A stretch of 64,000 nucleotides of DNA from Acidobacteriota bacterium (lineage in GTDB: Bacteria; Acidobacteriota; Vicinamibacteria; Vicinamibacterales; UBA2999): positions 2,187 through 66,186 of the forward strand of contig JADZCN010000020.1 of assembly GCA_020851565.1 (NCBI GenBank), read 5' to 3'. Position numbers and translations under genes: made by a program. The notes beneath the pieces are model-generated. The model did no database searches. It was not told the DNA's origin and saw only the letters and a list, made by a program, of their open reading frames with translations. This document shows positions 1-64,000 of this stretch, in pieces. Numbering within the stretch: the stretch's first letter is position 1; every line of letters begins with the position of its first letter.

Positions 1-2
1 AG

Positions 3-284
3 CTCTCGGCGTTCCCGCGGACGACACTCCTGGAATGGCAGGCCGTGCCCGGGGCGGCGTCGTACACGGTCGAGGTGGATTTCTGCAACGGGCGGAGCCC
101 GACGCGGGAGTGCACCGACCCGTACCCGCTGCATCGTGATCCACCAATGGCCGGCATCACCGCGACGAGCTACACGTTTACCTTCATCGGTGCCCAGCCC
201 GGGCGGTGGCGGGTGTTCGCGGTGGACAGCCTGGGCCGGCCGGGCTTCAAGAGCCCGTGGCGCGTCTTCGTCCACGAGCGCTGA
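3..284 (+). CDS. hypothetical protein, C-terminal fragment (gene starts upstream of window)
   Basis: Frame is open from base 3 (no stop before the listed GTG at 45). LEWQAVPGAASYTVEV...SYTFTF looks like an FN3/Ig-like beta-sandwich module. Stop TGA 282-284. Confidence 0.5.
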   Translation, partial: LSAFPRTTLLEWQAVPGAASYTVEVDFCNGRSPTRECTDPYPLHRDPPMAGITATSYTFTFIGAQPGRWRVFAVDSLGRPGFKSPWRVFVHER

Positions 285-298
285 CGGCAGGGAATCCC

Positions 299-787
299 CT
301 ACTCGCGCAGGATGGCCTCGGCCTCGGGCGCGCCCATCGCGTGGGCGATGCTGGCGGCGTCCAGCCCCGCGGCGTCGCGGGCATCGCGCCGCGCACCCCG
401 CGCCAGCAGCAGCCTCACCATCTCGGCTCGATTGAAGGCGGCCGCCATCATCAAGGGCGTCCGCCCGTCGGGCCCGGCCGCATCGATAGCGGCGCCGGCA
501 TCGAGCAGCATCGTCGCCACCTCAGTCAGCCCCTTGTACGCCACGCCGGCCAGCGGGGCCTGCCCGTTGGCATCGCGCTGGTCCGGGTCCGCCCCGCGGT
601 CCAGGAGCAGCCGGACGCATGGCGCATGGCCGTGATAGGCGGCCAGCAGGAGTAACGAGTCGCCCCGCGCCGTGGTGAACGCGACCGGCACGCCCCCATC
701 CAACGCCCGCGCCAGCGCCTCGGCATCGCCCGATCGGGTGCTCTGGATGGCCAGTTCGAGAAGGTTGGCAGGGGGCGGGGTGTCCAT
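299..787 (-). CDS. ankyrin repeat protein
   Basis: ANK-like repeats (GDSLLLLAAYHGHAPCVRLLLDRGADPDQRD; DGRTPLMMAAAFNRAEMVRLLLARGA). Start trimmed to ATG 787 (MDTPPPANLL), because the upstream part of the 293-aa ORF runs into the divergent promoter/repeat gap. Confidence 0.8.
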   Translation of the reverse strand: MDTPPPANLLELAIQSTRSGDAEALARALDGGVPVAFTTARGDSLLLLAAYHGHAPCVRLLLDRGADPDQRDANGQAPLAGVAYKGLTEVATMLLDAGAAIDAAGPDGRTPLMMAAAFNRAEMVRLLLARGARRDARDAAGLDAASIAHAMGAPEAEAILRE

Positions 788-867
788 TGGCGATTGGAGA
801 TTGATGATGGGGCGATTCAATGGGTGATTGTGGATTGAGGCATTGGGGAATTCAATTGGGCATTGGG
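788..867. repeat. GATTG/CATTGG-rich degenerate array (solitary arm of the 49.3-kb inverted-repeat family)
   Basis: cattggcgattggagattgatgatggggcgattcaatgggtgattgtggattgaggcattggggaattcaattgggcattggg. Low-GC island in the divergent gap, same word family as both arms of 49269-49545. Confidence 0.8.
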
Positions 868-956
868 CCATCGAACTGATGGACTGGCCGCTCCGGGCGT
901 AGTAGACTCTTGAGGCTTCCGTTGCACGGCTACCGTCTCCGCGGGGCAGACAAGCC

Positions 957-1838
957 ATGAATTTCCGTGTCCTTCTGGCACTGGCGGCCGTGCTCGTCTC
1001 GACGGCCCAGTGGTCGTCCGCGCAGGATCTCCCCACCCCGGGTGACTCGGCGGCTCCAGCCGCAGCCCCCACCACCACGCTCAATCCAGCACCGGCGCAG
1101 GATGCCACAGAACCGGGCGACCAGTCGCCAGCCCCGGTCGTACCCTCGGTGATCCCGGCGTCTCCGGGTGGCGGCGTCACGTTCGGGGCTCCTCAACCCG
1201 CCAACCCTTTCACCTCCGTCGCGCGCGACCTGAAGCGGTTCTTCTCACGGGACACCGCCGCGGTGATGGGCATCTTCGGACCGGCGGCGAGCACCGCGTA
1301 TCCGTGGGATCAGTCCGGCGTGCACGAGTCGCAGGAGCACCTGTCGAAGCGAGCCTTCGAGCCGGGTAACATCGCCGGGAGCTTCCTGGTCCAGACGGGC
1401 GCGGCGCTCGGCACGTGGGCCATCGGCAAGGCGTCCGGACACCAGAAGATCACCGCGGTCGGCAGCGACCTGTTCCGCGCGCAGATCGTGTCGCAGGCCG
1501 TTGTGCAGGCCGGAAAGATGGCGACGGGACGCGCGCGCCCTGACGGCAGCGATGGCCGGGCATTCCCGTCGGGCCACACGGCCAGCGCGTTCGCCATGGC
1601 CTCGGTGCTCGATCGCCACTTCGGGAAGAGGGCCGCTATTCCGAGCTACGCCTTTGCCACCTACGTGGCGCTGGCGCGTCTCTCCGCCAACAAGCACCAC
1701 ATCAGCGACGTCCTCGTCGGCGCCGGCATCGGCATCGCCGCCGGGCGCACGGTCACGATGGGCCTCGCCGGCGCGAAGTTCGACATGGGCGTCGCGCCAA
1801 CGCAGGGCGGCGCGGCCGTCAACTTCACCAGGCGCTGA
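957..1838 (+). CDS. PAP2 family phosphatase, exported
   Basis: Signal peptide MNFRVLLALAAVLVSTAQWSSA. PAP2 motifs PSGH (FPSGHTASAF) and SANKHHISDV. Confidence 0.85.
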   Translation: MNFRVLLALAAVLVSTAQWSSAQDLPTPGDSAAPAAAPTTTLNPAPAQDATEPGDQSPAPVVPSVIPASPGGGVTFGAPQPANPFTSVARDLKRFFSRDTAAVMGIFGPAASTAYPWDQSGVHESQEHLSKRAFEPGNIAGSFLVQTGAALGTWAIGKASGHQKITAVGSDLFRAQIVSQAVVQAGKMATGRARPDGSDGRAFPSGHTASAFAMASVLDRHFGKRAAIPSYAFATYVALARLSANKHHISDVLVGAGIGIAAGRTVTMGLAGAKFDMGVAPTQGGAAVNFTRR

Positions 1839-1850
1839 GAGAAAAGGAAC

Positions 1851-1884
1851 CACGAAGACTCGAAGAATCGCGAAGGGCACGAGG
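1851..1884. repeat. CACGAAG(A)-type short tandem array
   Basis: cacgaagactcgaagaatcgcgaagggcacgagg between convergent genes. Same word as 22978-22994 and 55144-55188. Confidence 0.7.
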
Positions 1885-1898
1885 AATTTGTTGGACGC

Positions 1899-3605
1899 CT
1901 ACTCGGCGATCGACTTCCAGCTCCGCACCAGGTGATCCGCAGTGCGCCAGGCCAGCGCCTGCAGGGTCAGCGTGGGATTGTGCGCGCCGCTCGTACCCAT
2001 GACGCTGCCGCCAAGGATGCCAAGGTTGGGCACCTCGTGTGAGAACCCCCACCGGTCGACGACGTTCGTCTCAGGGTTGTCGCCCATCCGCGTGCCGCCA
2101 TACGCATGCGTGTTCGGCCCCATTGTTCCCAGCGGCCCGCGGACGATGTCGATGGCGCCGGCGGCGCGGTACCAGGCCTCCATCTTGTCCTGGATGAAGG
2201 CGGCGATGCGGCGCTCGTTGTCGCGGTAGTCCGCCGTGATGCGCAACACCGGAAAGCCCAGCGGATCCCTCACCTCCGGATCGAGGTCCAGGTAGTTGGC
2301 CTCGTACGGCAGGGTGGTCTTCTGCAGGTAGGCGGTGTTGGCCCTGTCGGCGCTCTGGCGGATGAAGGCCTTCCACTGCGCGCCCCAGCCGGGCGCCCGC
2401 CCGAACGTGTTCATGTTGGCGGCCTGGATGGGCCGGCGATCCGAGTAGATCCAGAGGTTGCCGCCGCCGATGAAGTCCAGCCCCGCGTGATCGAAGTTGT
2501 CGTCCGCCCAGTCGTCGACGGCCACGCCCTGGGCGGGCAGCCCGTACCAGGTGTTCAGGTCGAACGGGAAGAGCGCGGTCACCGAGGCGCCGGTGGCGTG
2601 CGACAGATAGTGACGCCCCACCTGCCCGTGATTGTTCGAAAGGCCGTCCGGAAACGCCTTCGACTTCGAGAGCAGCAGCAGCCGCACGTTCTCGTAGACA
2701 TACGCGCCCAGCAGGACGACGCGGGCCGGCTGCACGAACTCCTGGCCATCGGTGACATAGCGCACGCCGGACACGCGCCCGCGCGCGTCCACGTCGATGG
2801 TCGTGACGTGCGCGCGCGTGACCACGCGGAAGCGGCCGGTCTTCTGCGCGCGCGGGATGGTCGTGACGTTGGTGCCGTTCTTGGCGTCCACATGGCACCC
2901 GCCGCGGTTGCAGTAGCCGTGGTACATGCACGGCGATCGGTCCTGGAACGTGCGCGAGTTGATCTGTGCCGGGCCCGGGAAGGGCCGCCATCCCAGGCCG
3001 CGCGCGGCGGCGGCCATGAGGTCGGTGAAGCCGGTGCCCCGGAGCGGCGGCATCGGGTACTCGCGTTGGCGCGGCCCCTCGAACACATTGCCGCGAAGGT
3101 CGAGTTCCCCCTTCAGGTTGCCCGCCTTGCCGGAGACGCCCGTCTCCCACTCGACCTTATCGTAGTAGGGCTCGAGCTCCTCGTAGCCGAACGGCCAATC
3201 CTCCACGGTGGACTCGGCGGGAATCCGCGCCCGCCCGTAGCGGCGCGTGGTCTCGCTGACCACCTTGAAGTCCCACGGATTCAGGCGCCAGCTCTGCGCC
3301 CAGTAGTGCAGCGTGGTCCCGCCTACGCCGTTCATCATCGGGTGGCTCGCCGCGCGCGTGGTTGGCGCGCTGGCGTTCGCGCGGTGCGTGGGCACCTCGT
3401 GGTTGGCCTTCTGCACGGCCTGCGGCCAGTCACGCACGTTGTTGCGGATCTCGTCGGGCGCGAAGTCGCGCCGCGTGAGCCAGGTGCCCGCCTCGAGCCC
3501 GACCACCTCGAGCCCGGCCTCGGCAAGCGGCAGGCACGCGATGCCGCCGGCGGCGCCCAGGCCGATGATGACGACGTCCGCGCCCTTCAGCGTCTGGGCC
3601 ATCAC
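1899..3605 (-). CDS. GMC family FAD-dependent oxidoreductase (gluconate 2-dehydrogenase flavoprotein-like)
   Basis: N-terminal FAD motif DVVIIGLGAAGG, 568 aa. GTG 3605 / ATG 3602 start overlaps the stop of the upstream small subunit gene. Confidence 0.9.
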   Translation of the reverse strand: MMAQTLKGADVVIIGLGAAGGIACLPLAEAGLEVVGLEAGTWLTRRDFAPDEIRNNVRDWPQAVQKANHEVPTHRANASAPTTRAASHPMMNGVGGTTLHYWAQSWRLNPWDFKVVSETTRRYGRARIPAESTVEDWPFGYEELEPYYDKVEWETGVSGKAGNLKGELDLRGNVFEGPRQREYPMPPLRGTGFTDLMAAAARGLGWRPFPGPAQINSRTFQDRSPCMYHGYCNRGGCHVDAKNGTNVTTIPRAQKTGRFRVVTRAHVTTIDVDARGRVSGVRYVTDGQEFVQPARVVLLGAYVYENVRLLLLSKSKAFPDGLSNNHGQVGRHYLSHATGASVTALFPFDLNTWYGLPAQGVAVDDWADDNFDHAGLDFIGGGNLWIYSDRRPIQAANMNTFGRAPGWGAQWKAFIRQSADRANTAYLQKTTLPYEANYLDLDPEVRDPLGFPVLRITADYRDNERRIAAFIQDKMEAWYRAAGAIDIVRGPLGTMGPNTHAYGGTRMGDNPETNVVDRWGFSHEVPNLGILGGSVMGTSGAHNPTLTLQALAWRTADHLVRSWKSIAE

Positions 3606-4270
3606 GCCTTGTTGAACAAGTCGGTGTCGTAGGCGGAGCGGCGCAGCGGAACCGGCCTTGCGCCGAGGCGCTGGTCATCCGGAGTCACGGCCGTCCTCAC
3701 GCCGGGATACCCGAGCATCGCCCATCCGACGAAGCCCTGGTTGCCACCGTAGTACGGGTCGCCAAAGGTGCCCTGCCACGTGTGGGCCTTGAGCATCGCG
3801 AAGAAGGCGGCGGAGCTGCCGTCGAATCCGGCGCCGGACGCGGTGGCGCCGCCGGTCTCGACGTCGATGAGCAGCGAGTCCTGGTCCGTGGGGGACAGCT
3901 CGCGGAACGGCTGCCCGCGCGAGAGCGTCGCGTACCGTTCGAGCGCCGCCAGGCCGCGGCGATACGCCTCGCGCGAAGAGGAGAGCGGCCCGGCGAGCGA
4001 TCGGTCGATGTAGGTGACGGCGCCGGCTTCCACCGCGCCGGGTCCGCTCGGGTCGGAGGGGATCAGGCGCGCCACGATGGCGGTGAGCAGATCCGCCTCG
4101 TCGGCGGTCAGCGCCTCGAGGGGTCGGCGCGGGGAGGACTGTTCGTGGAGCGACTCCGGGTGCGCCGCCGGTGCGGCGCCAGCGGGCAGCGCCGCGCGCT
4201 CGGCTCCCGCGGTGGCTGCGCCGGCAGCCGCCGCGCCTGCCACTTTCAGCAGATCGCGCCGCGAGATCAT
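3602..4270 (-). CDS. gluconate 2-dehydrogenase subunit 3 family protein (Tat signal)
   Basis: Start trimmed to MISRRDLLKVAGAAAAGAA (twin-arginine signal), 222 aa. Overlaps both neighbours by 1-4 nt, indicating an operon. Confidence 0.8.
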   Translation of the reverse strand: MISRRDLLKVAGAAAAGAATAGAERAALPAGAAPAAHPESLHEQSSPRRPLEALTADEADLLTAIVARLIPSDPSGPGAVEAGAVTYIDRSLAGPLSSSREAYRRGLAALERYATLSRGQPFRELSPTDQDSLLIDVETGGATASGAGFDGSSAAFFAMLKAHTWQGTFGDPYYGGNQGFVGWAMLGYPGVRTAVTPDDQRLGARPVPLRRSAYDTDLFNKA

Positions 4271-4839
4271 GGCTGTGGCGCAGGCTTGCGCTCGTAGATG
4301 GCGACGAGCTCGCCCTCTCCCACGATGTGGCCCTGGATGGCCTCGAGCAGCTCCCGTTTGGTGAGCCCGGGCTTCAGGTCGAGCACGGCATCGATCGCGT
4401 ACACCCTGAAGTGGTAGTGGTGCGGCTTGCCGGGCGGCGGCGCGGGGCCACGATAGATGGGACGACGGAAGCCCGAGGTGCCCTGAACGGCGCCCGCGAT
4501 CTCCGCGGGCATCGGTGTCGCCGGATCGATGGGGATGTTCTCGGGTAGCCCGGTGGCGGTGCCGGGGATCTTGTAGATGACCCAGTGCACGAACGGCTGC
4601 GGCATCGGCACGTCGGGGTCGTCGCAGATGACGGCGAACTCCCTGGTGGACGCCGGCGCGCCGGACCACTGCAGCGGCGGCGAGATGTTGCGGCCGTCCG
4701 CGGTGTAGTCCCTGGGGATCGTCTCCCCAGCCTTGATGGCGGGGCTGGTGACGATGAGCGATTGCGGTGCCCGGGCCTCCCCCGCGAGGACGACGGCGAG
4801 GGTTCCCACGACGACAAGCAGCAGGTGCCGCCGGTTCAT
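4267..4839 (-). CDS. YbhB/YbcL family Raf-kinase-inhibitor-like (PEBP) protein, exported
   Basis: Signal peptide MNRRHLLLVVVGTLAVVLAG. PEBP motifs DPDVP, HWVIY, GPAPPPGKPHHYHFRVYAID. Confidence 0.85.
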   Translation of the reverse strand: MNRRHLLLVVVGTLAVVLAGEARAPQSLIVTSPAIKAGETIPRDYTADGRNISPPLQWSGAPASTREFAVICDDPDVPMPQPFVHWVIYKIPGTATGLPENIPIDPATPMPAEIAGAVQGTSGFRRPIYRGPAPPPGKPHHYHFRVYAIDAVLDLKPGLTKRELLEAIQGHIVGEGELVAIYERKPAPQP

Positions 4840-4871
4840 GCGGCAGAGTATAGCGGTACAATCCGGTTGTC

Positions 4872-5675
4872 TTGCCCGTCGGCGTGCCGTCTCCCCTCCC
4901 ACCCAGCCTGGTCTTCATCGGCCATCCCGGTCACGAGTTGCGAATCCTCGGATGGATCGCGGCCGTGCGGCCCGTGGTGTCGGTGTTGACGGATGGGTCC
5001 GGAAGCACCGGGGATGGCCGCCTCGACGTCACGAATACGACGATTGAGGCGGCAGGGGGGTGCCCGCAGCCCCCGTTTGGGCCGCTCACCGATGCCGCCG
5101 TCTACGAGGCCCTCCTCACCGGCGGGTTCGATACCCTGACCGACATTGCCGCCACGCTGGCCTCGACCATCGTCGAGCGTCGGATCGAACGCGTGGTGGC
5201 CGATGCCATCGAGGGTTACAACCCCACCCATGACGCCTGCCAGCTCCTGGCGCAGGCGGCCGTGCAGGCCGCGTGCCGGCGGGGACAGCGGGCGACGGTC
5301 TTCGAATTCGAGGTCGTAGAGGCATCGCAGCGCACCGATGAGCGAGACGATGTGCTCCTGCTGGAGCTGGATGATGCCGGGCTCGATCGGAAGCTGGCGC
5401 TGGCGACCGCGTATGCCCGGCAGGCGGGCCAGGTCCTCGAACAGGAAGTGACCGGAATGATTGCCCGGCACGGTCCCGAGGCGTTCCGCCGGGAGCGCCT
5501 GGTGCCGGCATCCACCGCGTCGCTCGCGTCGCGGTTCGGCGGCGAGGCGCCGTTCTACGAGACCCACGGCGAGCGACGCGTTCGCGAGGGCAAGTACTCC
5601 CGCGCGCTCCGGCTGCACGAGCACCTCGTGCCGTTCGAGCGATGCCTGCGCGACTGGGTGATGTCCGCCTCGTGA
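4872..5675 (+). CDS. hypothetical protein, possible degenerate PIG-L/LmbE-like deacetylase fold
   Basis: LVFIGHPGHELRILGW...VSVLTDGSGS and EGYNPTHD resemble PIG-L motifs (AHPDDE, HPDH) in degenerate form. TTG 4872 or GTG 4884 start lies just after a TACAAT box (4857-4862). Confidence 0.5.
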   Translation: MPVGVPSPLPPSLVFIGHPGHELRILGWIAAVRPVVSVLTDGSGSTGDGRLDVTNTTIEAAGGCPQPPFGPLTDAAVYEALLTGGFDTLTDIAATLASTIVERRIERVVADAIEGYNPTHDACQLLAQAAVQAACRRGQRATVFEFEVVEASQRTDERDDVLLLELDDAGLDRKLALATAYARQAGQVLEQEVTGMIARHGPEAFRRERLVPASTASLASRFGGEAPFYETHGERRVREGKYSRALRLHEHLVPFERCLRDWVMSAS

Positions 5676-7207
5676 CCAGCAACGCCCGTGGACTCACCGT
5701 ACTGCTGACCAACCTGATCCTGGCGGGACGTTCCGGCACGGAGTTGGTCGTTCGTAACCTCGCGCGCGCGCTCGTCGGCCTCGGTCACCACCCCATCGTG
5801 TACGCGGGTCGGCTCGGTGGAATTGCCGACGAGGTGCGCGGGGCCGGCGTCCCGGTCGTCAGCGACATCCGGGCACTTCGCGGGCCGGTCGATGTCATTC
5901 ACGGGCATCACCTGCCAACGACCGTCGCAGCCCTGGCCCTCTTCCCCCACGTGCCGGCGCTCTTCGTGTGCCACGACTTCGTCGCGTGGCACGACAGCCC
6001 TCCGCTGTTCCCGTCGGTGCGCCGCTTCGTGGCCGTGGACGACACGGTGGCCGAGCGCCTGCGGGACGCCGGCGTGCCGCCGGCCCGGCTGCGTGTCATC
6101 CTGAACCAGCCCGACCTCGGCCGCTTCATGGCGGGCACGGGCCTTCCCGAGCGACCGCGTCGAGCGCTGGCATTCGCGAAGAACGAGGGGCATCTGGAGG
6201 CCATCCAGGCCGCCTGCGGCACGCGCGGGATTGCGCTCGACATCGTGGGCCCCGCGGTGCAGAGGCCGCTCGACGCTCCTGAGCAGGTGCTGCCGCGCTA
6301 CGATCTCGTCTTCGCCTCGGCGCTGACGGCCATGGAGGCGATGGCGTGCGGGCGCGGCGTCGTGGTCTGCGACGGCCGGGGACTCGCGGGGTGGGTGTCT
6401 CCTTCGCGCTTCGACGAATGGCGGCGGCGGAACTTCGGGCTGCGCACCTTCGGTCGCGCGCTGACCCCCGACGGAATCGGGGAAGAGATCGACCGGTTTT
6501 CCCCGGCGGAGGCATGGTACGCACAGGAACGCCTCCGCGCCGAGGGAGGCGTCCAACACCAGGCCGAGGCGTTCATCGCGCTCTACCGGGAGATGCTGGC
6601 CGAACCTGGCGGTGACCGCGACGAGGCCGCGTTCAGGGTGGCGATGGCCGCCTACGTCCAGGAATGGTCGCCGGCCGCCCGCGAGCCCGGCGCATGGCTG
6701 CGCGAGCGTGCCGACCTGCTCGAGCGGATCGAGATGCTCGCCACCGCCAGCGAGCGATGCGCCTGGGGCACCACCTACGCGCTGAACGATCCGGCGTCCG
6801 ACCCGTTCGTCCGGCCGCTCCAGGGCTTCTCGTTCCGGGAATCGGCCGGCCGTTGGACCGACGGTCCGAGCGCGCTGCTGAGCGCGCGGGCGCCCGGCAG
6901 CGGCCGCCCGGCGGCGCTGCGGCTTCGCTTCCAGCCGTTCCTCGCCGCCTCCCACCAGACCCAGCACGTGATGGTGGACGTGAACGGTCTCGATCTGGGG
7001 AACTGGATCTTCAGTTACCAGCCCGATGCCGGAACCGTGGAGGTGACCGTCGCGATCCCCGCAGACCGCATCCCGGACGATGGGCGATTGTGGGTGCGGA
7101 TTCGCCTGCCCGATGCCGTGGCTCCGGCCGCGATTGGCGCGGGCCCCGACCCACGGCAGCTGGGCGTCAACATGATGGACGTACGTCTGGATCCCGCCGC
7201 CTCCTGA
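5642..7207 (+). CDS. glycosyltransferase family 4-like protein with ~200-aa C-terminal extension
   Basis: GT-B/GT4-like LTVLLTNLILAGRSGTELVVRNLARALVGLGHHP and SALTAMEAMACGRGVVV. Alternative GTG start at 5672 gives a GTGA overlap with the upstream stop. Confidence 0.7.
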   Translation: MPARLGDVRLVTSNARGLTVLLTNLILAGRSGTELVVRNLARALVGLGHHPIVYAGRLGGIADEVRGAGVPVVSDIRALRGPVDVIHGHHLPTTVAALALFPHVPALFVCHDFVAWHDSPPLFPSVRRFVAVDDTVAERLRDAGVPPARLRVILNQPDLGRFMAGTGLPERPRRALAFAKNEGHLEAIQAACGTRGIALDIVGPAVQRPLDAPEQVLPRYDLVFASALTAMEAMACGRGVVVCDGRGLAGWVSPSRFDEWRRRNFGLRTFGRALTPDGIGEEIDRFSPAEAWYAQERLRAEGGVQHQAEAFIALYREMLAEPGGDRDEAAFRVAMAAYVQEWSPAAREPGAWLRERADLLERIEMLATASERCAWGTTYALNDPASDPFVRPLQGFSFRESAGRWTDGPSALLSARAPGSGRPAALRLRFQPFLAASHQTQHVMVDVNGLDLGNWIFSYQPDAGTVEVTVAIPADRIPDDGRLWVRIRLPDAVAPAAIGAGPDPRQLGVNMMDVRLDPAAS

Positions 7208-7233
7208 GAGCCGATCTGGGAACCCGCCTCCAC

Positions 7234-7253
7234 GGGCCCGACTTCGCGGGCCC
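7234..7253. terminator. GC hairpin between convergent genes
   Basis: GGGCCCG-acttcg-CGGGCCC, a 7-bp stem directly between the stop codons at 7207 and 7254. No clear U-tract. Confidence 0.4.
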
Positions 7254-8630
7254 TCAGAGCGCGATGGAGATGAACTTCAGGTCGAGGTACTCCTCGATGC
7301 CCCACTTGCCGCCCTCGCGGCCCACGCCCGACATCTTGACGCCGCCAAACGGCGCCTGCGCCGCGGAGGGCAGGCCGTCGTTGACGCCGACGATGCCGTA
7401 GTCGAGCGCTTCGGCGACGCGGAACGCGCGGGAGAGATCCCGGGTCCAGAGGTAGGCGGCCAGCCCAAACGGCGTGTCGTTCGCCTGCCGCACCGCGTCC
7501 TCGTCCTCGGAGAAGCGGATGATGGGTGCGACCGGTCCGAAGGTCTCTTCCTCGAGGATGCGCATGCCGCGCGAGACGCCGGTCAGCACCGTGGGCTGGA
7601 AGTGCAAGCCTTCCCCGCCCTTGCCGCCGACGACGGCCCGCGCGCCGCGGGCGAGGGCATCGTCCACATGGGCGCGTACCTTCTCATGGCCCTGCGCGTC
7701 CACGAGCGGCCCCACCTGGGTGGCCTCATCCAGCGGATCGCCCACGCGCAACGCGGAGACGACAGCCGAGAAGCGCTCGACGAACGCGTCGTGCACCGCA
7801 TCGTGCACGTAGATGCGATTGGCGCAGACGCACGTCTGGCCGGCGTTGCGGAACTTGGACGCGGCGACCTCGGACACCGCGCGATCGACGTCCGCGTCCG
7901 CGAAGATCAGGAACGGCGCGTGCCCGCCCAGCTCCAGCGACACGCGCTTCATCGTCTTCGCGGACTGCGCGGCCAGCTTGACGCCCACCTCGGTGCTGCC
8001 GGTGAAGCTCAACTTGCGGATGGCGGGGTCGTCGAAGAAGACGCCGGAGAGCGCCACCGGATCCGAGGTCGGCAGCACCTGGAAGACGTCGGCGGGGCCG
8101 CCGGCCTCGACCCACAGCTCGGCCAGGCGAATGGCGGTGAGCGGCGACTGCTCCGCCGGCTTGAGGATGACGCTGCACCCGGCCGCCAGGGCTGGCGCCG
8201 CCTTGCGCGTGATCATCGCTGCCGGGAAGTTCCAGGGCGTGATCGCGTAGACGGGCCCGACCGGCTGCGGCTGCACGAGGATGCGCTTATGGGCCGCCTG
8301 GCTGGGCACGGTCTCGCCGTACACGCGCTTGGCTTCCTCGGCGTACCACTCCACGAACGAGACCGCGTAGCGCACCTCGCCGCGGGCCTCGGTGACGGGC
8401 TTGCCCATCTCCTGCGCCATGAGGCGCGCGAGATCCGCGTCGCTCGCCAGCATCCGCGTGGCCCATGCCCTGAGTATGGCTGACCGCTCGTAGGCGGTCG
8501 TGCGGCGCCAGGTCTCGAACGCCGTCACGGCCTTCGCAATCGCCGCCTTCGCCTCTGCCGGACCGTTGTCCGGGGCATCCGCCACTGACCGCCCCGTCGC
8601 CGGGCTCATCACTGCAAACGTCGCACTCAT
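7254..8630 (-). CDS. gabD: NAD(P)-dependent aldehyde dehydrogenase, succinate-semialdehyde dehydrogenase-like
   Basis: ALDH catalytic motifs LELGGHAP and GQTCVCANRIYV, 458 aa from ATG 8630 (MSATFAVMSP). ATGA overlap with the upstream decarboxylase stop. The rest of the 797-aa listed ORF is a shadow extension. Confidence 0.8.
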   Translation of the reverse strand: MSATFAVMSPATGRSVADAPDNGPAEAKAAIAKAVTAFETWRRTTAYERSAILRAWATRMLASDADLARLMAQEMGKPVTEARGEVRYAVSFVEWYAEEAKRVYGETVPSQAAHKRILVQPQPVGPVYAITPWNFPAAMITRKAAPALAAGCSVILKPAEQSPLTAIRLAELWVEAGGPADVFQVLPTSDPVALSGVFFDDPAIRKLSFTGSTEVGVKLAAQSAKTMKRVSLELGGHAPFLIFADADVDRAVSEVAASKFRNAGQTCVCANRIYVHDAVHDAFVERFSAVVSALRVGDPLDEATQVGPLVDAQGHEKVRAHVDDALARGARAVVGGKGGEGLHFQPTVLTGVSRGMRILEEETFGPVAPIIRFSEDEDAVRQANDTPFGLAAYLWTRDLSRAFRVAEALDYGIVGVNDGLPSAAQAPFGGVKMSGVGREGGKWGIEEYLDLKFISIAL

Positions 8631-10039
8631 CGCTCCGCCTCCCGCTGCATCGTGGCCCAGAGGGCCTCCACGTCCCCGCGCTCGGTCCGCTCCGCGCCCA
8701 CCGAGACGCGAACCATCCATTGCCCGTCGAGCGTGGCCGGCGTGAGGTAGGCCGCGCCCGAGCGGTTGATGCGATCGCACCAGTCCTGCGTGTGCTTGTC
8801 GAGCGCCGCGGCCCCGAGGCCTGGCGGCTCGTGGCGCACGCACACGGTCTGCAGTGGCACCGGCGCCAGCACGCGCCAGTTGGCGCGGGCCTGCACCTCG
8901 TCTGCCAGCCAGCGCGCGTTCTCCATGTCGCGCCGGAGCCGCGCCTGCAGGCCCGACACCCCCTGCTCGCGAATGAGGAACCACAACTTCAATGCCCGGA
9001 ACCGTCGCCCGAGCGGGATGCCCCAGTCCCGGTAGTTCTTCACGCGGCCGTCTGCCGCGGACTGCAGGTAGCTGGGGTTGGTGGACATCACCCGCACCAG
9101 GTGCTCGGCGTCCTTCACGAAATACACCGAGCAGTCGAAGGCGGCGCCCAGCCACTTGTGCGGGTTGAGCACGATCGAGTCGGCGTCCTCGATGCCGTCC
9201 CACATCCATCGGCATTCGGGCAGCACCATGGCGGAGCCGGCCATGGCGGCGTCTACGTGCAGCCAGAGGCCGTGGCGGCGCGCGACCTCCGCGATGCCGG
9301 CCACGGGGTCCAGCGCCGTGGTGGTGGTCGTGCCCGTCGTGGCCACGACAGCACAGGGCACGAGGCCGCGCTCGCGATCGTCGCGGATGGCCTGCTCCAG
9401 CGCGTCGGGCCGCAACGCGTAGTTCGTGTCGTGCGGCACGTGCCGGATGTTGTCCCGGCCGAACCCGGCCAACAGCGCCGCCTTGTCCACCGAGCTGTGG
9501 CTGTGCGCGGAGGCGTAGACGACCAGCGGCGCCACTTCCGCCTGCAGCCCGCCGTGACTGGCGCCGTGACCGGTGGACCGCTCGCGCGCGCAGATGAGCG
9601 CGAGAAGCGTGCAGGTGGACGCCGTGTCCTGGATGACGCCGTCCCACGCGTCCGAGAGGCCGAGCATCTGGCGCAGCCAGCCGGTGGCGACCTCTTCCAC
9701 TTCGCTCAAGGCGGGGCTCGACTGCCAGGCCAGGCCGAGGACGCCGAGGCCGGTGCTGACGTAGTCCCCCAGCACGCTGGCGAGCGAGCCGTTGCAGGGG
9801 AAGTACCCGAAGAAGCGTGGGTGCTGCCAGTGCGAGAGCCCGGGCACGATGATGCGGTCGAGATCGTTGAGCATGGCGGCGAAGGGCTCGGGATGCTCGG
9901 GCGGATGGGCCGGCAGCTGCGCCTTCACGGCGCCGGGCTCGACCTGGGCCATGACGGGGTGCTGCTCGATCCGCTCCCGGTAGTCGGCCACCCAGTCCAC
10001 GACGGCGTGGCCGAAGCGGCGAAATTCGTCGGGGGTCAT
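8627..10039 (-). CDS. PLP-dependent group II decarboxylase (aromatic-L-amino-acid decarboxylase-like)
   Basis: PLP-lysine motif LNPHKW, SAHSHSSVDKA, catalytic loop KNYRDWGIPLGRRFRALKLWF. Start ATG 10039 (MTPDEFRRFG). Confidence 0.85.
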   Translation of the reverse strand: MTPDEFRRFGHAVVDWVADYRERIEQHPVMAQVEPGAVKAQLPAHPPEHPEPFAAMLNDLDRIIVPGLSHWQHPRFFGYFPCNGSLASVLGDYVSTGLGVLGLAWQSSPALSEVEEVATGWLRQMLGLSDAWDGVIQDTASTCTLLALICARERSTGHGASHGGLQAEVAPLVVYASAHSHSSVDKAALLAGFGRDNIRHVPHDTNYALRPDALEQAIRDDRERGLVPCAVVATTGTTTTTALDPVAGIAEVARRHGLWLHVDAAMAGSAMVLPECRWMWDGIEDADSIVLNPHKWLGAAFDCSVYFVKDAEHLVRVMSTNPSYLQSAADGRVKNYRDWGIPLGRRFRALKLWFLIREQGVSGLQARLRRDMENARWLADEVQARANWRVLAPVPLQTVCVRHEPPGLGAAALDKHTQDWCDRINRSGAAYLTPATLDGQWMVRVSVGAERTERGDVEALWATMQREAER

Positions 10040-10052
10040 TCGGAGATCATAC

Positions 10053-10093
10053 GGGTCTTGGGGTCTTGAGGTCTTGGGGTCTTGGGTCTTGGG
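10053..10093. repeat. GGGGTCTT-family tandem array (5 units)
   Basis: gggtcttggggtcttgaggtcttggggtcttgggtcttggg in the divergent gap, 14 nt from the decarboxylase ATG. Confidence 0.9.
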
Positions 10094-10158
10094 CAAGATG
10101 CGGCTACGATGGGCAGCTGCCGGTTCCACTGGCAACCGGCTCAACAGGAGGACGTACT

Positions 10159-10815
10159 GTGAAGCATATGACTTGGGCGGTGGCAGCCGCTCTGGCGGTG
10201 GGGGTGGGCGCACACGTGCTCGGCGCGCAGGGCGCGGCGCAGGCGCATCCGCAAATGAGCTTCTTCATCACGAGCGCGGGCTCGGGCGACGGCGCCAACC
10301 TCGGCGGCCTCGCGGGCGCCGACGCGATTTGCCAGAACCTGGCGAAGGCGGTGGGCGCGGGTAACAAGCAGTGGCGCGCCTATCTCAGCACCCAGGGCGC
10401 CAACGCGGTGAACGCCAAGGACCGCATCGGCCCGGGCCCCTGGTTCAATTCGAAGGGCGTGCAGATTGCGGCCAACGTGGCGGAACTGCACTCCGACAAG
10501 AACAACCTGACGAAGGAGACACAGCTTACCGAGAAGGGCACCGTCGTGAACGGGCGCGGCGACACGCCGAACCAGCACGACATCCTGACGGGCTCGAACC
10601 TGGATGGCACTACGTTCCCGGCCGGCGAGGACCACACGTGCAACAACTGGACGAGCAACAGCACCGGTTCGGCGCAGGTGGGCCATCACGACCGCCAGGG
10701 GGGCGGCGCCAACCCGACCTCCTGGAACAACGCGCACGCCTCGAAGGGCTGCAGCCAGCAGAACCTGATCGCGACCGGCGGCAACGGCTACTTCTACTGC
10801 TTCGCGGTGAAGTAG
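10159..10815 (+). CDS. secreted 4-Cys protein with endostatin-like (collagen XV/XVIII C-terminal, C-type-lectin-fold) landmark pattern
   Basis: AGGAGG at 10146-10151, GTG 10159 (ATG 10168 alternative). Signal peptide MTWAVAAALAVGVGAHVLGAQG. Landmarks GLAGADAICQ...WRAYLS, TCNNWTS, GCSQ, YFYCFAVK. Confidence 0.6.
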   Translation: MKHMTWAVAAALAVGVGAHVLGAQGAAQAHPQMSFFITSAGSGDGANLGGLAGADAICQNLAKAVGAGNKQWRAYLSTQGANAVNAKDRIGPGPWFNSKGVQIAANVAELHSDKNNLTKETQLTEKGTVVNGRGDTPNQHDILTGSNLDGTTFPAGEDHTCNNWTSNSTGSAQVGHHDRQGGGANPTSWNNAHASKGCSQQNLIATGGNGYFYCFAVK

Positions 10816-10911
10816 GGGCTTGGGGCTTGGGGCTTGGGACTTGGGAACTGGGACATTGGTCCCAAGACTCAGGGCCCAAGACCCAAGTCCCAAGTCCCAA
10901 GACTCAAGACC
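10815..10911. repeat. palindromic GGGGCTTG / CAAGTCCC array (imperfect long hairpin, likely bidirectional terminator)
   Basis: G-rich units 10815-10860 meet their reverse complement 10861-10911 around GGGAC-ATTG-GTCCC. Spans exactly from the stop at 10813-10815 to the stop at 10904-10906. Confidence 0.85.
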
Positions 10912-11287
10912 TCTTGATCGCCGTCACCTCGATCTCGATCTTCATCCGCGGGTCCGACAGCCCGGCCTCGATCATCGTCGCGGCCGGGCGCACCTCGCCG
11001 AACACCCTTCGCAGCACGGGCCAGCACTGCGGGAAGTCGTCCGCATTCGGCAGGATGTAGTGCACCCGCACGACGTCGACCAGCGATGATCCCGCCTCGC
11101 CAAGCGCCGCCGCGATGTTCCTGAGCGTCTGCTCGGTCTGCGCCGCCAGATCGTCCGCGATGGTCATCGTGGCGTAGTCGAAGCCCGTCGTGCCTGACAC
11201 GAAGACCCACTCGCCCACGACCACAGCGCGGGAGTATCCGATCTCTTTCTCGAACGTGGAGCCGGAGCTGATTAGCTGGCGTTTCAT
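10904..11287 (-). CDS. RidA family protein
   Basis: 127 aa. YjgF/RidA pattern GYSRAVVVGEWVFVSGTTG ... IEIEVTA. Confidence 0.9.
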   Translation of the reverse strand: MKRQLISSGSTFEKEIGYSRAVVVGEWVFVSGTTGFDYATMTIADDLAAQTEQTLRNIAAALGEAGSSLVDVVRVHYILPNADDFPQCWPVLRRVFGEVRPAATMIEAGLSDPRMKIEIEVTAIKRS

Positions 11288-11375
11288 GGTTCTGGGGTTC
11301 TGGGGTTCTGAAGTTCTCGGGTTCTCGGGTTCTCAGGTTCTCAGGTTCTCAGGTTCTCGGGTTCCCGGGTTCTGG
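11288..11375. repeat. GGTTCTSR 8-mer tandem array (11 units)
   Basis: ggttctgg ggttctgg ggttctga agttctcg ggttctcg ggttctca ... begins at the base next to the ridA ATG. Confidence 0.9.
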
Positions 11376-11398
11376 CGACTCACGTTGTCAGCGTTCGG

Positions 11399-11473
11399 CC
11401 CCAAGATCTCAAGACCCCAGGACCTCAAGTCCCCAACCCAAGCCCCATGTCGCACGTCCCAAGCCCCACGTCC
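11399..11473. repeat. CCCAAGAC-family (reverse complement of GGGGTCTT) degenerate array
   Basis: ccccaagatctcaagaccccaggacctcaagtccccaacccaagcccc...cccaagcccc ends at the stop codon of the 11474 gene. Confidence 0.85.
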
Positions 11474-12724
11474 CTACGGCACCATCGCCTGGTGCACGAG
11501 TGTCTGGAACTTCGAGCGGATGTCCGTGGTGTTCGGGATCTGGTTCAGCATCAGCACCATCACGACGCCGCTCGACGGGTCCACGCGGTACACCGAGCCG
11601 TAGGCGCCGCCCCAGCCGAACGCGCCCACCGGGTCCAGGCCGCTTCCGCCCACCTGCTCCGTCGTCTCGAACGCGAGGCTCCAGCCGAGGCGCGGGCCGT
11701 TGTGCAGCAGGCCCGACTGGTTGTGCGTCATGAGCGCCACGGTCCGCGGCGAGAGCAGCCGCACGCTCCCAAGCGCGCCGCCGTTCCTGACCATCTCCAG
11801 GAAACGGGCGTAGTCGCGCGCTGTGGACACGAGACCCGCCCCGCCCGCGTAGTTCTTCCGTGGGCCCTCCAGGTAGTGCCCCTGCCCCCGCGCCCCGTCC
11901 GGCGCACGCTCGACCGTCCCGCCGGGGCCGCTCGCATACACCGTCACGAGCCGATCCTTCTTCTCCTGTGGCAGGAAGAAGTGCGTGTCGGTCATCCCGA
12001 GCGGTCCGAGGATACGCGCGCGGAAGAATTCGTCCAGTGACATGCCCGCTGCTTTCTCGACGACGCAGCCGAGGATGTCGGTGTTGTAGCCGTAGACCCA
12101 CTCCTCACCGGGGTGTGCCACGAACGGCAGGCTCGCGAGCCGCTCCATGGTCCCGCATACGGGCTCGTCCTTGTCCGCGGTGTACCAGCCGAAGCCGGCG
12201 GCGGGCCCGAGTCCTTTCGCCTCGTAGCGTTTCGCCACGTCCGTGCCGGTGCCATACGAGATACCCGCGGTGTGCGTCAGCAGGTCGGTGATGGTGATGG
12301 CGCGCTTCGCCGGAACGACCTGGACGACGCCGCCTTTCTTCTCGGCGACGGTCGTCTTCGCGTATGCGGGGATGTAGCGGCTCACCGGATCGGTCAGGCC
12401 GATCTTCCCTTCCTCGACGAGCATCAGCACCGCCACGCTGGTGATGGCCTTGGTCTGCGACGCGATCCGGAAGATGCTGTCCGGCGTCATGCGGGCGCCG
12501 CCGTCCTTGTCGCGCCAGCCCACCGCCCGCTCGTAGACGGGCTTGCCGTCCTCGAGCACGAGCGCCACCGCGCCGGCGATGCGGTTCTCGTCCACGTATT
12601 GCTGCAGCACTGCATCCAGCCGCGACAGCCGCGCCTGATCCACGCGCAGGTCCATCGCGTGCTGCGCCGCGGGCCGCGCGGTGACGATGAGGACGAGGGC
12701 GGCGATCAGCGAAATCCGGCGCAT
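11474..12724 (-). CDS. serine hydrolase (beta-lactamase/PBP4* family), exported
   Basis: Start trimmed to MRRISLIAALVLIVTARPAAQ (GGAGG upstream). Motifs FRIASQTK (SxxK) and beta-lactamase-family C-terminus. Paralogue of the 63331 gene. Confidence 0.85.
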   Translation of the reverse strand: MRRISLIAALVLIVTARPAAQHAMDLRVDQARLSRLDAVLQQYVDENRIAGAVALVLEDGKPVYERAVGWRDKDGGARMTPDSIFRIASQTKAITSVAVLMLVEEGKIGLTDPVSRYIPAYAKTTVAEKKGGVVQVVPAKRAITITDLLTHTAGISYGTGTDVAKRYEAKGLGPAAGFGWYTADKDEPVCGTMERLASLPFVAHPGEEWVYGYNTDILGCVVEKAAGMSLDEFFRARILGPLGMTDTHFFLPQEKKDRLVTVYASGPGGTVERAPDGARGQGHYLEGPRKNYAGGAGLVSTARDYARFLEMVRNGGALGSVRLLSPRTVALMTHNQSGLLHNGPRLGWSLAFETTEQVGGSGLDPVGAFGWGGAYGSVYRVDPSSGVVMVLMLNQIPNTTDIRSKFQTLVHQAMVP

Positions 12725-12785
12725 GGGGAGACCTCCTGTGGCGAACGCGTGTAACGCTGGCGGCAGGGCACGACTGGTCAGCGCC

Positions 12786-13748
12786 TCAGCGCGCGAGCGC
12801 GGTGGGATCGATGCCCCTGCCGTGGGTGTAGCTGGCCCCGACCGCACCCACGACCGCCGTCTGCCGCGTGAGGCCCGCGAGCTGGCGCAGGCGGTAGAGC
12901 GCCTCGATGCCCGTGCAGTGCGCCCCCAGCAGGTGCCGCACGCCGAACTCCTTCAGCTTTCCAGCGGTCCAGGCCAGCGTCTCGTCGCTGGCCGCGAACA
13001 GGTGGAACCCGCCGATCGCCGTCACGACAGGCGCGGCCCGCACGGCCTTGCGCGCGTGCTCCATGCTGTTGATGATGCCCGCGTGCCCGCACCCGCTGAT
13101 GAGCACGAGGCCGTCGGCGGTGTCGATGACCAGCGAGGTGTCCTCCGGCACGTTGTCCTCGACGAGACCGTCGGGCGTCTGCACGCGGCCGCTCACGCTC
13201 CAGTTGCGCTCCGGGTGCACGCGCGGCACCGGTCCCAGCATCGTCACGCCAGGCATGAGCGTGGCCGGGCCCGCGTGCTCGACGAACACGCCGCCCGTGG
13301 CCTCGTACTGCGCCTTGAGGGGCAGCAGCCCGTTGCCCTCGCGCCCGTTGGGGCCGGGGCGCGGATAGAAGATGCCCTGCGGCACGTGCACGCGCGAGAG
13401 CGCCTTCGGGTTCTTCTTCGCCAGCTCGCGCCGGAGGACGAGCAGCCCGCCCGTGTGATCGGCGTGATTGTGCGTGATGACGAGGTCGGTGATGGACGCG
13501 AGGTCCACCTTCAGCTCCCCGGCGTTCGCGAGCACCGTCTCGGCGCGCGCGCCCGTATCGATGAGCAGGCGCTGGCCATCCACCTCGAGGACGGCGGCAA
13601 ACCCCCACTCCCCCACGCCGGCGTTGGCATTGCCGACGAGCATGGTGGAGAGAACGGTGACCTTCACGTCGGTCGCACGGGCCGCATGGGCAACGGTGGG
13701 ACCGGCCAGAATCGGCGAAACCAGCAGCAACACCAATACGCGCGACAT
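12786..13748 (-). CDS. MBL-fold metallo-hydrolase, exported
   Basis: Start MSRVLVLLLVSPILAGPTVAHA (GGAGG upstream). HxHxDH motif ITHNHADHTGG. Confidence 0.85.
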   Translation of the reverse strand: MSRVLVLLLVSPILAGPTVAHAARATDVKVTVLSTMLVGNANAGVGEWGFAAVLEVDGQRLLIDTGARAETVLANAGELKVDLASITDLVITHNHADHTGGLLVLRRELAKKNPKALSRVHVPQGIFYPRPGPNGREGNGLLPLKAQYEATGGVFVEHAGPATLMPGVTMLGPVPRVHPERNWSVSGRVQTPDGLVEDNVPEDTSLVIDTADGLVLISGCGHAGIINSMEHARKAVRAAPVVTAIGGFHLFAASDETLAWTAGKLKEFGVRHLLGAHCTGIEALYRLRQLAGLTRQTAVVGAVGASYTHGRGIDPTALAR

Positions 13749-13857
13749 CGAACGCCTCCGGAAGTTGGCGCGAATTGTCCCACAGAACCGGATCCGCGTG
13801 CAGCGGGCCGCGTCCAACCGCGGCTCGGTGACGTCTGAAGAGGGAGCGAGGCGCACC

Positions 13858-14517
13858 ATGTCCCCACTCCAGTCTTCAGTCCATCGCCAGTCCGCTCCGC
13901 GCGCCGCCCGGGCGACGCGACTGGCCGTCTTCCTGGCCCTGCTGGCGGGCTGTTCGTCCCTGGCGGCACAGGACAACGCCGCCGACGCGCGCCGGATCGT
14001 CGAGCACCTGCAGGTGAAGCCGGGCATGACGCTGGCGGAGATCGGCGCCGGATCGGGCGAGCTGACGGTGGCGCTCGCCAGGGCCGTGGGAACCGATGGC
14101 CGCCTCTACAGCAACGAGATCAGCGACAGCCGTCGCGTCGCCATCCGGGCCGCGGTGGCACACGCGGGTCTTTCGAACGTCACCGTCATCGAGGGCGCGG
14201 CCGGGGGCACCAACCTTCCCGACGCCTGCTGCGACGGCATCTTCATGCGGGACGTCTACCACCACTTCGCCGAGCCGGGACCGATGAACCAGAGCCTGTG
14301 GCGGGCGCTCAAACCCGGGGGACGGCTGCTCATCATCGACTTCCCGCCGAGGCGCGGCCGCGAGGCCACCTCATCGGCCGATCGTGACGAAGGCAGCAGC
14401 CACGGCGTCTCGGCCGCCAGCGTCGAGCGGGAACTTCGTGAGGCGGGGTTCGAGATTCTCTCCACGGAGGATCGGCCGTCCGGCCGCTGGTTCATGGTCG
14501 TCGGGAGAAAGCGCTGA
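13858..14517 (+). CDS. class I SAM-dependent methyltransferase with lipoprotein signal
   Basis: ATG 13858. Lipobox FLALLAGCSS. SAM motif I LAEIGAGSGELT, post-I and motif II (CCDGIFMRDVYHH). Confidence 0.8.
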   Translation: MSPLQSSVHRQSAPRAARATRLAVFLALLAGCSSLAAQDNAADARRIVEHLQVKPGMTLAEIGAGSGELTVALARAVGTDGRLYSNEISDSRRVAIRAAVAHAGLSNVTVIEGAAGGTNLPDACCDGIFMRDVYHHFAEPGPMNQSLWRALKPGGRLLIIDFPPRRGREATSSADRDEGSSHGVSAASVERELREAGFEILSTEDRPSGRWFMVVGRKR

Positions 14518-14557
14518 CCTCTCGCCGGCCACGGAACCGGGCTATCCGGGCCTCGGC

Positions 14558-14932
14558 CTACGAAGAGGTCGCGAACAGGTATCCGAAGCTGGCCGCCAGG
14601 ACGACTTCAATCACGACGGCGCTCCACACGAAGGGCCCCACGACACCGGTGAGCACGCCGACCAGGCTCAGCACGGCCATGATCGCCGTCGCGGCCGTCC
14701 CTCCCGCCAGGATGGCCCTCCGGACCGACGATGGCTCGGACGTGCGGGCCATCCACAGGATGAGCGCATAACCGAAGAAGAGCGCGCCGTAGCGGCGGGA
14801 CATGTACACCGTGATAGCGTCGCCCTGCACGCCCCACGATGCGAGCATGGCCTGCGGAACCGCGGTCCAGACGACCCCGAGCATCAGCGTCAGGACGGCG
14901 GTCACCGAGAACAGGTTCCTGACGGTCGTCAT
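14558..14932 (-). CDS. small integral membrane protein (4 TM), unknown function
   Basis: Start trimmed to MTTVRNLFSVTAVLTLMLGVVW. Hydrophobic helices throughout, 124 aa. Confidence 0.6.
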   Translation of the reverse strand: MTTVRNLFSVTAVLTLMLGVVWTAVPQAMLASWGVQGDAITVYMSRRYGALFFGYALILWMARTSEPSSVRRAILAGGTAATAIMAVLSLVGVLTGVVGPFVWSAVVIEVVLAASFGYLFATSS

Positions 14933-15016
14933 GCGCCAGCGAGTATGGCACAGGCACGCGCCGGACCATGTGGCCCGCCAGGTCGCAGGTAGAATCTCCG
15001 GGTCACGGAGGACCCG

Positions 15017-18367
<3,351 letters not shown>

Positions 18368-18489
18368 GCCTGCGGTGGGCGGCGCTTCGCGCCCATAGGC
18401 GCCGCTCACGCGGCGTGGGCGGCTGGGTAGCCCGGCGTTGGCGCGCCGTAGGCGCCTCCCACCAACGGCCTGCGGCCCGTTGGCGGCAC
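18368..18489. repeat. GC-rich degenerate spacer repeat (GTGGGCGG / TAGGCGCC words)
   Basis: Fills the whole convergent gap. Contains GTGGGCGGCGCTTCGC (18375-18390), the reverse complement of a 16-mer at 52844-52859. Confidence 0.7.
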
Positions 18490-19146
18490 CTACCGCGGCG
18501 CGCCGTCCTCCAGCCCCGCCAGACGGGCCACCTCGAGGAATTCGGCCAGGATCATGGCCGTGGCGCCCCACACCTTTTCCCCCTCCACAGCGAAGTAGGG
18601 CACCTCCACGGGCTGCGGGGCCCCGCCGCGCCGGAGCAAGCGCGTCTCGCGCGCGACTGTCGCCGGGTCCGCCAGCCGGCCAAGGGGTACCTCGAGCAGG
18701 CGCGCCACCTCGTACTCGGCTGGCCGGAAGGACGGACGCCGGCCCGCGATGCCCACGATCGGGTGGAGAAGGAAACCGCTGACGGGGATGTGGAGCGGGG
18801 TGAGCGCCCCCAGGACGTGCACCGCGGAGCGGTCCACGCCTACCTCCTCGGCGGCTTCGCGGAGGGCAGCCATCTCGAACGACTCGCCGGGGTCCACGGC
18901 CCCGCCGGGCAGCGACACCTGGCCGGTGTGGGTCCGCAACCCGCCGCCGCGCACGGTGAGCGGCAGGTGGAGGCCGCCTTCGTCGTGGGGATAGACGAGC
19001 ACGAGGGCGGCGGCTGGCCGGAGGCCTTCGGGGAGGCGATAGGGATCCCAGCCCGCGCGGGGGCTCGGCGCCAGGCGCAGCTGTGCGTCGAGGCCTGGCA
19101 GTGGCGCCTCGAGCACCCGTCGCAGCCGTGAGGCCACCCCATCCAC
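18490..19146 (-). CDS. NUDIX hydrolase (CoA pyrophosphatase-like)
   Basis: Nudix box GGAVDPGESFEMAALREAAEEVG. No in-frame ATG, so GTG 19146 (or 19137) was chosen. The rest of the 543-aa listed ORF is not supported. Confidence 0.7.
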   Translation of the reverse strand: MDGVASRLRRVLEAPLPGLDAQLRLAPSPRAGWDPYRLPEGLRPAAALVLVYPHDEGGLHLPLTVRGGGLRTHTGQVSLPGGAVDPGESFEMAALREAAEEVGVDRSAVHVLGALTPLHIPVSGFLLHPIVGIAGRRPSFRPAEYEVARLLEVPLGRLADPATVARETRLLRRGGAPQPVEVPYFAVEGEKVWGATAMILAEFLEVARLAGLEDGAPR

Positions 19147-19233
19147 GAAATCCAGCCTACCAGACTGGACGGACGGATCCTGTGCAGGCGAAGCGCGGAT
19201 TCCATCGCGCGCACGCGCGCGCTTGGCCGTAGA

Positions 19234-20085
19234 ATGTCCGTGATGATGAGTCGTCGCCCCCCCAGCGACGGGGACTCGTCTCGGCCCGCGGCCCTTCCCC
19301 GCTGTTGCGCAGCCATTGGCGCGCAGCTGGTGGAGGCACGTTCGGCCCGGCAAGTCTCCGTCGAGGACGTTGCGTCGAAACTGATGCTCTCGCGGGGCCA
19401 GGTGATCGGCCTCGAGCAGGCGGATGCGTCGGCGTTCTACACGCACGCGTATTTCCTGAAGGCCCTGCGCAGGTACATGGCCTTCTTCGACGTGCCCGAG
19501 GATCTGCTCGACGAGGAGCCCGACGATGCGTTCGGCCTTCGCATGACGCTGGCGGAGCTGCCGCAGCGACGCGCGGCCACGATCGGCGGCGACTGGTCGC
19601 GTCGATGGCAGCCGGCAGCCGCCGTGGTCGCCATCGTGATCCTCGGCATCGGCGCCTACAAATTCGCCCCGATCACGCACGGCGGACCGGGTACCGACAC
19701 CCTGGCCGCGATCGAGCAGGCCGAACCCATTCCCGCGCAGCCCGTGGCCCTGACGGCCAGCGCGCCTCCGGCGGTGCGCGCGCTGCCCGCGTCGTCGGTG
19801 TTGAGCGATCCGCGTGGGGAGTCCACGGTGCGCGTCACGGTGGGCAAGCCCACCTGGATCTTCGTCCGCTACCCCGACAACCGGGTCGTCGAGCGGCGGC
19901 TCGAAGCGGGCGAGGAACTGGAAGTGGGGCCCCTGCCCGTGTATCTGGCCGTGGGGACCGCTGACTCGGTGGAGGTCCGTGTCGAGGACCGGCCCGTCGC
20001 GCTCGAGCCCTACATCCGTGACGGGCAGATCCGCATCACGCGGCCCGAGCTGGCCCGACTGGCGCCGAACCGGCTGCCGCAGTGA
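19234..20085 (+). CDS. RodZ-like protein (XRE-type HTH + TM + DUF4115-like domain)
   Basis: HTH IGAQLVEARSARQVSVEDVASKLMLSRGQVIGLEQ, TM AAAVVAIVILGIGAY, C-terminal TVRVTVGKPTWIFVRY...LEAGEELEV. A TAGAAT box at 19230-19235 suggests the true start may be ATG 19243/19246. Confidence 0.75.
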   Translation: MSVMMSRRPPSDGDSSRPAALPRCCAAIGAQLVEARSARQVSVEDVASKLMLSRGQVIGLEQADASAFYTHAYFLKALRRYMAFFDVPEDLLDEEPDDAFGLRMTLAELPQRRAATIGGDWSRRWQPAAAVVAIVILGIGAYKFAPITHGGPGTDTLAAIEQAEPIPAQPVALTASAPPAVRALPASSVLSDPRGESTVRVTVGKPTWIFVRYPDNRVVERRLEAGEELEVGPLPVYLAVGTADSVEVRVEDRPVALEPYIRDGQIRITRPELARLAPNRLPQ

Positions 20086-20135
20086 GAACACACAAGGCAG
20101 AAGGTACAAGACAGAGAGCACAGGGCAGTAGGCAT
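20086..20135. repeat. purine-rich low-complexity spacer (ACAAGRCAG-like words)
   Basis: gaacacacaaggcagaaggtacaagacagagagcacagggcagtaggc. Unusually low GC and A/G-rich for this sequence. Confidence 0.6.
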
Positions 20136-20151
20136 TAGCCGGAAATCAAGA

Positions 20152-21879
20152 ATGAGAAGTGACATGAAGATGCGTTTGAACCAGGTATCCGTGTGCGCCG
20201 CAATGGCGCTCCTGGCCGGCTGCAGCAGCCAGCCGCAGGTTGAACCCGCCAGCCTCGTGCTCCGCAACGGCATCATCGTCACGGTCGAGGCGAGCCAGCC
20301 GAAGGTGCAGGCCCTCGCCGTGCGCGGGGATCGAATTGTGGCTCTCGGCACGAACGACGAGATCCAGCCATACGTGGGGCCGGAGACGAACGTCATCGAT
20401 CTGGCGGGCCAGACCGCCGTGCCCGGGTTCATCGAATCGCACGGGCATTTCATGGGCCTCGGGCAGTCGCGCATGGTGCTCGACCTGATGGACGTGAAGA
20501 GCTTCGACGAGATCGTCCAGCTGGTGGCCGAGGCGGTGAAGACGGCGAAGCCGGGCCAATGGATCCAGGGACGTGGATGGCACCAGGAGAAGTGGACCTC
20601 GGTGCCCTCGCCCAACGTGGAGGGCTTCCCCGTTCACGACGCGCTCAGCAAGGTCTCACCCGACAATCCGGTGATCCTCGAGCACGCGAGCGGCCACGCG
20701 GTGTACGCGAACGCGAAGGCCATGGAGCTGGCCGGCGTGACGGCGCGTACGCCGAACCCGCCCGGCGGCGAGATCCTGAAGGACCGGGCCGGGCGGCCCA
20801 TCGGGGTGTTCCGCGAAACGGCATCGGGGCTGGTCGAAAAGGCGCTCGACGTCTGGCAGGCGGCAAAGACGCCCGAGGAGCGCGCGGCCGACGCGCGTCG
20901 GCAGATCGAGCTCGCCACGGAGGAGGCCTTCTCGAAGGGCGTGACCAGCTTCCAGGACTCGGGCTCGAGTCTCGACACCGTGGCCCTTTTCAAGCAGGTG
21001 GCCAGCGAAGGCCAGATGGGCATCCGACTGTGGGTGATGGTGCGCGACACCAACGAGCGGCTGCGCGAGCGGCTGGCGAAGGAGAAGGTGGTGGGCATGG
21101 CCGATAACCACCTGACGGTGGCGGCCATCAAGGTCACCGCCGACGGCGCGCTCGGCTCGCGCGGCGCGTGGCTGCTGGAGCCGTACGCCGACTCGCCCGG
21201 CAGCACCGGCCTGAACACCACGCCGATGGCGAGTATCGAGGAGACGGCGAAGATCGCGGCCGAGACCGGCACGCAGCTCTGCATCCACGCCATTGGCGAC
21301 CGCGCCAATCGCGAGGTGCTGAACGTCTACGAGGCGACGTTCAAGGCCAATCCGGACAAGAAGGACCTGCGGTGGCGCATCGAGCACGCGCAGCACCTCA
21401 ACGCGGCCGACATCCCGCGCTTCGGCCAGCTGGGCGTCATCGCCGCCATGCAGGGCATCCACTGCACGTCGGACGCGCCGTACGTGACGGCGCGCCTGGG
21501 TGCCGCCCGCGCCGAGGAAGGCGCCTACGTCTGGCAGAAGCTGATGAAATCCGGCGCCATCATCGCCAACGGCACCGACACGCCGGTGGAGCGCGTGGAC
21601 CCCATCGCCAGCTACTATGCCAGCGTGACGCGGAAGGCCGCCGACGGCACCGTGTTCCACGGCGACCAGAAGATGTCGCGCGAAGAGGCGCTCAAGTCGT
21701 ACACGTGGAATGCAGCGTACGCGGCGAAGGAAGAGACGCTGAAGGGCTCGCTGGCCGTGGGCAAGCTGGCCGACATCGCCGTGCTCTCGAAGGACATCCT
21801 CACGGTGCCGGACGACGAGGTTCCCACTACGAAGGTGACCCGCACGATCGTGGGTGGGAAGGTGGTGTACGGGCAGTAG
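20152..21879 (+). CDS. amidohydrolase family protein (YtcJ-like), lipoprotein
   Basis: Lipobox AMALLAGCSS. Metal motif PGFIESHGHF. 575 aa. Confidence 0.85.
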   Translation: MRSDMKMRLNQVSVCAAMALLAGCSSQPQVEPASLVLRNGIIVTVEASQPKVQALAVRGDRIVALGTNDEIQPYVGPETNVIDLAGQTAVPGFIESHGHFMGLGQSRMVLDLMDVKSFDEIVQLVAEAVKTAKPGQWIQGRGWHQEKWTSVPSPNVEGFPVHDALSKVSPDNPVILEHASGHAVYANAKAMELAGVTARTPNPPGGEILKDRAGRPIGVFRETASGLVEKALDVWQAAKTPEERAADARRQIELATEEAFSKGVTSFQDSGSSLDTVALFKQVASEGQMGIRLWVMVRDTNERLRERLAKEKVVGMADNHLTVAAIKVTADGALGSRGAWLLEPYADSPGSTGLNTTPMASIEETAKIAAETGTQLCIHAIGDRANREVLNVYEATFKANPDKKDLRWRIEHAQHLNAADIPRFGQLGVIAAMQGIHCTSDAPYVTARLGAARAEEGAYVWQKLMKSGAIIANGTDTPVERVDPIASYYASVTRKAADGTVFHGDQKMSREEALKSYTWNAAYAAKEETLKGSLAVGKLADIAVLSKDILTVPDDEVPTTKVTRTIVGGKVVYGQ

Positions 21880-21950
21880 GTTCAAAGCCCAGGGGTTCAA
21901 AGCACGGGAGTTCAAAGCACGTGGGTTCCAAGCCCGTGGTTCGAAGCACG
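21879..21950. repeat. 14-mer GGTTCRAAGCMCG tandem array (5 units)
   Basis: ggttcaaagcccag gggttcaaagcacg ggagttcaaagcacg tgggttccaagcccg tggttcgaagcacg fills the gap from the stop at 21877-21879 to the ATG at 21951. The reverse complement family is at 46908-46960. Confidence 0.9.
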
Positions 21951-22964
21951 ATGGGTGATCTGCCCCGCTATCCGCTGGCGACGCTGCCAACGCCCATCAC
22001 CGATGCCGTGCGGCTGCGCGACGCGCTGGGCGGGCCGGCGCGGTGCCCGCGCATCCTCATCAAGCGGGACGATTTGACCGGGCTCGGGCTGGGCGGCAAC
22101 AAGGCGCGCAAGCTCGAGTACCTCATCGCCGACGCGTTGGCCCTGGGCGCGCACACCGTGATCACCACCGGCGCCGTGCAGTCGAATCACGCCAGGATGA
22201 CGGCGGCGGCGGCGTGCATCGCCGGCCTCAGGTGCGTGCTCGTGCTGACATCGCGCTACGAGGTGCCAGCTCTCGAAGGCAACCTGCTGCTCGATCGGCT
22301 GTTCGGGGCGGAGGTCCGCTTCGTCCCGGCCGAGGATCCGATGCTGGCCGTCGGGCGGGACGAGGAAATGGTGGCCGAGGTGGTGCGCGAGGAAGCCGCC
22401 GCGGGTCGCCTGGCGTATGTGATCCCCGTCGGCGGGTCGAGCGCCGTCGGGGCGCTGGGCTACGTGTCGGGGACGGCGGAGCTGGTCGGCCAGCTGCGTG
22501 ACATGGGTGTCGCGCCGACGCGGCTCTACTTCGGCAGCGGCTCCCGCGGCACGCAGGCGGGCCTGACGCTGGGCGCCAGGCTGAGCCACGCGACTTACAA
22601 GCTGTGGGGCGTAGCCGTGAGCGCGGGCGAGCCCGAGAAGATCGAGCGCGCGAAGAAGGCCGCCAACGACGCGGCGGCGCTGCTCGGCGTCGAGGCGCGC
22701 GTGGATCGCGAGGACCTCTTCACCGACCAGGGCTTCATCGGCGAGGGCTACGGCATCCCCACGCCTGCGGGGCTGGAGGCCATCGACCTGGTCGCCCGCA
22801 CCGAGGCGATCCTCCTGGATCCGGTCTACACGTCGAAGGGCTTCTCGGCGCTCGTGCGGCACGTGCGCGACGGGGACATCCCGCCCACCGACACCATCGT
22901 GTTCCTGCACACCGGCGGCGTGCCGGCGCTCTTCACGCGCGAGTTCGTCGCGACGCGAGCGTAG
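21951..22964 (+). CDS. D-cysteine desulfhydrase / ACC deaminase family PLP enzyme
   Basis: ATG 21951 (MGDLPRYPLATLPTPI). PLP-lysine motif GGNKARKLEYL. 337 aa. Confidence 0.85.
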   Translation: MGDLPRYPLATLPTPITDAVRLRDALGGPARCPRILIKRDDLTGLGLGGNKARKLEYLIADALALGAHTVITTGAVQSNHARMTAAAACIAGLRCVLVLTSRYEVPALEGNLLLDRLFGAEVRFVPAEDPMLAVGRDEEMVAEVVREEAAAGRLAYVIPVGGSSAVGALGYVSGTAELVGQLRDMGVAPTRLYFGSGSRGTQAGLTLGARLSHATYKLWGVAVSAGEPEKIERAKKAANDAAALLGVEARVDREDLFTDQGFIGEGYGIPTPAGLEAIDLVARTEAILLDPVYTSKGFSALVRHVRDGDIPPTDTIVFLHTGGVPALFTREFVATRA

Positions 22965-23017
22965 CGAGTCACCGGAACACGAAGAGCACGAAGATCCCCC
23001 GAGGGCGATCTACGCGC

Positions 23018-23045
23018 TTGACTATGTAATCAAATTGATTATAGT
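23018..23045 (+). promoter_or_regulatory. sigma70-like promoter of padR-ADOP operon
   Basis: TTGACT (23018-23023), 16 nt, TATAGT (23040-23045) in a sharp AT-rich island. ATG is at 23060 with no obvious SD. Confidence 0.6.
23027..23041. promoter_or_regulatory. 15-bp perfect palindrome, candidate PadR operator
   Basis: TAATCAA-A-TTGATTA sits between the -35 and -10 boxes. Confidence 0.5.
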
Positions 23046-23059
23046 CGACTCAATCAGAC

Positions 23060-23425
23060 ATGGCCTCCACCCGCCACGCCGTTGAACGCCTCCTTCCGCT
23101 CCGGCCGGTCGTGTTCCAGGTGCTGCTCTCGCTGCTCGACGCCGAGATGCACGGCTATGCCCTGGTGCAGGACATCGCCAGGCGCACCGCGGCCGGCATC
23201 GAGCTCGAGCCCGGCAACCTCTACCGGCACCTGAAGTTCATGCTCGATGCCGGGCTCATCGAGGAGTCGGAACGCCGTCCGGTCGCGGGCCGGGACGATG
23301 AGCGGCGCCGGTACTACCGGATTACGACGCTCGGAAGGTCGGCGGCATCGGAGGAGGCCCGCCGCCTCGAGGGCGTCCTGGCCGACGCGCGCGCCCGCCT
23401 GGCGCGATCGCAGGGAACCCGGTGA
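23060..23425 (+). CDS. PadR family transcriptional regulator
   Basis: FQVLLSLLDAEMHGYALVQDI...GNLYRHLKFMLDAGLIEE...RRYYRITTLG. 121 aa. Confidence 0.9.
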   Translation: MASTRHAVERLLPLRPVVFQVLLSLLDAEMHGYALVQDIARRTAAGIELEPGNLYRHLKFMLDAGLIEESERRPVAGRDDERRRYYRITTLGRSAASEEARRLEGVLADARARLARSQGTR

Positions 23426-26109
23426 TGCCCCCGCGGCCGTCGCGCGCGGCTTCGGTGTACCGCCTCCTGCTACGCTGCTACCCGGCGTCGTTCCGCGCGC
23501 GGTTCGAACGTGATCTGACCGAGCTGTTCGACGATCTGCACGGCGCCGCCCCTCGCCCACGACTCTTCTTCTGGCTACGCATCCTGCTCGGCACCGTGCG
23601 CCACGGCCTGGCCGAGCGCATCGCCGCCCGTGGCCAGCCTCGTCCCTTCGCGTCTCGCCCGGGGGATTCCGTCATGACCACCCTCGCCACCGACCTGCGG
23701 CTGGCCTTCCGTACGATCCGTTCGCAGCCAGCGTTCGCGGCCACGGTCATCGCCACGATGGCTCTCGGCATCGGCGTCACCTCCGCGATGTTCACGGTGG
23801 TGAACGCAGTCCTGCTCCGGCCACTCCCGTACGAACGGCCCGAACAGGTGGTCATGCTCTTCGAACGGGATCCACGCGGTGCGACGGCCCAGGTCTCACT
23901 GCCGGCGTACGAGGACTGGCGGGCGCGGCTGGCCACATTCAGTTCCCTGGCCACGTTCGGGTCGCAGACGGCGAACCTCACCGGCGTGGGCGAGCCCGAC
24001 CGCTTGCGGGCCGCGTTCGTCTCGGCGGACTTCTTCAAGGTGCTCGGCGTATCGCCCCTCCTCGGCCGCGCCTTTGCGCCGGGCGAGGACCAACCCGGCG
24101 CGCGCGGCGTCACGGTGTTGCCCTACGGTGTGTGGACGCGACGCTTCGGCTCGGATCCCGCCATCCTCGGACGCACAATTACCCTGAACAACGCGCCGTT
24201 CGAGGTGATCGGGATCCTGCCGCGCTCGTTCGAGTTCCCGTTCGACGAGATCGAGGCGTATCTGCCGGCAGCCGCGTCGCCCGAGTACGCCACGCTGACC
24301 GGCCGTGCGACCCGTCCCGGCCTCCCGGCCTCCGCGCGCGAGCGCCGCTCCCTGTTCGTCTTCGGACGCATCGTGGACGGCGTCTCGGTGGATGCCGCAT
24401 CGGCCGAGCTGCGCCGGGTGTCGGAGCAGTTCGCCGCGGAATCCCCGGGCACCAGCACCGGATGGTCCGCAGAGATCGCGCCGTTCCACTCGGTCGCCGT
24501 CCGGCTGGTCCGGACCCCGCTCCAGGTGCTCATGGGGGCGGTCACGCTGGTTCTGCTGATCGCGTGCGCCAACGTGGCGAACCTGACGCTGGCCCGCGGG
24601 ACGGCTCGCGCGCGCGACATGGCCGTGCGCGCCGCGCTCGGCGCCGGCCGGCGCCGCCTCGCGGCTCAGCTGCTCACCGAGAGCCTTGTCCTCGCGTTGG
24701 CGGGTGGGACCCTCGGCCTGCTGCTCGGCGCTGCGCTCACCGAGGGGCTGCTGGCGCTTGCTCCGCCGCTGCCGCGAGGGGCAACGATCGGCCCCGATCC
24801 CCTGGTGCTGGCCTTTACCGCCGTGGTGTCGATTGTCACCGGGCTGCTCTTCGGTGTCGTACCCGCCCTTCGTGGCTCGCGGGTGCCGATTCGCGAGAGC
24901 CTCCAGGAAGGGAGCCGCTCCACCGACGCGAGACGCGGGCGGCTCCGACAGGCGCTGGTCGTCGCCGAGCTCGCGCTGTCGCTGGTCCTGCTGGTCGGCG
25001 CGGGCCTGCTCGCCAGGAGCCTGACGCAGATGGTGCGCACCGACCTCGGGTTCACGGCCGAAGGGGTTCTCACGCTGGAGTATCGGCTGCCGCGGAACAA
25101 GTACGCCGAGGCGCCACAGCAATGGGATGTCCACCGGCGCATCCTCGAGCGGGTGGCGAACGTGCCGGGCATCGAACGGGCCGCCCTCGCGAGCGCGATT
25201 CCGTTCAGCGGGAACGGCAACCGCGTCCCCGTCTGGCGCGCGGAGGATCCGGAGCCGGACAAGGGCGCCGCCACGGTCGTGATGGCCGTCTCCGTGACCG
25301 ACGACTACTTCGCGGCCATGGAAATCCCTGTCCTCGCCGGCCGCACCTGCAGCCAGGGCGACGCGGTCAACTCGCCGCTCGCGGTGATGGTGAATCGACA
25401 GCTCGCGGATCGAATGTGGCCCGGCCAATCCGCCATCGGCCGGCGGCTGCGGGCCACCGGGGTGCCAGGCGAGGGCGTGGTGGTGGGCCTGGTCGGCGAC
25501 ACCATCCACGCCGGGTACCGCGCCGGCTTGGGCCCGCAGCTCTACGCCTGCTTCGCGCAGAGCCCGCAGGTCTTCGCCACCATGGTGGCCCGCACGACGG
25601 GCGAGCCCATGGCGTCGGCGCGGGCCGTCCAACAGGCGGTCTGGACGATCGACCCCGACCAGCCGATGTGGAAGATTCGATCCCTCGCGTCCATGGTGGC
25701 GTCAGGTGCCGATCGCGAGCGGCTGCTGGCCACGCTGATGACGGCGGCGGCCCTCCTGGCGCTCGTGCTCGCGGCGCTGGGCGTCTACGGAGTGGTGAGC
25801 TACTCGGTCACGCGTCGCGCTCGCGAGGTGAGCGTGCGCATGGCCCTGGGCGCGTCGCGGTGGTCGATTCTCGGGATGGTCCTGCGGGAAACGGCGGCCG
25901 TCGTCGCCCTCGGGCTGTCGCTCGGCGTCCTGGGTTCGCTGGCGTCGTCACGCGTGATTGCCGGCCAGCTGCACGAGGTGAAGCCGGACGACGCCGGAAC
26001 GATCATCGTTACGGGCGTCGTCCTTGCGGTTGCGGCGCTGGTGGCGGCCGCGCTCCCGGCCGCGCGGGCTGCGTCGGCCGACCCGGTGGCCAGCCTGCGG
26101 CTCGAGTAG
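23422..26109 (+). CDS. ADOP family duplicated MacB-like ABC permease (with N-terminal permease-prefix region)
   Basis: GTGATG start overlaps the padR stop. ~90-aa prefix, then DLRLAFRTIRSQPAFAATVIATMALGIG and two MacB_PCD+FtsX halves. 895 aa. No ATPase gene adjacent. Confidence 0.9.
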   Translation: MMPPRPSRAASVYRLLLRCYPASFRARFERDLTELFDDLHGAAPRPRLFFWLRILLGTVRHGLAERIAARGQPRPFASRPGDSVMTTLATDLRLAFRTIRSQPAFAATVIATMALGIGVTSAMFTVVNAVLLRPLPYERPEQVVMLFERDPRGATAQVSLPAYEDWRARLATFSSLATFGSQTANLTGVGEPDRLRAAFVSADFFKVLGVSPLLGRAFAPGEDQPGARGVTVLPYGVWTRRFGSDPAILGRTITLNNAPFEVIGILPRSFEFPFDEIEAYLPAAASPEYATLTGRATRPGLPASARERRSLFVFGRIVDGVSVDAASAELRRVSEQFAAESPGTSTGWSAEIAPFHSVAVRLVRTPLQVLMGAVTLVLLIACANVANLTLARGTARARDMAVRAALGAGRRRLAAQLLTESLVLALAGGTLGLLLGAALTEGLLALAPPLPRGATIGPDPLVLAFTAVVSIVTGLLFGVVPALRGSRVPIRESLQEGSRSTDARRGRLRQALVVAELALSLVLLVGAGLLARSLTQMVRTDLGFTAEGVLTLEYRLPRNKYAEAPQQWDVHRRILERVANVPGIERAALASAIPFSGNGNRVPVWRAEDPEPDKGAATVVMAVSVTDDYFAAMEIPVLAGRTCSQGDAVNSPLAVMVNRQLADRMWPGQSAIGRRLRATGVPGEGVVVGLVGDTIHAGYRAGLGPQLYACFAQSPQVFATMVARTTGEPMASARAVQQAVWTIDPDQPMWKIRSLASMVASGADRERLLATLMTAAALLALVLAALGVYGVVSYSVTRRAREVSVRMALGASRWSILGMVLRETAAVVALGLSLGVLGSLASSRVIAGQLHEVKPDDAGTIIVTGVVLAVAALVAAALPAARAASADPVASLRLE

Positions 26110-26121
26110 GGCTGGCCTCGG

Positions 26122-26370
26122 CTATTTCAGCACGCCAACCGCCTTCAGCAGCGCAATCAGGATGCAGGCGCCGACAATGGCGATGATGACGCTCACGATG
26201 GCGTTGGTCGCCACAATCCCGAGCAGTCCCGCCAGCCACGTGCCGATCCATGCCCCGACCACCCCGACCAGGATGTTGGCAATGCTCCCCATCTGGGCGT
26301 TGGTCTTCATGACGATGCTGGCAAGCCAGCCGACGATGGCGCCGACGACGATGGTGATGATCAGGCCCAT
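26122..26370 (-). CDS. GlsB/YeaQ/YmgE family stress-response membrane protein
   Basis: 82 aa, three TM. GAIVGWLASIVM...GVVGAWIGTWLAG pattern. Confidence 0.85.
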   Translation of the reverse strand: MGLIITIVVGAIVGWLASIVMKTNAQMGSIANILVGVVGAWIGTWLAGLLGIVATNAIVSVIIAIVGACILIALLKAVGVLK

Positions 26371-26411
26371 GCGAATCCTCCTTGGGAGCGTCGGACGATG
26401 CGACTCCGGCG

Positions 26412-27851
26412 TCAGACGGCTGGAACCGCCGGTCGCGGCATCTTACCAGCCTCCGTCTCCTCCGGGGTGACCATGATCGCGCCGTTGTCGTTCGCGGCGA
26501 AGACCGCCAGGTCGGACTGGCCCAACAGGCGGCTCGTGACGGTGCCCGCCGTCATCGACCCGCTGACGTTGACGGCGGTGCGGCCCATGTCGATGAGCGG
26601 CTCCACCGAGATGAGCAGGCCTGCCAGCGCAACGGGCAGGTTCAGGGTGGAGAGCACCACGAGGGCGGCGAAGGTGGCGCCGCCGCCGACGCCCGCGATG
26701 CCCACCGAGCCGAGCGTGGCCACCGTCACCACCGACGCCATGAACGACAGCGACGTCGGGTCGATGCCCGCGCTCGGGGCGATCATCACGGCGAGCATCG
26801 CGGGATAGAGGCCCGCGCACGCGTTCTGGCCGATGGTCGCGCCAAAGCTGGCCGCGAAATTCGCAATGGCCGGCGACACCCCGAGGCGCGTGATCTGCGT
26901 CTCGACGCTGAGGGGAATGGCCGCGGCGCTCGAGCGGGACGTGAAGGCAAAGGTGAGCACGGGCCAGATCTTCTGGTAGAACCGCACCGGGCTCAGGCCC
27001 GTCAGCGCGAGGATGGCGGCGTGGACCAGGAGGATGACGCCCATCCCGATGTACGAGGCCACGACGAACCCGCCCAGGTTGATCACATCGTTCACGTTCG
27101 AGGTGGCCACGACCCGCGTCATCAAGGCGAGCACGCCGTAGGGCGTGAGGCGGATGACGATGCGCACGAGGCGCAGGATCAGCTGCTGGAACGTGTCGAT
27201 GCCGTGGAGAATGCGGTCGCCCAGCTCAGGCTTGTCGCGGCGGAGCGAGAGCACCGCCAGGCCCAGCAGGACCGCGAACACGACCACGCCGATCACGGAC
27301 GTGGATCGCGTGCCCGCCAGGTCCGCGAAGATGTTGGTCGGGATGAACGACTGCAGCAGGGAGGGGATGTTGAGCCGGGCCGCCTCGCTCACCTGCGCTT
27401 CGAGCGCCGTGCCGCGCTCGAGCTCCCGCGCGCCCTGGACGAGGCCATCCGCCCGGAGCCCGAAGAGCCGGGTCATGCCGATGCCGATGCTGGCCGAGAT
27501 GGCCGTCGTGACCAGGAGCAGGCCAATCACGCCGCCGCTGATGGCCCCGAGCGCCTTGGCGTTGCCCAGCTTCGTGACCGCCGCCAGGATGGAGATGAGC
27601 ACCAGCGGGGCGATGACCATCTGCAGCAGCCGCACGTAGCCGCCCCCGACGACATTCACCCAGGTCATCGTCCCCGTGACGGTGGCACTGCCGAGCCCGT
27701 AGATGCCCTGCACGGCAGCCCCGAGCACGACGCCGAGGACCACCGCGAGGAGCACGTTGGTGGAGAGCTTCGCGCCCGCCTTCGCCCGGCGGGCCAGCCA
27801 GGCGATGACGGCAGCGAACACGACCACATTGGCAAGCACTGCAAGGTTCAT
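26412..27851 (-). CDS. tcyP: L-cystine transporter-like cation symporter (DAACS family, TcyP/YdjN-like)
   Basis: Near-collinear with E. coli YdjN / B. subtilis TcyP as I recall them: WPVLTFAFTSRSSAAAIPL, FAASFGATIGQNACAGLYPAMLAVM, LLISVEPLIDMGRTAVNVSG. AGGAG lies 5 nt before the ATG. Confidence 0.8.
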   Translation of the reverse strand: MNLAVLANVVVFAAVIAWLARRAKAGAKLSTNVLLAVVLGVVLGAAVQGIYGLGSATVTGTMTWVNVVGGGYVRLLQMVIAPLVLISILAAVTKLGNAKALGAISGGVIGLLLVTTAISASIGIGMTRLFGLRADGLVQGARELERGTALEAQVSEAARLNIPSLLQSFIPTNIFADLAGTRSTSVIGVVVFAVLLGLAVLSLRRDKPELGDRILHGIDTFQQLILRLVRIVIRLTPYGVLALMTRVVATSNVNDVINLGGFVVASYIGMGVILLVHAAILALTGLSPVRFYQKIWPVLTFAFTSRSSAAAIPLSVETQITRLGVSPAIANFAASFGATIGQNACAGLYPAMLAVMIAPSAGIDPTSLSFMASVVTVATLGSVGIAGVGGGATFAALVVLSTLNLPVALAGLLISVEPLIDMGRTAVNVSGSMTAGTVTSRLLGQSDLAVFAANDNGAIMVTPEETEAGKMPRPAVPAV

Positions 27852-27865
27852 ACGCGCTCCTGCGA

Positions 27866-27902
27866 CGAAACGAAAACGGCCCTCCGTGAATCGGGAGGGC
27901 CG
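27866..27902 (-). terminator. intrinsic-terminator-like hairpin in the tcyP leader (attenuator 3:4 element)
   Basis: Minus strand: CGGCCCUCC-CGAUUCAC-GGAGGGCCG followed by UUUUCGUUUCG. It ends about 5 nt before the AGGAG RBS of the transporter. No upstream minus-strand gene for it to terminate. Confidence 0.55.
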
Positions 27903-27941
27903 GAAAGGTTGACGCGCATTGCTGTCACGAGTCCACGTGTC

Positions 27942-28022
27942 TCATGGCGTCGACGCTCCCGGCTTCCTGGACAGGAAGCCGCCGCAACAACAGCAGCCGA
28001 GGACGTGGAGACGGCAGGTCAT
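27942..28022 (-). CDS. candidate Cys-rich leader peptide (26 aa) of tcyP
   Basis: ATG ACC TGC CGT CTC CAC GTC CTC GGC TGC TGT TGT TGC GGC GGC TTC CTG TCC AGG AAG CCG GGA GCG TCG ACG CCA TGA = MTCRLHVLGCCCCGGFLSRKPGASTP. Weak SD. Too short for the ORF track. Confidence 0.4.
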   Translation of the reverse strand: MTCRLHVLGCCCCGGFLSRKPGASTP

Positions 28023-28070
28023 GGAAGCTCTGGCGCGGCCCCGGAACCGGAGTGCCGCGATTCGTCGGGC

Positions 28071-28099
28071 AGTCTAGCCCACTTACCCTGAGATGTCGA
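28071..28099 (-). promoter_or_regulatory. sigma70-like promoter for the tcyP leader
   Basis: Minus strand TCGACA (28099-28094), 17 nt, TAGACT (28076-28071). Predicts a leader of roughly 210 nt. Confidence 0.45.
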
Positions 28100-28165
28100 T
28101 GGGCGGGGCACGGTGTCGCGGCCGCCCGAGCCCGCGCCCCCGGCCCGGTGGTGGCCCCCGCGGGA

Positions 28166-28174
28166 TGGCATAAT
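28166..28174 (+). promoter_or_regulatory. extended -10 box upstream of cytochrome c gene
   Basis: TGGCATAAT (TGn + CATAAT) about 20 nt upstream of ATG 28195. AGGAGG at 28182-28187. Confidence 0.4.
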
Positions 28175-28194
28175 CTCCGGGCAGGAGGCCCGGT

Positions 28195-28650
28195 ATGTCC
28201 ACCGTTCGCGTGCTCGCAGTGTCGGCTGCCCTGCTCGTCACCAGCCCGTTTCTCACGGCCCAGTCGCCCCGCCCCGAAGGGTCGCAGGCCCCATCCGCCA
28301 GTTCGCAGGTCGCCGGGATCGCAGGCAACGTCGAGCGTGGACGCTATCTCGTGGAGCACGTGGCCATGTGCAACGAGTGTCACTCCACGCGGGACGCCAG
28401 CGGCGAGATCATCCCGGGCCGCGAGTACATGGGCGGCAACATCCCGTTCACCCCGCCCTGGCCCAACGACTGGGCGGCTGTCGCACCCCGCAATGCCGGC
28501 CTGCCGGGCTATTCGGACGCGGCGGCCATGCGCCTGCTGACCGAGGGGGCTATCGGGCGGCTGGGCACGCGGCTGCGCGCGCCGATGCCGCGGTTCCGGA
28601 TGAGTCAACAGGATGCGGCGGATGTGATTGCGTTCCTGCGGTCGCGCTAG
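28195..28650 (+). CDS. c-type cytochrome, exported
   Basis: Signal peptide. Single haem motif CNECH. 151 aa. Confidence 0.85.
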   Translation: MSTVRVLAVSAALLVTSPFLTAQSPRPEGSQAPSASSQVAGIAGNVERGRYLVEHVAMCNECHSTRDASGEIIPGREYMGGNIPFTPPWPNDWAAVAPRNAGLPGYSDAAAMRLLTEGAIGRLGTRLRAPMPRFRMSQQDAADVIAFLRSR

Positions 28651-28668
28651 CCCCGGCGGGTGGGGCCC

Positions 28669-30087
28669 TCACCACGCGATGTCGACCGGCGGCCGGGGCG
28701 TCAGCGTCGCGCGCGCCTCGATCGCCTCTCCTGCCGCCAGGCAGAGATCCTCGCGGAAGCGCGGGCCGATGATCTGCACGCCGACCGGGAGGCCGTCCAT
28801 CACGCCCGTCGGCACCGCGAGCCCCGGGACGCCCAGCACCGGCACGGCCGTCAGCGTAACGCACTCGCGCCACAGCTCGGCCGTGCGCTCCCGGCTCTCG
28901 AGATCGAAGCCTCGCTCGTACACGGGTTGAGTGCAGACGGGCGCCAGGACCAGCGGCACGCGCTCGAAGAAACGCTGCCACTCCCGAACGACGCGCGCGC
29001 GCTCGGCGAGCGCCTTCATGTAGGCCACGCCATCCTCCTCGGGCCAGGCGTCGATCATCAGGCCCATCGCGCGGTTGATGCCCGCGTCGCCGTACTGCTC
29101 GATGACCGGCCACAGGTACTGGCGGATCTCGGGCATCTGCATCGCCAGCCACAGCTCCATCGCGCGCGTGAAGCCGGGCGTCTTCGCCTCGACGATCTCG
29201 TATCCCGCGTCGGCGAGCCATCCGGCCGCCTTGTGGAGGGCGTCGGCAACCGTGGGGTGCAGGCGGGCTCCAGCCAGGTCCTCGGGGTCGGACACGACAG
29301 CCACCTGCCTCGGACGTGGCTCACCCTGCAGCGGGGCGGGCACCCACCACGGATCCCGCGCGTCGCGCCGGGCCATGGCCTCGAGCGCAAGGCGCACGTC
29401 GCGCACCGTGCGCGCGAGCGGTCCCTGCACCGAGAGCAGCTGAGACGACATGGAGCGCTCGGCCGTGGCGCTCGGGTTGAAGGCCGGCACGCGGCCGAAG
29501 GACGGCCGCAGTCCGACGAGGCCGCAGCAGTAGGCGGGGTAGCGAATCGACCCGGCGATGTCGTTGCCGTGCGCGATCGGCGTGATGCCCGCTGCCACCG
29601 ATGCCGCGGCTCCGCCGCTGGAGCCGCCCGGCGTGTGCCGCTCGGACCAGGGGCTGAAGGTGCGGCCGCGCAGCTCGTTCTCGGTGTCGAGGCGGAAGCT
29701 GAAGGCCGGGGTGTTGGTGCGGCCGATGACGATGGCGCCCGCCGCCTTCAGATTGGCCACCACCGGGCTGTCCTCGCGCGCGATGACGTCGCGGAACGCC
29801 ACCACGCCGTTGGTGGTGGCGCACCCGGCCTGGTCCACGTTCTCCTTGATGGAGATGGGCACGCCGTGCAGCGCTCCAAGCGTGTCGCCCCTGGCAACCG
29901 CTGCATCGGCCCCGTCCGCGGCCCCGCGCGCCTCGTCCCCGAGGTCCACTGTCACCGCGTTGAGCCGGGTGTTCACCTCGGCCATCCGTCCCAGGCACGC
30001 CTCAACGGCCTCGCGCGACGAGATCTCCCGCCGGGCAATCGCCTGGGCCATCCGCGTCGCGTCCCACTGCCAGATTCCATCCGCCAT
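28669..30087 (-). CDS. amidase (amidase-signature family)
   Basis: Start trimmed to MADGIWQWDATRMAQAI. Signature TPGGSSGGAAASVAAG. 472 aa. Confidence 0.85.
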   Translation of the reverse strand: MADGIWQWDATRMAQAIARREISSREAVEACLGRMAEVNTRLNAVTVDLGDEARGAADGADAAVARGDTLGALHGVPISIKENVDQAGCATTNGVVAFRDVIAREDSPVVANLKAAGAIVIGRTNTPAFSFRLDTENELRGRTFSPWSERHTPGGSSGGAAASVAAGITPIAHGNDIAGSIRYPAYCCGLVGLRPSFGRVPAFNPSATAERSMSSQLLSVQGPLARTVRDVRLALEAMARRDARDPWWVPAPLQGEPRPRQVAVVSDPEDLAGARLHPTVADALHKAAGWLADAGYEIVEAKTPGFTRAMELWLAMQMPEIRQYLWPVIEQYGDAGINRAMGLMIDAWPEEDGVAYMKALAERARVVREWQRFFERVPLVLAPVCTQPVYERGFDLESRERTAELWRECVTLTAVPVLGVPGLAVPTGVMDGLPVGVQIIGPRFREDLCLAAGEAIEARATLTPRPPVDIAW

Positions 30088-30175
30088 CTCATCCGTCCTG
30101 TGACAGCATACCCCTGCCGGCAATCGTGTCGTCCGGTGCAACGGCGTTCGGCTCCGCAACGGAAGGAGAGGTGAC

Positions 30176-30553
30176 ATGCGTGTCGTCCATCCGTGTGTCG
30201 TGCGTCTCGTGTGCCTGCTGACGATACTCGCCGTCAGCGCCAGCGGCTGCTCGAGCATGCATCGCGTACCCGTCGTCGCGGCAGGCTCGGCACAGGCCAG
30301 CGACAGGGTCGGGCCCGGCGACGAAGTTCGCGTCACCATGCGCGATGGGCGCCAGGCACGGTTCACCGTGCAGCGGGTCGAGGAGGCCGCGCTCGTCGCC
30401 GGCGATGGCACGAGGTATGAAATCACCGACATCGTCACGCTCGAGCGACGGGCATTCAGCGGCGGCAGGACCGCGCTGCTGGTGGCGGGAGTGGTCGGAG
30501 GGGTGTTGTTCTTCGCCTATGCCGTGGCGGTGGCGTCGTTGGGGAACCCGTAG
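30176..30553 (+). CDS. hypothetical lipoprotein with C-terminal TM helix
   Basis: GGAGAGG RBS. Lipobox LAVSASGC. C-terminal LLVAGVVGGVLFFAYAVAVA. Confidence 0.6.
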   Translation: MRVVHPCVVRLVCLLTILAVSASGCSSMHRVPVVAAGSAQASDRVGPGDEVRVTMRDGRQARFTVQRVEEAALVAGDGTRYEITDIVTLERRAFSGGRTALLVAGVVGGVLFFAYAVAVASLGNP

Positions 30554-30688
30554 CAGCTCAGGTGAGGCCTCGCGAGGCAGGGGGCGCGACCACGCAGTCG
30601 CCGGATCGGACGCCGGACGGCGCGCGGCTCGGGGGATCGAGCCGCACGCCACCGGGCGCCGTCACGCCCAGCTCAGGCGAGCCGACAG

Positions 30689-31060
30689 CTACGGAAGACG
30701 CAGCACCTGTCCCGGCTTGATCTTGTCGGGATCGGTCAGCTGATCCTTGTTCAGCTCGAAGATCTTCATGTAGGCGCCGGCGCTGCCCAGGTGCTCCTTG
30801 GCAATCGCGCTCAGGGTATCGCCGGCCTTCACGGTGTAGGTCTTCGCCTGGCCAGCCGGCGGGCCCGTTACCTTGATGTCGGCCACGATGTCGTTCTGCC
30901 AGGTGGGGATGGTCTTGATGGCGTCCCAGATCTCGTCCTTCTCGGCCTCCGTCGCAACCGTCCCTTTCCAGTACAGCTTGCCTTCGCGTTCCTCGGCGCC
31001 GCCGTGGAACTTCCCCTTCGCCTTCTGGATGGCGTACGCGTACGTGTCTCTCAATCCCAT
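30689..31060 (-). CDS. LysM peptidoglycan-binding domain protein
   Basis: C-terminal LysM YTVKAGDTLSAIAKEHLGSAGAYMKIFELNKDQLTDPDKIKPGQVLRLP. Confidence 0.8.
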   Translation of the reverse strand: MGLRDTYAYAIQKAKGKFHGGAEEREGKLYWKGTVATEAEKDEIWDAIKTIPTWQNDIVADIKVTGPPAGQAKTYTVKAGDTLSAIAKEHLGSAGAYMKIFELNKDQLTDPDKIKPGQVLRLP

Positions 31061-31132
31061 ATGTCACCCCCAAGATGATCGTCCCCAGTCTACTTCGTCG
31101 ACCGTGCACGGTTCACCTGGCGTCGCGCCAGC

Positions 31133-31555
31133 TCAGCGCTTGGCGAGCAGGTCTCGTATCTGCGTGAGCAACACTTCTTCGTTCGACGGCCCCGGCGGCG
31201 CCGCCGGAGCCTGCGGGCGCCGGGTTGCGTTCATCGCCTTGATGACCATGAAGAGCGCGAACGCCACGATGAGGAAGTTCACGATCGTGTTGATCAGCAG
31301 GCCGTAGGCAAAGGTGACCGCTCCGGCCTCCTTCGCCGCTGCGAGTGACACGTAGGGGCCTGGGGTGGCGCCCTCCTTCAGCACGATGAACATGTTCGAG
31401 AAGTCCACGCCTCCAAGTGCCAGGCCGATGACCGGCATGAGCACGTCACCGACGAAGCTGGTGACGATCGCGCCGAAGGCGGCCCCGATGATGATGCCAA
31501 CCGCCATGTCCACGACGTTGCCGCGCATCGCGAACTCTTTGAATTCCTTCAGCAT
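31133..31555 (-). CDS. mscL: large-conductance mechanosensitive channel
   Basis: [28 protein letters not shown] hallmark N-terminus. 140 aa. GGGGAGG RBS. Confidence 0.9.
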
Positions 31556-31625
31556 GTGATGGTCCTCCCCTGCAGCCCAGCATATGCCCTTTCCATGGCG
31601 CCGGGTGCACACGTCCTGACCGGAA

Positions 31626-32189
31626 TCACCGTCGGGCCGGAGGCGCCAGGACGCGATCGCCGAAGCGCCGCAGGGCCTCGATCTGTGCGGGAGTGAACTC
31701 GACCGGAATCCCGAGGATCACGCCGCTGATCCGGCGGGCCTGCAGCACCTGGATCAGCTCGAGCAGCGTCATCGTCGCGGTGCCGCTGTTGATGGCCACC
31801 CCGGGACCGGGCACCGAGAGGCGGAGCCGGTTCGACATCTCCACGGCGCGCAGCTCAGGGGTGTCGCGATCGAGGATCAGGGCCAGCGTCGCCTTGCGGA
31901 GGAAGTTCGGGTTGACGCCGAGCCCCGCCTCGACGCGCACTTCGAACTCGGTGACCTGCTTCTCCGGCGCGCGGCCCGGCCAGCGTGCCGAGAGGACCAC
32001 GGTCGGCGTACCTTGCGGCCCCGACGGCATCACGGCCACGAACACCCGTGTCTCGCGGGCCGACTGATCGTAGGCCTCGCGGATCTCGCCGTCACGCCAC
32101 GTCGCCAGCGGCCCGGCATCCGCCTGGGCGAAGGCCGGCGCCGCGAGCGCCAGAAGTCCGCTCAAGAGCAGCAATGCTCCCGTCGCCAT
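31626..32189 (-). CDS. hypothetical exported protein
   Basis: Start trimmed to [23 protein letters not shown] (GGGAGG upstream). 17 nt downstream of the M14 gene. No family recognised. Confidence 0.55.
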
Positions 32190-32206
32190 TCGCCTCCCGA
32201 CGCCGT

Positions 32207-34912
32207 CTACTTCCCCATTTGCGGCGCCCCGACCGGCGTGGACGGCCCATGGAACATCGCGTTGAAGATGAGCCGGAACGTCGCGCGCGGCTGGGTGCGG
32301 AAGTCCACCTGCGAGCCGTAGGTGACGACGTAGCCCTTGCCCACGCGGAAGGAGACCACATTGGCCTGGTCCCTCAAGTACTCCTCGCCCAGCAGCCATC
32401 CGCTCTGCAGGATGTTCTCGCGCGGGTAGCGCGAGACCACCTTCGTGTCCACGCCGAAACCCGGGCGCAGGCGATAGGCCTGATCCGACTCGAAGAAGAT
32501 GGGCCAGGCCTCGGGCATGCCCCACGCCACCGGGTTCGTGGTGTCGAACTCGTTCTGCAATAGCGACCCCGGGCAATAGAAGAGCGACGAGGGGTCCGCC
32601 ACGCGGTCGCGCAGCGTCTGCATGAGGCGCGCGGGGCTGCTGAACGCGTCGCGCAGGGCGCCGTCCACCGTGGCCTGGGACACCGACTCGGAGGCCTGTG
32701 TCGCCTGGGGGCCGAAGCGCGGCGGCGCCTCGGGCAGCGCCTTCTCGATGGGAAGGTTCAGCAGCTCGGTCGCCGTCTCAACCGCCGACCCGATGGCCAG
32801 CAGCGTCCCGCCGTTCTCGACAAACGCCTTCAGCTTCGTCCAACCCGCGTCACCGACGCCGAACGCCCACGACCACTCCGCCGGATCGTTCCTCTTCGGG
32901 TCCAGCCCGTTGACGATGCGCGCCTTCGAGGTGCCGGAGGGCAGGAGGATGACGTCATATTTCGCGTTGAGATCCCCGGCGAAGTCCTGCGCCTTCACGA
33001 CCTCGTGATTGATGTCGTACTGCTCGAGCAGCCACATGAGCCACCCGCCGGGCATGTTGTTGGCACCCTTCCAGAGGCCCACCTTCGTGCCGGCCTTCAG
33101 GCGAAAACCGTCCACGGCGGGCATGCGATCCACTCCAGAGACGACGAGCCCGAGGTTTGCCGCCGCCTGCTCGACAATCTTCTGCGACGCCGGCGTGGAC
33201 GGAATGATGAACGTCCCGGCCGGATGGTTGTCGAAGGCCGCACCCGCGCGGAACGTCGGGATGTTCGCCTTCTGCAGTTCAGCTACGAGCTTGAAGACGC
33301 CGTAGGACTCCGGCCCGACCAGGTAGGCCCCGCGCGGACGTGCCGGCACCGGCGCGGTGACAGGCTTCACCGCCTTCACCAGCTCCAGCGGCGCGTCGAA
33401 GGCCTTGTCCACCTGGTCCACCGTCACGCCCATCAGCATCCACAGCGTGTGGCCCGTCACGTCGTAGGGCGGCTCCGGCGGACCTCCCGGAAACACACGC
33501 AGGTCCGGATACACCTGCTTCTCGAGCATCGTCTTCGCGAAAGCGCCGTACGGCTGCGCGGTTTTGATGACATAGGAGCCGGCCGGATACTGCTTCCCGT
33601 TCGCCGAGAACGCCGACGTGGCGCGGTGAATCTCCACATCGCCGAACTCCAGGATCTCGAGCATCTCGTAGGCGGCGAACTGATCGCGCTGCGTGGCGGG
33701 GACGACGAAGGCGTAGGGCCCCTTGTCGTAGGTCACCCAGTCGCGGTGCACGCGATAGAAGTTGTAGAGCCACTCGCGCCCGTACTTGGCCACGTGCGAC
33801 ATGCCGGCCAGCGCCGCCGTGACGCCGTAGTCCACCTGCTGCCCCAGCGTCCACGTGTCCTTCGAGTAGGGCACGGGGAAGCTCCAGCGCGGTTCCTGCG
33901 GGCCGAGGGGCCGGCCGCGTTGCGGGTTCACGTATGGGTCCGCCAGATTGCCGCCGCTGTTGGCAATCTCGGTGAGGATGCGCGGCTGTCCGTGGTAGGC
34001 CATGTACTGCCTGGCGGGGCTCCACATGTCGTAGGACTGCAGCCAGGCCACGCCCTCCTTGCCTTCCCCGATGAGCGCCGAGGCCATGGCCTGGCCGACC
34101 GTCGCCTGCCCGAGCGAGAGGATGGGATGGATGTTGGGGTCGAAGGGATCCGTGAACGGCGGCACGAAGATGCGCGAGCCGTTCGGCCCCTGCTGGTGCA
34201 TGTCGTGCGTGATGATGGGCTTGAACCGATTCTGCACCAGGTCGATGTTCATGCGCGTCTCCTTCTGCGTGAACATGAACCAGTCGCGGTTGTCGTCGTG
34301 GCCGACGTACTTGTGGTACAGGTCCGGGTAGACGCGCCCGTAGCTGGTGCCCTTCGTCTTGTACCAGTGGTCGATGACCAGGTGCTGGCCGTCGGGGTTG
34401 ACCGACGGGATCATCAGGATGACCGAGTTGTCGAGGATCTCGCGGATGAACGGCGAGCTCTCCGTCGCCAGCCGATGCACGATGTGGACGATGGCCTGGC
34501 CGTTGGAGACCTCGGTGGAGTGGATGGTGGCGTAGACGAGGTAGAAGGGCTTGCCCTCGGCGGCCAGCTCCTGCGCCTCGGCGTCGGCGAGCCCGCGCGG
34601 GTCCGCCAGCCGGCGGTTGATCTCCACGAGCCGATCGAACCCCGCGAGGTTCTCAGGAGAGCTGATCCGCAGCAGCGCGTAGTCGTTCCCCATCGTCGTC
34701 TTGCCGAGGACCTCGAACTTCACCCGGTCCGTCTGCTTGGCGAGCAGCGCGAAGTACTCGAGGATCTTCGGGTAGCGGGCCAGCTCGCCGTCGGCGCCGA
34801 TCCGGAACCCGAAGTACTGCTCGGGCGTGGGGACCGACTGCGCCACCGAGGGCGCGACGATCAGGAGGCTGAGGCAGGCAGCGAGCAGGAAGCGGGTGAA
34901 GCGCAGGCGCAT
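32207..34912 (-). CDS. M14 family zinc carboxypeptidase-like protein, exported, 901 aa
   Basis: Signal peptide. HxxE in YATIHSTEV, NPDG, later HDMHQQG. Long C-terminal extension. Confidence 0.8.
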   Translation of the reverse strand: MRLRFTRFLLAACLSLLIVAPSVAQSVPTPEQYFGFRIGADGELARYPKILEYFALLAKQTDRVKFEVLGKTTMGNDYALLRISSPENLAGFDRLVEINRRLADPRGLADAEAQELAAEGKPFYLVYATIHSTEVSNGQAIVHIVHRLATESSPFIREILDNSVILMIPSVNPDGQHLVIDHWYKTKGTSYGRVYPDLYHKYVGHDDNRDWFMFTQKETRMNIDLVQNRFKPIITHDMHQQGPNGSRIFVPPFTDPFDPNIHPILSLGQATVGQAMASALIGEGKEGVAWLQSYDMWSPARQYMAYHGQPRILTEIANSGGNLADPYVNPQRGRPLGPQEPRWSFPVPYSKDTWTLGQQVDYGVTAALAGMSHVAKYGREWLYNFYRVHRDWVTYDKGPYAFVVPATQRDQFAAYEMLEILEFGDVEIHRATSAFSANGKQYPAGSYVIKTAQPYGAFAKTMLEKQVYPDLRVFPGGPPEPPYDVTGHTLWMLMGVTVDQVDKAFDAPLELVKAVKPVTAPVPARPRGAYLVGPESYGVFKLVAELQKANIPTFRAGAAFDNHPAGTFIIPSTPASQKIVEQAAANLGLVVSGVDRMPAVDGFRLKAGTKVGLWKGANNMPGGWLMWLLEQYDINHEVVKAQDFAGDLNAKYDVILLPSGTSKARIVNGLDPKRNDPAEWSWAFGVGDAGWTKLKAFVENGGTLLAIGSAVETATELLNLPIEKALPEAPPRFGPQATQASESVSQATVDGALRDAFSSPARLMQTLRDRVADPSSLFYCPGSLLQNEFDTTNPVAWGMPEAWPIFFESDQAYRLRPGFGVDTKVVSRYPRENILQSGWLLGEEYLRDQANVVSFRVGKGYVVTYGSQVDFRTQPRATFRLIFNAMFHGPSTPVGAPQMGK

Positions 34913-34972
34913 AGGGATCCCCTCTTGAACGAGGGGATTCTAGCAGGAGCGCCACGCCTGAACTGAAGTGGG

Positions 34973-35057
34973 GACGCCGGGGCTGAAGCCCCGGCGCTCC
35001 GTACCCGAAAGGAGCGCCGGACGATGTACGGAGCGCCGGGACTTCAGTCCCGGCGTC
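34973..35057. repeat. inverted pair of 32-nt REP-like elements
   Basis: GACGCCGGGGCTGAAGCCCCGGCGCTCCGTAC (34973-35004) and GTACGGAGCGCCGGGACTTCAGTCCCGGCGTC (35026-35057). Each has an internal CCGGGRC-TGAA-GYCCCGG hairpin. Together they give a possible ~32-bp stem. Confidence 0.9.
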
Positions 35058-35062
35058 GCGGA

Positions 35063-36163
35063 CTACCGCTTCCGCGCGCGGGTGTAGCGTGGGCCGCGGA
35101 TGGCCAGGTCCACCGCGTCCGACGGGCTCGTCATCGCGAACCCGTCCGCGCGGGCGTCGCGGACGAACTGCGCGTCCACCTTGTGGATGCGCATGCGCAC
35201 GAGCTGGTCCTCGGTGACCGTGACGAAGCCCACGTCCCGCATCTCGCGGATGAAGGCGGGCGTGACCTTGTGGATGCGGAAGCGCACCAGCTCGTCCGCG
35301 GCCAGGCCGCCGAAGCCCAGCGCTTTCAGCTGGTCGATTTCCTCGAGCGACACGCGGTGGATGCGCATCCGGACGTAGTCGTCCGCGCGAAGCCCGGTGT
35401 AGCCCCGGTCCCGAATGCCGCGCACGAACTCGGGCGTCACCTTGTGAATCTGCAGGCGGATGACGTCTTCTGGATCGAGCTCGCCGAGCCCGAGCTGCTG
35501 GAGCGCCCGCACCACCTCGGGCGTCGCCTGATGAATCCGCATGCGAACGAGCGTGTCGGCGTCGAGGCCCTTGAAGCCGAGCGCGGCCAGCTCGCGGATC
35601 TCTGCCGCGGACACGCGGTGGATGCGCATGCGGGTGAGCGTATCGAGCGGCAGGCTGGAATAGCCGGCCTGACCGAGCTCGCGGACGTAGCCCGTCGTCA
35701 CGTCCAGTACCGCCAGGCGCAGCGCATCCTCCGCGGAGAGCGACCGGTAACCCAGCCCGCCCATCGCGCTGAGGTAGGCGGGGCTTGGTGCGAATGTGTA
35801 GCGGCCGGATCCCCGGCCGGCGTCGAACGTGCCGCTGAAGCGGAACGTGCCAGCCTCCCGCGTCCAGCTGAAGCTGACGTCGCGGGCGACGCCGCTGAAC
35901 GCGGAAGGCGGCAACCCCTGCAGTTCCTCGGCCCGGATGCCGAAGCCCCAACGGCTGTCCCCGGCCTCGGTCCGCAGGTTGAACTGGATGCGCGGCTCGC
36001 CGTCGGCGCCGGTCCACGCGTTGCGCTGGTCGGCCGACCAGTCCCCTGATACCGTGGGCGGCGCCTGCGCCTCGATGGTGATGAGCACCGTGGTGGCCCT
36101 GGCGGTGGCGACGAGCGACAGCAGCACGACGATGATCCCGGCAACCCTGCGCATGACTGGCAC
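35063..36163 (-). CDS. exported protein with 7-8 tandem ~29-aa repeats (core LVRMRIHKVTPEFVR)
   Basis: N-terminal signal/anchor and a ~150-aa N-domain. Repeats follow: DTLTRMRIHRVSAAEIRELAALGFKGLDA / DTLVRMRIHQATPEVVRALQQLGLGELDP / EDVIRLQIHKVTPEFVRGIRDRGYTGLRA / ... Confidence 0.7.
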   Translation of the reverse strand: MPVMRRVAGIIVVLLSLVATARATTVLITIEAQAPPTVSGDWSADQRNAWTGADGEPRIQFNLRTEAGDSRWGFGIRAEELQGLPPSAFSGVARDVSFSWTREAGTFRFSGTFDAGRGSGRYTFAPSPAYLSAMGGLGYRSLSAEDALRLAVLDVTTGYVRELGQAGYSSLPLDTLTRMRIHRVSAAEIRELAALGFKGLDADTLVRMRIHQATPEVVRALQQLGLGELDPEDVIRLQIHKVTPEFVRGIRDRGYTGLRADDYVRMRIHRVSLEEIDQLKALGFGGLAADELVRFRIHKVTPAFIREMRDVGFVTVTEDQLVRMRIHKVDAQFVRDARADGFAMTSPSDAVDLAIRGPRYTRARKR

Positions 36164-36233
36164 CTCGCGGGGTTGGACGGGACGGAGGGGCGTCCGGTTG
36201 GAAGGCGCCTTCGCCGCGACTGAAGGCGGGGCC

Positions 36234-36265
36234 GACGCCGGGACTGAAGTCCCGGCGCTCCGTAT
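36234..36265. repeat. REP-like 32-nt element (single copy)
   Basis: GACGCCGGGACTGAAGTCCCGGCGCTCCGTAT in the intercistronic gap. Confidence 0.9.
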
Positions 36266-36278
36266 CTCGCCGGGCGGG

Positions 36279-37106
36279 CTATTTGAGCAAGATGCGCTCG
36301 AAGAAGGCCAGCGCGCGCGGGTCCTTCGACTGGCCCAGCCAGAACATGGCCTGGCGGCGGACCGCGGTGTTGGAGTGATGCTCGGCCACCTCGATGAGCC
36401 GAGGCACGCCCTCGTCCTTGGGCAGCTGGCTGAGGGCGAACACCGCCTTCTTCTTCACCTCGGTATCCGGATCGCGCTCGATGGCCTCGGCAATCGCGGG
36501 GGCGGCGCGCTCGCCGGCCCGCTGGGCCACCCAGAAGAGCGCCTGCCCGCGCACGTGGCTGCTGCCGCCGCTCTTCGCCACGTCCAGCAGCGTCGTTGTT
36601 GCCGAGGGGTCCGCGTGCATGGAAAGGGCGGCGAGCGCCCCGTCGGCCACGCGGCGAGGCGTCTCCGCCGTGGCGAAGCGTGAGAGCAGCGCCACGCTCT
36701 GAGGCGCGGCGACATCCGTGATCCAGGTCACGGGCAGCCCGCCCGCGTCGATGGCGCACCCCTCGGAGAGCATCCGGATGCGGGTGACGGCGCGGCCGTC
36801 CACGCGGTAGAGCACATAGAGCGCGTCAGGCCCTTCGAGCTTGACGGACGTCGGCATCGGGCGCGAGCCCGACCCGTTCCAGTCGCAGATGAAGCGATCG
36901 CCCTCGATGATGGGCACCTCGTATCCAATCCACGCGCGCGCGGTGGCCGCCGCCACGCCTGCATCGAACACGCGCGCGAGGTTCCCGCCTGCCGGCTCGA
37001 CGCGCACCTGCGCGTTGGTGAGCATTGCCGGCTGCGCGGCCGCAGACGAGCCGACGAGGACCATGGCCGCCAGCAGCGCGGCCGCGGCTCGAGTGTTTTC
37101 AGTCAT
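36279..37106 (-). CDS. exported HEAT-repeat protein
   Basis: Start MTENTRAAAALLAAMVLVGSSAAAQ. C-terminal HEAT-like repeats (VRGQALFWVAQ..., VKKKAVFALSQL..., VRRQAMFWLGQS...). Confidence 0.75.
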   Translation of the reverse strand: MTENTRAAAALLAAMVLVGSSAAAQPAMLTNAQVRVEPAGGNLARVFDAGVAAATARAWIGYEVPIIEGDRFICDWNGSGSRPMPTSVKLEGPDALYVLYRVDGRAVTRIRMLSEGCAIDAGGLPVTWITDVAAPQSVALLSRFATAETPRRVADGALAALSMHADPSATTTLLDVAKSGGSSHVRGQALFWVAQRAGERAAPAIAEAIERDPDTEVKKKAVFALSQLPKDEGVPRLIEVAEHHSNTAVRRQAMFWLGQSKDPRALAFFERILLK

Positions 37107-37113
37107 CCCCTCG

Positions 37114-37185
37114 CCCCCTGATCCCTGATCCCTGATCCCTGATCCCTGATCCCTGACCCCTGACCCCTGACCCCTGCCCCTGACC
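37114..37185. repeat. CCCTGAT/CCCTGAC 7-mer tandem array (~10 units), G-rich on the transcribed (minus) sense
   Basis: ctgatcc x5, ctgaccc x3, ctgcccc, ctgacc. Fills the intercistronic gap between the two HEAT genes. Confidence 0.9.
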
Positions 37186-37186
37186 T

Positions 37187-38533
37187 TCACTTCCCCAGAA
37201 TCTCCATCAGGTAATCCGTCGCCACCTTCGACTTCATCAGCGACAGCTTCTGGACCAGGTCCTTCCGCATCTCGATGTCGGTTTCCTTTCGCGCGATGGC
37301 GACGAGCGATTCGGCGTTGCCCTGGACGAAGAGCGCCTGCACCACGGTGCGCTTGATCTCCGGATCCTTCTCCTTCTGGTAGAGAGCCACCAGCGCCTCT
37401 CCCGTGCGGGACACGCCCATCGTCCCGAGGTGCCGGACCGCGGCGCGGCGCAGCTCCGCGTTCGGCTCGCTGTTGGCGAGCTCGATGAGGCGGGTGGCGT
37501 CGCCGCCGACGAAGAGCGCCTGCAGGATCTGGCGCTTCACTTCCACGGTGGCTTCCTTCTGATAGAGCTGCCGGAGCTCCTCGCGGGCGCCCATCACGCC
37601 GAGTTGCCGCACGGCCTCCTGGCGCAGCTCCGGCGCCTTCTCGCCGGTGGCGGCGGCGAGCACGCGCTCGCGGTCGCCCGAGATCATGTAGGCGCGGAGG
37701 ATCTGGCGCTTGACGTCCACATCCGCCGTGGCCTGGTAGATCTCGCTCAGCACCTGCCGGCTCTCGCGGCCGCTCATGCCGATGTACTGGATGGCCTTGC
37801 GCTGCAGATCCGGGTTCGCGTTCCCGCGCGCGATGTCGGTGATCACCTTGCGCGCCTCGGGGGACGAGCTCTGGGCGAGCACGAACAACGCGCGCTCCTT
37901 GAGCCGCGGCGACTGGTTCCCCTGCAGGAACTTCTGCAGCATGGGCACGGCCTGCGCGGGGTCGGAGTTCTGCAGGCCCTGGATGGCCAGCAGCTTCAGC
38001 TCCTCGTCGGCCTGCGCCTCGGGCCGCACGGGCTGCCCGGCGCCCTGGCGGAGCTCGATCTCGAGCGCGCGGGCGTCGCCCAGCCAGCGGCTCGAGGGGA
38101 AGCCCTTCGTCAGCTCGCTCAACGTGGCCAGCGCGTCGGCGTGCTGGGCGAGCTTGCCCTGCGCGTAGGCCAGCCAGTACATCGCGGCGTCCACGCGCGA
38201 CTGCTTCGCGTCCACGACCTGGCGGAAGCGCTCCGCCGCGCGCGCCCACTGGGCGCTCTCGAGGGCTTCCTGCCCGGCCTCGTACTGCCGCTCGGCGCGC
38301 TGACGCCGTCCTTCGTCCTGCTGGCGTGCGGCCTCCGCGCGCTCCTGTGCGGCCTCCGCCCTCTCGCGCTCGCGGGCGCGGGCGGCTTCGCTCAAGGCCC
38401 GGGCCTCGGCCCGCGCCTCGGCTTTCGCTTCGGCCTGCGACTGCTCACCGGGGTCTGCGCCCAGCGCGACAGCCGGGGCCGCGGCGACACACAGTATCGC
38501 GATTGCCGCAAGGGACTTCCTCGATACGCTCAT
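37187..38533 (-). CDS. exported coiled-coil / TPR-like / HEAT-repeat protein
   Basis: GAGGTGG RBS. Signal MSVSRKSLAAIAILCVAAAPAVALG. Charged AEAKAEARAEARA...RERERAEAAQERAEAARQ stretch, then repeated HEAT-like units (VKRQILQALFVGGD..., IKRTVVQALFVQGN...). Confidence 0.75.
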   Translation of the reverse strand: MSVSRKSLAAIAILCVAAAPAVALGADPGEQSQAEAKAEARAEARALSEAARARERERAEAAQERAEAARQQDEGRRQRAERQYEAGQEALESAQWARAAERFRQVVDAKQSRVDAAMYWLAYAQGKLAQHADALATLSELTKGFPSSRWLGDARALEIELRQGAGQPVRPEAQADEELKLLAIQGLQNSDPAQAVPMLQKFLQGNQSPRLKERALFVLAQSSSPEARKVITDIARGNANPDLQRKAIQYIGMSGRESRQVLSEIYQATADVDVKRQILRAYMISGDRERVLAAATGEKAPELRQEAVRQLGVMGAREELRQLYQKEATVEVKRQILQALFVGGDATRLIELANSEPNAELRRAAVRHLGTMGVSRTGEALVALYQKEKDPEIKRTVVQALFVQGNAESLVAIARKETDIEMRKDLVQKLSLMKSKVATDYLMEILGK

Positions 38534-38557
38534 CGATCCACCTCTGATTCCGTCAGT

Positions 38558-38675
38558 GTCGCCGGGGCTGAAGCCCCGGCGCTCCGTACTCGCCGCCGGT
38601 ACTCGTGCCCATGTGCGCGGCGCTCCGTACTTGCGTACCCGGCGCTCCGTACTCGCCGCCCCGGCGCTCCGTACT
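38558..38675. repeat. REP-like element plus three extra GGCGCTCCGTACT copies
   Basis: Full 32-nt element at 38558-38589. The 13-mer GGCGCTCCGTACT recurs at 38619, 38641 and 38663. Confidence 0.9.
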
Positions 38676-38690
38676 GCTCTGCGGCGGTCC

Positions 38691-39500
38691 TCACGACTCC
38701 GGCGCGCGGAGGGCCCGGGGGGCCCGCTCGCGCTCGCGCACTTCCGCACCCACGACGCGCATGCGGAACAGGATGCCCCGCTGCTCGATGCGCGCCTTCA
38801 ACAGCTGCAACTCTTCAGACGAGGCGTCCCCGGATCCGTTGGCAATCTCGATGAGCACGCGCTCGAGGTCGTCCAGCACGTCGGCCAGCGCCGACTCGCC
38901 GGCCTGTTCGGCCGACTGGCGGATCAGGCGGTTTGCCGCAACCAGGTCCGCCGCGCGCTCGCGCTCCGCGGACAGGCTCCCCGGATCGGCGTCGTCTGCA
39001 TTGAGGAGCTCCACGATCACCATCTGCGATCGGTCGAGGTGATCCCCCATCGCAACCAGCAGCACGCCCTCGGGCCGCGCGTCGCCGGCGGTCCCGGCCG
39101 GCGCCGTCGCCACGGATTCCGGCGGCGGCGCCACCCCTGGCGCGCCGGACCAGCGCCCGGCCACGAACGCCGCGATCACGAGCGCCGCGAGGCCGCCCGC
39201 CAGCGCCAGCCCGCGGAGGCCCAACCACGAGGCCCATCCGCCCTGGCGCGAGCGCCGGCTCTCGATGAGAGGCTGCACGCGCGCCCACATCACGCGCTCG
39301 AAGCCGTCCGGCGCCTGCGGATCCGCGTCCGCGGTGACCAGCCCGAGGACATGCCGCAGACGGTCCAGCGCCTCGCGGCACTCCGCGCACTGCGCCAGGT
39401 GCGCCCCGGCCTCGCGCTGCTGCTCGTCGGTGTCCTCGCCGTAGTGATGGAGGACCAGCTGGTCGTCGGTCAGGTGCGGCATACGATCGTCTCTGGTCAT
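38691..39500 (-). CDS. anti-sigma factor (zf-HC2, single-pass membrane)
   Basis: ATGA overlap with the sigma gene stop. HLAQCAECREAL zinc-finger motif. TM LALAGGLAALVIAAFVAG. Helical periplasmic C-domain. Confidence 0.75.
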   Translation of the reverse strand: MTRDDRMPHLTDDQLVLHHYGEDTDEQQREAGAHLAQCAECREALDRLRHVLGLVTADADPQAPDGFERVMWARVQPLIESRRSRQGGWASWLGLRGLALAGGLAALVIAAFVAGRWSGAPGVAPPPESVATAPAGTAGDARPEGVLLVAMGDHLDRSQMVIVELLNADDADPGSLSAERERAADLVAANRLIRQSAEQAGESALADVLDDLERVLIEIANGSGDASSEELQLLKARIEQRGILFRMRVVGAEVRERERAPRALRAPES

Positions 39501-40084
39501 GAACACCCCGCGCCCTTCCCGGTGGCAAAGGGCTCGAGGGCGGCCCGCATCTTCCGCACCGCGCGGAAGATGCTGTGCTTCGTCGCACTGGCCTTGAGGC
39601 CCAGCGCCGCGCCCACCTCCTCGATGGACATTCCCTCCAGGTGGCGCAGGGTGAAGGCCGCGCGTTCGAGCCCGGTGAGCCGTGCCATCGCCTCGACCAC
39701 GCGGGCCTGGATCTGCCCGCCCTGGGCCAGCCGCTCGGGCGTAGGCTGCGAGTCCGCCCCGATCTCGCCCAGCGCGCCCTGCTCGAGGTCCGCCGGGTCG
39801 TGCGCGTCCTCCCGGTGGCGGCGGGCCCGGATGAAATCGATGGCGCAGTTCACGGTGATCCGGTGCAGCCACGTGCGCACGTCGGCGCGCTCCTCGAACC
39901 GGGCCAGCTGCCGGTGGGCCTTCAGCCACGCCTCCTGGACGACGTCCTCGGCGTCGGCGGCGGAGCCGGTCAGGCGCGCGGCGACGCCGAAGAGGTAGCG
40001 GCTGTGCCGCTCCACGAGCCAGCGGAACGCCTCGCCGTCGCCGTCCCGGGCCCGGGAGACGGCCGTCCGGTCACTGTCGTTCAT
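39497..40084 (-). CDS. ECF-type RNA polymerase sigma-70 factor
   Basis: Start MNDSDRTAVSRARDGDGEAFRWLVERH. Region 2 (DVVQEAWLKAH) and region 4 (MSIEEVGAALGLKASATKHSIFRAVRKMR). Confidence 0.9.
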   Translation of the reverse strand: MNDSDRTAVSRARDGDGEAFRWLVERHSRYLFGVAARLTGSAADAEDVVQEAWLKAHRQLARFEERADVRTWLHRITVNCAIDFIRARRHREDAHDPADLEQGALGEIGADSQPTPERLAQGGQIQARVVEAMARLTGLERAAFTLRHLEGMSIEEVGAALGLKASATKHSIFRAVRKMRAALEPFATGKGAGCS

Positions 40085-40128
40085 CCCTGAAGCTTGGACG
40101 AGGTTCGGGGGATTTGGTTGGCGGGACT

Positions 40129-40224
40129 GGGGCGTGGGGTCTTGGGGCTTGGGGTCTTGGGGTCTTGGGGTCTTGGGGTCTTGGGGTCTTGAGGTCTTGA
40201 GGTCTTGAGGTCTTGAGGTCTTGG
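40129..40224. repeat. GGGGTCTT / GAGGTCTT 8-mer tandem array (~11 units)
   Basis: ggggtctt ggggctt ggggtctt x5 gaggtctt x4. G-rich on the plus strand, upstream of the ECF sigma gene. Confidence 0.9.
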
Positions 40225-40322
40225 AGGCCTGGGTCCTAGTCCACCCGGACCGGACGGAGAAGGCATCGGTCCGGCCGGGTGTCCTGCGGGGGCACGGCGG
40301 TTCCTGGTCAAAAGCGAACGAT

Positions 40323-40427
40323 ATGGCAACGGTGACCGCGTTCGAGGCCAAGACCCGGTTCGGCGAGCTGCTGGACCGCGTCTCGAAGGGCGAGGAGGTC
40401 GTGATGACCCGTCACGACAAGCCCGCG
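40323..40427 (+). pseudogene. Phd/YefM-family antitoxin N-terminal remnant
   Basis: MATVTAFEAKTRFGELLDRVSKGEEVVMTRHDKPA matches the conserved antitoxin N-terminus. After that the frame reads through the repeat array and into the next gene. No toxin gene downstream. Confidence 0.5.
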
Positions 40428-40483
40428 AGGGGAAGTGCGGGCGAGCGCGCGTCCATCCACACCATTCATCCCAACGCCCTCGA

Positions 40484-40546
40484 GACCCCAGGACCCCAAG
40501 ACCCCAAGACCTCAAGACCCCAGGCCCCCAGGACCCCAGGACCTCA
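40484..40546. repeat. CCCAAGAC / CCCAGGAC array (reverse complement family of 40129-40224)
   Basis: gaccccaggaccccaagaccccaagacctcaagaccccaggcccccaggaccccaggacctcag. Confidence 0.9.
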
Positions 40547-40567
40547 GTCCCGCACTATGATCACGCA

Positions 40568-41080
40568 ATGGATCCCCGCTACCCCACCGGCAAGTTCACC
40601 TACGACCCCGACGTCACCCCCGAGAAGCGCGCGCAGTGGATTGGCACCATCGGCAGCTTTCCCGCGGAGCTGAAGGCGGCCCTGGCGTCGCTCCCCGCCG
40701 ACAAGCTCGACACGCCTTACCGCGACGGCGGTTGGACCGCCCGCCAGGTGGTACACCACGTGGCCGACAGCCACATCAACGCGTACGTCCGCGTCCGGCT
40801 CGCCCTCACCGAGGACGAACCGACCGTGAGGCCGTACGAGGAGAGCCGCTGGGCGGAGCTGGTGGATGCCCGCACCGAGGACCCGGCGGTGTCAGTGGGG
40901 ATCCTGGAAGGCGTGCACCGCCGGTGGCACGGGCTGCTGCGGTCGCTGGGCCCGGACGATTTCGCCCGCACCGCACGCCATCCACAGCACGGTCGCATCA
41001 CGGTGGACTGGCTGCTCCAGCTGTACGCGTGGCACGGGCGCCATCACATGGGCCATCTCGACATCGTCAGCGGCCGGTAG
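40568..41080 (+). CDS. DinB/YfiT family metal-dependent (bacillithiol-transferase-like) protein
   Basis: RYPTGKFTY, LDTPYRDGGWTARQVVHHVADSHINAY, WHGRHHMGH. Collinear with B. subtilis YfiT as I recall it. Confidence 0.85.
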   Translation: MDPRYPTGKFTYDPDVTPEKRAQWIGTIGSFPAELKAALASLPADKLDTPYRDGGWTARQVVHHVADSHINAYVRVRLALTEDEPTVRPYEESRWAELVDARTEDPAVSVGILEGVHRRWHGLLRSLGPDDFARTARHPQHGRITVDWLLQLYAWHGRHHMGHLDIVSGR

Positions 41081-41117
41081 GCCGAGTCAGGCGGTCCGCC
41101 GGATCCGCGTGGGGCAG

Positions 41118-41191
41118 CCCCCTGCCCCCTGAACCCTGGCCCCTTGCCCCCCTGACCCCTGATCCCTGATCCCTGATCCCTGATCCCTGCC
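41118..41191. repeat. CCCTGAT/CCCTGNC 7-mer array
   Basis: cccctgccccctgaaccctggccccttgcccccctgacccctgatccctgatccctgatccctgatccctgcc between convergent genes. Same family as 37114-37185. Confidence 0.9.
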
Positions 41192-41193
41192 TC

Positions 41194-41943
41194 TCAGTAC
41201 TTGTAGACGAACGACAGCAGCACGGCCACGTCGTTCTTCTGCACATCGGCCGTGGGCGGCTTGTTCTTGAAGGTGTTGAGCAGCTCGGCCTTGATCTGCG
41301 TCGCGGCGGTCACATTGGCGGCCAGCCCCGCGCCGAAGATGTAGAGCCCGTCCTCGAAGTCGTCCATCTTCCAGAGCGCGCTCACGCGCTGGGTGATCTC
41401 GGCCGTGTCGCTCAGCTTGTGCTTGAAGTTCTGCCCGGCGACCACCGCTCCGTCGGTCTTGACATCGAACCCCGGGTTCTTCTCCCACACCATGCCGAGA
41501 CCGCTGTCGACGGCGAACTCCGTCCGATCGTTCTTCACAAGGAAATGGGAGAGGCCGATCGTCGGGGACACCAGGTAGTCGATCTCCTTGAATTCGTCGC
41601 GGAGGTACTGCGTCTGGCCGAAGAACGACGTCCGCTCGGTGAACTCGCGGTCCACCCGCCCTTCCAACCCGAGCCGGTTCGTCGTGAGCGCTCCCTCGGA
41701 CTCGCCGCGGATGAAGAGGCCGATGCTCTTGAAGAGGACCTTCGATCCGGTGTCGCGCTTGACGTCGTACGCGAGGTTGACCGTGTTGGTGTCGCTATTG
41801 CCCTGCGTCAGGGCGAGGCCGGCGCCAAACGAACCGGTCCAGCCCGGAGGCGGGGCGGGCGGGGCCTGCGCGGCGGCCACGGCCGGAACGACGGCGGCGA
41901 GGAGAAGGGCGAGGCAGGAGGAACGGGGATGAAGGTGCATCAT
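41194..41943 (-). CDS. DUF481-like outer-membrane beta-barrel protein
   Basis: Start MMHLHPRSSCLALLLAAVVPAVAAAQ. GSFGAGLALTQGNSDT. C-terminal LLSFVYKY. Confidence 0.75.
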   Translation of the reverse strand: MMHLHPRSSCLALLLAAVVPAVAAAQAPPAPPPGWTGSFGAGLALTQGNSDTNTVNLAYDVKRDTGSKVLFKSIGLFIRGESEGALTTNRLGLEGRVDREFTERTSFFGQTQYLRDEFKEIDYLVSPTIGLSHFLVKNDRTEFAVDSGLGMVWEKNPGFDVKTDGAVVAGQNFKHKLSDTAEITQRVSALWKMDDFEDGLYIFGAGLAANVTAATQIKAELLNTFKNKPPTADVQKNDVAVLLSFVYKY

Positions 41944-41984
41944 GATCCCAGCCATTCTGCCACGACGCCGGCGGGCGCCGGACC

Positions 41985-43514
41985 TCAGGCCGCGGCTTCC
42001 GACATGCGCCACGCCGCCTGGATCACGCCCGCCGCCCAGTCGTAGATGGTGTGCTCCTCCACGCGCGCTCTCAGCGCGCGCATGCGCCGCTCCTGCTCGG
42101 CGTCTGGCATCGACAGCGCCTTGTGCAGGACGCAGGCGAACTCGTCCACCGCGAACGGGTTCACGTCCAGCGCTTCGCGCAAATCGCGCGCGGCCCCCGT
42201 GAACCGCGAGAGCACGAGCACGCCGCGCAGATCCGGCCGCGACGCGATGAACTCCTTCGCCACCAGGTTCATGCCGTCGTGCAGCGACGACACCACGCAC
42301 ACGTCCGCCGCGCGGTAGAGCGCCGCCACGTCCTCGGGGCCATGGTGCTGGCGCGAGTAGATGACCGGCTTCCAGGTGTCGGTGCCGTGCCGCTCGTTGA
42401 TCATCCGCACGGCCACGTCCACATCGTCGCTGATTGATTGATAGCGCTGCAGGTGCTCCCGGCTGGGCGCGCCCACCTGGAGCATCGTCACGCGCCCGCG
42501 CCACGCGGGATGCTGCTCGAGCATCCGCTCGAAGGCCTTGATGCGCTCGGGAATGCCCTTCGTGTAGTCCAGGCGGTCCACACCGAAGATGAGCCGCTCG
42601 TTGCCGAGGCCCAGGCGCTGGCGCGTCCGGCGCACGTCGGCCTCGCGCGTCGTGTTCTTCGGCAGCCGGCCCCACGGCTCCGGATCGATGCTGATCGGAA
42701 ACGGCTTCACATACGTCCGATGGCCGCGCCGGACGACGGCGAAGTGCTCGCGGTCGATGCGCGCCTCGAGGCCGGCGTCCACCGTGTCGAAGAAGTTGTT
42801 GCAGTGGTACTGGATGTGGAAGCCCAGCAGATCGTTCCCCAGCAGGCCATCGAGAATCTCGTCGCCCCAGGGGCAGATGCGGAAGGCCTCGGCGTTGGGC
42901 CACGGGATGTGCCAGAACTGGCAGACAATGGCGTCGGGCCGCACCTGCTTGACCAGCCGCGGCAGCAGCGCGAAGTGGTAGTCCTGCACGAAGACGATGG
43001 CGCGTGAGTCGCCAATCTCGTCGATGACCGTGTTGGCGAAGCGCTCGTTGACGCGCTTGTACTGCGTCCAGTCGCGCTCGTCGAACTCCGGCCGCGCGTA
43101 GGCGATGTGGCAGAGCGGCCAGAGGGCGTTGTTGGACAGGCCGTAGTAGTAGCCTTCCTCCTCCTCCTGCGTGAGCCACACGCGCCGCAGGGTGTAGAGC
43201 GGCTTGTCCGGAGGCACGGCGACGCGCCCCCTCTCGTCCACGACGTCGCGGTCCGCGCTGCCGCTGCCGTGGGCGATCCAGGTGCCGCCACACGCGCGCA
43301 TCACGGGATCGAGCGCGGTGACCAGGCCGCTGGCCGGGCGCTGCCACGCCACGCCGCTGGAGGCTTTCCGACGGTTGCCGAACCACGAGAGCAGCCCGCG
43401 CCGGGGCGGCTGCGGCCGCCGCACGTGGATGTACGGCTCGCGGTTCGCGACCACGATGAGCTTCGTATTGCTGAGGCGGGGCCCCAACACGGCCATCAGT
43501 TCAGCGGCGTTCAT
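41985..43514 (-). CDS. otsA: alpha,alpha-trehalose-phosphate synthase
   Basis: GT20 motifs LIVVANREP, GLSNNALWPLCHI, VQDYHFALLP, LLGFH. 509 aa. Confidence 0.9.
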   Translation of the reverse strand: MNAAELMAVLGPRLSNTKLIVVANREPYIHVRRPQPPRRGLLSWFGNRRKASSGVAWQRPASGLVTALDPVMRACGGTWIAHGSGSADRDVVDERGRVAVPPDKPLYTLRRVWLTQEEEEGYYYGLSNNALWPLCHIAYARPEFDERDWTQYKRVNERFANTVIDEIGDSRAIVFVQDYHFALLPRLVKQVRPDAIVCQFWHIPWPNAEAFRICPWGDEILDGLLGNDLLGFHIQYHCNNFFDTVDAGLEARIDREHFAVVRRGHRTYVKPFPISIDPEPWGRLPKNTTREADVRRTRQRLGLGNERLIFGVDRLDYTKGIPERIKAFERMLEQHPAWRGRVTMLQVGAPSREHLQRYQSISDDVDVAVRMINERHGTDTWKPVIYSRQHHGPEDVAALYRAADVCVVSSLHDGMNLVAKEFIASRPDLRGVLVLSRFTGAARDLREALDVNPFAVDEFACVLHKALSMPDAEQERRMRALRARVEEHTIYDWAAGVIQAAWRMSEAAA

Positions 43515-43555
43515 CGCAATCGTGTCCTCATCGCCATGTCACGCGGCCTGCCACC

Positions 43556-44341
43556 TCAGTAAAGCCGGCGCGCCGTCAGCCACCTCAACAGAGTATCGAC
43601 GTCGGCGATGCCGTCAAGCTCATGTTGAGCCGCCGTGGGCCGGGATCCGACGAGCACGGAGATTCCACGCGTGATCGCCCGGAACGCATCCTCGTCGGTC
43701 ACATCGTCGCCCATGAACAGCACCCAGCCGGGGGCCCCCAGCCGCTCTTCGACGTCGTGGGCAATCCACTCCACGGCGTCGCCCTTGTGGCAGGAGATGT
43801 TGGGCAGGTATTCGATGACGAGCGACCCCTCGAGCCGCCGCAGCTGCCCGCCCGCCACCCACGGCTCGGCGCAGGAGTCGGCCAGCGCGAGCGCGGCCGC
43901 GCGGTGCTCGTAGGCCACGCCGCGAACGTGAATCGCCACCGATGCGGCCTTGTCCTCGATGATGGCAGCGGGGAATGCGTCCACCACGCGCTCGAGCTGT
44001 GCGATCAGGTCGGTGACGTGCGCGCGCGCGCGATCGAGATCCGGGTGCTGCCACCGCCGGCCGCCCTGTTCGATCTCCATGCCGTGCAGCCCCGCGTAGT
44101 AACCGCCCGGCGCCAGCGGCGCCCGGCGCCGCAGGTCGGGCACGCGCCGCCCGCTGACGATGCCAACCTCCGTGAGCGGGTGCGCCGCGATGTCACGCAG
44201 CCATTCCCGGCGCACGGCCGTGAGCATGGGCGCAGCCGGGTTGGGGTGGAACTCCGCAAGGGTGCCATCGAAGTCGGCGAGCACGATGAGCGGCTCGTCC
44301 AGCGGCAGAGCTTCGATGGCTTGCTGGACGTCAGCAAGCAT
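43556..44341 (-). CDS. otsB: trehalose-phosphatase
   Basis: HAD motif I LADFDGTL and motif IV FMGDDVTDE. Directly upstream of otsA. Confidence 0.85.
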   Translation of the reverse strand: MLADVQQAIEALPLDEPLIVLADFDGTLAEFHPNPAAPMLTAVRREWLRDIAAHPLTEVGIVSGRRVPDLRRRAPLAPGGYYAGLHGMEIEQGGRRWQHPDLDRARAHVTDLIAQLERVVDAFPAAIIEDKAASVAIHVRGVAYEHRAAALALADSCAEPWVAGGQLRRLEGSLVIEYLPNISCHKGDAVEWIAHDVEERLGAPGWVLFMGDDVTDEDAFRAITRGISVLVGSRPTAAQHELDGIADVDTLLRWLTARRLY

Positions 44342-44358
44342 CCTCTTAGTGTAGCGGG

Positions 44359-44464
44359 TGGGTTCTCAGGTTCTGGGGTTCTGGGGTTCTGGGGTTCTGG
44401 GGTTCTGGGGTTCTCGGGTTCTCGGGTTCTGGGGGTCTTGGGCCTTGAGGCCTTGAGGTCTTGG
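44359..44464. repeat. GGGGTTCT / GGGTTCTC array merging into GGGTCTTG / GGCCTTGA units (~13 units)
   Basis: gggttctcaggttct ggggttct x5 cgggttct x2 gggggtcttgggccttgaggccttgaggtcttgg, 18 nt upstream of the otsB ATG. Confidence 0.9.
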
Positions 44465-44501
44465 CGTGTTGGGGCGTGGGGCGAGCGGCTCGGGTGCGGC
44501 A

Positions 44502-45128
44502 TCACAAGCGACCCACCACCCGGGCGGCGAGCCAGAGGAGGGCGGCGGCGGTTGCGAGCTCGAAACCGATGCGCACGAGGGGGCGCGCGAAGATGCGGCG
44601 CAGCACGTGAAAGGCCGTGGACCAGGCCGAGTGGCAGGCGAGGGCCATGGAGACGTGTGCGGAGGCGAGCGCCGCGAAATAGAAGCGCGGCGGCGGCTCG
44701 GGCACGAACGTCGGTACTACGGCAACGTAGAAGCTGACGACAGCGGGGTTCAGCAGATTCAGCGTCAGGCCCTCCATGAAGCTCGGGCGATGGGCGATCG
44801 CCCCGGCCGTGCCGCCCATCGCACGCGCCGGCGCCGCGGCGCGGTGAGGCCACGCACGCGCGAGGCTCTTCAGGCCCAGCCATGCCAGGTACGCGGCACC
44901 ACCGAGGCGTATCGCGTCGAGCGCCGCCGGCCATCGGCCGACGAGCACCCAGAGGCCGAGGCCCGCCAGCGTGGCGTGCGTGGAGTTGGCGAGCGCCGCT
45001 CCCAGCGCGGTCGCGAGCCCGGCGCGGTGACCGCCCTGCAGCGTGTTCTTGACGACAACGGCTGTCGTCGATCCCGGTGTGAGGACGAAGATGGCCGTGA
45101 CGGCGAGGTAGGCGAAAAAGAGAGACAT
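44502..45128 (-). CDS. LysE family amino-acid exporter
   Basis: Start MSLFFAYLAVTAIFVLTPGSTTAVV. Six TM. 208 aa. Confidence 0.85.
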   Translation of the reverse strand: MSLFFAYLAVTAIFVLTPGSTTAVVVKNTLQGGHRAGLATALGAALANSTHATLAGLGLWVLVGRWPAALDAIRLGGAAYLAWLGLKSLARAWPHRAAAPARAMGGTAGAIAHRPSFMEGLTLNLLNPAVVSFYVAVVPTFVPEPPPRFYFAALASAHVSMALACHSAWSTAFHVLRRIFARPLVRIGFELATAAALLWLAARVVGRL

Positions 45129-45193
45129 GGGTGCCGGGGGCGCCACGCCTGCGCCAGGGGGCGCCCCGGCGGTTTGAGGGCCGTCCCGAGGGG

Positions 45194-46897
45194 TCAGCGC
45201 GCGGCGCCGAGCATGTCGGGGCCCAGCGTCACATCGGCCGCCGCCCATGCCTCCTCGAACGCTTTGCGCGCGCCAGTCACGTCGCCCTTCTTCTGGGCCT
45301 CGAGGCTCTTCCACACGCCGTACAGCGACCGCGGGTTGCCGACGTTGCGGTCGAGATCGGCGCGAAACGCCTTCTCGGCCTGATCGGGCCGGCCGGCGGC
45401 GAGCAACTCCGCGCCGAGCCGCTCGCGGGTGGGCAGCAGCCAGTCCGGCGGCTCGTTGTAGCCCAGCGAGTCCTCCGCCGCCACCGCGCGGGTGAACGCG
45501 GCCACGGCCGCGGCGTGGTCACCCTGCGCCGACGCGATGCGCCCGGCGAGATCGGCGTCGGCCACGGCGAGGATCGCGCGGCCGGGATTCGTCATGCTGA
45601 TCATCAGGTCCTCGGGCACCTTCTTCGTGGCCTCGGCCATCGCCTGCTGCTCGCGCACGGCCTCGTCCACCTTCCCCTGCCCCGCCAGCGCCACGCCACG
45701 GATGTAGTGGAACAGCGCCGCCTGCACGGTGCGCGTGGCCGGGGGCGCCTTCACCTGCAGTGCGTCGGCCCAGCGGCCGAAGCGCAGCAGCACCCAGCCT
45801 TCCTGCAGGGCGTACGGCTCGAGCATCGGCGACATGTCGGCCATCGGCTCGAGGAGTTCCACCGTTCGCCGCGCGGCACGGCGCGCCTGGGCAAAGCTGC
45901 CCGCGAACATCGCGGCCGCCGACTCGAACTGCAGGTTGTGGCCGTAGTACATCGCCGGGTACATCCCCTGCTGGCCGGCCACCTTGAAGTACCCCTCGTC
46001 CACCCGCGCGGCGTCGGCATTGCTCTTCGCGGAGCGCGCGTACTGCCCGGTGCGGATGTAGATGTGCGCCGGCATGTGGACCAGGTGGCCGGCGCCCGGC
46101 ACCAGCGTCTCGAGGCGCTTCGCGGATTCGTTCGCGCGCGCCGGCGTCTTCGACGCCTCCACGGCGTGGATGTAGTAGTGGTTCGCCCCCGGGTGCTCGG
46201 GATGCTGGGCGAGCACGCGCTCGAGCGTCGCGACGATCTTGTCCGTGCCCGGCGCCGGCTTGCCCTCGGCATCGTACAGCCGCCACGGCGTCAGGTTCAT
46301 CAGGCTCTCGGCATAGAGCGTGTTCACGTCCGCGTCCTCGGGATGCCGCGCGGCAATCTCGCCCATGGCGTCCGAGTAGGCCTGCTCGCGTGGAGCCTGG
46401 TCCCCGGAGGGACTCGCGACGTACCGCTTCGCGAGGGCCGCGATCAGCTCCTGCTCCACCCCGCTGCCGTTGGCCGCGCGCGCCTGCGCGGCCGCCAGGT
46501 GCGTGTACGCCTTCGCCACACGCTCGGCGGGCGCCGGGTCGTTGATGTTGCTGCCTAGCGCAAGCGCCATGCCCCAGTGCGGCATCGGCGCCCGATCATC
46601 CAACGCCGCGGCACGCGCGAACGAGCGGAACGCCTCGTCGTGGTTGAAGCCGTAGAGCAGCGTGAGCCCCTCGTCGAAGAACTGCTGGGCCTCCGCGCTC
46701 GTGGTGGTGATCGCGCGCGCGTACTTGCCGAGATTGCCGATCAGTCTCGTCCGCGACGCGGGCGCGGCCGCGTCGGCCGCGTGCTCCGGGTGCGCCGCCG
46801 TGTCGGCCGCCGGCGCCGGCGGTGGCTGCTGCGACGAGCAGGCCACCAGGAAGACAAGGGCGGCGCCGGTGAAGACGAGTCGCGGGAGCGGGGACAT
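45194..46897 (-). CDS. TPR-like helical-repeat lipoprotein, unknown function
   Basis: Start MSPLPRLVFTGAALVFLVACSS (lipobox). Helical repeats throughout. 567 aa. Confidence 0.65.
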   Translation of the reverse strand: MSPLPRLVFTGAALVFLVACSSQQPPPAPAADTAAHPEHAADAAAPASRTRLIGNLGKYARAITTTSAEAQQFFDEGLTLLYGFNHDEAFRSFARAAALDDRAPMPHWGMALALGSNINDPAPAERVAKAYTHLAAAQARAANGSGVEQELIAALAKRYVASPSGDQAPREQAYSDAMGEIAARHPEDADVNTLYAESLMNLTPWRLYDAEGKPAPGTDKIVATLERVLAQHPEHPGANHYYIHAVEASKTPARANESAKRLETLVPGAGHLVHMPAHIYIRTGQYARSAKSNADAARVDEGYFKVAGQQGMYPAMYYGHNLQFESAAAMFAGSFAQARRAARRTVELLEPMADMSPMLEPYALQEGWVLLRFGRWADALQVKAPPATRTVQAALFHYIRGVALAGQGKVDEAVREQQAMAEATKKVPEDLMISMTNPGRAILAVADADLAGRIASAQGDHAAAVAAFTRAVAAEDSLGYNEPPDWLLPTRERLGAELLAAGRPDQAEKAFRADLDRNVGNPRSLYGVWKSLEAQKKGDVTGARKAFEEAWAAADVTLGPDMLGAAR

Positions 46898-46907
46898 GGG
46901 CCTCTCC

Positions 46908-46960
46908 TTCGTGCTTTGAACGTCCGTGCTTCGAACGCCCGTGCTTCGAACCTCCGTGCC
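46908..46960. repeat. 14-mer CGTGCTTCGAACNC tandem array (3.5 units)
   Basis: ttcgtgctttgaacgtccgtgcttcgaacgcccgtgcttcgaacctccgtgcc. Reverse complement of the 21879-21950 family. Confidence 0.9.
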
Positions 46961-47940
46961 TATTCCCACCATGTGACGAGCAACTGTACCATCTGCGCCC
47001 CCATCAACAGGCTCGCGACCGTCAGGTGCAGCACCTGCGCCGCGGGCGCCAGCGACACGAACGCCATGATGCCACCGATCATCACCTGCAGCGCCGCCAA
47101 TCCGATCACGGCGTACGTCCATTGGAGGATGACCCTCTCGCGCGGGTGCTTCGACCACGCCACGAGCAGCGAGATCATCGCCAGCGACATGACGGCCAGC
47201 GCGGCCGTGCGGTGCACGCTATCGAGGGTGCCCACCGTGGCCAGCGCGGCCTCCCGCGCCACGCCGTGGTCCAGCGCGTCGTCGATGTTCCCGCGCACCT
47301 GCGTGCCGATGGCCACCTGGCCGAGCGTCACGAGAATCATGATGACGATGGTGGCGAGCAGCGTCGTGCGCGGTGCCCGCTCGTCCTCGTCCGCAACCGA
47401 GGAGCCGGGGCGGCCGGTCAGGGCCAGGACCGGCCGTCGATACATGGCGTAGACCGTCGCATAGAGCAGCAGCAGGACGATGACGATGGCGACGACGAGG
47501 TGCGCGGTGACGATCCAGGGCGCCAGCTCGTGCGCGACCACGCGACCGCCCAGCCAGCCCTCGTAGGCCGTGAGCAGCAGGGCGATGACCGTCGGCCACA
47601 GGATGTGCGCATCCCGCCGGTGATGCCGCCATGCCGAAATCGTCGTCGCGAGGATGGCGAAGCCGGTGGTCACGCCGAGCAGACGGTTCAGGTACTCCGT
47701 CCACATCAGCGTCGGGTTGAACTGCGAGGGGTCGAACTGGGGCGGAAGCTCGGCGGCAGAAGCCGGCGGGAACCAGGAGCCAAAGCACCGAGGCCAGTCG
47801 GGGCAGCCCAGACCGGCGCCCGAGGCGCGGACGAGCCCACCCACGAGGATGAGCAGATAGGTGATGGCGGTGGTGCAGAGCGCGAGGCGCACGAATGGGG
47901 TGCGTGCCCTATGAACGGTCACGTGCCCATTATCCGCCAC
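46960..47940 (-). CDS. ctaA: COX15/CtaA family haem A synthase
   Basis: GLGCPDWPRCFG motif, multiple TM helices with conserved His. GTG start at 47940. Confidence 0.85.
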   Translation of the reverse strand: MADNGHVTVHRARTPFVRLALCTTAITYLLILVGGLVRASGAGLGCPDWPRCFGSWFPPASAAELPPQFDPSQFNPTLMWTEYLNRLLGVTTGFAILATTISAWRHHRRDAHILWPTVIALLLTAYEGWLGGRVVAHELAPWIVTAHLVVAIVIVLLLLYATVYAMYRRPVLALTGRPGSSVADEDERAPRTTLLATIVIMILVTLGQVAIGTQVRGNIDDALDHGVAREAALATVGTLDSVHRTAALAVMSLAMISLLVAWSKHPRERVILQWTYAVIGLAALQVMIGGIMAFVSLAPAAQVLHLTVASLLMGAQMVQLLVTWWE

Positions 47941-48062
47941 GAGCCGGCGGACAAGTCGTCAGTCCGGCTGACTTTCACCCCAGATGATGAGGCGACCTGG
48001 CTGACCACCGATGATGGCGCGTTGCACGATGCTGCCTCCTCTCTCACTAGACGGAAGCGTCA

Positions 48063-48076
48063 AACGGAATTCCGTT
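48063..48076. promoter_or_regulatory. perfect 14-bp palindrome in divergent ctaA / asparaginase gap
   Basis: AACGGAATTCCGTT in a locally AT-rich patch, 77 nt upstream of ATG 48153. Confidence 0.35.
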
Positions 48077-48152
48077 CCCTCACGAAAATATTGCCGCCGG
48101 GCCGGAAGCCGGGAACTCTGGTAGGATGCCGCCCGTTCAGGAGGTCCTCGGC

Positions 48153-49265
48153 ATGTCCCAGACGCTCACCCGCCGCCAGTTCGTCCAGACCAGCACCGCC
48201 GCGGGGGTGGCGCTGGCCACCCCGGCTACGCTCTTCGGGAAGGCCCCCGCCATCCAGACCGGGGTGAAGCCCGTGGTCATCTCGTCGGACAACGGCAACG
48301 TGTACAAGAACGGGGGGACGAAAACCGGCGTCCAGGTGGCCTTCGACATGATCACGAAGGGCTCGGACGTGCTCGACGCGCTCGTCGCGGGCGTCAACCT
48401 GTGCGAGCTCGACCCGGCCGACACCAGCGTGGGCTACGGTGGGCTGCCAAACGCGGACGGCGTGGTCCAGCTGGACTCGTGCTGCATGCACGGGCCGACG
48501 AAGCGGGCCGGCGGCGTGGCCGGCCTCGAGGGCGTGCGGACACCCTCCCTGGTCGCGAAGGCCGTGCTCGAGAGCACCGACCATCACCTGCTCGTCGGCA
48601 AGGGCGCGCAGGACTTCGCGCGCAACATGGGCTTCAGGATCGAGGACGACCTGAACACCGAGAAATCGCGCGGGCTGTGGCTGGAGTGGAAGCGCCGGAT
48701 CGACCCGGAGCACTATCTCGATCCGAAGAAGCGCGGCGACGCGATGATGATGGCCGGCCTGGGCATGGTGCGCGACGGCCTGATCGACCCGGACCACTTC
48801 TGGGGAACCATCAACTGCGACGGCGTCAACAGCAAGGGCGAGGTGTGCGGCGTCACGACGACCAGCGGTCTCGCGTGGAAGATTCCCGGCCGCGTGGGCG
48901 ATTCCCCCATCCTGGGCGCCGGGCTCTACGTGGACGGCGAGGTGGGCGCCGCCGGCTCCACCGGGCGCGGCGAGGCCAATCTCTACAACCTCTGCTCGTT
49001 CCTCATCGTCGAGCAGATGCGGATGGGGAAATCGCCGAAGGACGCCGGCATGGAGGCCCTCCGGCGCGTGCAGCAGAACACGGTCGAGAAGCGCCTGCTG
49101 AACGCGCGCGGCCTTCCCAACTTCGGCCTGAGCTTCTACATCGTCAACAAGAAGGGGGAGTACGCGGGGGTGTCGATGTACCAGTCCCGCTACGCGGTGT
49201 GCACCGAGAACGGGCCGCAGACGGTGAGCACTGAAGCGCTCCTGGAAGGCCGCGCTGGTGAATAG
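48153..49265 (+). CDS. Tat-exported Ntn-hydrolase, glycosylasparaginase / isoaspartyl peptidase family
   Basis: AGGAGG 8 nt upstream. Tat signal TRRQFVQTSTAAGVALA. FWGTINCDG (putative nucleophile Thr), GEVGAAGSTGRGEANL. Confidence 0.85.
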   Translation: MSQTLTRRQFVQTSTAAGVALATPATLFGKAPAIQTGVKPVVISSDNGNVYKNGGTKTGVQVAFDMITKGSDVLDALVAGVNLCELDPADTSVGYGGLPNADGVVQLDSCCMHGPTKRAGGVAGLEGVRTPSLVAKAVLESTDHHLLVGKGAQDFARNMGFRIEDDLNTEKSRGLWLEWKRRIDPEHYLDPKKRGDAMMMAGLGMVRDGLIDPDHFWGTINCDGVNSKGEVCGVTTTSGLAWKIPGRVGDSPILGAGLYVDGEVGAAGSTGRGEANLYNLCSFLIVEQMRMGKSPKDAGMEALRRVQQNTVEKRLLNARGLPNFGLSFYIVNKKGEYAGVSMYQSRYAVCTENGPQTVSTEALLEGRAGE

Positions 49266-49268
49266 CGC

Positions 49269-49545
49269 CCATTGGCGATTGCCGATTGACGATTGAGCGA
49301 TTCACTGATGATTGAGTGATTGGGGCATTGCGCATTGGGATTGGAGCATTGAGCGATTGGGGAATTGCGGGATTCGGGATTCCCGTCCGGCGAACCCGTC
49401 GAGTCGCGACGTTGTCGGGCGCCAGCGCGACGAGCACCCGAATCACACAATCGCTCAATCACTCAATTGCCCAGTCCAATGCGCAATGCCCCAATCACTC
49501 AATCGTCAGTGAATCGCTCAATCGGCAATCGTCAATCACCAATGG
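49269..49545. repeat. 277-nt long inverted repeat (two ~109-nt GATTG-rich arms, 58-nt GC-rich centre)
   Basis: Left arm 49269-49378 versus the reverse complement of 49437-49545. The first ~70 nt differ at about 5 positions (ccattggYgattg...gattggggcattgcgcattgg). Both arms end in gattcggg. Confidence 0.9.
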
Positions 49546-49560
49546 ACGTGCTCCCGACAG

Positions 49561-50112
49561 TCAGCGTTTCGGAATAGTCCAGTAGTAAACCTTGCGCCCC
49601 TCGACGTCCAGCTCCTTCTCCGGCTTCCAGTCGCCCATGTCGAAGGCGTGCGAGACGATGCGGGTGCCCGGCTTCAGCTCCTTCATCAGCTTGGGCATCA
49701 GCTTCACGTTCAGGGAGGGCAGCAGGTAGAGCGTGACCACGGTGGCCTGGCTCAGGTCCTGCTCGAACAGGTCGCCCTGGACGATCCTCACCCGGTCGCC
49801 CACGTTGTTCTTGGCGACGTTCTCGTTCGCTTCCTTGATACGCTGGGGATCGATGTCGATCCCGACCCCGCGCGCGCCGTATTTCTTCGCGGCGGTCACG
49901 GGAATGCGGCCGTCACCACAGCCGAGGTCGTACACGATATCGTTCTTGCCAACGTTGGCGACCTGCAGCATGGCTTCGACGACGGCCTCGGGGGTGGGCA
50001 CGTAGATGACATCCGGACGGCGCGTCGGGGCGTCCTGCGCGAGCGCAACCGCGGCGCCGGGCAGGCTGGCCACGACCATCGTGGCAACCAGGGCAATGGA
50101 ACGAATCGACAT
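49561..50112 (-). CDS. class I SAM-dependent methyltransferase with Sec signal peptide
   Basis: MSIRSIALVATMVVASLPGAAVALAQ. SAM motif I VYDLGCGDGRI. GGAGG RBS. Confidence 0.8.
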   Translation of the reverse strand: MSIRSIALVATMVVASLPGAAVALAQDAPTRRPDVIYVPTPEAVVEAMLQVANVGKNDIVYDLGCGDGRIPVTAAKKYGARGVGIDIDPQRIKEANENVAKNNVGDRVRIVQGDLFEQDLSQATVVTLYLLPSLNVKLMPKLMKELKPGTRIVSHAFDMGDWKPEKELDVEGRKVYYWTIPKR

Positions 50113-50136
50113 GCGCGGGAACCTCCTGGATCGTGC

Positions 50137-51906
50137 GTGAGCGACGAGTATAGATCACGGCCCGCGGGCCGCTGGCTGGCCTGGGTGGCGCTCGCGCTGG
50201 CCGCGATGCTTGCGGCCCTGGCCGTGCCGGCCGTGCGCCACCTGCGGGAGGAGCCGCCTCCCCCGCCAACTCCGCTGCGTGCCACCTGGACCGCTCCGCC
50301 CGACGTGCAACCCGGCGCAGGGCCCGACTTCCCGTTTGGACTGGCCATCGCTCCGGACGGCCGGCGGGTGGTATTCCCCGGCGCGCGCGACGGCGTCGTC
50401 CAGCTGTGGCTGCAGGACCTCAGGACAGGCTCGACCACGCCGCTGCCGGGGACCGAGACGGCGACGCTGCCCTTCTGGTCACCGGACGGAGCACGCATTG
50501 GGTTCTTCGCCGCTGGCGCCATTCGCTCGTTCACCCTCGAGGGAGCGTCCGTCGACGAGCTGGCCCCTGCCGAGATGCCGCGAGGAGCGTCGTGGAACGC
50601 GCAGGGCGACCTCGTCTTTGCAGCCGGGGCCGACAGCGGCCTGACCATCAGGGCGGCCAGCGGCGAGACGCGGGTGCTGACGGCACCGGACACGGCTGCC
50701 GGCGAGCTGGGGCATGCCTTCCCCGTGTTCCTGCCCGACGGCGAACATCTCGTCTTTTTCGTGCGCGCCAGGGCCGAGGCCCAGGCCAGGCAGGGGGTGT
50801 GGCTCACCTCGCTCGGGGACCCCTCGCGGCGCGAGCGGCTGGTGGGCACGGCCTCGCACGGGATGGTCGTGGCCGACCGCCTGATCTCTTCGAACGACGG
50901 CGCACTGGTGGCTCAGGCGCTCGACGTGGGCGAGCGCCGGCTCACCGGGCGGGCGACGGTGCTGGGCGTCAGCGTCGGGCAGACAGTGCAGGGGCAGCTG
51001 CTGGCCGCGGCTGCCGCGGACGTGCTCATCTACAGCCCTCCGGTGTCGTCACTGCGCCAGCTCGCGTGGGTCACGCGGGATGGCGAGCCGGCCGGCACGC
51101 TCGGCTCGCCGGGCGATCTGTGGTCCGTGCGCATCGCGCCGGACGGCCGTCGCGTGGTGGCGACGGTGCTCGAGCCGTTGCTCCGGACGCTCGACGTGGT
51201 GCTGTACGACGGCGCGAGCCTCATGCCGACGCGCGTGTCGCTCTCCATCGACGCGGACGAGTCGCCGGCGTGGTCGCCCGACGGACTGCGCGTGGGGTGG
51301 ATTTCGGCGGGTCGCGCGCTCACGGTGCGCGGCGCCGGGGCGGTGCTGCCGGCCGAAACCGTCCGCCGGTTCGACGAGCCGGTGCGCGTCACGGACTGGA
51401 TGCCGGACGGCCGCTCCGTCGTCGTCTCGCGGACAATGGCCGCGACGCGCGAGGACCTGTGGATCGTGCCGGTGAGGGGCGAGGGCGAGCCCCGCGCCGT
51501 GGTGGAGACCCCGTTCGCGGACGTGCAGGGGGTGGTTTCGCCGGACGGCCGCTGGCTGGCGTACGCGTCTGACGAATCCGGCCGGTTCGAGATCTATGTG
51601 GAGGGGCTACGGGACCGCTCCCCTGGGCCCGGCACGCGCGAGCGCGTGACGAGCGGAGGGGGCAGCGATCCGCGATGGAGCCGCGACGGCCGCGGGGTGT
51701 TCTTCCGACGCGGATCGGCAATCCACGTTGCCACGCCGGCATTAGGAAGGGGACTGAACGCCGCGGCTGCGACGTCCACGCTATTTGATACGAGAATGGA
51801 CCTCAGAACGTTCGACGTGACACCCGACGGCCAGCGGTTCCTGCTGAATCTGCCCGCCGCGCCCGCCGCCGCCCCACCCGCGACGCTGCTGGTCAACTGG
51901 CGCTAA
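50137..51906 (+). CDS. membrane-anchored PD40 (TolB-like) beta-propeller protein
   Basis: GTG 50137 chosen to include the TM WLAWVALALAAMLAALAV (alternatives GTG 50185, ATG 50206). Repeated APDG/SPDG blades. Confidence 0.7.
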   Translation: MSDEYRSRPAGRWLAWVALALAAMLAALAVPAVRHLREEPPPPPTPLRATWTAPPDVQPGAGPDFPFGLAIAPDGRRVVFPGARDGVVQLWLQDLRTGSTTPLPGTETATLPFWSPDGARIGFFAAGAIRSFTLEGASVDELAPAEMPRGASWNAQGDLVFAAGADSGLTIRAASGETRVLTAPDTAAGELGHAFPVFLPDGEHLVFFVRARAEAQARQGVWLTSLGDPSRRERLVGTASHGMVVADRLISSNDGALVAQALDVGERRLTGRATVLGVSVGQTVQGQLLAAAAADVLIYSPPVSSLRQLAWVTRDGEPAGTLGSPGDLWSVRIAPDGRRVVATVLEPLLRTLDVVLYDGASLMPTRVSLSIDADESPAWSPDGLRVGWISAGRALTVRGAGAVLPAETVRRFDEPVRVTDWMPDGRSVVVSRTMAATREDLWIVPVRGEGEPRAVVETPFADVQGVVSPDGRWLAYASDESGRFEIYVEGLRDRSPGPGTRERVTSGGGSDPRWSRDGRGVFFRRGSAIHVATPALGRGLNAAAATSTLFDTRMDLRTFDVTPDGQRFLLNLPAAPAAAPPATLLVNWR

Positions 51907-51920
51907 GCCCTTCAGGGTCT

Positions 51921-51968
51921 TTCACTTCTGACGCCTCACTTCTGACGCCTCACTTCTCATTTCTCACG
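51921..51968. repeat. 14-mer CTCACTTCTGACGC tandem repeat (about 3 units)
   Basis: ttcacttctgacgcctcacttctgacgcctcacttctcatttctcacg between convergent genes. Overlaps the xth stop codon. Confidence 0.85.
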
Positions 51969-52731
51969 TTTCGTCACCGAAGGTGACGACAACCGGCCCG
52001 TGGTCGCTCGTGCCGATCTCGCGCTGCACGACGGCCGAGGTCGCCCGCGCCGCCAACGGGGTGGATGCGAGGACGTAGTCGATGCGCCAGCCGATGTTGC
52101 GCTGCTTCAGGTTGCGCCAGGGCGCCCACCAGGTGAAGAGGTCGTCGTTGTCGGGATCGAGAGTGCGCCCCAGGTCCACGAGGCCGCGCGAGAGCACCCG
52201 TTCGAGCGACGCCCGCTCGTCCGCGCGTGCGCCGATCTGGTTCGGCTTCCGCTCCTTCGGGTGGATGTCCCGGTCCGTGCGCGCCACGTTGAGGTCGCCG
52301 CAGACCACCAGCCGCCGCTGGTCACGGGCCGCATCCTCGGCCCACATGTCGAGCGCCGCGAGAAACCGCAGCTTGGCGTCGTAGTCCTTGCCGCCGTTCG
52401 GGACGTAGACCGAGGCCACGGTGATGGGCGATGCGCCCACGAGCAGGTCGAGCGTCGCGATACGCTGCTCGAAGTCGAACGCGGGGTGTTCCACCGACGG
52501 CTGGGCAACGGCCAACGCCTTGGAGACGAGCAGTGCCACGCCGGAGTAGCCTTTCTGCCCGTGCCAGAGGGCCCAGTAGCCATCCACGTCCCGGAGGTCG
52601 AACGGCAACTGGTCGATCGACGCCTTGATCTCCTGAAGGCAGACGACGTCGGGGCGCTCGGCCGCGAGCCATGCCAGCAGCTCCCCCTGTCGCGCGCGGA
52701 CCCCATTCACGTTCCAGGTGGCCACTTTCAC
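51964..52731 (-). CDS. xth: exodeoxyribonuclease III
   Basis: MKVATWNVNG, VCLQEIK, GTSDHGPV. 255 aa. Confidence 0.9.
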   Translation of the reverse strand: MKVATWNVNGVRARQGELLAWLAAERPDVVCLQEIKASIDQLPFDLRDVDGYWALWHGQKGYSGVALLVSKALAVAQPSVEHPAFDFEQRIATLDLLVGASPITVASVYVPNGGKDYDAKLRFLAALDMWAEDAARDQRRLVVCGDLNVARTDRDIHPKERKPNQIGARADERASLERVLSRGLVDLGRTLDPDNDDLFTWWAPWRNLKQRNIGWRIDYVLASTPLAARATSAVVQREIGTSDHGPVVVTFGDET

Positions 52732-52810
52732 CGATCCGCTCTCCTCTGCGACATGTTGGCTACGACCCTGGCGCGTCCGACGGGCTGACGGCCCGCTCGC
52801 GGCGCGGGAC

Positions 52811-52883
52811 GCCGCCCACCGCGCCGCCAGCGCGGCCCACGGTGCGAAGCGCCGCCCACCCGCGGCCCACGCGCGAAGCGCGC
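52811..52883. repeat. GC-rich degenerate spacer repeat (GCCGCCCACC / CGCGGCCCAC / GCGAAGCGC words, 2 units)
   Basis: gccgcccaccgcgccgccagcgcggcccacggtgcgaagc gccgcccacccgcggcccacgcgcgaagcgcgcc. The 16-mer GCGAAGCGCCGCCCAC (52844-52859) recurs inverted at 18375-18390. Confidence 0.75.
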
Positions 52884-52885
52884 CT

Positions 52886-53965
52886 CTACTGTACCCGTCC
52901 CTCGATCTGATCGTAGGCGCGGTAGACGCCGTGGTTCAGGATGCCCACCTCGCGGATCGTCGGGTAATTCGCGGAGTGCGAGCGCAGGTCGATGCGGCGG
53001 GCGGCCTCCTCGGCGCTCAGCCCCTCGTCGTGCAGCCGCCTGGCCTGCTGCCAGAAGTCTTTCAGGTACGCCTGGAAGTGGTCGATCTTCGCCTTGCCCT
53101 GGAACGCGTCCCCGTGGCCGGGCAGCACCCAGTCGAACTCGAGCGCGCGCAGGCGATCGAGCGTCTCGACCCATTCGGTGACGTAGGCGTCGCCCAGATA
53201 GGACGGGCCCGCGCCGAGCAGGTCGCCCGAGGCCACGACGCGCTCCTTCGGCAGGTACACGACGACGTCGCCGCCGGTGTGGCCACGACCGAGGAACAGC
53301 AGCCGGATCTCGCGACCACCGCGGTGCAGCGTCAACGAATCGGTGAGCGTCACGGTGGGCGGCTGCGGCTTCACGCTGGCCGTCGCGAGCTGGTACTGCT
53401 CCTGCACCCTCAGCTGATCACCCAGTTTCCGCTTCGCGTCGGCGTCGGCCATCGCCTCCACCTGTTTGCGCAGCTCGGCGATCTGCGACGGGATGGCCCC
53501 GATGAACATGTCGTACGAGCGGCCGCGCATCGACTCGCCCGACGCGAGCATGCGGCGCGTGAACTCGTGCCCGATGATCTCCACGCCCGGCCCGTAGATC
53601 TGGTTGCCGTGCGCATGGTCCCAGTGGAAGTGCGTGTTGATCACATAGCGGATCGGCTTGTCGGTGAGGGTCTTCACCTGCTCGGCGAGGGCCCACGCCG
53701 CCGCGGGCGTGCTGTGCGAGTCCACGATGAGCACGTCCTCGTCGTTCACGATGATCGACGCGTTGCACCCGACGGAGAGGGCCCCGGTGCCGACGGCATG
53801 GTAGATGCCAGCCTTCACCTCGGTGAACCGGAACGCCGCGCCGCTGAACTCGGCGCCGGGGGGCCTGGGCCGCTGCGCGGCGCCGGTCTGCACCACGATG
53901 GCGATGGTGCCGGCACAAACAAGGGCGGAGAGAACGGCGACGCGTCGGGGCATGGTGGACAACAT
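52886..53965 (-). CDS. MBL-fold metallo-hydrolase, exported
   Basis: Start MLSTMPRRVAVLSALVCAGTIAIV (or ATG 53953). HxHxDH motif NTHFHWDHAHG. Confidence 0.85.
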   Translation of the reverse strand: MLSTMPRRVAVLSALVCAGTIAIVVQTGAAQRPRPPGAEFSGAAFRFTEVKAGIYHAVGTGALSVGCNASIIVNDEDVLIVDSHSTPAAAWALAEQVKTLTDKPIRYVINTHFHWDHAHGNQIYGPGVEIIGHEFTRRMLASGESMRGRSYDMFIGAIPSQIAELRKQVEAMADADAKRKLGDQLRVQEQYQLATASVKPQPPTVTLTDSLTLHRGGREIRLLFLGRGHTGGDVVVYLPKERVVASGDLLGAGPSYLGDAYVTEWVETLDRLRALEFDWVLPGHGDAFQGKAKIDHFQAYLKDFWQQARRLHDEGLSAEEAARRIDLRSHSANYPTIREVGILNHGVYRAYDQIEGRVQ

Positions 53966-53970
53966 GATAC

Positions 53971-54010
53971 GGGAGTCGGGAGTCGGGAGTCGGTCGACGC
54001 GAGTCGGGAG
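53971..54010. repeat. GGGAGTC 7-mer tandem array
   Basis: gggagtcgggagtcgggagtcggtcgacgcgagtcgggag, 6 nt upstream of the MBL start codon. Confidence 0.85.
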
Positions 54011-54054
54011 AGAGGCGTGCCCACCGAGGCGGCGCCTGAGGGGCCAGGGGCCGT

Positions 54055-55134
54055 TCAGCGGTGCACCAGGCGCGCGGGATCGGCATAGTGCACGAGGAGC
54101 AGGTCGCTTTGTCGAATCGCGGACTCGAGCAGGGGCCGATCGAGCGGGCGCGCGGCGCGCGCGCACAGGCGGGCGGCTTCGACCTGCAGCACGCTTCGTG
54201 CGATAGCCACGCCGCGGACCACGTCCCGCGGCCCGTCACCCAGGTACATCGCCCATGACGCGTGCACCTTGGCGGCCAGGTACCGGCCCACGACGGGAGC
54301 CCACGAGGGCCACACCGGGGCTACCCAGCGGGCCCAGGCCTGGTCCACGTCCGGCGGCGCGTCTGGCCACGCGAGCGCTACGGGCACCGCGTTCCGTGCG
54401 TGTGTGAAGAGCGCCAGGTCGGGTGGACCCGGCACGCGCGCGTCGGATGCGACAGCACGGACGGTGCGCCGCTCCCAGCGGGAGACCGCGTCCCAGCCCA
54501 TCAGGCGCGGCCGGCTCGCGCGTGGCCGCTCTGCCTTGTCTGCAGCCCCTACGTCATCTGCCTCATCTGCGTCATCTGCGTCATCTGCGGCTTCTGCGTC
54601 CTCTGCGGCTTCTGCGTCATCTGCGGCTTCTGCGTCCCCATCCGTGTCCGCGTCGGCGTCCATCTCCGTCGGCGGAAGCGACTCCCCCGCGTCGAGCCCC
54701 TCGGCGTCCCGGTTGCCGGGCACGACCGGTGGCCCCTCGACGATCTCCGGCACGCCGTCGCGGAACAGCAGGCTCGCGGCCGTTGGGCAATAGTGCGACA
54801 ACGTGACGTGAACGCCGCGTGCATCGGTTACGCAGACGTGCGGGAAGTGCTCGCAGGAGCTGGGGCGGGCGCCGTAGATGGCACAGCCGGACGGCCCGTG
54901 GAACACGCAGTCGCCATCGGGGCGGTGTGCCAGGATGCCCGCGACGTCGTCCGGGGCGTGCGGGGCCGGCTCGAGCCAGGCTGCGACGGGCGGCCGCACG
55001 CGGCTCTCGTCGATGGCGCGCTGCACGAGCGAGCCCCGATCGCGCTCGATCGGAATGGGCCACCGCGACGAGCAGCACGCCCCCGAGTGCCGGCACGCGT
55101 AGCCAACGTGCGTGCTCAGCCAGTAGGTCTGCAT
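54055..55134 (-). CDS. YkgJ/UPF0153-like Cys-cluster protein with acidic low-complexity insert
   Basis: Start MQTYWLSTHVGYACRHSGACCS. DCVFHGPSGCAIYGARPSSCEHFP. Central DADADTDGDAEAADDAEAAEDAEAADDADDADEADD. Confidence 0.7.
   Translation of the reverse strand: MQTYWLSTHVGYACRHSGACCSSRWPIPIERDRGSLVQRAIDESRVRPPVAAWLEPAPHAPDDVAGILAHRPDGDCVFHGPSGCAIYGARPSSCEHFPHVCVTDARGVHVTLSHYCPTAASLLFRDGVPEIVEGPPVVPGNRDAEGLDAGESLPPTEMDADADTDGDAEAADDAEAAEDAEAADDADDADEADDVGAADKAERPRASRPRLMGWDAVSRWERRTVRAVASDARVPGPPDLALFTHARNAVPVALAWPDAPPDVDQAWARWVAPVWPSWAPVVGRYLAAKVHASWAMYLGDGPRDVVRGVAIARSVLQVEAARLCARAARPLDRPLLESAIRQSDLLLVHYADPARLVHR
54553..54633 (-). repeat. in-frame 9-nt coding microsatellite (9 units)
   Basis: Plus strand gtcatctgc ctcatctgc gtcatctgc gtcatctgc ggcttctgc gtcctctgc ggcttctgc gtcatctgc ggcttctgc. 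Encodes the (A-D/E-D/A) run. Confidence 0.9.
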
Positions 55135-55143
55135 CCGGAAAAC

Positions 55144-55336
55144 AAAACCACGAAGACACGAAGGGCTACGAAGGACACGAAGACTACGTCTCAACAGAAC
55201 CCGGGAACCTCAGAACCCGGGAACCTCAGAACCCGGGAACCTCAGAACCCGAGAACCCGAGAACCCGAGAACCCCAGAACCTAGGACCCTTGTCTTTCTT
55301 GGGGCCGTCCTCGTGTCCTTCGTGTCGTCGTGGTTT
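55144..55336. repeat. composite spacer: inverted CACGAAG arrays flanking a GAACCC array
   Basis: 55144-55188 aaaaccacgaagacacgaagggctacgaaggacacgaagactacg. 55197-55281 (GAACCCGGGAACCTCA)x3 then (GAACCCGA)x3. 55307-55336 gtcctcgtgtccttcgtgtcgtcgtggttt is the reverse complement of the left array. Confidence 0.9.
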
Positions 55337-55338
55337 CC

Positions 55339-57363
55339 CTATTTCCTCACCCCTGAGTACTCGAGCATCTGCGTCGTCAGGTCCATCGGATAGGAGATGG
55401 TGACGTCGGTGATCTGACCGTCCGGCCCCGTGACCGGCGTCAGCTTCGGCATCACGAAGCCGGAGTAGGACGGGAGGTCCAGCTTGTCCACGCGCGCCAC
55501 GACCTCGTCGCGCACCTTGGGGTCGAAGTGTACGCCGTGGGCCTCGAAGAGGTCCCGCGCGGCGGCGTAGTCACCCTCGGACTTGATGCGCTGCACCTCG
55601 GCGAGGAGCCGGCCGACGCCCTCGCGGAACGCGGCTGGATCGACCATCACGAGGTAGGTCTTGCCGTCGCGCGTGCGCTGCTCGATCGCCTTCGTGTTGG
55701 CCATCAGCCACCGGACGATCATCTGCCGGTTGCGCATGTGGTCCTCCTCGATCTGCGTGCCCTCGCGGATGCGGCGCAGCTGCACCAGCGCGTTGCGGGT
55801 GTAGGCCTCGTACTCCGCGCGCACGACGGCGTCGTGATCCGCGGCCGGAATGATGCCCAGCTCCACCAGCTTCGGATCCGCGATGAAGTACAGCCCCACC
55901 AGATCGGCACGGCCCTCCTCGAGCGCGGAGAAGTGTTCCTTGATGAGCGCCTGCGGCGCCGCCTTGCCCTCGGCCTGGCGGCCCGAGGCGTGCCCGATCA
56001 CCTCGTGCATGTCGGTGGTGAGCGCCGAGGCGAATGCCCCGAACTTCGCGGACCGCTCCACTTCCTCGGGCGTCCACGAGAACTCGCCGCGCATGGAACC
56101 CGGCGTGGACTGATCGTACGCCTCGATCACGTTCGACAGCGCCACCGACTTGCTGCCGTACTTCTCGCGGATGGCCTGGTCGTTCGGCAGGTTGATGCCG
56201 ATCGGCGTCACCGGGCCGGAATCCCCCGTCTCCACCACCACGTCAATCGCGTTGGCGACGATGCCCTGGACGCTGGGCTTCCGGTACTTCGCGTCCCACG
56301 GCATGCGGTCCTCGAACCACTGCGCGTTGGCCGCGAGGGTCTTGATGCGGGCCGTCTTCTCCTGGTTCACGTAGTAGACCAGGCCCTCCCAGCTGCCCTT
56401 GATGCCGCGCGGGTCCATGTAGACCTCGATAAATCCGTTGATGGTGTCCACCGGCGAGTCCTTGTCCTGCACCCACGCGATGTCGAACTGCTCGCGATCG
56501 CGCACCTCGCCCGTCCGGTAGAAGCGCACGAGTGACGCCAGGGCCCTGACCATCGGCTCGGGAGCGTACGGCTGCGCGTTCTCCAGGTGCGCGATGATCT
56601 CGCTTATCTGCTTCCCGTACAAGCCGTCGGCCTTGTAGACCTCCTCGACGAGCTTGCCGTTGCGCATCACCAGGCGCGAGTTCAGGCCGTACTGCTCCCT
56701 GAAGCCCTCGAGATCCGCCATCGACACCCCGGCGTAGAGGTTGTTGGCGCTGGCCTGCAGGATGTCCCGGCCCGCCCCGGGATTCTTGTTGGTGACGATG
56801 GGGTCCACGTTCGGGTCGAAGAACATCGGCCCGAGCCGCGCGAGCATGGTATCGAGCGTCTCGCCGGCCGGCGTGGCGAACGTCGCACCCGCGGTCGCCG
56901 AGGCCTTCGCGGCCGCGAGGAAGGCGTCGGGCGTGCACTTCAGCACGAACTTGCGCGCGGTGAGGTTGTTGTAGGGCCCGTTGTTCAGCCAGAAGAGCTT
57001 CGTGTAGCGCTGAATCTCGGCCAGCGTGGCCGGATCCACGCCGGCGGGGTGGGCGACGATTTGGTCCAGCACGCCGCGCATCTCGAGCGCGCTCGGGTGC
57101 TTCTGGTCGATGAAGATGTCGCGTCCCGCCAGGGCGGCCTGGTAGAGGTGCCAGACGAGGATCTTCTGCTGAAGGGGGAGGGAGCTGAACCCGTCCGCAT
57201 ACAGCTGCACCACCGCCGCGTCGTCCACGCGTTCGAGCAGGTACGTGCGGTCCGCGGTGGAGCTGGCGGCAGGAGCGTTGGACGCCGGGAGCTCGGTGGG
57301 CGCCGGGTTGGAGCACGCGGACGCCAGGAGGGCGGCCGCGAGGATGACGGCAGTGACTCGCAT
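55339..57363 (-). CDS. M49 (dipeptidyl-peptidase III-like) zinc peptidase, lipoprotein
   Basis: Lipobox AALLASACS. Zinc motifs HEVIGH and EEGRAD. 674 aa. Confidence 0.8.
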   Translation of the reverse strand: MRVTAVILAAALLASACSNPAPTELPASNAPAASSTADRTYLLERVDDAAVVQLYADGFSSLPLQQKILVWHLYQAALAGRDIFIDQKHPSALEMRGVLDQIVAHPAGVDPATLAEIQRYTKLFWLNNGPYNNLTARKFVLKCTPDAFLAAAKASATAGATFATPAGETLDTMLARLGPMFFDPNVDPIVTNKNPGAGRDILQASANNLYAGVSMADLEGFREQYGLNSRLVMRNGKLVEEVYKADGLYGKQISEIIAHLENAQPYAPEPMVRALASLVRFYRTGEVRDREQFDIAWVQDKDSPVDTINGFIEVYMDPRGIKGSWEGLVYYVNQEKTARIKTLAANAQWFEDRMPWDAKYRKPSVQGIVANAIDVVVETGDSGPVTPIGINLPNDQAIREKYGSKSVALSNVIEAYDQSTPGSMRGEFSWTPEEVERSAKFGAFASALTTDMHEVIGHASGRQAEGKAAPQALIKEHFSALEEGRADLVGLYFIADPKLVELGIIPAADHDAVVRAEYEAYTRNALVQLRRIREGTQIEEDHMRNRQMIVRWLMANTKAIEQRTRDGKTYLVMVDPAAFREGVGRLLAEVQRIKSEGDYAAARDLFEAHGVHFDPKVRDEVVARVDKLDLPSYSGFVMPKLTPVTGPDGQITDVTISYPMDLTTQMLEYSGVRK

Positions 57364-57465
57364 CCGTCAAGTGTAACGGGGACTGGCGCCGGGCCGTCGG
57401 AGAAGGCTCCGGGCGGGGGAACGGCGGTAGATCAGGACCGTGGGGTGCGGCAGAATGACAGAACC

Positions 57466-58224
57466 GTGATCGCCACCCTGCTGCTCGTCCTCGCCAGTCC
57501 CGCCGCCGACGCGACTTTACAATTGTCACAGGGACTGTCCCTGTCACAGTTCGTCACCGGGCTGCAGCAGGCGGCTTCGCGCAACGACCGCCGCGCGGTG
57601 GCCGCGATGATGCGCTATCCGCTCGACGTGACCGCGGCGGGCCTGCAGATTCCCGTCGCGGACGCCCGGGCCTTCGAGAGCCTCTACGACTCGATCATGA
57701 CGCCGGCGATGAAGGCCGTGATCGCGCGCGCGCGTGTGCCCGCCGACGACAAGCCGCGCCCCGACGTCATCAGGCTCCAGGGCGGCGGCATCGCATTCGA
57801 GAACGCCCTGACCATTTCGCCGGTTGCCGGCGGATTCAAGGTAACGCGGCTGGCGGTGCCCGTGACGCCTGCCTCCGGCGGGACCGCCGCCGGCGCAGCC
57901 ACGCCGCGACGCCTCACGTTCCGCGTCGGACGGCCCACACAGGTCAGCGGCTCGCTCGATCCCGGCGGGACGGACCGCTACGAGTTCCACGCCGCGCAGG
58001 GCGCTTTTCTCGACGTGCGGCTCACCGGCGTGCCCGGGCGCTCAGTCCTCATCCGCATGCTGGACAGCAAGACCGGCAAGCCCGTGGACGCACGCGCCGA
58101 CACGGGCACGCGGGTGTGGACCGGGCGCGTGAGCGCAACGTCCACGTACACCATCGAGGTGGCGCGGCAGTCGGACTCGGGCACCGGGACGCTCATCTAT
58201 ACGCTGGCGGTGGGGATCAAATAG
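57466..58224 (+). CDS. hypothetical exported protein with PPC-like C-terminal beta-sandwich
   Basis: GTG 57466 (alternative GTG 57445). Signal IATLLLVLASPAADA. C-terminal GSLDPGGTDRYEFHAAQGAFLDVRLTG resembles pre-peptidase C-terminal domains. Confidence 0.55.
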   Translation: MIATLLLVLASPAADATLQLSQGLSLSQFVTGLQQAASRNDRRAVAAMMRYPLDVTAAGLQIPVADARAFESLYDSIMTPAMKAVIARARVPADDKPRPDVIRLQGGGIAFENALTISPVAGGFKVTRLAVPVTPASGGTAAGAATPRRLTFRVGRPTQVSGSLDPGGTDRYEFHAAQGAFLDVRLTGVPGRSVLIRMLDSKTGKPVDARADTGTRVWTGRVSATSTYTIEVARQSDSGTGTLIYTLAVGIK

Positions 58225-58293
58225 GTTCTCGGGTTCTCGGGTTCGGGGGTTCTCGGGTTCTCGGGTTCTCGGGTTCGGGGGTTCGGGGGTTCC
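58224..58293. repeat. GGGTTCTC / GGGGGTTC tandem array (~9 units)
   Basis: ggttctcgggttctcgggttcgggggttctcgggttctcgggttctcgggttcgggggttcgggggttccc starts at the stop codon. Confidence 0.9.
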
Positions 58294-58353
58294 CGTGTCG
58301 GCCACTGGTACCGCGATAAGATTCCGGCCGGCGCAATTCCCCAGGAGCCCTCG

Positions 58354-59421
58354 ATGACCACTCGCCTCCAGCCTCTCGATCACCTCAGGCGTGGGTCGCT
58401 CGCCCTCGCGCTCGCCGTGACGGGGGGCTGCACGCCGACGGCCACACCGCCTTCGGCGCCCGCGACGGCGGCGGGCTACTTCGACAACACCGGCCGCACA
58501 GACGTCCTGAGCGGCGGCGTCCGGATGATTCCCATCACCACTCCAAAGGGCACCTTCAAGGTGTGGACGAAACGCATAGGCAACAATCCGCGCATCAAGG
58601 TGCTGCTGCTGCACGGCGGACCGGGCGCCACGCACGAGTACTTCGAAGCCGCCGACAGCTTCTTCCCCGCCGCGGGCGTCGAGTACTACTACTACGACCA
58701 ACTCGGCTCGGCCTACAGCGACCAGCCGAAGGACGCCGACCTCTGGAACATTCCCCGCTTCGTGGACGAAGTGGAGCAGGTCCGGCAGGCGCTCGGCCTC
58801 GGACCTGACAACTTCTATCTGCTCGGGCACTCCTGGGGCGGCATCCTCGCCATGGAGTACGCCCTCGCGCACCAGCAGCAGCTGAAAGGGCTCGTCATCT
58901 CGAACATGATGGCCAGCATCCCCGCCTACAACGCGTACGCCGCGCAGGTGCTGATGCCGGCGATGGACCAGAAGGCGCTGGCTGAGATCAAGGCCCTCGA
59001 GGCGAAGGGGGATTTCCAGAATCCCCGCTACATGGAGCTGCTCGTCCCGCACTACTACGTCGATCACATCCTGCGCATGCCGCCGGACCAGTGGCCCGAT
59101 CCGGTCGATCGGGCGTTTGCGAAGATCAACCAGGACATCTACGTGCGGATGCAGGGGCCGAGCGAGATGGGCGCCAGCGGCCTGCTGGAGAAGTGGGATC
59201 GCACCGCCGATCTGCCCCGAATCACCGTGCCCACCCTCGCGATTGGCGCGCGGCACGACACGATGGACCCGAAGGCCATGGAGGCCATCGCGAAGGCCGT
59301 GGCCCGCGGGCGGTATCTCTATTGCCCGAACGGCAGCCACATGGCGATGTACGACGACCAGCAGACGTACTTCGCGGGCGTGACCGCATTTCTGAAGGAC
59401 GTGGACAGCGGAGTCTTCTGA
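58354..59421 (+). CDS. proline iminopeptidase-family alpha/beta hydrolase, lipoprotein
   Basis: Lipobox LAVTGGCT. LLHGGPG. Nucleophile elbow GHSWGG. Confidence 0.85.
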   Translation: MTTRLQPLDHLRRGSLALALAVTGGCTPTATPPSAPATAAGYFDNTGRTDVLSGGVRMIPITTPKGTFKVWTKRIGNNPRIKVLLLHGGPGATHEYFEAADSFFPAAGVEYYYYDQLGSAYSDQPKDADLWNIPRFVDEVEQVRQALGLGPDNFYLLGHSWGGILAMEYALAHQQQLKGLVISNMMASIPAYNAYAAQVLMPAMDQKALAEIKALEAKGDFQNPRYMELLVPHYYVDHILRMPPDQWPDPVDRAFAKINQDIYVRMQGPSEMGASGLLEKWDRTADLPRITVPTLAIGARHDTMDPKAMEAIAKAVARGRYLYCPNGSHMAMYDDQQTYFAGVTAFLKDVDSGVF

Positions 59422-59487
59422 CGCACTCACCGCCCGGCTGAAACTTCCCCTGTCCCGCCTCCGTAGGTTAAGCGAGGGGGCAGGCAG

Positions 59488-61962
59488 ATGGGTGAGTTCC
59501 TCGGGGATCTGAAGGTCGGCGTGCGACAGCTCGTCCGGCGGCCGGGCTTTGCGGCGGCGGCCATCGCCACACTGGCCCTCGGCGTCGGGCTGAATACAAC
59601 ACTCTTCAGCGTCGTCAACGCGATGCTGTTCCGCGAGTCTGCGGTGTCCGACCCCGGACGCCTGGTGGAAATCTACTCGGGCGTCAGCCAGGACATTCCA
59701 CAGTTCAGCACCTCCTACCCCGACTTCGCGGCCATCCGCGAGGGGGCCCCGGCCCTGTCGGGTGTGGCCGGCCATGCGTTCGTGCGCGGCATCCTCACCA
59801 TCGACAGCCGCCCGGTGCTGACCACGGGTGAGGCCGTCACCGACGGGTACTTCGAAGTACTGGGAGTGCGGCTCGCCCATGGGCGGTCCATCTCCGCGGA
59901 GGACAACGCCAATGCCGGCTCGGCACCCGTCATCGTGCTCAGCCACGGCATGTGGCAGCGCAGGCTCGGCGGCCGTGCCGACATCGTGGGCACGTCGATT
60001 CGCCTCAGCGGCGTGCCCTACACCGTCATCGGCATCGCGCCCCCGGCGTTCGTGGGCACGATGCCTGGCCTCGCGCCGGAGTTCTGGGTTCCGGCGGTCC
60101 ACGTCGATCGGCTCGCGGTCTCGGGCCCCACGGCCTCGACGGGACCCGCATCGGGCCGCCCGCGCCTCGAGCAACGGGGGGCGCGATGGCTCTTCGTCAA
60201 GGGCCGCCTGGCGGAGGGCGCCACGGTGGAGCAGGCGCGCGCCCAGATCGAGACGATCTTCGCGCGCCTCCGTGCTGATCATCCCGACACCAACGAGAAG
60301 GTGACGTCGAGCGTCGTCCCCATCACGTCCATTCGCTTCCACCCCATATTGGACGGCTACGTGCGTGCGGCCAGCGCGATGCTGATGGTTGCGGTCGGCC
60401 TCGTCCTGCTCGTGGCGTGCGCCAACGTGGCGGGCATGCTGCTGGCGCGGGGCGCCGCGCGGCGGCGGGAACTGGCCATCCGCGCCGCGGTCGGCGCGGG
60501 GCGCGGACGCCTGCTGCGGCAACTGCTCACCGAGAACCTCGTGCTGGCCGTCACCGGCGGCGCCCTCGGCACGCTCGTCGCCTGGTGGGCTGGACGAGCC
60601 CTCACGAGCGTCGGCGCCGAAGCCCTGCCCATGGGCATCTCGTTCGACTTCACGACCGACACGACGGTGCTGGCCTTCTCTGCGCTGGCGACCGGTGCGG
60701 CCGCCCTGGCCGCCGGCCTCGCGCCGGCGTGGTCGGCCTCGACTCCCGAGCTGGTGCCCGCACTCAAGGACGACGCCGGCGCCGGGCCGCGCCGCCGGCT
60801 CGCGCTGCGCGATGCGCTGGTTGTCGGACAGCTCGCCCTCTCGCTCGTCCTGCTGGTGGCGGGCGCGCTGCTCGGGCGCGGCCTCCTCGCCGCCCGCAAT
60901 ACCGACGCCGGCTTCGACGCCGGCCACGTGGCCCTGCTCTCGTTCAACCTGCAGATGAACGGCTACGACGTCGAGCGGGCCACCGCGTTTCGCGATCGCG
61001 CAGTGCAGGCGCTTCGCGCGCTCCCCGGCGTCGCGGCGGTCTCACAGGCATCACGCCTGCCGCTCGCGCCCGACATCACGATGGAAGCGATCCGCGTCCA
61101 GGGCCATCACGCGCCGGAGGACGAGCCCACGCCCATCGATGGCGCCCACGTCGGCACCGACTACTTCACCGTCGTGGGCGTGCCCATCGTCGAGGGCCGC
61201 GCATTCTCGGCCGACGACGAGGCACAGGGCCGGCGCGTCACGATCGTGAACGAGACGATGGCGAGGCAGTACTGGCCCGGCCAGTCGGCCATCGGCCAGC
61301 GGATCTACCCCGATGGCTACGATCAGCCGGCCCTCGAGGTCGTCGGCGTGGCGCGGGATCACAAGGTTCGCTCCGTCGGTGAGGCGCCGCAGCCCTACAT
61401 GCACCTGATACCGACCCGCAGCCAGGACATCAGCCTCGCGGTCCGCACCAGCGCGCCAGCGGCCGGCGCGCTGCCCATGCTGCGACAGGCCCTGTGGGCC
61501 ATGGAGCCGGACATCATCTTCACGGAGGACGTGGCGGCCACCGAGGTCGTGGCCACGACCATGGCGCCGACGCGCATCGGCGCACTGTTGATGGCCGCCT
61601 TTGGCGGCCTGGCCCTGCTGCTCGCCGCCGTCGGCCTCTACGGCGTGGTCGCCTACGCGGTCAGCCTGCGGACACGTGAAGTGGGAATCCGCATGGCCGT
61701 CGGCGCCGAGCGCGGCCAGGTCCTCTGGATGATCCTGCGCCAGGGCGGCCGGCTTGCGCTGGTTGGCGTGGCGCTGGGTGCCCTGCTGGCGGCGGGGGTT
61801 GGGCGCCTCCTCGGCTCGCTGCTCTACGGGGTCAGCGGCTTCGATCCGGTCGCCTACGGAGCCGCCGCGGCGGTCCTGATGGCGGTCGCCACGCTGGCCA
61901 ACCTGGTTCCCGCCTTCGGCGCGTCACGGATTGATCCGCTGCGTGCCCTGCGGAACGAGTAG
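59488..61962 (+). CDS. ADOP family duplicated MacB-like ABC permease (no prefix domain, no adjacent regulator or ATPase)
   Basis: MGEFLGDLKVGVRQLVRRPGFAAAAIATLALGVG, then two MacB_PCD+FtsX halves. 824 aa. Confidence 0.9.
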   Translation: MGEFLGDLKVGVRQLVRRPGFAAAAIATLALGVGLNTTLFSVVNAMLFRESAVSDPGRLVEIYSGVSQDIPQFSTSYPDFAAIREGAPALSGVAGHAFVRGILTIDSRPVLTTGEAVTDGYFEVLGVRLAHGRSISAEDNANAGSAPVIVLSHGMWQRRLGGRADIVGTSIRLSGVPYTVIGIAPPAFVGTMPGLAPEFWVPAVHVDRLAVSGPTASTGPASGRPRLEQRGARWLFVKGRLAEGATVEQARAQIETIFARLRADHPDTNEKVTSSVVPITSIRFHPILDGYVRAASAMLMVAVGLVLLVACANVAGMLLARGAARRRELAIRAAVGAGRGRLLRQLLTENLVLAVTGGALGTLVAWWAGRALTSVGAEALPMGISFDFTTDTTVLAFSALATGAAALAAGLAPAWSASTPELVPALKDDAGAGPRRRLALRDALVVGQLALSLVLLVAGALLGRGLLAARNTDAGFDAGHVALLSFNLQMNGYDVERATAFRDRAVQALRALPGVAAVSQASRLPLAPDITMEAIRVQGHHAPEDEPTPIDGAHVGTDYFTVVGVPIVEGRAFSADDEAQGRRVTIVNETMARQYWPGQSAIGQRIYPDGYDQPALEVVGVARDHKVRSVGEAPQPYMHLIPTRSQDISLAVRTSAPAAGALPMLRQALWAMEPDIIFTEDVAATEVVATTMAPTRIGALLMAAFGGLALLLAAVGLYGVVAYAVSLRTREVGIRMAVGAERGQVLWMILRQGGRLALVGVALGALLAAGVGRLLGSLLYGVSGFDPVAYGAAAAVLMAVATLANLVPAFGASRIDPLRALRNE

Positions 61963-62011
61963 GAGTGAAGTAGCATGAGCGGCGCCGCGCGTTGCGGCAG
62001 GGAGCCCGCTC

Positions 62012-63253
62012 ATGATTACCAGGCGCGATTTCGTGAAGTCCGCCACGGCCTCGCTGGCCGCGGCCACTGCCCTGCCCGGCCCGGCCGATGCGGCGACCGC
62101 TGACGCGGATGCCGACGCCGCAAGTTCCGCTGGCATTCTCATCCAGCGCACGGTCCGCCCTGTCGTCATCTCCGACTACTCCGGCTTCGAGTTCAGGAAC
62201 GGCGGCACCGAGAACGCCGTCGAGCGCGCCTTCCGCCTGATCACCGAGGGCCGGGACGTGCTCGACGCGCTCGTCGCCGGCGTCAACATCCCGGAGCTGG
62301 ATCCACTGGAGACCGGCATCGGCTACGGCGCGCTGCCCAATGCCAATGGCGTCGTGGAGCTGGACGCATCGTGCATGCACGGCCCCACGAAGCGCGCGGG
62401 CGCGGTGGCGGGCATCGAAGGCGTCCGCACGCCCTCGCTGGTGGCGAAGGCCGTGATGGAGAACACCGATCATCACCTGCTGGTGGGGAGAGGCGCGCGC
62501 GCCTTCGCGCAGGCCATGGGGTTCAAGGTCGAGGAGGACCTCAACACCGAGAACTCACGCAAGCTCTGGCTCGAGTGGAAACGCCGAGTGGATCCCGAAC
62601 ACTGGCTGAATCCGAAGGGTGAGGGCCGCAAACCGAGAGACCGGCACGAGAAGGATCCCGGCGACGGCGCCGGGCTGCAGGTGTGGGCGCACGTCCTCTA
62701 CGACCCGACGTGGGATGCCCGGGCACTGGCGGCAGGCCGATCGATGGTGCGTGACGGGCTCATCCGTGAAGGCAGCTTCTGGGGCACCATCAACTGCGAC
62801 GGCATCGGCCCCAACGGCGACATCTGCGGCGTCACGACGACGAGCGGCCTGGCGTGGAAGATCCCCGGGCGCACGGGCGACTCGCCCATCCTGGGCGCGG
62901 GGCTCTACGTGGACAACGAGGTGGGCGCGGCGGGCTCCACCGGCCGCGGCGAGGCGAACCTCTACAACCTGTCGTCCTTCCTCATCGTCGAGGCGATGCG
63001 GCGCGGCCTGTCGCCGAAGGATGCGGGGATGGAGGCGCTGAAGCGCATCAAGGCGAACACCATCGAGAAGCGGCTGCTCAACTCGAAGGGGAATCCCAAC
63101 TTCAACATCCGGTTCTTCGCGTTGAACAAGCGAGGCGAGTACGCCGGCGTCGCGATGTACCGCGCCGGCGAGACGAAGTACGCCGTCTGCACGGAGAACG
63201 GCGCGCAGGCGCTCGAACTCGAGCCCTTGCTGCCGGGCGCGCCGGAAGACTGA
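62012..63253 (+). CDS. Tat-exported Ntn-hydrolase, glycosylasparaginase-like (paralogue of 48153-49265 with ~40-aa insertion)
   Basis: Tat signal MITRRDFVKSATASLAAA. Collinear with the 48153 protein (GVNIPELDP, SCMHGPTKRAG, FWGTINCDG, GAAGSTGRGEANL) apart from the insert GEGRKPRDRHEKDPGDGAGLQVWAHVLYDPTWDARALAAG. Confidence 0.85.
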   Translation: MITRRDFVKSATASLAAATALPGPADAATADADADAASSAGILIQRTVRPVVISDYSGFEFRNGGTENAVERAFRLITEGRDVLDALVAGVNIPELDPLETGIGYGALPNANGVVELDASCMHGPTKRAGAVAGIEGVRTPSLVAKAVMENTDHHLLVGRGARAFAQAMGFKVEEDLNTENSRKLWLEWKRRVDPEHWLNPKGEGRKPRDRHEKDPGDGAGLQVWAHVLYDPTWDARALAAGRSMVRDGLIREGSFWGTINCDGIGPNGDICGVTTTSGLAWKIPGRTGDSPILGAGLYVDNEVGAAGSTGRGEANLYNLSSFLIVEAMRRGLSPKDAGMEALKRIKANTIEKRLLNSKGNPNFNIRFFALNKRGEYAGVAMYRAGETKYAVCTENGAQALELEPLLPGAPED

Positions 63254-63330
63254 ACGCAATTGGGCTGCGGGCAAGCCGCAGATGGCGTCGATAGGCAGGG
63301 CCGCAGAGGGAACCAGGCCAACGAGCCGCG

Positions 63331-64000
63331 CTATCGGACGAGGGCCTGATAGACGAGCGGCTGGAACGCCGCCGCCACCGGCGATCCCGGGTAGCGCTGC
63401 ACCAGCATGATGGCCACGAGGCGCTCCTTCGGATCGACCCAGAACACGGTTCCGTAGATGCCGCTCCAGCCGTAGAGGCCGGGCGACCCGAGCGTCTGTG
63501 TCGCGCCCAGGTCGGTCACGACGCGGAAGCCCAGGCCGAAGTGGGCGCCACCGCCGATGAGGCCAGAAGGCGGCAGGTCCGACGTGTGGCTCGTCGTCAT
63601 CAGCTCCACGGTCTTCGGGCCGAGGAGCCGCACGCCGTCCAACGAGCCGCCGTTCAGCAGCATCTGCGCGAAGCGCGCGTAGTCGCGGGCCGTGGACACC
63701 AGTCCCGCGCCGCCGGAGAAGTAGGTCCTGGGCGCCTTGTAGCTGGCGATCGGCGACATGACCGTGTTGCCGAACGTCTCGGGATCCTTCATCGGGCGGA
63801 GACCGCCGGCGCCGTCGGGCGAGTACACCGTGGCCATCCTCGGCCATAGCGTGGACGGCACCTCGAACATCGTGTCCTTCATGCCGAGCGGCTTCAGGAT
63901 GCGGTCGTGCACGAACGCCTGGAACGGCTGGCCCGACGCCACCTCGACGACCCGTCCGAGCACGTCGGTGGACAGGCTGTAGTTCCACGCAGCGCCCGGC
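63331..64000 (-). CDS. serine hydrolase (beta-lactamase family), C-terminal part; gene continues beyond window
   Basis: Frame stays open upstream of the listed start (PGAAWNYSLSTDVLGRVVEV...). Paralogous to 11474-12724 (GGAGLVSTARDYARF, VYQALV). Confidence 0.8.
   Translation of the reverse strand, partial: PGAAWNYSLSTDVLGRVVEVASGQPFQAFVHDRILKPLGMKDTMFEVPSTLWPRMATVYSPDGAGGLRPMKDPETFGNTVMSPIASYKAPRTYFSGGAGLVSTARDYARFAQMLLNGGSLDGVRLLGPKTVELMTTSHTSDLPPSGLIGGGAHFGLGFRVVTDLGATQTLGSPGLYGWSGIYGTVFWVDPKERLVAIMLVQRYPGSPVAAAFQPLVYQALVR

What the first reader, a model, noticed from the sequence alone, without database searches (positions are those of the whole stretch)
788..58293. Most intergenic spacers are built from degenerate 7-16 nt tandem arrays of a few recurring families, many matching the G-quadruplex consensus
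At least 20 of the roughly 45 intergenic gaps are filled nearly wall-to-wall by imperfect head-to-tail arrays, and the units recur. GGGGTCTT/GAGGTCTT occurs at 10053-10093, 10815-10860, 40129-40224 and 44431-44464, with its reverse complement at 10861-10911, 11399-11473 and 40484-40546. GGGTTCTC/GGGGTTCT occurs at 11288-11375, 44359-44430 and 58224-58293, with its reverse complement at 55197-55281. CCCTGAT/CCCTGAC occurs at 37114-37185 and 41118-41191. GGGAGTC occurs at 53971-54010. CACGAAG occurs at 1851-1884, 22978-22994 and 55144-55188, with its reverse complement at 55307-55336. The 14-mer GGTTCRAAGCACG occurs at 21879-21950, with its reverse complement at 46908-46960. GATTG-rich sequence occurs at 788-867 and 49269-49545. 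Arrays typically start within 0-20 nt of a stop or start codon and almost never extend into genes. The first four families place G3-5 runs 3-5 nt apart on one strand. This satisfies (G>=3 N1-7)x4 repeatedly, for example seven consecutive GGGG-TCTT units from 40136, with an i-motif-capable complement. The G-rich strand is sometimes the sense strand and sometimes the antisense strand of the flanking genes. I do not recognise this as a described element class. Possible roles are structured (G4 or hairpin) terminators or insulators, slippage-prone contingency tracts, or a proliferating non-autonomous repeat family.
Basis: seen in the sequence. Interest (0 to 1): 0.75.

Follow-up and report, generated by a model that had tools for sequence, protein, structure and literature searches.

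The report
Fast-evolving short tandem repeats between genes
About a third of the gaps between genes in this soil acidobacterium carry rapidly changing arrays of 7-9-base (or 14-16-base) repeats, a dense new example of a repeat class already described in Xanthomonas and cyanobacteria whose function is still unknown.

Summary
"Most spacers" is overstated. TRF finds arrays in 15 of 51 spacers (about 19 with weak ones), and 9 are at least 58% filled. Only 9 of 24 arrays are good G-quadruplex candidates, so G4 is not the unifying feature.

The window comes from an uncultured Vicinamibacterales bacterium (Acidobacteriota). Relatives carry arrays in the same spacers, but with different copy numbers and drifting units. 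Genomes encoding identical flanking proteins carry different alleles, while an array-free spacer is conserved. This is slippage-type turnover of long-unit simple sequence repeats.

The class is already described: GGGAATC and GGGGA(C/T)T heptamers in Xanthomonas and Nostoc (Rehm 2015). It shares this window's signature. The G-rich strand reads away from the nearest gene (12:1 here). Paired arrays are inverted with the G arm first (21:1 across phyla).

Three spacers form very stable hairpins. One is conserved in four genomes and one is followed by a U-run, so these are probably terminators.

Verdict: a dense, multi-family new member of a known but functionally unexplained kind.

The parts
788..867 (+). 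Degenerate GATTG-rich array, G-rich on +. It abuts the start codon of the - strand gene 299-787.
   Evidence: Seen in sequence. Below the TRF threshold. G4Hunter 0.96.
1851..1884 (.). Degenerate CACGAAG array of about 4 units in a convergent spacer.
   Evidence: Seen in sequence. Not reported by TRF.
10053..10093 (+). GGGTCTTG x5.2, 13 nt upstream of the start of - strand gene 8627-10039. A TATGAT -10-like box is kept between the array and the ATG.
10815..10860 (+). GGGGCTT/GGGACTT x6.3. It starts at the stop codon of + gene 10198-10815 and is the 5' arm of a hairpin.
   Evidence: PQS. The spacer folds with z -9.1.
10861..10911 (-). CCCAAGA x7.3. It overlaps the stop codon of - gene 10904-11287 (RidA family) and is the 3' arm of the same hairpin.
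11288..11375 (+). GGTTCTSR x10.8. It directly abuts the ATG of - gene 10904-11287. Variant units lie in contiguous blocks.
   Evidence: D1.
11399..11473 (-). Degenerate CCCCAAGA-type array abutting the stop of - gene 11474-12724.
   Evidence: D8. G4Hunter -1.33.
21879..21950 (+). 15-mer GGTTCRAAGCACGNG x4.9. It fills the whole gap between the stop at 21879 and the ATG at 21951. Relatives L004 and L006 have overlapping stop and start codons here and no array.
22978..22994 (.). Two copies of CACGAAGAG. A weak site.
   Evidence: Not a TRF array.
37114..37185 (-). CCCTGAT x6 then CCCTGAC x3. It abuts the stop of - gene 37187-38395. It is G-rich in the sense RNA.
   Evidence: PQS. Orthologous arrays have 2-5 copies or a drifted unit.
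40129..40233 (+). GGGGTCTT x5 then GAGGTCTT x4 (11.4 units). Left member of an inverted pair, upstream of - gene 39497-40084.
40484..40547 (-). GACCCCAR x8. Right member of the inverted pair, 20 nt upstream of + gene 40568-41080, just before a TATGAT -10-like box.
41118..41191 (-). CCCCTGA/CCCTGAT x9.9, abutting the stop of - gene 41194-41880.
   Evidence: Relatives carry 2-3 units.
44359..44464 (+). GGGTTCTG x10.4 running into GGTCTTGA-type units. It lies 17 nt upstream of the start of - gene 43556-44341 (trehalose phosphatase).
   Evidence: A genome with the identical 261-aa protein has only about 3 units.
46908..46960 (-). 15-mer CGTGCTTCGAACNNC x3.3, the reverse complement of the 21879 family. 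It lies in the sense orientation between two - strand genes.
49266..49383 (+). GATTG-rich arm, the 5' arm of a hairpin with a stem of about 115 bp between convergent genes.
   Evidence: dG -197 kcal/mol, z -18.8. Inverted pair I3, 93% complementary. The hairpin is conserved in L259, L260 and L081.
49441..49548 (-). CAATC-rich arm, the 3' arm of the same hairpin. It lies next to the stop of - gene 49561-50112.
51922..51967 (-). TCACTTC / TCACTTCTGACGCC array overlapping the stop of - gene 51964-52731.
   Evidence: Orthologues carry 1 to 8 units.
53970..54010 (+). GGGAGTC x5.9, upstream of - gene 52886-53896.
   Evidence: L259 has 7 units and L260 has 2.
55144..55188 (.). CACGAAG array. On the - strand it is the 3' arm of a hairpin and is followed by UUUUGUUUU.
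   Evidence: z -4.75. L260 has only this hairpin.
55195..55281 (-). CAGAACCCGGGAACCT x3 then GAGAACCC x3. It sits in the loop of the CACGAAG hairpin, downstream of the M49 peptidase gene 55339-57363. It is absent in L259 and L260.
   Evidence: (D11).
55307..55336 (.). CTTCGTG-type array. On the - strand it is the 5' arm of the hairpin.
58224..58293 (+). GGTTCTCG/GGTTCGGG x8.6, starting at the stop codon of + gene 57466-58224.
   Evidence: Short-read contigs end inside it.

Best explanation
The arrays are long-unit simple sequence repeats with units of 7, 8 or 9 nt, or 14-16 nt doubles. They belong to the same class as the cyanobacterial STRR heptamers and the Xanthomonas GGGAATC repeats. Here they occur at unusually high density and in several unit families, in an uncultured Vicinamibacterales genome.

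Origin and turnover (shown by comparison). Units are gained, lost and homogenised in place by replication slippage or unequal exchange. This is much faster than the surrounding DNA changes. Arrays accumulate only where indels that are not multiples of three are harmless. They therefore fill spacers up to the first constrained base: a stop codon, a start codon or a -10-like box.

Orientation filter (the pattern is shown, the cause is inferred). The G-rich strand reads 5'->3' away from the nearest gene. RNA leaving a gene is therefore G/U-rich and can form structure or G4. RNA or polymerase entering a gene meets a C/A-rich, G-poor, unstructured tract. Two arrays in one spacer form an inverted pair with the G arm first.

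Effect (inferred). Most arrays are probably tolerated by-products. The palindromic ones, and perhaps G-rich trailers in general, serve as transcript-end or insulator structures in a genome that has almost no canonical hairpin-plus-T-run terminators.
For: Class and position:
- Periods are 7 (42 arrays), 8 (29), 9 (20) and 13-16 (16) among 112 intergenic arrays.
- Intergenic enrichment is 67-fold. The shuffle expectation is 0.4 rows against 31 observed.

Turnover:
- The 37115 array has 10 copies in the window, 2 in L003 and 5 in L001. The unit drifts CCCTGAT -> CCTGATT -> CCCGACT in L040 and L002.
- The 44360 array is GGGTTCTG x10 here, GGTCTTG x4 in L003 and GGGGCTT x4 in L002.
- Further examples are at 51922, 53970 and 55195.
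- Genomes encoding identical flanking proteins carry different alleles.
- The array-free spacer 47893-48125 keeps its length (226-237 nt, part of L081 being masked) and visibly most of its sequence in the same genomes.
- Variant units lie in contiguous blocks, for example GGGGTCTT x5 then GAGGTCTT x4, and CCCTGAT x6 then CCCTGAC x3.
- One array sits exactly where relatives have overlapping stop and start codons.

Orientation:
- In the window the rule holds 13:1 (p=0.002).
- With filters it holds 31:9 overall (p=7e-4) and 19:8 in relatives.
- Adjacent related arrays are inverted 31 times and direct 3 times. Skewed inverted pairs are G-first 21:1 (p=1e-5), across several phyla.
- The same rule and the same pairs were published for Xanthomonas and Nostoc (PMC4692102).

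Structure:
- Hairpins at 49266 (z -19 to -20), 10816 (z -9) and 55135 (z -5 to -6, followed by a U-run).
- The 49266 hairpin is kept in four genomes although the arm sequences differ.
- The C-rich strand of the 44342 spacer is less structured than shuffles (z +2.4).
- Canonical terminators: 2 found against 5.3 expected in 20 kb, and both lie inside genes.

Not an artefact:
- Arrays occur in long-read MAG contigs (L007, L013, L038, L043, L044).
- Independent short-read contigs reproduce the array edges before breaking.
Against: - Pure slippage from random seeds does not explain why the same few units occupy many unlinked spacers. It also does not explain the 15-mer family, which appears at different spacers in the window and in L003, always in the sense orientation.
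- Presence is patchy. L004, L006 and L008 (82-85% identical in the marker protein) have no arrays in 22 kb each. Some lineage-specific factor is therefore involved and has not been identified.
- The cause of the strand rule is inferred only. The rule is equally strong (about 2:1) at gene starts and gene ends. That fits a single cause independent of gene orientation better than two separate RNA-level selections.
- Only 3 of 17 array-bearing spacers fold better than shuffles, so a terminator role cannot be general.
- No transcript data were available.
Confidence: 0.7

Rival explanations
1. The arrays are selected transcription insulators or terminators as their main purpose. A G-rich trailer followed by a C-rich arm forms a hairpin. 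The C-rich, G-poor arm also acts as a Rho loading site for any polymerase about to enter the neighbouring gene. The arrays would replace the canonical terminators that this genome lacks.
For: - Three spacers form exceptional hairpins, one with a U-run.
- The 49266 hairpin is structurally conserved in four genomes despite arm divergence.
- The G-first architecture holds 21:1 across phyla.
- Canonical terminators are scarce.
- Arrays sit 0-50 nt from stop codons.
Against: - Most arrays are single and not structured (median z -0.9 against -0.5 for other spacers).
- Close relatives do without them entirely (L004, L006, L008; 42-nt array-free ortholog of the 55135 spacer in L259).
- Arrays also lie between co-directional, formerly overlapping genes, where termination would be harmful.
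- No RNA data are available. The Rho part is pure inference.
Confidence: 0.3
2. The arrays are G-quadruplex (and i-motif) regulatory elements. G4 formation is the property under selection.
For: - Nine arrays meet the G4 consensus and have G4Hunter |score| >=1.2.
- PQS are depleted in coding DNA and concentrated in arrays.
- Related Xanthomonas and Nostoc units fold into G4 in vitro and show a preference for four units (PMC4692102).
- The modal copy number here is 4, but this is limited by the detection threshold.
Against: - 15 of 24 window arrays, and more than half of the arrays in relatives, are not G4-capable. Examples are GATTG, CACGAAG, TCACTTC, TGATCTAT, CACAGAGA and TTCTAGA.
- These non-G4 arrays share the same periods, positions and inverted-pair architecture. 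AT-rich pairs such as AATTAAG/TTAATTC do so too.
Confidence: 0.1
3. The arrays are a proliferating non-autonomous mobile element family (MITE- or REP-like), or are copied between loci by an active mechanism.
For: - The same unit families recur at unlinked spacers.
- The 15-mer family occupies different spacers in the window and in L003, and occurs in another MAG.
- An array has appeared between formerly overlapping genes.
- Inverted GGGGTCTT arrays flank a variable toxin-antitoxin cassette.
Against: - There are no conserved ends, terminal inverted repeats or target-site duplications, and flanks differ at every copy.
- Length is unconstrained (3-14 units).
- Units drift gradually in place at orthologous sites.
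- Identical units occur in unrelated phyla, with lineage-specific unit choice. This fits convergence better than transfer.
Confidence: 0.08
4. The arrays are contingency loci that switch neighbouring genes on and off by slippage (phase variation).
For: Arrays are hypervariable in copy number. Some lie directly upstream of start codons or next to -10-like boxes.
Against: - Neighbouring genes are housekeeping or metabolic: RidA, PLP enzyme, peptidases, trehalose synthesis, haem A synthase.
- Arrays lie as often downstream of stop codons.
- They are excluded from reading frames.
- The same conclusion was reached for Xanthomonas and Nostoc.
Confidence: 0.05
5. The arrays are assembly artefacts.
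For: Short-read contigs regularly end inside the arrays.
Against: - The same array edges appear in many independent samples.
- Shorter alleles are spanned by contigs (L081, L185).
- Arrays occur in long-read contigs of relatives and in cultured isolates of other phyla.
Confidence: 0.01

Closest known systems
G-rich heptamer simple sequence repeats GGGAATC (Xanthomonas) and GGGGA(C/T)T (Nostoc PCC 7120), Rehm et al. 2015, PMC4692102
   Same: - Head-to-tail short units, strongly intergenic.
- 2-26 units, with length and sequence variation between related species at the same spacers.
- The nearest ORF lies 5' of the G strand, within about 50 nt, whatever the ORF's orientation.
- Frequent inverted pairs.
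- No link to surface or virulence genes.
- G4-capable units.
   Different: - Several coexisting unit families, with octamers as common as heptamers, plus 9-mers and 14-16-mers.
- Many families are not G-rich.
- Density is about ten-fold higher: about 24 arrays in 64 kb against 186 in a genome of about 5 Mb (size from my own knowledge).
- Stems reach about 115 bp.
- The phylum is different (Acidobacteriota).
- Rehm et al. reported increased local stability of gene order. That was not assessed here.
Cyanobacterial STRR (short tandemly repeated repetitive) heptamers. Mazel et al. 1990 is cited from my own knowledge. The Calothrix heptamers are cited as ref. 39 in PMC4692102.
   Same: Multiple heptamer families in one genome, tandem, intergenic, and of unknown function.
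   Different: Different units and a different phylum. The STRR literature I could read does not give the strand rule or the palindromic arrangement.
TAACTGA direct repeats of Beggiatoaceae, cyanobacteria and Bacteroidetes, MacGregor 2015, PMC4679880
   Same: Intergenic heptamer arrays that often lie within a few nucleotides of a start codon. They are found in scattered phyla with no evident transfer mechanism.
   Different: A single AT-rich unit, mostly 2-6 copies, proposed as binding sites for a translational regulator. The arrays here lie at both gene ends and come in many units. A test for loss of Shine-Dalgarno motifs next to arrays was not significant.
REP / MITE-type dispersed intergenic elements
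   Same: Intergenic, repeated many times per genome, and often hairpin-forming.
   Different: REP and MITE copies have a defined length and conserved ends. These arrays have neither. A genuine REP-like hairpin element does occur separately in the window (34975, 36236, 38560).
Intrinsic (Rho-independent) terminators, including bidirectional ones between convergent genes
   Same: The 55135-55338, 10816-10903 and 49266-49560 spacers place a strong hairpin just after stop codons. The first of these has a U-run.
   Different: Stems of 40-115 bp built from repeats. Most arrays have neither a partner arm nor a U-run.

Membership tests
Intergenic long-unit SSRs (Rehm-type G-rich heptamers / STRR) | Head-to-tail copies of a 7-nt (6-9-nt) unit, at least 2 units | tested here: met
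   TRF finds periods 7, 8 and 9 with 3-14 copies.
Intergenic long-unit SSRs (Rehm-type G-rich heptamers / STRR) | Strong over-representation in non-coding DNA | tested here: met
   18% of intergenic bases against 0.27% of coding bases. Arrays inside genes mostly have periods that are multiples of 3.
Intergenic long-unit SSRs (Rehm-type G-rich heptamers / STRR) | Nearest ORF lies on the 5' side of the G-rich strand, within about 50 nt, irrespective of ORF orientation | tested here: met
   Window 13:1. Filtered: 31:9 overall, 12:1 in the window, 19:8 in relatives.
Intergenic long-unit SSRs (Rehm-type G-rich heptamers / STRR) | Frequent inverted pairs, one array on each strand | tested here: met
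   31 inverted against 3 direct adjacent pairs. G-first 21:1.
Intergenic long-unit SSRs (Rehm-type G-rich heptamers / STRR) | Same spacers occupied in related genomes, but with different length and sequence | tested here: met
Intergenic long-unit SSRs (Rehm-type G-rich heptamers / STRR) | Each unit carries a G3+ tract, so that 4 units can fold into a G4 | tested here: inconclusive
   True for 9 of 24 arrays and not for the other families. Folding itself cannot be tested with these tools.
Intergenic long-unit SSRs (Rehm-type G-rich heptamers / STRR) | Arrays are transcribed | not testable with these tools
   No transcriptome data were available.
MITE / REP mobile elements | Defined length with conserved termini or terminal inverted repeats, and target-site duplication | tested here: not met
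   Flanks differ at every copy and length is unconstrained.
Phase-variable contingency loci | The SSR lies inside an ORF or between promoter elements of surface or host-interaction genes, so that unit number switches expression | tested here: not met
   Arrays are excluded from ORFs. The neighbours are metabolic genes. An effect of promoter spacing was not tested.
Intrinsic terminators | A stable GC-rich hairpin directly followed by a U-run, downstream of a stop codon | tested here: inconclusive
   Met at 55135-55338. There is a hairpin without a U-run at 10816 and 49266. It is not met by the remaining array-bearing spacers. The consensus scan finds no terminator in spacers of 1-20000.
CRISPR arrays | Repeats of 23-50 nt separated by unique spacers of similar length | tested here: not met
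   Units are 7-16 nt and contiguous, with no spacers.

The most novel reading that the evidence does not exclude
The strand rule is independent of gene orientation: the G strand always reads away from the nearest gene, and inverted pairs are always G-arm first. It holds from Acidobacteriota to Bacteroidota, and it holds for non-G4 units. This may reflect one undiscovered general mechanism rather than neutral slippage.

One version is functional. The arrays would be a widespread orientation-dependent insulator system. Outgoing RNA would be a structured, C-poor trailer. Incoming RNA would be a G-poor Rho-loading tract. The arm pairing would be kept by selection.

The other version is mutational. 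A polar process of repeat addition or loss at spacer DNA would also spread lineage-specific unit families to new spacers. Examples here are the 15-mer inserted between overlapping genes and the arrays bracketing a swappable toxin-antitoxin cassette.
Probability: 0.15. Interest if true: 0.7.

Novelty: new member of a known kind. Interest (0 to 1): 0.38.

Why it matters
Intergenic 7-nt-class tandem repeats are the most abundant periodic DNA in prokaryotic spacers. Their function is openly acknowledged as unknown (PMC6344855).

This lineage shows them at about ten times the published density, in several families at once. That makes the turnover, the strand rule and the arm pairing easy to measure.

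There is also a practical consequence. The arrays break short-read assemblies at every locus checked. MAGs of such lineages are therefore fragmented exactly at gene boundaries, and the repeats are under-reported.

The same GGGGTCTT arrays, in the same G-first paired form and abutting start codons, occur in cultured Hymenobacter species. This gives an experimental route that the uncultured source organism does not.

Tried and rejected
- **Exact-protein look-ups.** Look-ups for strain variants found nothing for three flanking genes. Four others succeeded, but most contigs end inside the arrays, so copy-number polymorphism could be read at only two loci.
- **Rfam.** No family matched anywhere in the window.
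- **Literature.** A search for Vicinamibacter plus tandem repeats returned nothing relevant. The octamer sequence itself appears in no relevant paper.
- **Canonical promoter and terminator scan.** Nothing was found in spacers of 1-20000. A second call failed on a range limit and was not repeated.
- **Is GGGGTCTT special across bacteria?** The composition-matched control GGGGTTTC is also widespread (62 loci). I therefore dropped the idea of a unique unit. Only the lineage-specific choice of unit stands.
- **Do array-abutted genes lack Shine-Dalgarno motifs?** 2 of 14 carry one, against 114 of 394 controls. This is not significant (p=0.37), and my start-codon calls are rough.
- **General hairpin hypothesis.** It was rejected for most arrays.
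- **L003 neighbourhood.** I tried to recover the region beyond the end of locus L003, to decide whether its 12-unit 15-mer array is orthologous to 46908-46960 or a new insertion. The last genome scan did not return that MAG.
- **Gene calls.** They are my own codon-usage caller. Stop codons are reliable. Start codons are approximate.

Full report
**1. What is there**

- I called genes with a codon-usage model trained on the window's long ORFs.
- Arrays of period >=5 with >=3 copies cover 18% of intergenic bases (1263 of 6934). They cover 0.27% of coding bases (155 of 57066).
- Block-shuffled windows give 0.4 such TRF rows against 31 observed.
- The single strong array inside a gene (54530-54661) has period 9/18/27. 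It encodes an in-frame acidic repeat of a CxxCxxCC-domain protein.
- Over the window plus 80 related loci, 35 of 43 arrays inside genes have periods that are multiples of three. Only 28 of 112 intergenic arrays do.
- Intergenic periods are 7 (42 arrays), 8 (29), 9 (20) and 13-16 (16).

- 15 of 51 spacers hold a TRF-detectable array, and about 19 do if weak sites seen by eye are counted.
- Nine spacers are at least 58% covered.

**2. The G-quadruplex claim**

- The consensus (G>=3 N1-7)x4 is met 15 times in the window. This is fewer than in shuffles (28 +/- 5).
- Ten of the 15 lie in the 11% of DNA that is intergenic, and nine are in arrays.
- G4Hunter |score| reaches 1.2 for 9 of 24 arrays.
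- The GATTG, CACGAAG, TCACTTC and 15-mer families are not G4-capable.
- In relatives, more than half of the arrays are not G-rich at all. Their units include TGATCTAT, CACAGAGA, CAATCGG and TTCTAGA.

G4 potential is therefore a property of a subset, not the organising principle.

**3. Source and relatives**

A peptidase gene in the window finds Vicinamibacterales (Acidobacteriota) MAGs at up to 96% amino-acid identity, with conserved gene order. Array content is lineage-specific and patchy.
- It reaches 25% of intergenic DNA in many of the closer loci.
- It is zero in three relatives at 82-85% identity (L004, L006, L008).
- It is essentially zero in more distant, closed long-read Vicinamibacterales genomes and in outgroups.
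- Arrays are present in long-read MAG contigs (L007, L013, L038, L043, L044).

Short-read contigs that carry exactly the same flanking proteins end inside the arrays at four different loci. Their sequence up to the break was read at two of these loci and matches the window there. The arrays are real, and they fragment short-read assemblies.

**4. Turnover**

Orthologous spacers in genomes about 87-93% identical in the flanking genes keep an array but change it.
- The 37115 array has 10 units here, 2 in L003 and 5 in L001. The unit drifts from CCCTGAT through CCTGATT to CCCGACT in L040 and L002.
- The 44360 array is GGGTTCTG x10 here, GGTCTTG x4 in L003 and GGGGCTT x4 in L002.

Further examples come from the second set of loci.
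- GGGAGTC has 5, 7 or 2 units.
- TCACTTC has 3, 1 or 8 units.
- The 204-nt spacer at 55135 is 42 nt with no array in L259. It is 88 nt in L260, which has only the CACGAAG hairpin.

By contrast, the array-free divergent spacer 47893-48125 keeps its length (226-237 nt, with part of L081 masked) and visibly most of its sequence in the same genomes.

At the strain level:
- A contig encoding the identical 261-residue trehalose phosphatase has about three units where the window has fourteen.
- Contigs encoding the identical 183-residue methyltransferase carry either a 128-nt or a 295-nt version of the 49266 palindrome.

Within arrays, variant units lie in contiguous blocks. All of this is the signature of slippage or unequal exchange with concerted evolution.

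At 21880 the array fills the whole gap between a stop and a start codon. In L004 and L006 these codons overlap or abut (TGAGTG, TGATG). Arrays can therefore appear where there was no spacer at all.

**5. Position and strand rule**

Arrays end at the first constrained base. This may be the stop codon (10815, 58224, 37187, 41194), the start codon (11287, 787, 21951), or a TATGAT -10-like box a few bases before an ATG (10041-10052, 40548-40567).

- The G-rich strand reads 5'->3' away from the nearest gene. The count is 13:1 in the window (p=0.002).
- With filters for skew and distance it is 31:9 overall (p=7e-4) and 19:8 in relatives alone.
- The bias is about 2:1 both downstream of stops (G in the sense strand) and upstream of starts (C in the sense strand).
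- A test that needs no gene calls gives the same picture. Adjacent arrays of related units are inverted 31 times and direct 3 times. Among skewed inverted pairs the G-rich arm comes first 21 times to 1 (p=1e-5). This includes Hymenobacter, Thermoanaerobaculia and cyanobacterial loci, and AT-rich units such as AATTAAG/TTAATTC.

**6. Structure**

- Three array-bearing spacers fold far better than shuffles: 49266-49560 (stem of about 115 bp, -197 kcal/mol, z about -19), 10816-10903 (z -9) and 55135-55338 (z -5 to -6).
- All three lie just after stop codons.
- The 55135-55338 hairpin is followed on the sense strand by UUUUGUUUU.
- The 49266 hairpin is kept in four genomes (z -10 to -19), although the arms differ in sequence and length.
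- The other array spacers are no more structured than array-free ones.
- The C-rich strand of the 44342 spacer is less structured than random (z +2.4).
- Canonical hairpin-plus-T-run terminators are rarer than in shuffles, and none lies in a spacer of the first 20 kb.
- No Rfam family matches anywhere.

**7. Comparison with what is known**

Rehm et al. (PMC4692102) described GGGAATC repeats in Xanthomonas and GGGGA(C/T)T repeats in Nostoc. They reported:
- 89-93% of repeats are intergenic.
- Repeats have 2-26 units.
- 70-75 repeat sites per genome lie in inverted pairs.
- There is no link to surface genes.
- G4 forms in vitro, the repeats are transcribed, and the function is unknown.

Other relevant reports:
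- Mori et al. [quoted passage not shown]
- MacGregor (PMC4679880) described TAACTGA heptamer arrays just upstream of start codons in Beggiatoaceae, cyanobacteria and Bacteroidetes.
- A Nostoc preprint reports modest, unexplained effects of heptamer repeats on reporter expression.

The window meets every testable defining feature of this class. It differs in four ways.
- It has several coexisting families, including octamers, 9-mers and 14-16-mers.
- Many units are not G-rich.
- Density is about ten-fold higher: about 24 arrays in 64 kb, against 186 in a genome of about 5 Mb (size from my own knowledge).
- The palindromes are very long.

It fails the tests for MITE/REP elements, since there are no conserved ends. 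It also fails the tests for CRISPR and for contingency loci, since the neighbours are RidA, a PLP enzyme, peptidases, trehalose synthesis genes and haem A synthase.

**8. Spread of unit families**

The loci come from Vicinamibacterales, Thermoanaerobaculia, Hymenobacter isolates, Streptomyces, Paraburkholderia, Paenibacillus and others. Several loci often come from one genome.
- In Hymenobacter algoricola, a (GGGGTCTT)x4 array abuts the start codon of a gene, and its (CCAAGACC)x4 partner lies 95 nt away.
- The composition-matched control (GGGGTTTC)x3 is also widespread (62 loci). It occurs in other lineages and in no Vicinamibacterales.

G-rich octamer arrays are therefore pan-bacterial, and each lineage amplifies its own few units.

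How a lineage spreads one unit to many spacers is not explained by simple slippage.
- The 15-mer family GGTTCRAAGCAC sits at two unlinked operon junctions in the window.
- L003 has a third site, with about 12 units, where the window has no array.
- The family also occurs in another MAG.
- Where the flanking genes are known (the two window sites and the two L003 sites) it lies in the sense orientation.

I could not establish whether the L003 site is a new insertion or a rearranged ortholog.

**9. Best explanation and its limits**

- *Shown.* These are hypervariable long-unit SSRs. They are confined to DNA where frameshifting indels are tolerated. They obey the published strand rule. A few are built into large hairpins that are conserved in structure.
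- *Inferred.* The strand rule is a selective filter at the RNA or transcription level. Structured, C-poor RNA would leave genes. Unstructured, G-poor RNA, which could load Rho, would enter them. The palindromic arrays would end transcripts in a genome without canonical terminators.
- *Unexplained.*
  - The cause of the rule. Its equal strength at gene starts and ends hints at a single cause independent of gene orientation.
  - The lineage-specific bursts.
  - The inter-locus spread of unit families.
  - Why arrays are absent from some close relatives.

**10. Verdict**

The G4 and 'new class' interpretations are only partly right. This is a dense, multi-family new member of a known, widespread and functionally unexplained repeat class. 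Interest is moderate. It would rise if the strand rule turned out to reflect a general insulator function or a polar mutational process.

Noticed in passing
window 34975-35007, 36236-36268, 38560-38592; 38618-38675: A separate REP-like dispersed element, the hairpin CGCCGGGGCTGAAGCCCCGGCG followed by CTCCGTAC. It occurs three times within 4 kb, with a 22-nt tandem GGCGCTCCGTACTCGCCG-type array beside the third copy. The spacer 34913-35062 folds with z about -8.
   Followed up: partly
window 40225-40483; L001 3274-3947 (- strand of locus): The inverted GGGGTCTT / CCCCAAGA arrays bracket a variable cassette. L001 has an intact PhdYeFM antitoxin plus a PIN-like toxin (the PIN match, 20.3 bits, is below Pfam's 23.6-bit cut-off). 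The window has only the first ~40 codons of the antitoxin. L003 has a different, GNAT-toxin-like fragment (by eye). L004 and L007 have neither cassette nor arrays (64-66 nt spacer).
   Followed up: partly
window 21877-21953 versus L004 and L006: A 71-nt array (104 nt in L003) lies exactly between a stop and a start codon that overlap or abut (TGATG, TGAGTG) in two relatives. A translationally coupled gene pair has been pushed apart by an array. In L003 some units contain a copy of the gene's last 9 nt, including the stop codon.
   Followed up: yes
window 54530-54661, inside gene 54055-55134 (-): An in-frame 9/18/27-nt repeat encodes an Asp/Ala/Glu-rich stretch in a CxxCxxCC-domain protein. It is the only strong tandem array inside a gene in the window.
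   Followed up: partly
L083-L089, L186-L193, L256-L258: Public short-read (Logan) contigs that carry the window's exact proteins stop inside the arrays at four different loci. Such repeats systematically fragment short-read assemblies and will be under-counted in MAGs.
   Followed up: yes
window 47893-48125: This 233-nt divergent spacer has no array. Its length (226-237 nt, part of L081 masked) and most of its sequence are kept in three related genomes. It is a candidate regulatory region. There is no Rfam match.
   Followed up: no
window 10041-10052, 40548-40567, 19230-19250, 44342-44358: -10-like boxes (TATGAT, TAGAAT, TACACT) lie 6-9 nt before start codons, which suggests leaderless mRNAs. 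Where an array is present it stops just upstream of the box. The C-rich strand of the GGTTCTG family reads CAGAAC, which resembles these boxes.
   Followed up: no
L092, L093, L116, L128, L129, L131, L154, L160, L176 (Hymenobacter and related loci): Cultured Hymenobacter species carry (GGGGTCTT)x4 ... (CCAAGACC)x4 inverted pairs 13-190 nt apart, always with the G arm first. A second paired family is TGGTGAGA / CTCACCAT. This offers a tractable model for the same architecture.
   Followed up: partly
window 48126-49265 and 62012-63253: Two paralogous genes, 72-82% identical over 300-nt stretches. The first is asparaginase-like (Asparaginase_2, annotated on its L081 ortholog).
   Followed up: no
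window 52802-52875: A GC-rich 19-nt/11-nt degenerate repeat (CGCCGCCCACC core) lies in a spacer. It is of a different kind from the 7-9-nt arrays. It is partly conserved in L259, and the spacer is absent in L260.
   Followed up: no

Follow-up and report, generated by a model that had tools for sequence, protein, structure and literature searches.

In a soil bacterium, a tiny gene with a run of Cys codons and a transcriptional stop signal most likely turn on a cystine importer when cysteine is short. The leader of the importer gene tcyP probably acts as a ribosome-mediated transcription attenuator of the trpL/hisL type that senses charged tRNA-Cys. Such a Cys-sensing attenuator had been proposed in an initial annotation of this DNA, and the proposal gains support from the conservation of the leader across two phyla, from a negative Rfam search, and from independent leaders of sulfur genes. 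We know of no classical leader-peptide attenuator for cysteine, and a trp-style switch applied to this amino acid was not found described in the literature searched. Neither a terminator-type Cys attenuator nor a leader peptide of tcyP or cysH came up in that literature, the coverage of which was sparse in subscription journals, and absence there is not proof.

The transporter gene and its surroundings

The window, which is the whole 64-kb stretch of DNA that was analysed, carries tcyP on the minus strand at 27851-26412 (479 aa), with the SD AGGAG at 27861-27857 (26412-27861 including the SD). The product matches the sodium:dicarboxylate symporter family (PF00375, E = 1e-98), and its homologues carry the name L-cystine uptake protein TcyP. 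It is 54-57% identical over near full length to enterobacterial TcyP proteins, and together with the family match this agrees with the earlier designation as a TcyP/YdjN-like symporter. The DNA of one enterobacterial locus (L076) matches a gene that is annotated as tcyP in 5,424 E. coli genomes, where the annotation is cystine/sulfocysteine:cation symporter. Judged by its sequence, the regulated gene encodes a TcyP-family L-cystine symporter, with cystine as the predicted substrate.

The intergenic gap extends over 343 nt, as had been noted before, from the tcyP ATG at 27851 to the start of a divergent plus-strand gene at 28195, and the flanking genes encode a cytochrome c and an ADOP permease. 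The plus-strand gene (28195-28650) carries the haem motif CNECH. A 227-aa ORF on the minus strand (28608-27925) was considered as an upstream gene in need of a terminator and was rejected as an antisense shadow of the cytochrome c gene; the GC content by codon position is 0.81/0.62/0.69 in this ORF versus 0.68/0.57/0.85 in the plus-strand gene. The earlier statement that no upstream gene on this strand needs a terminator at this place therefore holds.

The leader and its terminator

A sigma-70-type promoter lies on the minus strand at 28071-28099, with TCGACA at 28099-28094, a spacer of 17 nt, and TAGACT at 28076-28071, exactly as first annotated. It is the sole promoter-like site in 26000-30000, where 0.1 are expected from shuffles, and TTGAC-N17/18-TAGACT is kept 5' of tcyP in all acidobacterial loci, with the leader present or absent. 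Placed from this promoter, transcription would start near 28065-28063. Between this presumed start and the first codon of the leader ORF, a 5' stem-loop CGCGGC...GCCGCG (28034-28059, minus strand) is seen in both the minimum-energy and the centroid folds. A related locus, L081, has a hairpin with a different inner stem at the equivalent position, and the element is possibly a stabiliser or a standby site.

The leader short ORF, sORF1, is found 3' of the promoter inside the 5' leader of tcyP, at 27942-28022 on the minus strand. It comprises 26 codons followed by UGA and encodes MTCRLHVLGCCCCGGFLSRKPGASTP. The sensor, which can be read from the sequence, consists of four successive Cys codons, TGC TGT TGT TGC, at 27984-27995 on the same strand, and both the ORF and its Cys run had been described correctly. 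By chance, 0.045 runs of four TGY triplets are expected per window, both strands counted, and the only other one in the window has surroundings that read as Leu codons (GTG CTG CTG CTG) of a putative gene. Cys accounts for 0.66% of the codons (96/14,499) in the 29 high-GC3 ORFs of the window, and TGT is the rare Cys codon in the window genes (11/96); among the Cys-run codons in the leaders recovered by protein similarity, TGT makes up 19 of 30. Further Cys leaders or a cysH gene were searched for in the rest of the 64-kb window, and none were found.

Two hairpins follow the sensor. The first is internal to the ORF, GGCUUCCU-GUCC-AGGAAGCC at 27980-27961, a perfect hairpin of 8 bp as initially annotated, which begins one codon past the Cys run and not two. 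Its 5' arm GGCUUCCU (27973-27980, minus strand), termed region 1, was recovered in folds, in the alignment, and with RNAalifold. The hairpin is present in the minimum-energy fold as well as in the RNAalifold consensus, 87.5% of the alignment cells pair in this 1:2 helix, and three pairs are changed on both sides. The second hairpin is an intrinsic terminator at 27866-27902 on the minus strand, with the stem CGGCCCUCC / GGAGGGCCG formed by 27902-27894 and 27885-27877. This stem has 9 bp, of which 8 are G-C, encloses a loop of 8 nt, has an energy of -19.1 kcal/mol, and is followed by UUUUCGUUUC, with the U tract UUUUCGUUUCG at 27876-27866. In an alignment of 11 sequences (A1), 91.9% of the cells pair in the terminator, which is also part of the RNAalifold consensus. 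A stricter custom scan of the 64-kb window picks up no other terminator-like hairpin on the minus strand, and the description as a GC-rich terminator about 5 nt before the RBS of the transporter gene is borne out by the sequence. All four elements of the initial annotation are in place, and each by itself is rare in this genome.

The weakest link of the attenuator reading is the translation initiation of sORF1 in the window, because there is no recognisable SD and the ATG is located 48 nt past the -10 box. A match to an SD of at least 4 nt was not found 5' of this ATG, in line with the poor SD remarked on before, and the distance to the -10 hexamer makes the ORF leadered, not leaderless. An AGGA or GAGG SD is present in the leaders of L081 and L090, and near-leaderless Cys short ORFs exist in the L004-type group and in Gemmatimonadota.

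Conservation upstream of tcyP

The elements, their conservation, and their conserved geometry and complementarity can be followed through related loci. Protein similarity alone recovered 23 orthologous acidobacterial and gemmatimonadal tcyP loci among the matches listed, and in 14 of these a Cys-run short ORF is followed by a terminator or a terminator-like hairpin, whereas the leader is absent from the other 9. What recurs upstream of tcyP is the poly-Cys short ORF together with the hairpin inside it and a terminator (GGCCCUCC/GGAGGGCC). Practically all units keep a strong G+C stem with a U tract behind it. Two tcyP unit types stand in tandem, and as the compared units are partly homologous, the counts overstate their independence. 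Metagenome and genome protein scans gave mostly proteobacterial tcyP among the 80 matches listed for each, so that fewer clade members were recovered, and none of the about 130 proteobacterial loci among the matches listed has a Cys-run leader ORF upstream of tcyP. A pattern scan also gave matches in Streptomyces and Comamonadaceae; those inspected have TGTTGTTG in a Leu-run frame at the 3' ends of ordinary genes, followed by the terminators of these genes, and are no leaders. They were set aside together with matches in Kitasatospora.

Three loci (L082, L084 and L085) keep a terminator-like hairpin and have no short ORF. In L085 the Cys codons are mutated and there is a deletion, which suggests the decay of a copy and not an alternative design, and in L082 and L084 the conserved spacer AUGCGCGUCAAC is retained even after the loss of sORF1.

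The Cys runs in the leaders of the relatives are 3-8 codons long. An identical 12-nt run is shared by WIN (the window itself), L001, L081, L245, L002, L251 and L210, with flanks that have diverged. In 11 relatives, the ATG is near-invariant and stands 7-10 codons ahead of the run; the N-terminal residues of the leader differ among relatives, with length (7-10 codons in the window-type group) and start codon being kept, and in close relatives the nucleotides past the run are near-invariant, third positions included. As the N-terminus of the peptide varies and the nucleotides past the run are fixed, the constraint is on codon identity and on RNA, and not on the peptide. The initial annotation had raised the question whether short ORF, Cys run and terminator are conserved while third positions vary; the former is the case, the latter is not for the positions past the run.

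The same comparison bears on the idea that sORF1 encodes a functional Cys-rich micropeptide, either metal- or redox-active or the precursor of a modified peptide, which is made along with the transporter. The peptide does contain CCCC, and metal binding by Cys-rich peptides is known. However, its sequence outside the Cys run is not conserved between groups, the residues past the run mirror the arms of the RNA hairpin and are conserved at synonymous positions, no modification enzymes are encoded next to it (the neighbours being the cytochrome c and the ADOP permease), and a terminator separates the short ORF from tcyP, all of which makes a functional micropeptide extremely improbable.

Antiterminator and proposed mechanism

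The 3' arm of the ORF-internal hairpin can be engaged otherwise. Region 2, the 5' strand of the antiterminator (27944-27968, minus strand), is composed of AGGAAGCC at 27968-27961 and GGGAGCGUCGACGCCAU, and it reaches up to the stop codon. Region 3, the 3' strand (27894-27919, minus strand), is composed of the spacer AUGCGCGUCAAC and the terminator 5' arm at 27902-27894. When the leader in the window is folded with a stalled ribosome, 27967-27965 pair with 27896-27894, 27963-27956 with 27906-27899, and 27951-27944 with 27919-27911. The conserved alternative helix 27967-27944 : 27919-27894 takes in the whole terminator 5' arm. The weak CGGGAG/CUCCCG pairing that had been suggested as antiterminator does exist, but these 6 bp are not the whole antiterminator and represent merely one register of the longer conserved helix.

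In the stalled fold, the terminator 5' arm pairs with a segment 10-28 nt past the Cys run in 26 of 27 tcyP units, which represent 4-5 sequence types. This segment mimics the terminator 3' arm (GGAAGCCG, AGAGGGCC, GGGAGAGGC) and is covered by a ribosome at the stop codon. The modelled folds give the tcyP leader units the classical 1:2 / 2:3 / 3:4 layout. With a stall on the last Cys codon, the pairing probability of the 5' arm ranges from 0.16 to 0.94 in individual units; the mean, with refined boundaries of the Cys run, is 0.81 versus 0.64 in shuffles, and the value is above the shuffle mean in 27/27 units. With the ribosome at the stop codon, the mean over the units is about 0.4. In 22/27 units, no more than 5% of the shuffles reach the stability of the alternative fold. 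For the window alone, the 5'-arm pairing of 0.77 versus 0.69 is not significant, with 33% of the shuffles as high, and the energy of the alternative fold is borderline at 5%. In alignment A1, with slid partners as control, 89.8% of the cells pair in the 1:2 hairpin and terminator taken together (control 41-62%), and 79.1% in the antiterminator (control 37-48%).

From these elements we infer that sORF1 is translated, in which order the events occur, and how tcyP responds to cysteine. Transcription would proceed from the promoter of the TTGAC-N17-TAGACT type, and a ribosome would translate the 26-codon leader ORF. If cysteine is plentiful, this ribosome would clear the four Cys codons and arrive at the 3' end of the ORF and its UGA, where it would cover about 27959-27930 and thereby most of region 2, and the 1:2 hairpin at 27980-27961 would re-form behind it. 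As region 2 is covered and the 1:2 hairpin has re-formed, region 3 would be free, the 9-bp terminator (27902-27877) would form during transcription, and RNA polymerase would halt in the U tract, 5 nt ahead of the tcyP SD. If Cys-tRNA is scarce, the ribosome would stall on the Cys codons at 27995-27984 and mask region 1. Ribosomes reach about 12 nt past the first base of the A-site codon, and region 1 falls under a ribosome whose A site is occupied by the third or fourth Cys codon. Region 2 (27968-27944) would then be bare and pair with region 3 (27919-27894) once this is made, and because the 2:3 pairing would sequester the terminator 5' arm, the polymerase would read through into tcyP.

In the ribosome-dependent folding that had been envisaged, at equilibrium the terminator keeps a probability of at least 0.90 in every modelled ribosome state of the window, which rules out equilibrium switching as explanation. 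Since the terminator dominates at equilibrium, the antiterminator can act only kinetically, by forming first. In the fold without a ribosome, a partial antiterminator (GGGAG:CUCCC and a clamp helix) is still predicted, and for this reason the state without translation may lack the strong termination known from trp.

Leaders of other sulfur genes

Cys-run leaders are not restricted to tcyP. Among 65 loci of Planctomycetota, Gemmatimonadota and Acidobacteriota, about 58 have a Cys-cluster leader and a terminator ahead of cysH, and in 14 more distant loci this arrangement was found in none. The cysH leaders are non-homologous to the tcyP leaders. In most of 49 cysH units, the segment that pairs with the terminator arm lies across the stop codon of the short ORF, and the observed pairing is above that of shuffles in 43 of the 49. 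In other phyla, similar leaders are located before genes of a luciferase-like monooxygenase, a sirohaem synthase, a DUF4395 protein, an ATP-grasp protein, and a candidate binding protein. Bacteroidota are among the phyla that have Cys-run leaders of unrelated RNA sequence.

These unrelated leaders help to judge whether the hairpin could be a constitutive terminator, or one that depends on a protein or a ligand-binding RNA, with the Cys ORF being untranslated and incidental. Such a terminator would fit the weak or absent SD of sORF1 in the window, the three orthologous loci that keep a terminator-like hairpin without a short ORF, and the thermodynamic dominance of the terminator in all states. 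It is nevertheless very unlikely, because an in-frame Cys run with start and stop is the sole feature common to the otherwise unrelated leader RNAs, which are the two tandem tcyP unit types, the cysH leaders and the Bacteroidota leaders, and because Cys-run leaders track cysteine and sulfur genes specifically. The apparent decay of L085 also speaks against it, and so does the search with Rfam 15 covariance models, which covered 27500-28500 on both strands at E up to 10 and gave no relevant match. The hits were noise (microRNA, lncRNA, a SorX fragment) and no known RNA family, and a known riboswitch, the alternative raised in the initial annotation, was thus not found in this region.

A possible second upstream ORF and translational control as an alternative

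A possible second upstream ORF, uORF2, which is uncertain, extends from 27919 to 27848 on the minus strand and encodes MRVNLSGPPDSRRAVFVSSQERV. Its frame crosses the terminator and ends in a UGA that shares nucleotides with the tcyP AUG (AUGA). In the window-type group, indels of 21 nt and 33 nt leave its start codon, its frame and the overlap of its stop intact. Another uORF, of 19 codons, has the identical end overlap in the L004-type group, and Gemmatimonadota units have no uORF2. A conserved uORF2 peptide was rejected, as the substitutions have no third-position bias.

This arrangement is an argument for translational attenuation or coupling, in which a ribosome on the upstream ORFs mainly gates the tcyP start, either by SD masking or by a termination-reinitiation relay from sORF1 via uORF2 to tcyP, and the hairpin and U tract are secondary. 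The near-leaderless Cys short ORFs of several relatives resemble those of mycobacteria, where the precedent is experimentally established, and reinitiation has been proposed in the literature for leader genes near structural genes, Acidobacteria included. Nonetheless, translational control in place of attenuation is unlikely: the terminator stem does not include the tcyP SD AGGAG, for which no clear sequestration is seen, practically all units share the G+C stem and U tract, as do the unrelated cysH leaders, terminator-like hairpins are otherwise very rare in the window, and the Gemmatimonadota units do without uORF2. Translational control could be an added layer of the transcription attenuator rather than an alternative to it.

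Relation to known systems

The classical attenuators are trpL, hisL, pheL, thrL, leuL and ilvL of E. coli and Salmonella, in which the position of the ribosome selects the 1:2, 2:3 or 3:4 helix and the terminator surpasses the antiterminator in stability. The tcyP leader shares with them a leader ORF with a run of the sensed codon, the 1:2/2:3/3:4 regions, a terminator just before the gene, and the higher stability of this terminator compared to the antiterminator. Unlike them, it senses cysteine and controls an importer instead of a biosynthetic operon, occurs in Acidobacteriota and Gemmatimonadota without sequence or Rfam relationship, has no clear SD at sORF1 of the window, and has a partial antiterminator predicted even without translation.

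Cys T-boxes of Firmicutes bind tRNA directly by a large conserved RNA and require no translation. In common with the tcyP leader they have the sensing of tRNA-Cys charging and the decision between terminator and antiterminator before genes of cysteine metabolism or transport, but the window matches no T-box or other Rfam family. In E. coli and B. subtilis, tcyP is controlled at the promoter by the DNA-binding transcription factors CysB and CymR, respectively. The target gene and the induction of cystine uptake under sulfur or cysteine limitation are alike, whereas the regulators there are DNA-binding factors, and the about 130 proteobacterial tcyP loci listed are without a Cys-run leader ORF.

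In mycobacteria, leaderless polycysteine short ORFs sense the supply of Cys-tRNA and define a 'Cys ribulon' (Canestrari et al. 2020, bioRxiv 10.1101/834739; Mol Microbiol 114:93). In the characterised case, the stalled ribosome unmasks the SD of the next gene, and there is no intrinsic terminator (Canestrari et al. 2020, bioRxiv 10.1101/834739). As there, consecutive Cys codons precede cysteine-related genes, the signal is found at several loci, and some relatives of the window element are near-leaderless. In contrast to the mycobacterial ORFs, the tcyP leader has a conserved terminator and antiterminator, the ORF in the window is leadered, the phylum is another one without sequence similarity, and the tcyP SD lies outside the terminator stem. 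Comparative genomics has also predicted Cys leader peptides ahead of cys/cbs operons in Actinobacteria; conserved terminator hairpins were not found in them, and Rho-dependent termination has been proposed (Seliverstov et al. 2005, PMC1262725). These, too, are predicted short ORFs with Cys-codon runs upstream of cysteine genes, but the tcyP leader keeps a Rho-independent terminator and a competing helix. The literature searched thus describes Cys leaders in Actinobacteria only, without terminators and acting on translation.

Significance

The leader would fill a gap, since cysteine has been without a classical leader-peptide attenuator both in what is known to us and in the literature searched. 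The balance tips slightly towards the window element being a member of a widespread class of classical, terminator-based cysteine attenuators in at least five little-studied phyla, in effect a 'Cys attenuon', of which no description was found in the literature searched. If so, these phyla would be Acidobacteriota, Gemmatimonadota, Planctomycetota, Bacteroidota and Eremiobacterota, and the targets would be the uptake of cystine through tcyP, the assimilation of sulfate through cysH and sirohaem synthase, and probably the scavenging of organosulfur compounds. The class would have elaborations such as tandem units, rare TGT sensor codons, and a second uORF that is coupled to the start of the structural gene, and a Pro-UGA stop may hold the ribosome over the antiterminator.

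To our knowledge, almost nothing is known about gene regulation in these soil and aquatic phyla, and ribosome-sensed cysteine attenuation would, if true, be evolutionarily recurrent in several major ones of them. The pattern provides a signature for annotating cysteine and sulfur regulons as well as unannotated short ORFs in metagenome-assembled genomes, and it offers a natural comparison of transcriptional and translational read-outs of one poly-Cys sensor. It could also yield a compact cysteine-responsive part for synthetic biology.

Leader elements and downstream gene

The gene at 27851-26412 on the minus strand encodes a member of the sodium:dicarboxylate symporter family (PF00375), the homologues of which carry the name L-cystine uptake protein TcyP. 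The window protein is 54-57% identical to enterobacterial proteins over nearly the full length, and the gene that corresponds to the enterobacterial match L076 is annotated as tcyP (cystine/sulfocysteine:cation symporter) in each of 5,424 genomes of E. coli. An ADOP-family permease gene neighbours tcyP, and judged by this gene and by the closest relatives, the window belongs to Acidobacteriota, probably to Vicinamibacterales.

Read on the minus strand, the intergenic gap spans 343 nt, as given in the initial annotation, between the tcyP ATG at 27851 and the start of the divergent plus-strand gene at 28195, and the promoter, Cys ORF, hairpin and terminator that had been described there are all present in this order and at the same positions. 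They are a sigma-70-like promoter (TCGACA-17-TAGACT, 28099-28071), the 26-codon leader ORF sORF1 (28022-27942, product MTCRLHVLGCCCCGGFLSRKPGASTP) with the Cys codons TGC TGT TGT TGC at 27995-27984, a perfect 8-bp hairpin GGCUUCCU-GUCC-AGGAAGCC (27980-27961), and a terminator consisting of a 9-bp G+C stem and a U tract (27902-27866). Another stem-loop, rich in G+C, is found 3' of the presumed transcription start and 5' of sORF1 (28059-28034); L081, the locus of a relative, has a hairpin at the equivalent position with a different inner stem. Cys accounts for 0.66% of the codons in the window genes, and the expectation for a run of four TGY triplets is 0.045 per window. No second promoter-like or terminator-like site was found in a scan of 26000-30000, and in a stricter scan the terminator of the leader is the sole terminator-like hairpin on the minus strand of the entire 64-kb window. 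Such hairpins are very rare in these 64 kb in general: apart from this one there are two, both on the plus strand (41388-41416, 56764-56783). An Rfam search at the leader found no known family, known riboswitches included, even up to an E-value of 10; the initial annotation had named this search as a check. The terminator could also have belonged to an upstream minus-strand gene, but this is ruled out, as the only long ORF upstream on that strand, 28608-27925, lies antisense to a cytochrome c gene and is its shadow; it is thus correct that no upstream gene needs a terminator here.

Conservation of the tcyP leader

The tcyP loci of relatives were gathered by protein similarity alone from genome and metagenome collections. 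Among the matches listed, 14 of 23 loci of Acidobacteriota and Gemmatimonadota have, 5' of tcyP, a short ORF with a Cys run and, after it, a terminator or terminator-like hairpin, and no Cys-run leader precedes tcyP in any of about 130 proteobacterial loci. A DNA pattern scan gave about 20 further acidobacterial and gemmatimonadal leaders, and wherever sequence was available, the downstream gene was tcyP. The promoter (TTGAC-N17/18-TAGACT) is conserved 5' of tcyP in all acidobacterial loci, no matter whether the leader is present or absent. The TcyP proteins of L001, L002 and L207 are 78-94% identical to that of the window, and L001 shares flanking sequence, too; these loci are clearly acidobacterial, and their public titles 'uncultured Bifidobacteriaceae' are probably a labelling error.

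In the group of window-type leaders, the ATG and its distance of 7-10 codons to the Cys run are kept while the N-terminal residues vary, and the nucleotides 3' of the Cys run are nearly invariant between close relatives, including synonymous positions, which argues that the translation of the ORF matters and not its product. The peptide itself is not conserved, which contradicts the idea of a functional Cys-rich peptide. In addition, the rare codon TGT is strongly over-used in the Cys runs: the 29 long ORFs of the window contain 85 TGC and 11 TGT (96 Cys codons in total), and 19 of 30 Cys-run codons are TGT and 11 TGC in the leaders found by protein similarity.

Gemmatimonadota and Longimicrobia often have a tandem pair of different Cys attenuator units 5' of tcyP (L007, L009, L021, L093, L094, L200), of the types …CCCxC…GSPxGEAG and …CCRGCxPPPGDA, each with its own terminator or terminator-like hairpin. 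Some tcyP orthologues have lost the leader or contain decayed copies. L082, L084 and L085 retain the promoter and a terminator-like hairpin and have lost the Cys ORF; L082 and L084 have a mismatch in the terminator stem, and in L085, where the Cys codons are mutated, a deletion between TTCC repeats appears to have fused region 1 to the terminator arm. At the acidobacterial tcyP locus L003, the place of the leader is taken by an array of TAGGTC/TTAGGAC-like short repeats in both orientations, at about -160 to -60 with respect to tcyP.

Predicted antiterminator

Each of 27 units (one Cys leader plus terminator each; 4-5 sequence types from two phyla) was folded up to the terminator loop with the ribosome-covered nucleotides masked, the A site being placed on a Cys codon and the ribosome reaching about 12 nt downstream. 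In these stalled-ribosome folds, 26 of 27 units show pairing between the terminator 5' arm and a segment located 10-28 nt past the Cys run. The segment mimics the 3' arm of the terminator (window, GGAAGCCG; L004 sequence type, AGAGGGCC; Gemmatimonadota, GGGAGAGGC). As it serves in most units as the 3' arm of the hairpin inside the ORF as well, the arrangement corresponds to the classical four regions, with 1:2 as hairpin, 2:3 as antiterminator, and 3:4 as terminator. In the predicted window fold, the helices GGA:UCC, GCCGGGAG:CUUUCCGGC, and a 'clamp' GACGCCAU:AUG-GCGUC join region 2 (27968-27944) to region 3 (27919-27894), and the clamp accounts for the conservation of the spacer AUGCGCGUCAAC; this exact pairing in the window is somewhat more probable than its absence. 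Once at the UGA stop (27944-27942), the ribosome would mask about 27959-27930 and thereby most of region 2, and the 1:2 hairpin could re-form behind it.

In an alignment of 11 sequences, 89.8% of the cells (base-pair positions times sequences) of the 1:2 hairpin and the terminator pair, versus 41-62% with partners slid, three of their pairs change on both sides, and RNAalifold independently returns both structures; for the antiterminator, 79.1% of the cells pair, versus 37-48% when slid. With a stalled ribosome and region 4 absent, the mean probability that the terminator 5' arm is paired is 0.81, versus 0.64 with region 2 shuffled; all 27 units lie above their shuffle mean, and in 22 of them at most 5% of the shuffles reach the stability of the alternative fold. 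Once the ribosome has moved to the stop codon, the probability falls to about 0.4 (our own average over the units); the comparison of these two states had been proposed in the initial annotation. For the window alone, the excess is marginal (0.77 versus 0.69 shuffled; energy p ~0.05). A partial antiterminator is still predicted with the ribosome absent. As soon as region 4 is present, the terminator has a probability of at least 0.90 in every modelled ribosome state, and therefore the switch can only be kinetic; also in the trp system, the terminator is more stable than the antiterminator by the published helix energies.

Stop codon of sORF1 and a second upstream ORF

sORF1 ends with Pro-UGA (CCA/CCG UGA; 27947-27942 in the window) in 16 of 20 acidobacterial units, and with UGA in 19 of 20. 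Pro-UGA is a slow-termination context, which could hold the ribosome on region 2. The CCAUGA nucleotides pair in the clamp as well, so they may be conserved as a signal for slow termination or just for their pairing with the AUG further 3' in the clamp.

A second ORF, uORF2 (27919-27848, minus strand), reads through the terminator, and its UGA overlaps the tcyP start as AUGA. Despite indels of 21 nt and 33 nt, uORF2 keeps its start, frame and stop, but not its peptide. A uORF overlapping the tcyP AUG is found in the window, L081, L002, L201, L207, L251, L089, L082, L084 and the L004-type loci; the window-type has the conserved AUG before the terminator, and the L004-type a different, 19-codon uORF after it. 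This suggests a possible translational relay into tcyP. A purely translational mechanism might be an added layer, and is unlikely to be the main one.

Cys leaders in front of other genes

In other phyla, the pattern scan also detected leaders that are unrelated to these and have a Cys run and a terminator. They lie 5' of genes for a PAPS reductase in Planctomycetota, a luciferase-like monooxygenase in Balneolaceae (L187), an ATP-grasp protein in Saprospiraceae (L171), a sirohaem synthase in Flavobacteriales (L218), a candidate binding protein with no Pfam match in Eremiobacterota (L237), and a DUF4395 protein in Bacteroidota (L194). The region 2:3 geometry is that of the tcyP leaders in 5 of these 6. 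An untranslated RNA element or a chance ORF would hardly explain why otherwise unrelated leaders have just the Cys run in common.

At the PAPS/APS reductase gene cysH, a Cys-cluster short ORF is present upstream in about 58 of 65 loci (L254-L319) from Planctomycetota, Gemmatimonadales and some Acidobacteria, mostly followed by a detectable intrinsic terminator; one such leader ORF ends with CCACCRCCCRTGQGGAT and a stop codon, and in L254 the leader lies about 160 nt 5' of the start of the gene at 1201. In 14 cysH loci that are more distant, no convincing Cys-cluster ORF is present. In most of the 49 scorable cysH units, the terminator 5' arm has its partner about 15-35 nt past the Cys cluster, in a segment straddling the stop codon, and the observed pairing exceeds that of shuffles in 43 of 49. 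One design thus accompanies two non-homologous gene families of cysteine supply, which in our view is the strongest argument for cysteine as the signal.

Relation to known systems

Cys leader peptides have been predicted in Actinobacteria, where terminators were not found (Seliverstov et al. 2005, PMC1262725). In mycobacteria, polycysteine leaderless short ORFs unmask a Shine-Dalgarno sequence, a mechanism that the authors set against terminator-based attenuation (Canestrari et al. 2020, bioRxiv 10.1101/834739), and a 2026 paper still speaks of translation attenuation. The element in the window would share the sensed quantity with these ORFs, but it is leadered and carries a terminator, which are two differences in the defining features of the mycobacterial class; with trpL and hisL it shares the predicted working principle, and by sequence it belongs to neither group. 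In the full-text literature searched, which includes a minority of the subscription journals, no terminator-type Cys attenuator and no leader peptide of tcyP or cysH was found.

The conserved leaders, the antiterminator folds and the independent cysH cases support and extend the initial reading as an attenuator that senses Cys and controls a cystine importer, and it is likely that tcyP is regulated by such a ribosome-mediated mechanism, as predicted here. The mechanism is of the textbook kind and therefore not categorically new, but no description appears to exist of a classical attenuator for cysteine that has an importer under its control and is found repeatedly in several phyla that are poorly studied.

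Follow-up and report, generated by a model that had tools for sequence, protein, structure and literature searches.

ECF sigma systems are the main means of envelope sensing in many soil bacteria, and Acidobacteriota are abundant and barely studied. Among the closest described systems, some place an extracytoplasmic protein next to the sigma factor and its anti-sigma factor: RseB, CnrX, and CseA are examples of stoichiometric partners whose genes show fixed, tight coupling. Others manage without one. In Bacillus subtilis SigW-RsiW (ZAS-type), an ECF sigma factor is paired with a single-pass anti-sigma factor that has an HxxxCxxC N-terminal domain, and an AAC...CGT-type promoter provides autoregulation; dedicated exported partners of RsiW are absent, its control running through the proteases PrsW and RasP. 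The locus described here, which lies in a 64-kb stretch of the genome of a soil acidobacterium (the window, meaning all 64,000 nucleotides analyzed), shares the sigma/anti-sigma pairing and the promoter type of SigW-RsiW and continues with genes for two exported HEAT-repeat proteins, followed in the source clade by a gene for an exported protein built of 29-aa repeats (Table 1). The cassette is described in none of the papers we searched, and passages from the main text of the 2021 ECF re-classification give no HEAT-protein gene context for an ECF group; it is apparently unstudied although spread over its phylum.

Table 1. Features of the locus, with positions counted from the first letter of the window.
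Feature	Position	Strand	Details
ECF (group 4) sigma factor, 195 aa	39497..40084	-	Sigma70_r2, Sigma70_r4_2, TIGR02937
Single-pass anti-sigma factor, 269 aa	38691..39500	-	HxxxCxxC motif, weak zf-HC2, hydrophobic segment
HEAT1, exported, 448 aa	37187..38533	-	HEAT_2; conserved third position of the cassette
HEAT2, exported, 275 aa	36279..37106	-	HEAT_2, HEAT_PBS
Exported repeat protein	35063..36163	-	N-terminal beta domain (residues 38-126), then eight 29-aa two-helix repeats
Predicted ECF-type autoregulatory promoter of the sigma operon	40094..40121	-	-35 CCAACC, 15-nt spacer, -10 CGTCCAA; ends 9 nt before ATG
Second predicted ECF-type promoter, of the repeat gene	36173..36201	-	CCAACC, 16-nt spacer, CGTCCAA
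8-mer tandem array upstream of the -35 element	40129..40233		Missing upstream of most orthologous sigma genes
REP cores in the anti-sigma/HEAT1 spacer	38534..38690		Four GGAGCGCCG cores, only the last a full hairpin element; strain-specific
G-rich 7-mer tandem array	37115..37185		GGGRTCA on the sense strand; fills the HEAT1/HEAT2 spacer
REP-like hairpin between HEAT2 and the repeat gene	36236..36264		Without U-tract
Two inverted REP-like copies past the repeat gene	34973..35057		Stem of about 35 bp

A first-pass annotation of this DNA had placed five minus-strand open reading frames here and treated them as one module. All five are present as described, and the ATGA overlap that it reported between the sigma stop and the anti-sigma start is borne out by the coordinates (39497 and 39500). 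The sigma factor, at about 200 aa, has sigma-2 and sigma-4 domains only (Sigma70_r2, 75.5 bits, E 2.8e-21; Sigma70_r4_2, 44.5 bits, E 1.2e-11), scores 98 bits against TIGR02937 (cut-off 42.9), and is accompanied by the overlapping anti-sigma gene and a conserved AAC/CGT-type promoter predicted to be autoregulatory, as expected of an ECF (group 4) factor; its nearest paralogue in the same genome is just 37% identical. In the anti-sigma factor, a single hydrophobic, putatively transmembrane segment (residues 91-118) separates an N-terminal HxxxCxxC domain from a helical extracytoplasmic one of roughly 150 aa. The H-x3-C-x2-C motif reads AHLAQCAEC and has equivalents in the orthologues, in keeping with the ZAS type. 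The family models score below their cut-offs (14.6 bits against 22.2 for zf-HC2, PF13490; 31 bits against 100 for NF052375), and RsiW is the best match among PDB sequences, at an insignificant score.

The two HEAT proteins and the repeat protein had been credited with signal peptides, and each does begin with a hydrophobic, signal-like segment; they had also been called free of catalytic motifs, and our searches assigned none of them to a catalytic family and gave no close relative of solved structure. In HEAT1 the signal-like N-terminus is followed by a charged coiled segment, a TPR/YbgF-like stretch that matches its profile weakly, and HEAT repeats at the end (HEAT_2, E 2.6e-19). In HEAT2 it precedes an alpha/beta domain (about 110 aa) in which the two cysteines C74 and C117 are invariant, and a PBS-type HEAT solenoid. 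Assignment to the HEAT_2/PBS-lyase HEAT repeats is supported by scores of 69.7 and 55 bits (cut-off 27.7), by an AF2 model of HEAT2 that shows the solenoid (pLDDT 90.8), and by fold matches that are confined to alphaRep, YibA, and CpcE/F-type HEAT structures.

The conserved unit is smaller than the module first proposed. The sigma, anti-sigma, and two HEAT genes are co-conserved phylum-wide, but the 29-aa-repeat gene stands apart: comparison of gene neighborhoods finds the first four genes recurring across Acidobacteriota and the fifth joined to them only in one Vicinamibacterales clade. Among 20 loci sampled around HEAT2 homologues, which cover many Acidobacteriota families, 15 have the full order (ECF sigma factor, single-pass HxxxCxxC anti-sigma factor, the exported TPR/HEAT protein HEAT1, and the exported HEAT2) and three more have the sigma and both HEAT genes. 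In the sampled loci from other Acidobacteriota, the cassette genes are separated by short gaps or overlap, and the flanking genes vary. HEAT2 homologues, taken as the marker of the cassette, occur in 58 of 301 genomes of the phylum sample, about one fifth. The sequence comparisons thus identify the conserved unit as a four-gene ECF sigma signaling cassette, predicted to be positively autoregulated; we infer both the operon continuity of the locus and the use of its predicted promoters.

Of 29 loci compared from across the phylum, 25 have the promoter motif at the same position upstream of the sigma orthologue, with the consensus YAACC-N15/16-CGTCYAA located 9-17 nt ahead of the start codon. 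The 8-mer array lying upstream of it is, judged from sequence, not part of the sigma promoter. The motif occurs exactly twice in the window, before the sigma gene and before the repeat gene. Across the genome, the strict motif has five matches against about 0.7 expected from base composition (our own estimate), all of them 5-25 nt before a start codon: those of the sigma factor, the repeat protein, two ADOP permeases, and PadR. With one mismatch allowed, 12 of 20 matches precede an open reading frame, compared with 1 of 19 in reversed DNA, and the genes behind the motif then include five ADOP permeases, PadR, another HEAT protein, and a DUF4097 gene. Spacer lengths differ among these promoters, being 15 nt in the sigma factor's own and 16-17 nt in those of the repeat gene and ADOP genes.

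The repeat protein, which had been described as 7-8 tandem repeats of about 29 aa, has eight units of 29 aa that run in register from residue 128 and have the core RMRIHxV. Its gene likely starts at ATG 36154 rather than GTG 36163, because GAGG-N8-ATG is conserved. It has no Pfam family and no PDB match below E 1e-3; its AF2 model has a pLDDT of 92. In distant relatives, the repeat gene directly follows a pair encoding a Penicillinase_R repressor and a Peptidase_M56 (BlaR1-type) protein, and the extracytoplasmic C-terminus of that M56 protein consists of the same 29-aa repeats; such adjacency or fusion to BlaI/BlaR1 is seen in 14 of 20 distant loci. The repeat protein in the window has no Pfam domain and no adjoining M56 or BlaI gene, and the two BlaI/BlaR1 pairs of the source genome both lie away from it. 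Its predicted promoter is kept in 59 of 80 homologous loci, including some in genomes where the gene is unlinked to the cassette, such as G171 and G299. We therefore take the repeat gene to be a separate unit whose predicted promoter belongs to the cassette-promoter sequence class.

That separation bears directly on the model of the first-pass annotation, in which the five genes are one operon and the three exported repeat proteins together build one sensing scaffold in the periplasm, seated on the anti-sigma domain. The five genes do keep strand and order in the source genus and one sister genus, the repeat gene directly follows the cassette in 32 of its 80 nearest homologues, all three products begin with signal-like N-termini, and no U-tract terminator separates HEAT2 from the repeat gene. 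However, adjacency within the genus is weak functional evidence because synteny there also spans the unrelated flanking genes DinB, M14 peptidase, and OtsA. In all sampled loci outside the clade the repeat gene is missing from the cassette, the cassette is missing from 20 of 20 distant repeat-gene loci, and 14 loci have the repeat gene flanked by these neighbors (DinB, and M14 in most) but lack the cassette; together with the conserved promoter of its own, this makes a single five-gene operon improbable. A further part of that annotation, that structured repeats in the spacers could act as regulators of differential mRNA stability or stoichiometry, begins from a correct observation, since REP-like palindromes and a G-rich array do occupy the spacers. 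The REP element is a short, imperfect intergenic palindrome that forms stable hairpins and has many dispersed copies, and the G-rich array has a more favorable fold than shuffled sequences do (z-score -4.8); in enterobacteria, REP elements stabilize the mRNA segments upstream of them. Against such a role, both repeats are genome-wide, the REP element with 49 full copies spread over 27 contigs and the G-rich 7-mer with 58 arrays over 31, and the window alone holds about 20 separate short tandem arrays. In the closest relatives, compared at 87-97% protein identity, the same spacers have the repeats missing or much shorter: the anti-sigma/HEAT1 spacer is 57-109 nt long with 0-1 REP cores, the HEAT1/HEAT2 spacer has 0-2 heptamer units, and the hairpin after HEAT2, downstream of which lies the repeat-gene promoter, is missing in most. 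In other lineages the cassette genes are a few bases apart or overlap. We consider tuning of the operon by these repeats very improbable. The inverted REP pair past the repeat gene (-94.5 kcal/mol, z-score -7.5) is probably the 3' end or a stabilizer of the repeat-gene transcript.

Two other alternatives concern what the sigma factor controls and what the HEAT proteins do. On another contig, a second ECF operon (sigma, anti-sigma, and DUF4097 genes) has the conserved and near-identical promoter TCAACC-N16-CGTCTAA, and this sigma factor or a further paralogue could as well drive the repeat gene and the ADOP genes, their position by the cassette being inherited synteny with no functional link. 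Its 16-nt spacer fits the repeat-gene and ADOP promoters, and a DUF4097 gene is among the motif-bearing genes. Moreover, the cassette is undetectable in four genomes that have the repeat gene and its motif (G241, G317, G332, and G333, of which G241 and G317 are 98-99% complete), and a clear orthologue of the second sigma factor (77-81% identity) is present in G241, G332, and G333. Yet where the two sigma promoters differ, at two positions, that of the repeat gene is of the cassette type (CCAACC rather than TCAACC, and TCCAA rather than TCTAA) in nearly all of the 59 motif-bearing loci, and a 16-nt spacer is also found in the cassette promoter of several distant lineages. A whole clade has the repeat gene directly behind the cassette, and the two co-occur about three times as often as expected in the phylum sample (29 genomes with both, against about 10 if independent, by our own count); at genus level, both are present or both absent in the 20 genomes searched, source genome included. 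Control by another sigma factor is in our view unlikely, if a serious contender. The HEAT proteins, for their part, could be mere outputs of the sigma factor, such as envelope scaffolds or chaperones produced when needed, with no part in sensing or anti-sigma control: their genes stand behind the autoregulated promoter, HEAT solenoids are generic binding scaffolds, and a further HEAT protein elsewhere in the genome also has the motif. Against this, the HEAT genes keep their order and stay closely coupled to the anti-sigma gene in families far apart, which is typical of stoichiometric partners, and we find a purely downstream role doubtful.

The best explanation as a whole, to which we assign a probability of roughly 0.6, is an autoregulated four-gene sigma system in which the HEAT proteins act on the anti-sigma factor and the repeat gene is separate, with a promoter of the same class. 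The anti-sigma factor would keep the sigma factor at the membrane, and HEAT1 and HEAT2 would be periplasmic binding partners of its helical outer domain, as their conserved linkage and shared compartment suggest. By analogy with RseB or CnrX, they may set or relay the signal that inactivates the anti-sigma factor. The freed sigma factor would transcribe its own operon and, in the source clade, also the repeat gene and perhaps a number of ADOP-type permease genes with the same promoter. The repeat protein may be a solenoid that binds a ligand or a partner; its repeat fold would in other lineages serve as the outer sensor domain of BlaR1-type proteases, and the protein would therefore have been attached to two envelope-signaling systems during evolution. 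The spacer repeats would be mobile, genome-wide elements with no conserved role at the locus. Tentatively, and as something short of an even bet, we suggest that Acidobacteriota possess, in the 29-aa-repeat solenoid, an extracytoplasmic sensor or partner domain not described before. In most lineages it would form the outer domain of the BlaR1-type protease, next to a gene for a soluble copy; in Vicinamibacterales, that soluble copy would have passed from BlaI/BlaR1 control to that of an ECF sigma factor itself governed by exported HEAT proteins.

The cassette combines a clear conserved promoter with two unusual exported HEAT proteins and has its marker in about a fifth of the sampled genomes of its phylum. 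The promoter motif predicts a small regulon made up of the repeat protein, ADOP permeases, and PadR, and the link between the repeat protein and BlaR1-type proteins is a first handle on a domain family without a Pfam entry or structural relative. If the repeat protein did pass from BlaI/BlaR1 to sigma control, the regulator would have been exchanged around one conserved periplasmic component, which may tie the repeat solenoid and the ADOP permeases into one envelope or antimicrobial response.

Like E. coli RpoE-RseA-RseB(-RseC), the cassette has an autoregulated ECF sigma factor, a single-pass anti-sigma factor, and, as we infer here, co-transcribed periplasmic protein that binds the anti-sigma outer domain and gates its inactivation; RseA differs in lacking HxxxCxxC, RseB is a lipid binder, beta-rich and LolA-like, rather than a HEAT solenoid, and the cassette has two exported partners. 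The CnrY-CnrX-CnrH system of Cupriavidus metallidurans (and NccYXH) likewise encodes an ECF sigma factor, a membrane anti-sigma factor, and a helical periplasmic sensor in one operon, but CnrX is a small membrane-anchored four-helix metal sensor and CnrY a very short anti-sigma factor, whereas no metal-binding motif can be seen here and the gene order is different. BlaI/BlaR1 (MecI/MecR1) is approached through the distant repeat-protein homologues, which stand behind a Penicillinase_R gene and an M56 protein with the same repeats; the sensor of BlaR1 and MecR1 themselves is a penicillin-binding domain, and the repeat protein of the window has no M56 domain, does not sit beside a BlaI/BlaR1 pair, and has an ECF-type promoter instead. 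Finally, HEAT1 and HEAT2 are matched in their C-terminal halves, by sequence as well as fold, to HEAT proteins of the PBS-lyase type (E. coli YibA, CpcE/F, and the artificial alphaRep). The known members of that group are cytoplasmic, whereas those of the cassette have signal-like N-termini, extra N-terminal domains, and linkage to an anti-sigma gene.

The genes for an ECF sigma factor, an anti-sigma factor and two HEAT-repeat proteins (HEAT1 and HEAT2) form a cassette that is conserved across the Acidobacteriota, and the gene for a 29-aa-repeat protein, which the first-pass annotation had joined to them as the fifth member of one module, lies outside it. HEAT2 homologues are present in 58 of the 301 genomes of an even sample of the phylum. 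Twenty of their loci were fetched from different genera and families, and in 15 of these BLAST places sigma, anti-sigma, HEAT1 and HEAT2 in identical order and orientation; three more have the sigma gene and the two HEAT genes but an ORF without assignment where the anti-sigma gene would be, and the cassette is missing from the other two. Because the cassette genes in the sampled loci overlap or sit a few bases apart and the genes flanking them vary by locus, the cassette is better understood as a functional unit than as inherited synteny. Source names assign the close homologues to the Vicinamibacterales of the Acidobacteriota. Several records with a Vicinamibacterales-type locus (L078, L081, L082, L091, L093, L122, L127, L129, and L133) are titled as MAGs of "uncultured Bifidobacteriaceae", "Acidimicrobiia" or "cyanobacterium", which are probably taxonomic mislabels. 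Full-text literature searches, which covered the main text of the 2021 ECF re-classification, yielded no account of an ECF system with exported HEAT partners, although the system may already have been assigned to an ECF group.

In the window, all five genes are co-directional ORFs exactly where they had been annotated, and the putatively exported HEAT1, HEAT2 and repeat protein each begin with a hydrophobic, signal-like segment. The anti-sigma factor has a single hydrophobic transmembrane segment (residues 91-118) with about 150 residues beyond it, and its zf-HC2 match falls under the Pfam cut-off. Sequence searches of the PDB gave no useful match for the anti-sigma factor or HEAT1, and artificial alphaRep proteins were the sole matches to HEAT2. 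In the structure model of HEAT2, an alpha/beta domain that holds two invariant cysteines occupies the N-terminus and leads into a PBS-type HEAT solenoid; structure comparison found no enzyme-like match to the model.

Genes and predicted promoters of the sigma factor locus and the adjoining repeat gene
Feature	Coordinates	Strand	Description
ECF sigma	40084-39497	minus	Sigma70_r2 and r4_2 only; passes general ECF model
Anti-sigma	39500-38691	minus	H-x3-C-x2-C motif AHLAQCAEC; start overlaps sigma stop (ATGA)
HEAT1	38533-37187	minus	HEAT_2; weak TPR/YbgF-like matches
HEAT2	37106-36279	minus	HEAT_2 and HEAT_PBS
Repeat gene	36163-35063	minus	Eight 29-aa units
Sigma-operon promoter	40121-40094	minus	CCAACC, 15 nt, CGTCCAA
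Repeat-gene promoter	36201-36173	minus	Same motif, 16-nt spacer; directly before repeat gene

The separation of the repeat gene from the cassette is seen from both sides. No repeat-protein homologue follows HEAT2 in any of the 20 sampled HEAT2 loci, and in 20 loci outside the window's genus no cassette lies within about 7 kb of a repeat-protein homologue. The five-gene order is kept in the window's genus and one sister genus, where the unrelated neighbors DinB, M14 peptidase and OtsA are conserved as well. Among the 80 nearest repeat-protein homologues in a collection of species-representative genomes, the gene directly follows the cassette in 32, sits beside a divergent DinB-like gene without the cassette in 14 (most with an M14 gene downstream), and is located elsewhere in 34; DinB is its usual divergent neighbor. 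Same-genus genomes without the five genes, checked for a precise deletion, had contigs that were too short or a different neighborhood. Three side observations concern individual copies. In the close relative at L078 (repeat protein 93% identical), an insertion separates HEAT2 from the repeat gene by about 975 nt, compared with 115 nt in the window. A same-genus genome (G002:C6:145520-147415, L022) has in-frame TGA stops and split matches in the HEAT2 and repeat-protein genes, which may reflect decay or assembly errors. Two longer repeat-protein homologues, P0015 (593 aa) and P0108 (605 aa), carry a DinB_2 (PF12867) or PF01725 domain and could be either genuine fusions or errors of gene calling.

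The repeat protein matches no family in Pfam or NCBIfam. Its units run in register from residue 128 around an RMRIHxV core, and an AlphaFold2 model built with 71 homologues (mean pLDDT 92) consists of a beta domain (residues 38-126) followed by a solenoid of eight two-helix 29-aa repeats. No solved structure in the PDB matches this model below E 1e-3; weak lipocalin-like matches to the beta domain, at E about 0.1, were not significant and were set aside. In 14 of 20 distant loci, the homologue either comes right after genes for a repressor of BlaI type and an M56 protease of BlaR1 type or forms a fusion with the protease. In Pfam scans, the single repressor candidate examined was confirmed by PF03965, and the M56 domain (PF05569) was confirmed in eight of nine large neighboring proteins. 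The extracytoplasmic C-terminus of the neighboring protease is made of the same 29-aa repeats, which identifies them as the domain on the sensor side of a BlaR1 variant. Alongside this variant there is a soluble copy, which has the extra beta domain. Neither of the two BlaI/BlaR1 pairs in the window's genome contains 29-aa repeats. Full-text literature searches yielded no account of a BlaR1 variant bearing these repeats or of an acidobacterial BlaR1 variant.

The structured repeats in the spacers of the locus, which had been proposed to tune expression within the operon, turn out to be fast-evolving elements found genome-wide and mostly absent from the same spacers in close relatives. Full copies of the REP-like element GGAGCGCCGGGRCTTCAGYCCCGGCG number 49, spread over 27 contigs; there are 58 GGGRTCA heptamer arrays on 31 contigs, and intergenic spacers between 10053 and 63181 of the window hold about 20 short tandem arrays, each separate, with units (7-9-mers and longer) that differ between arrays. 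The three spacers of the locus contain four REP cores, eight heptamer units and one REP core, respectively, and the same spacers in the four closest relatives (proteins 87-97% identical) have 0-1 REP cores and 0-2 heptamer units. Downstream of the repeat gene, two REP copies in inverted orientation fold into a very stable hairpin (z-score -7.5), which is probably where the gene's transcript has its 3' end.

Alignment upstream of sigma orthologues reveals an ECF-type promoter, YAACC-N15/16-CGTCYAA, which in 25 of 29 loci ends 9-17 nt 5' of the sigma start codon. The second and last occurrence of the motif in the 64-kb window directly precedes the repeat gene, a site that is conserved in the genus and in 59 of the 80 homologous loci; two of the genomes bearing it (G171 and G299) have the cassette and the repeat gene on different contigs. 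This conservation predicts that the repeat gene has a promoter of its own, downstream of a REP hairpin that has no U-tract. Neither a sigma-70 promoter nor a credible terminator turned up in a consensus scan of the region. The real start of the repeat gene is more likely ATG 36154, which a conserved GAGG precedes by eight bases, than GTG 36163.

Genome-wide, CCAACC-N15-17-CGTCCAA occurs five times in the 6.06-Mb assembly, where base composition alone predicts about 0.7 occurrences, and all five occurrences are 5-25 nt 5' of a start codon: those of the sigma, the repeat gene, two ADOP-type permeases and a PadR regulator (C128:4759). Allowing one mismatch gives 20 matches, 12 with a long ORF of coding-like composition within 45 nt, compared with 19 matches and one such ORF in reversed DNA. 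These 12 genes include five of the genome's 59 ADOP-like loci (C37:33745, C85:719, C102:4473, C139:72537, and C146:39588), each with CCAACC-N16/17-CGTCCAA 5-13 nt before the start and encoding two MacB_PCD and two FtsX domains. Other motif-bearing genes encode a HAMP-SpoIIE phosphatase, a DUF4097 protein and another HEAT-repeat protein, the third (C43:131650-132919, L073:1706-2920; 404 aa, HEAT_2 E 7e-55), which has a one-mismatch version. Together, the motif-bearing genes make up a candidate regulon.

Which sigma factor reads these promoters is closely balanced, with the cassette sigma slightly ahead as the predicted reader of the repeat-gene promoters. Its best paralogue is 37% identical, so none is close. 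The genome encodes a second ECF operon on another contig (C101:7851-10228, L076:1851-4215), consisting of a sigma, an HxxxCxxC anti-sigma, a DUF4097 "toastrack" protein and a small exported protein, with a promoter, TCAACC-N16-CGTCTAA, that is conserved in four other genomes. This second sigma could instead read the repeat-gene and ADOP promoters, which share its 16-nt spacer, whereas the cassette sigma's own promoter has 15 nt in this family; distant cassette promoters, however, also have 16-nt spacers. The repeat-gene promoters read CCAACC/TCCAA, as the cassette promoter does, whereas that of the second sigma reads TCAACC/TCTAA. Four genomes have the repeat gene and motif with the cassette undetected, and three of them carry a second-sigma orthologue (77-81% identity). 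In the phylum sample, however, cassette and repeat gene occur together in 29 genomes versus about 10 expected if independent, a roughly threefold excess in counts inflated by relatedness and genome size. Of the 14 genomes in which the repeat gene does not adjoin the cassette, 10 carry the cassette at another place, near the family background of about 60%, so this co-occurrence does not discriminate between the two sigma factors.

In the proposed mechanism, the anti-sigma factor would sequester the cassette sigma, and the two exported HEAT proteins, bound to the anti-sigma periplasmic helical domain, would gate the inactivation of the anti-sigma factor. Once freed, the sigma would amplify the operon that encodes it; in this clade it would also activate the repeat gene and perhaps the ADOP permease genes. 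In this putative gating of anti-sigma inactivation, the HEAT proteins would resemble RseB acting with RseA, and the same gating logic would liken them to CnrX acting with CnrY.
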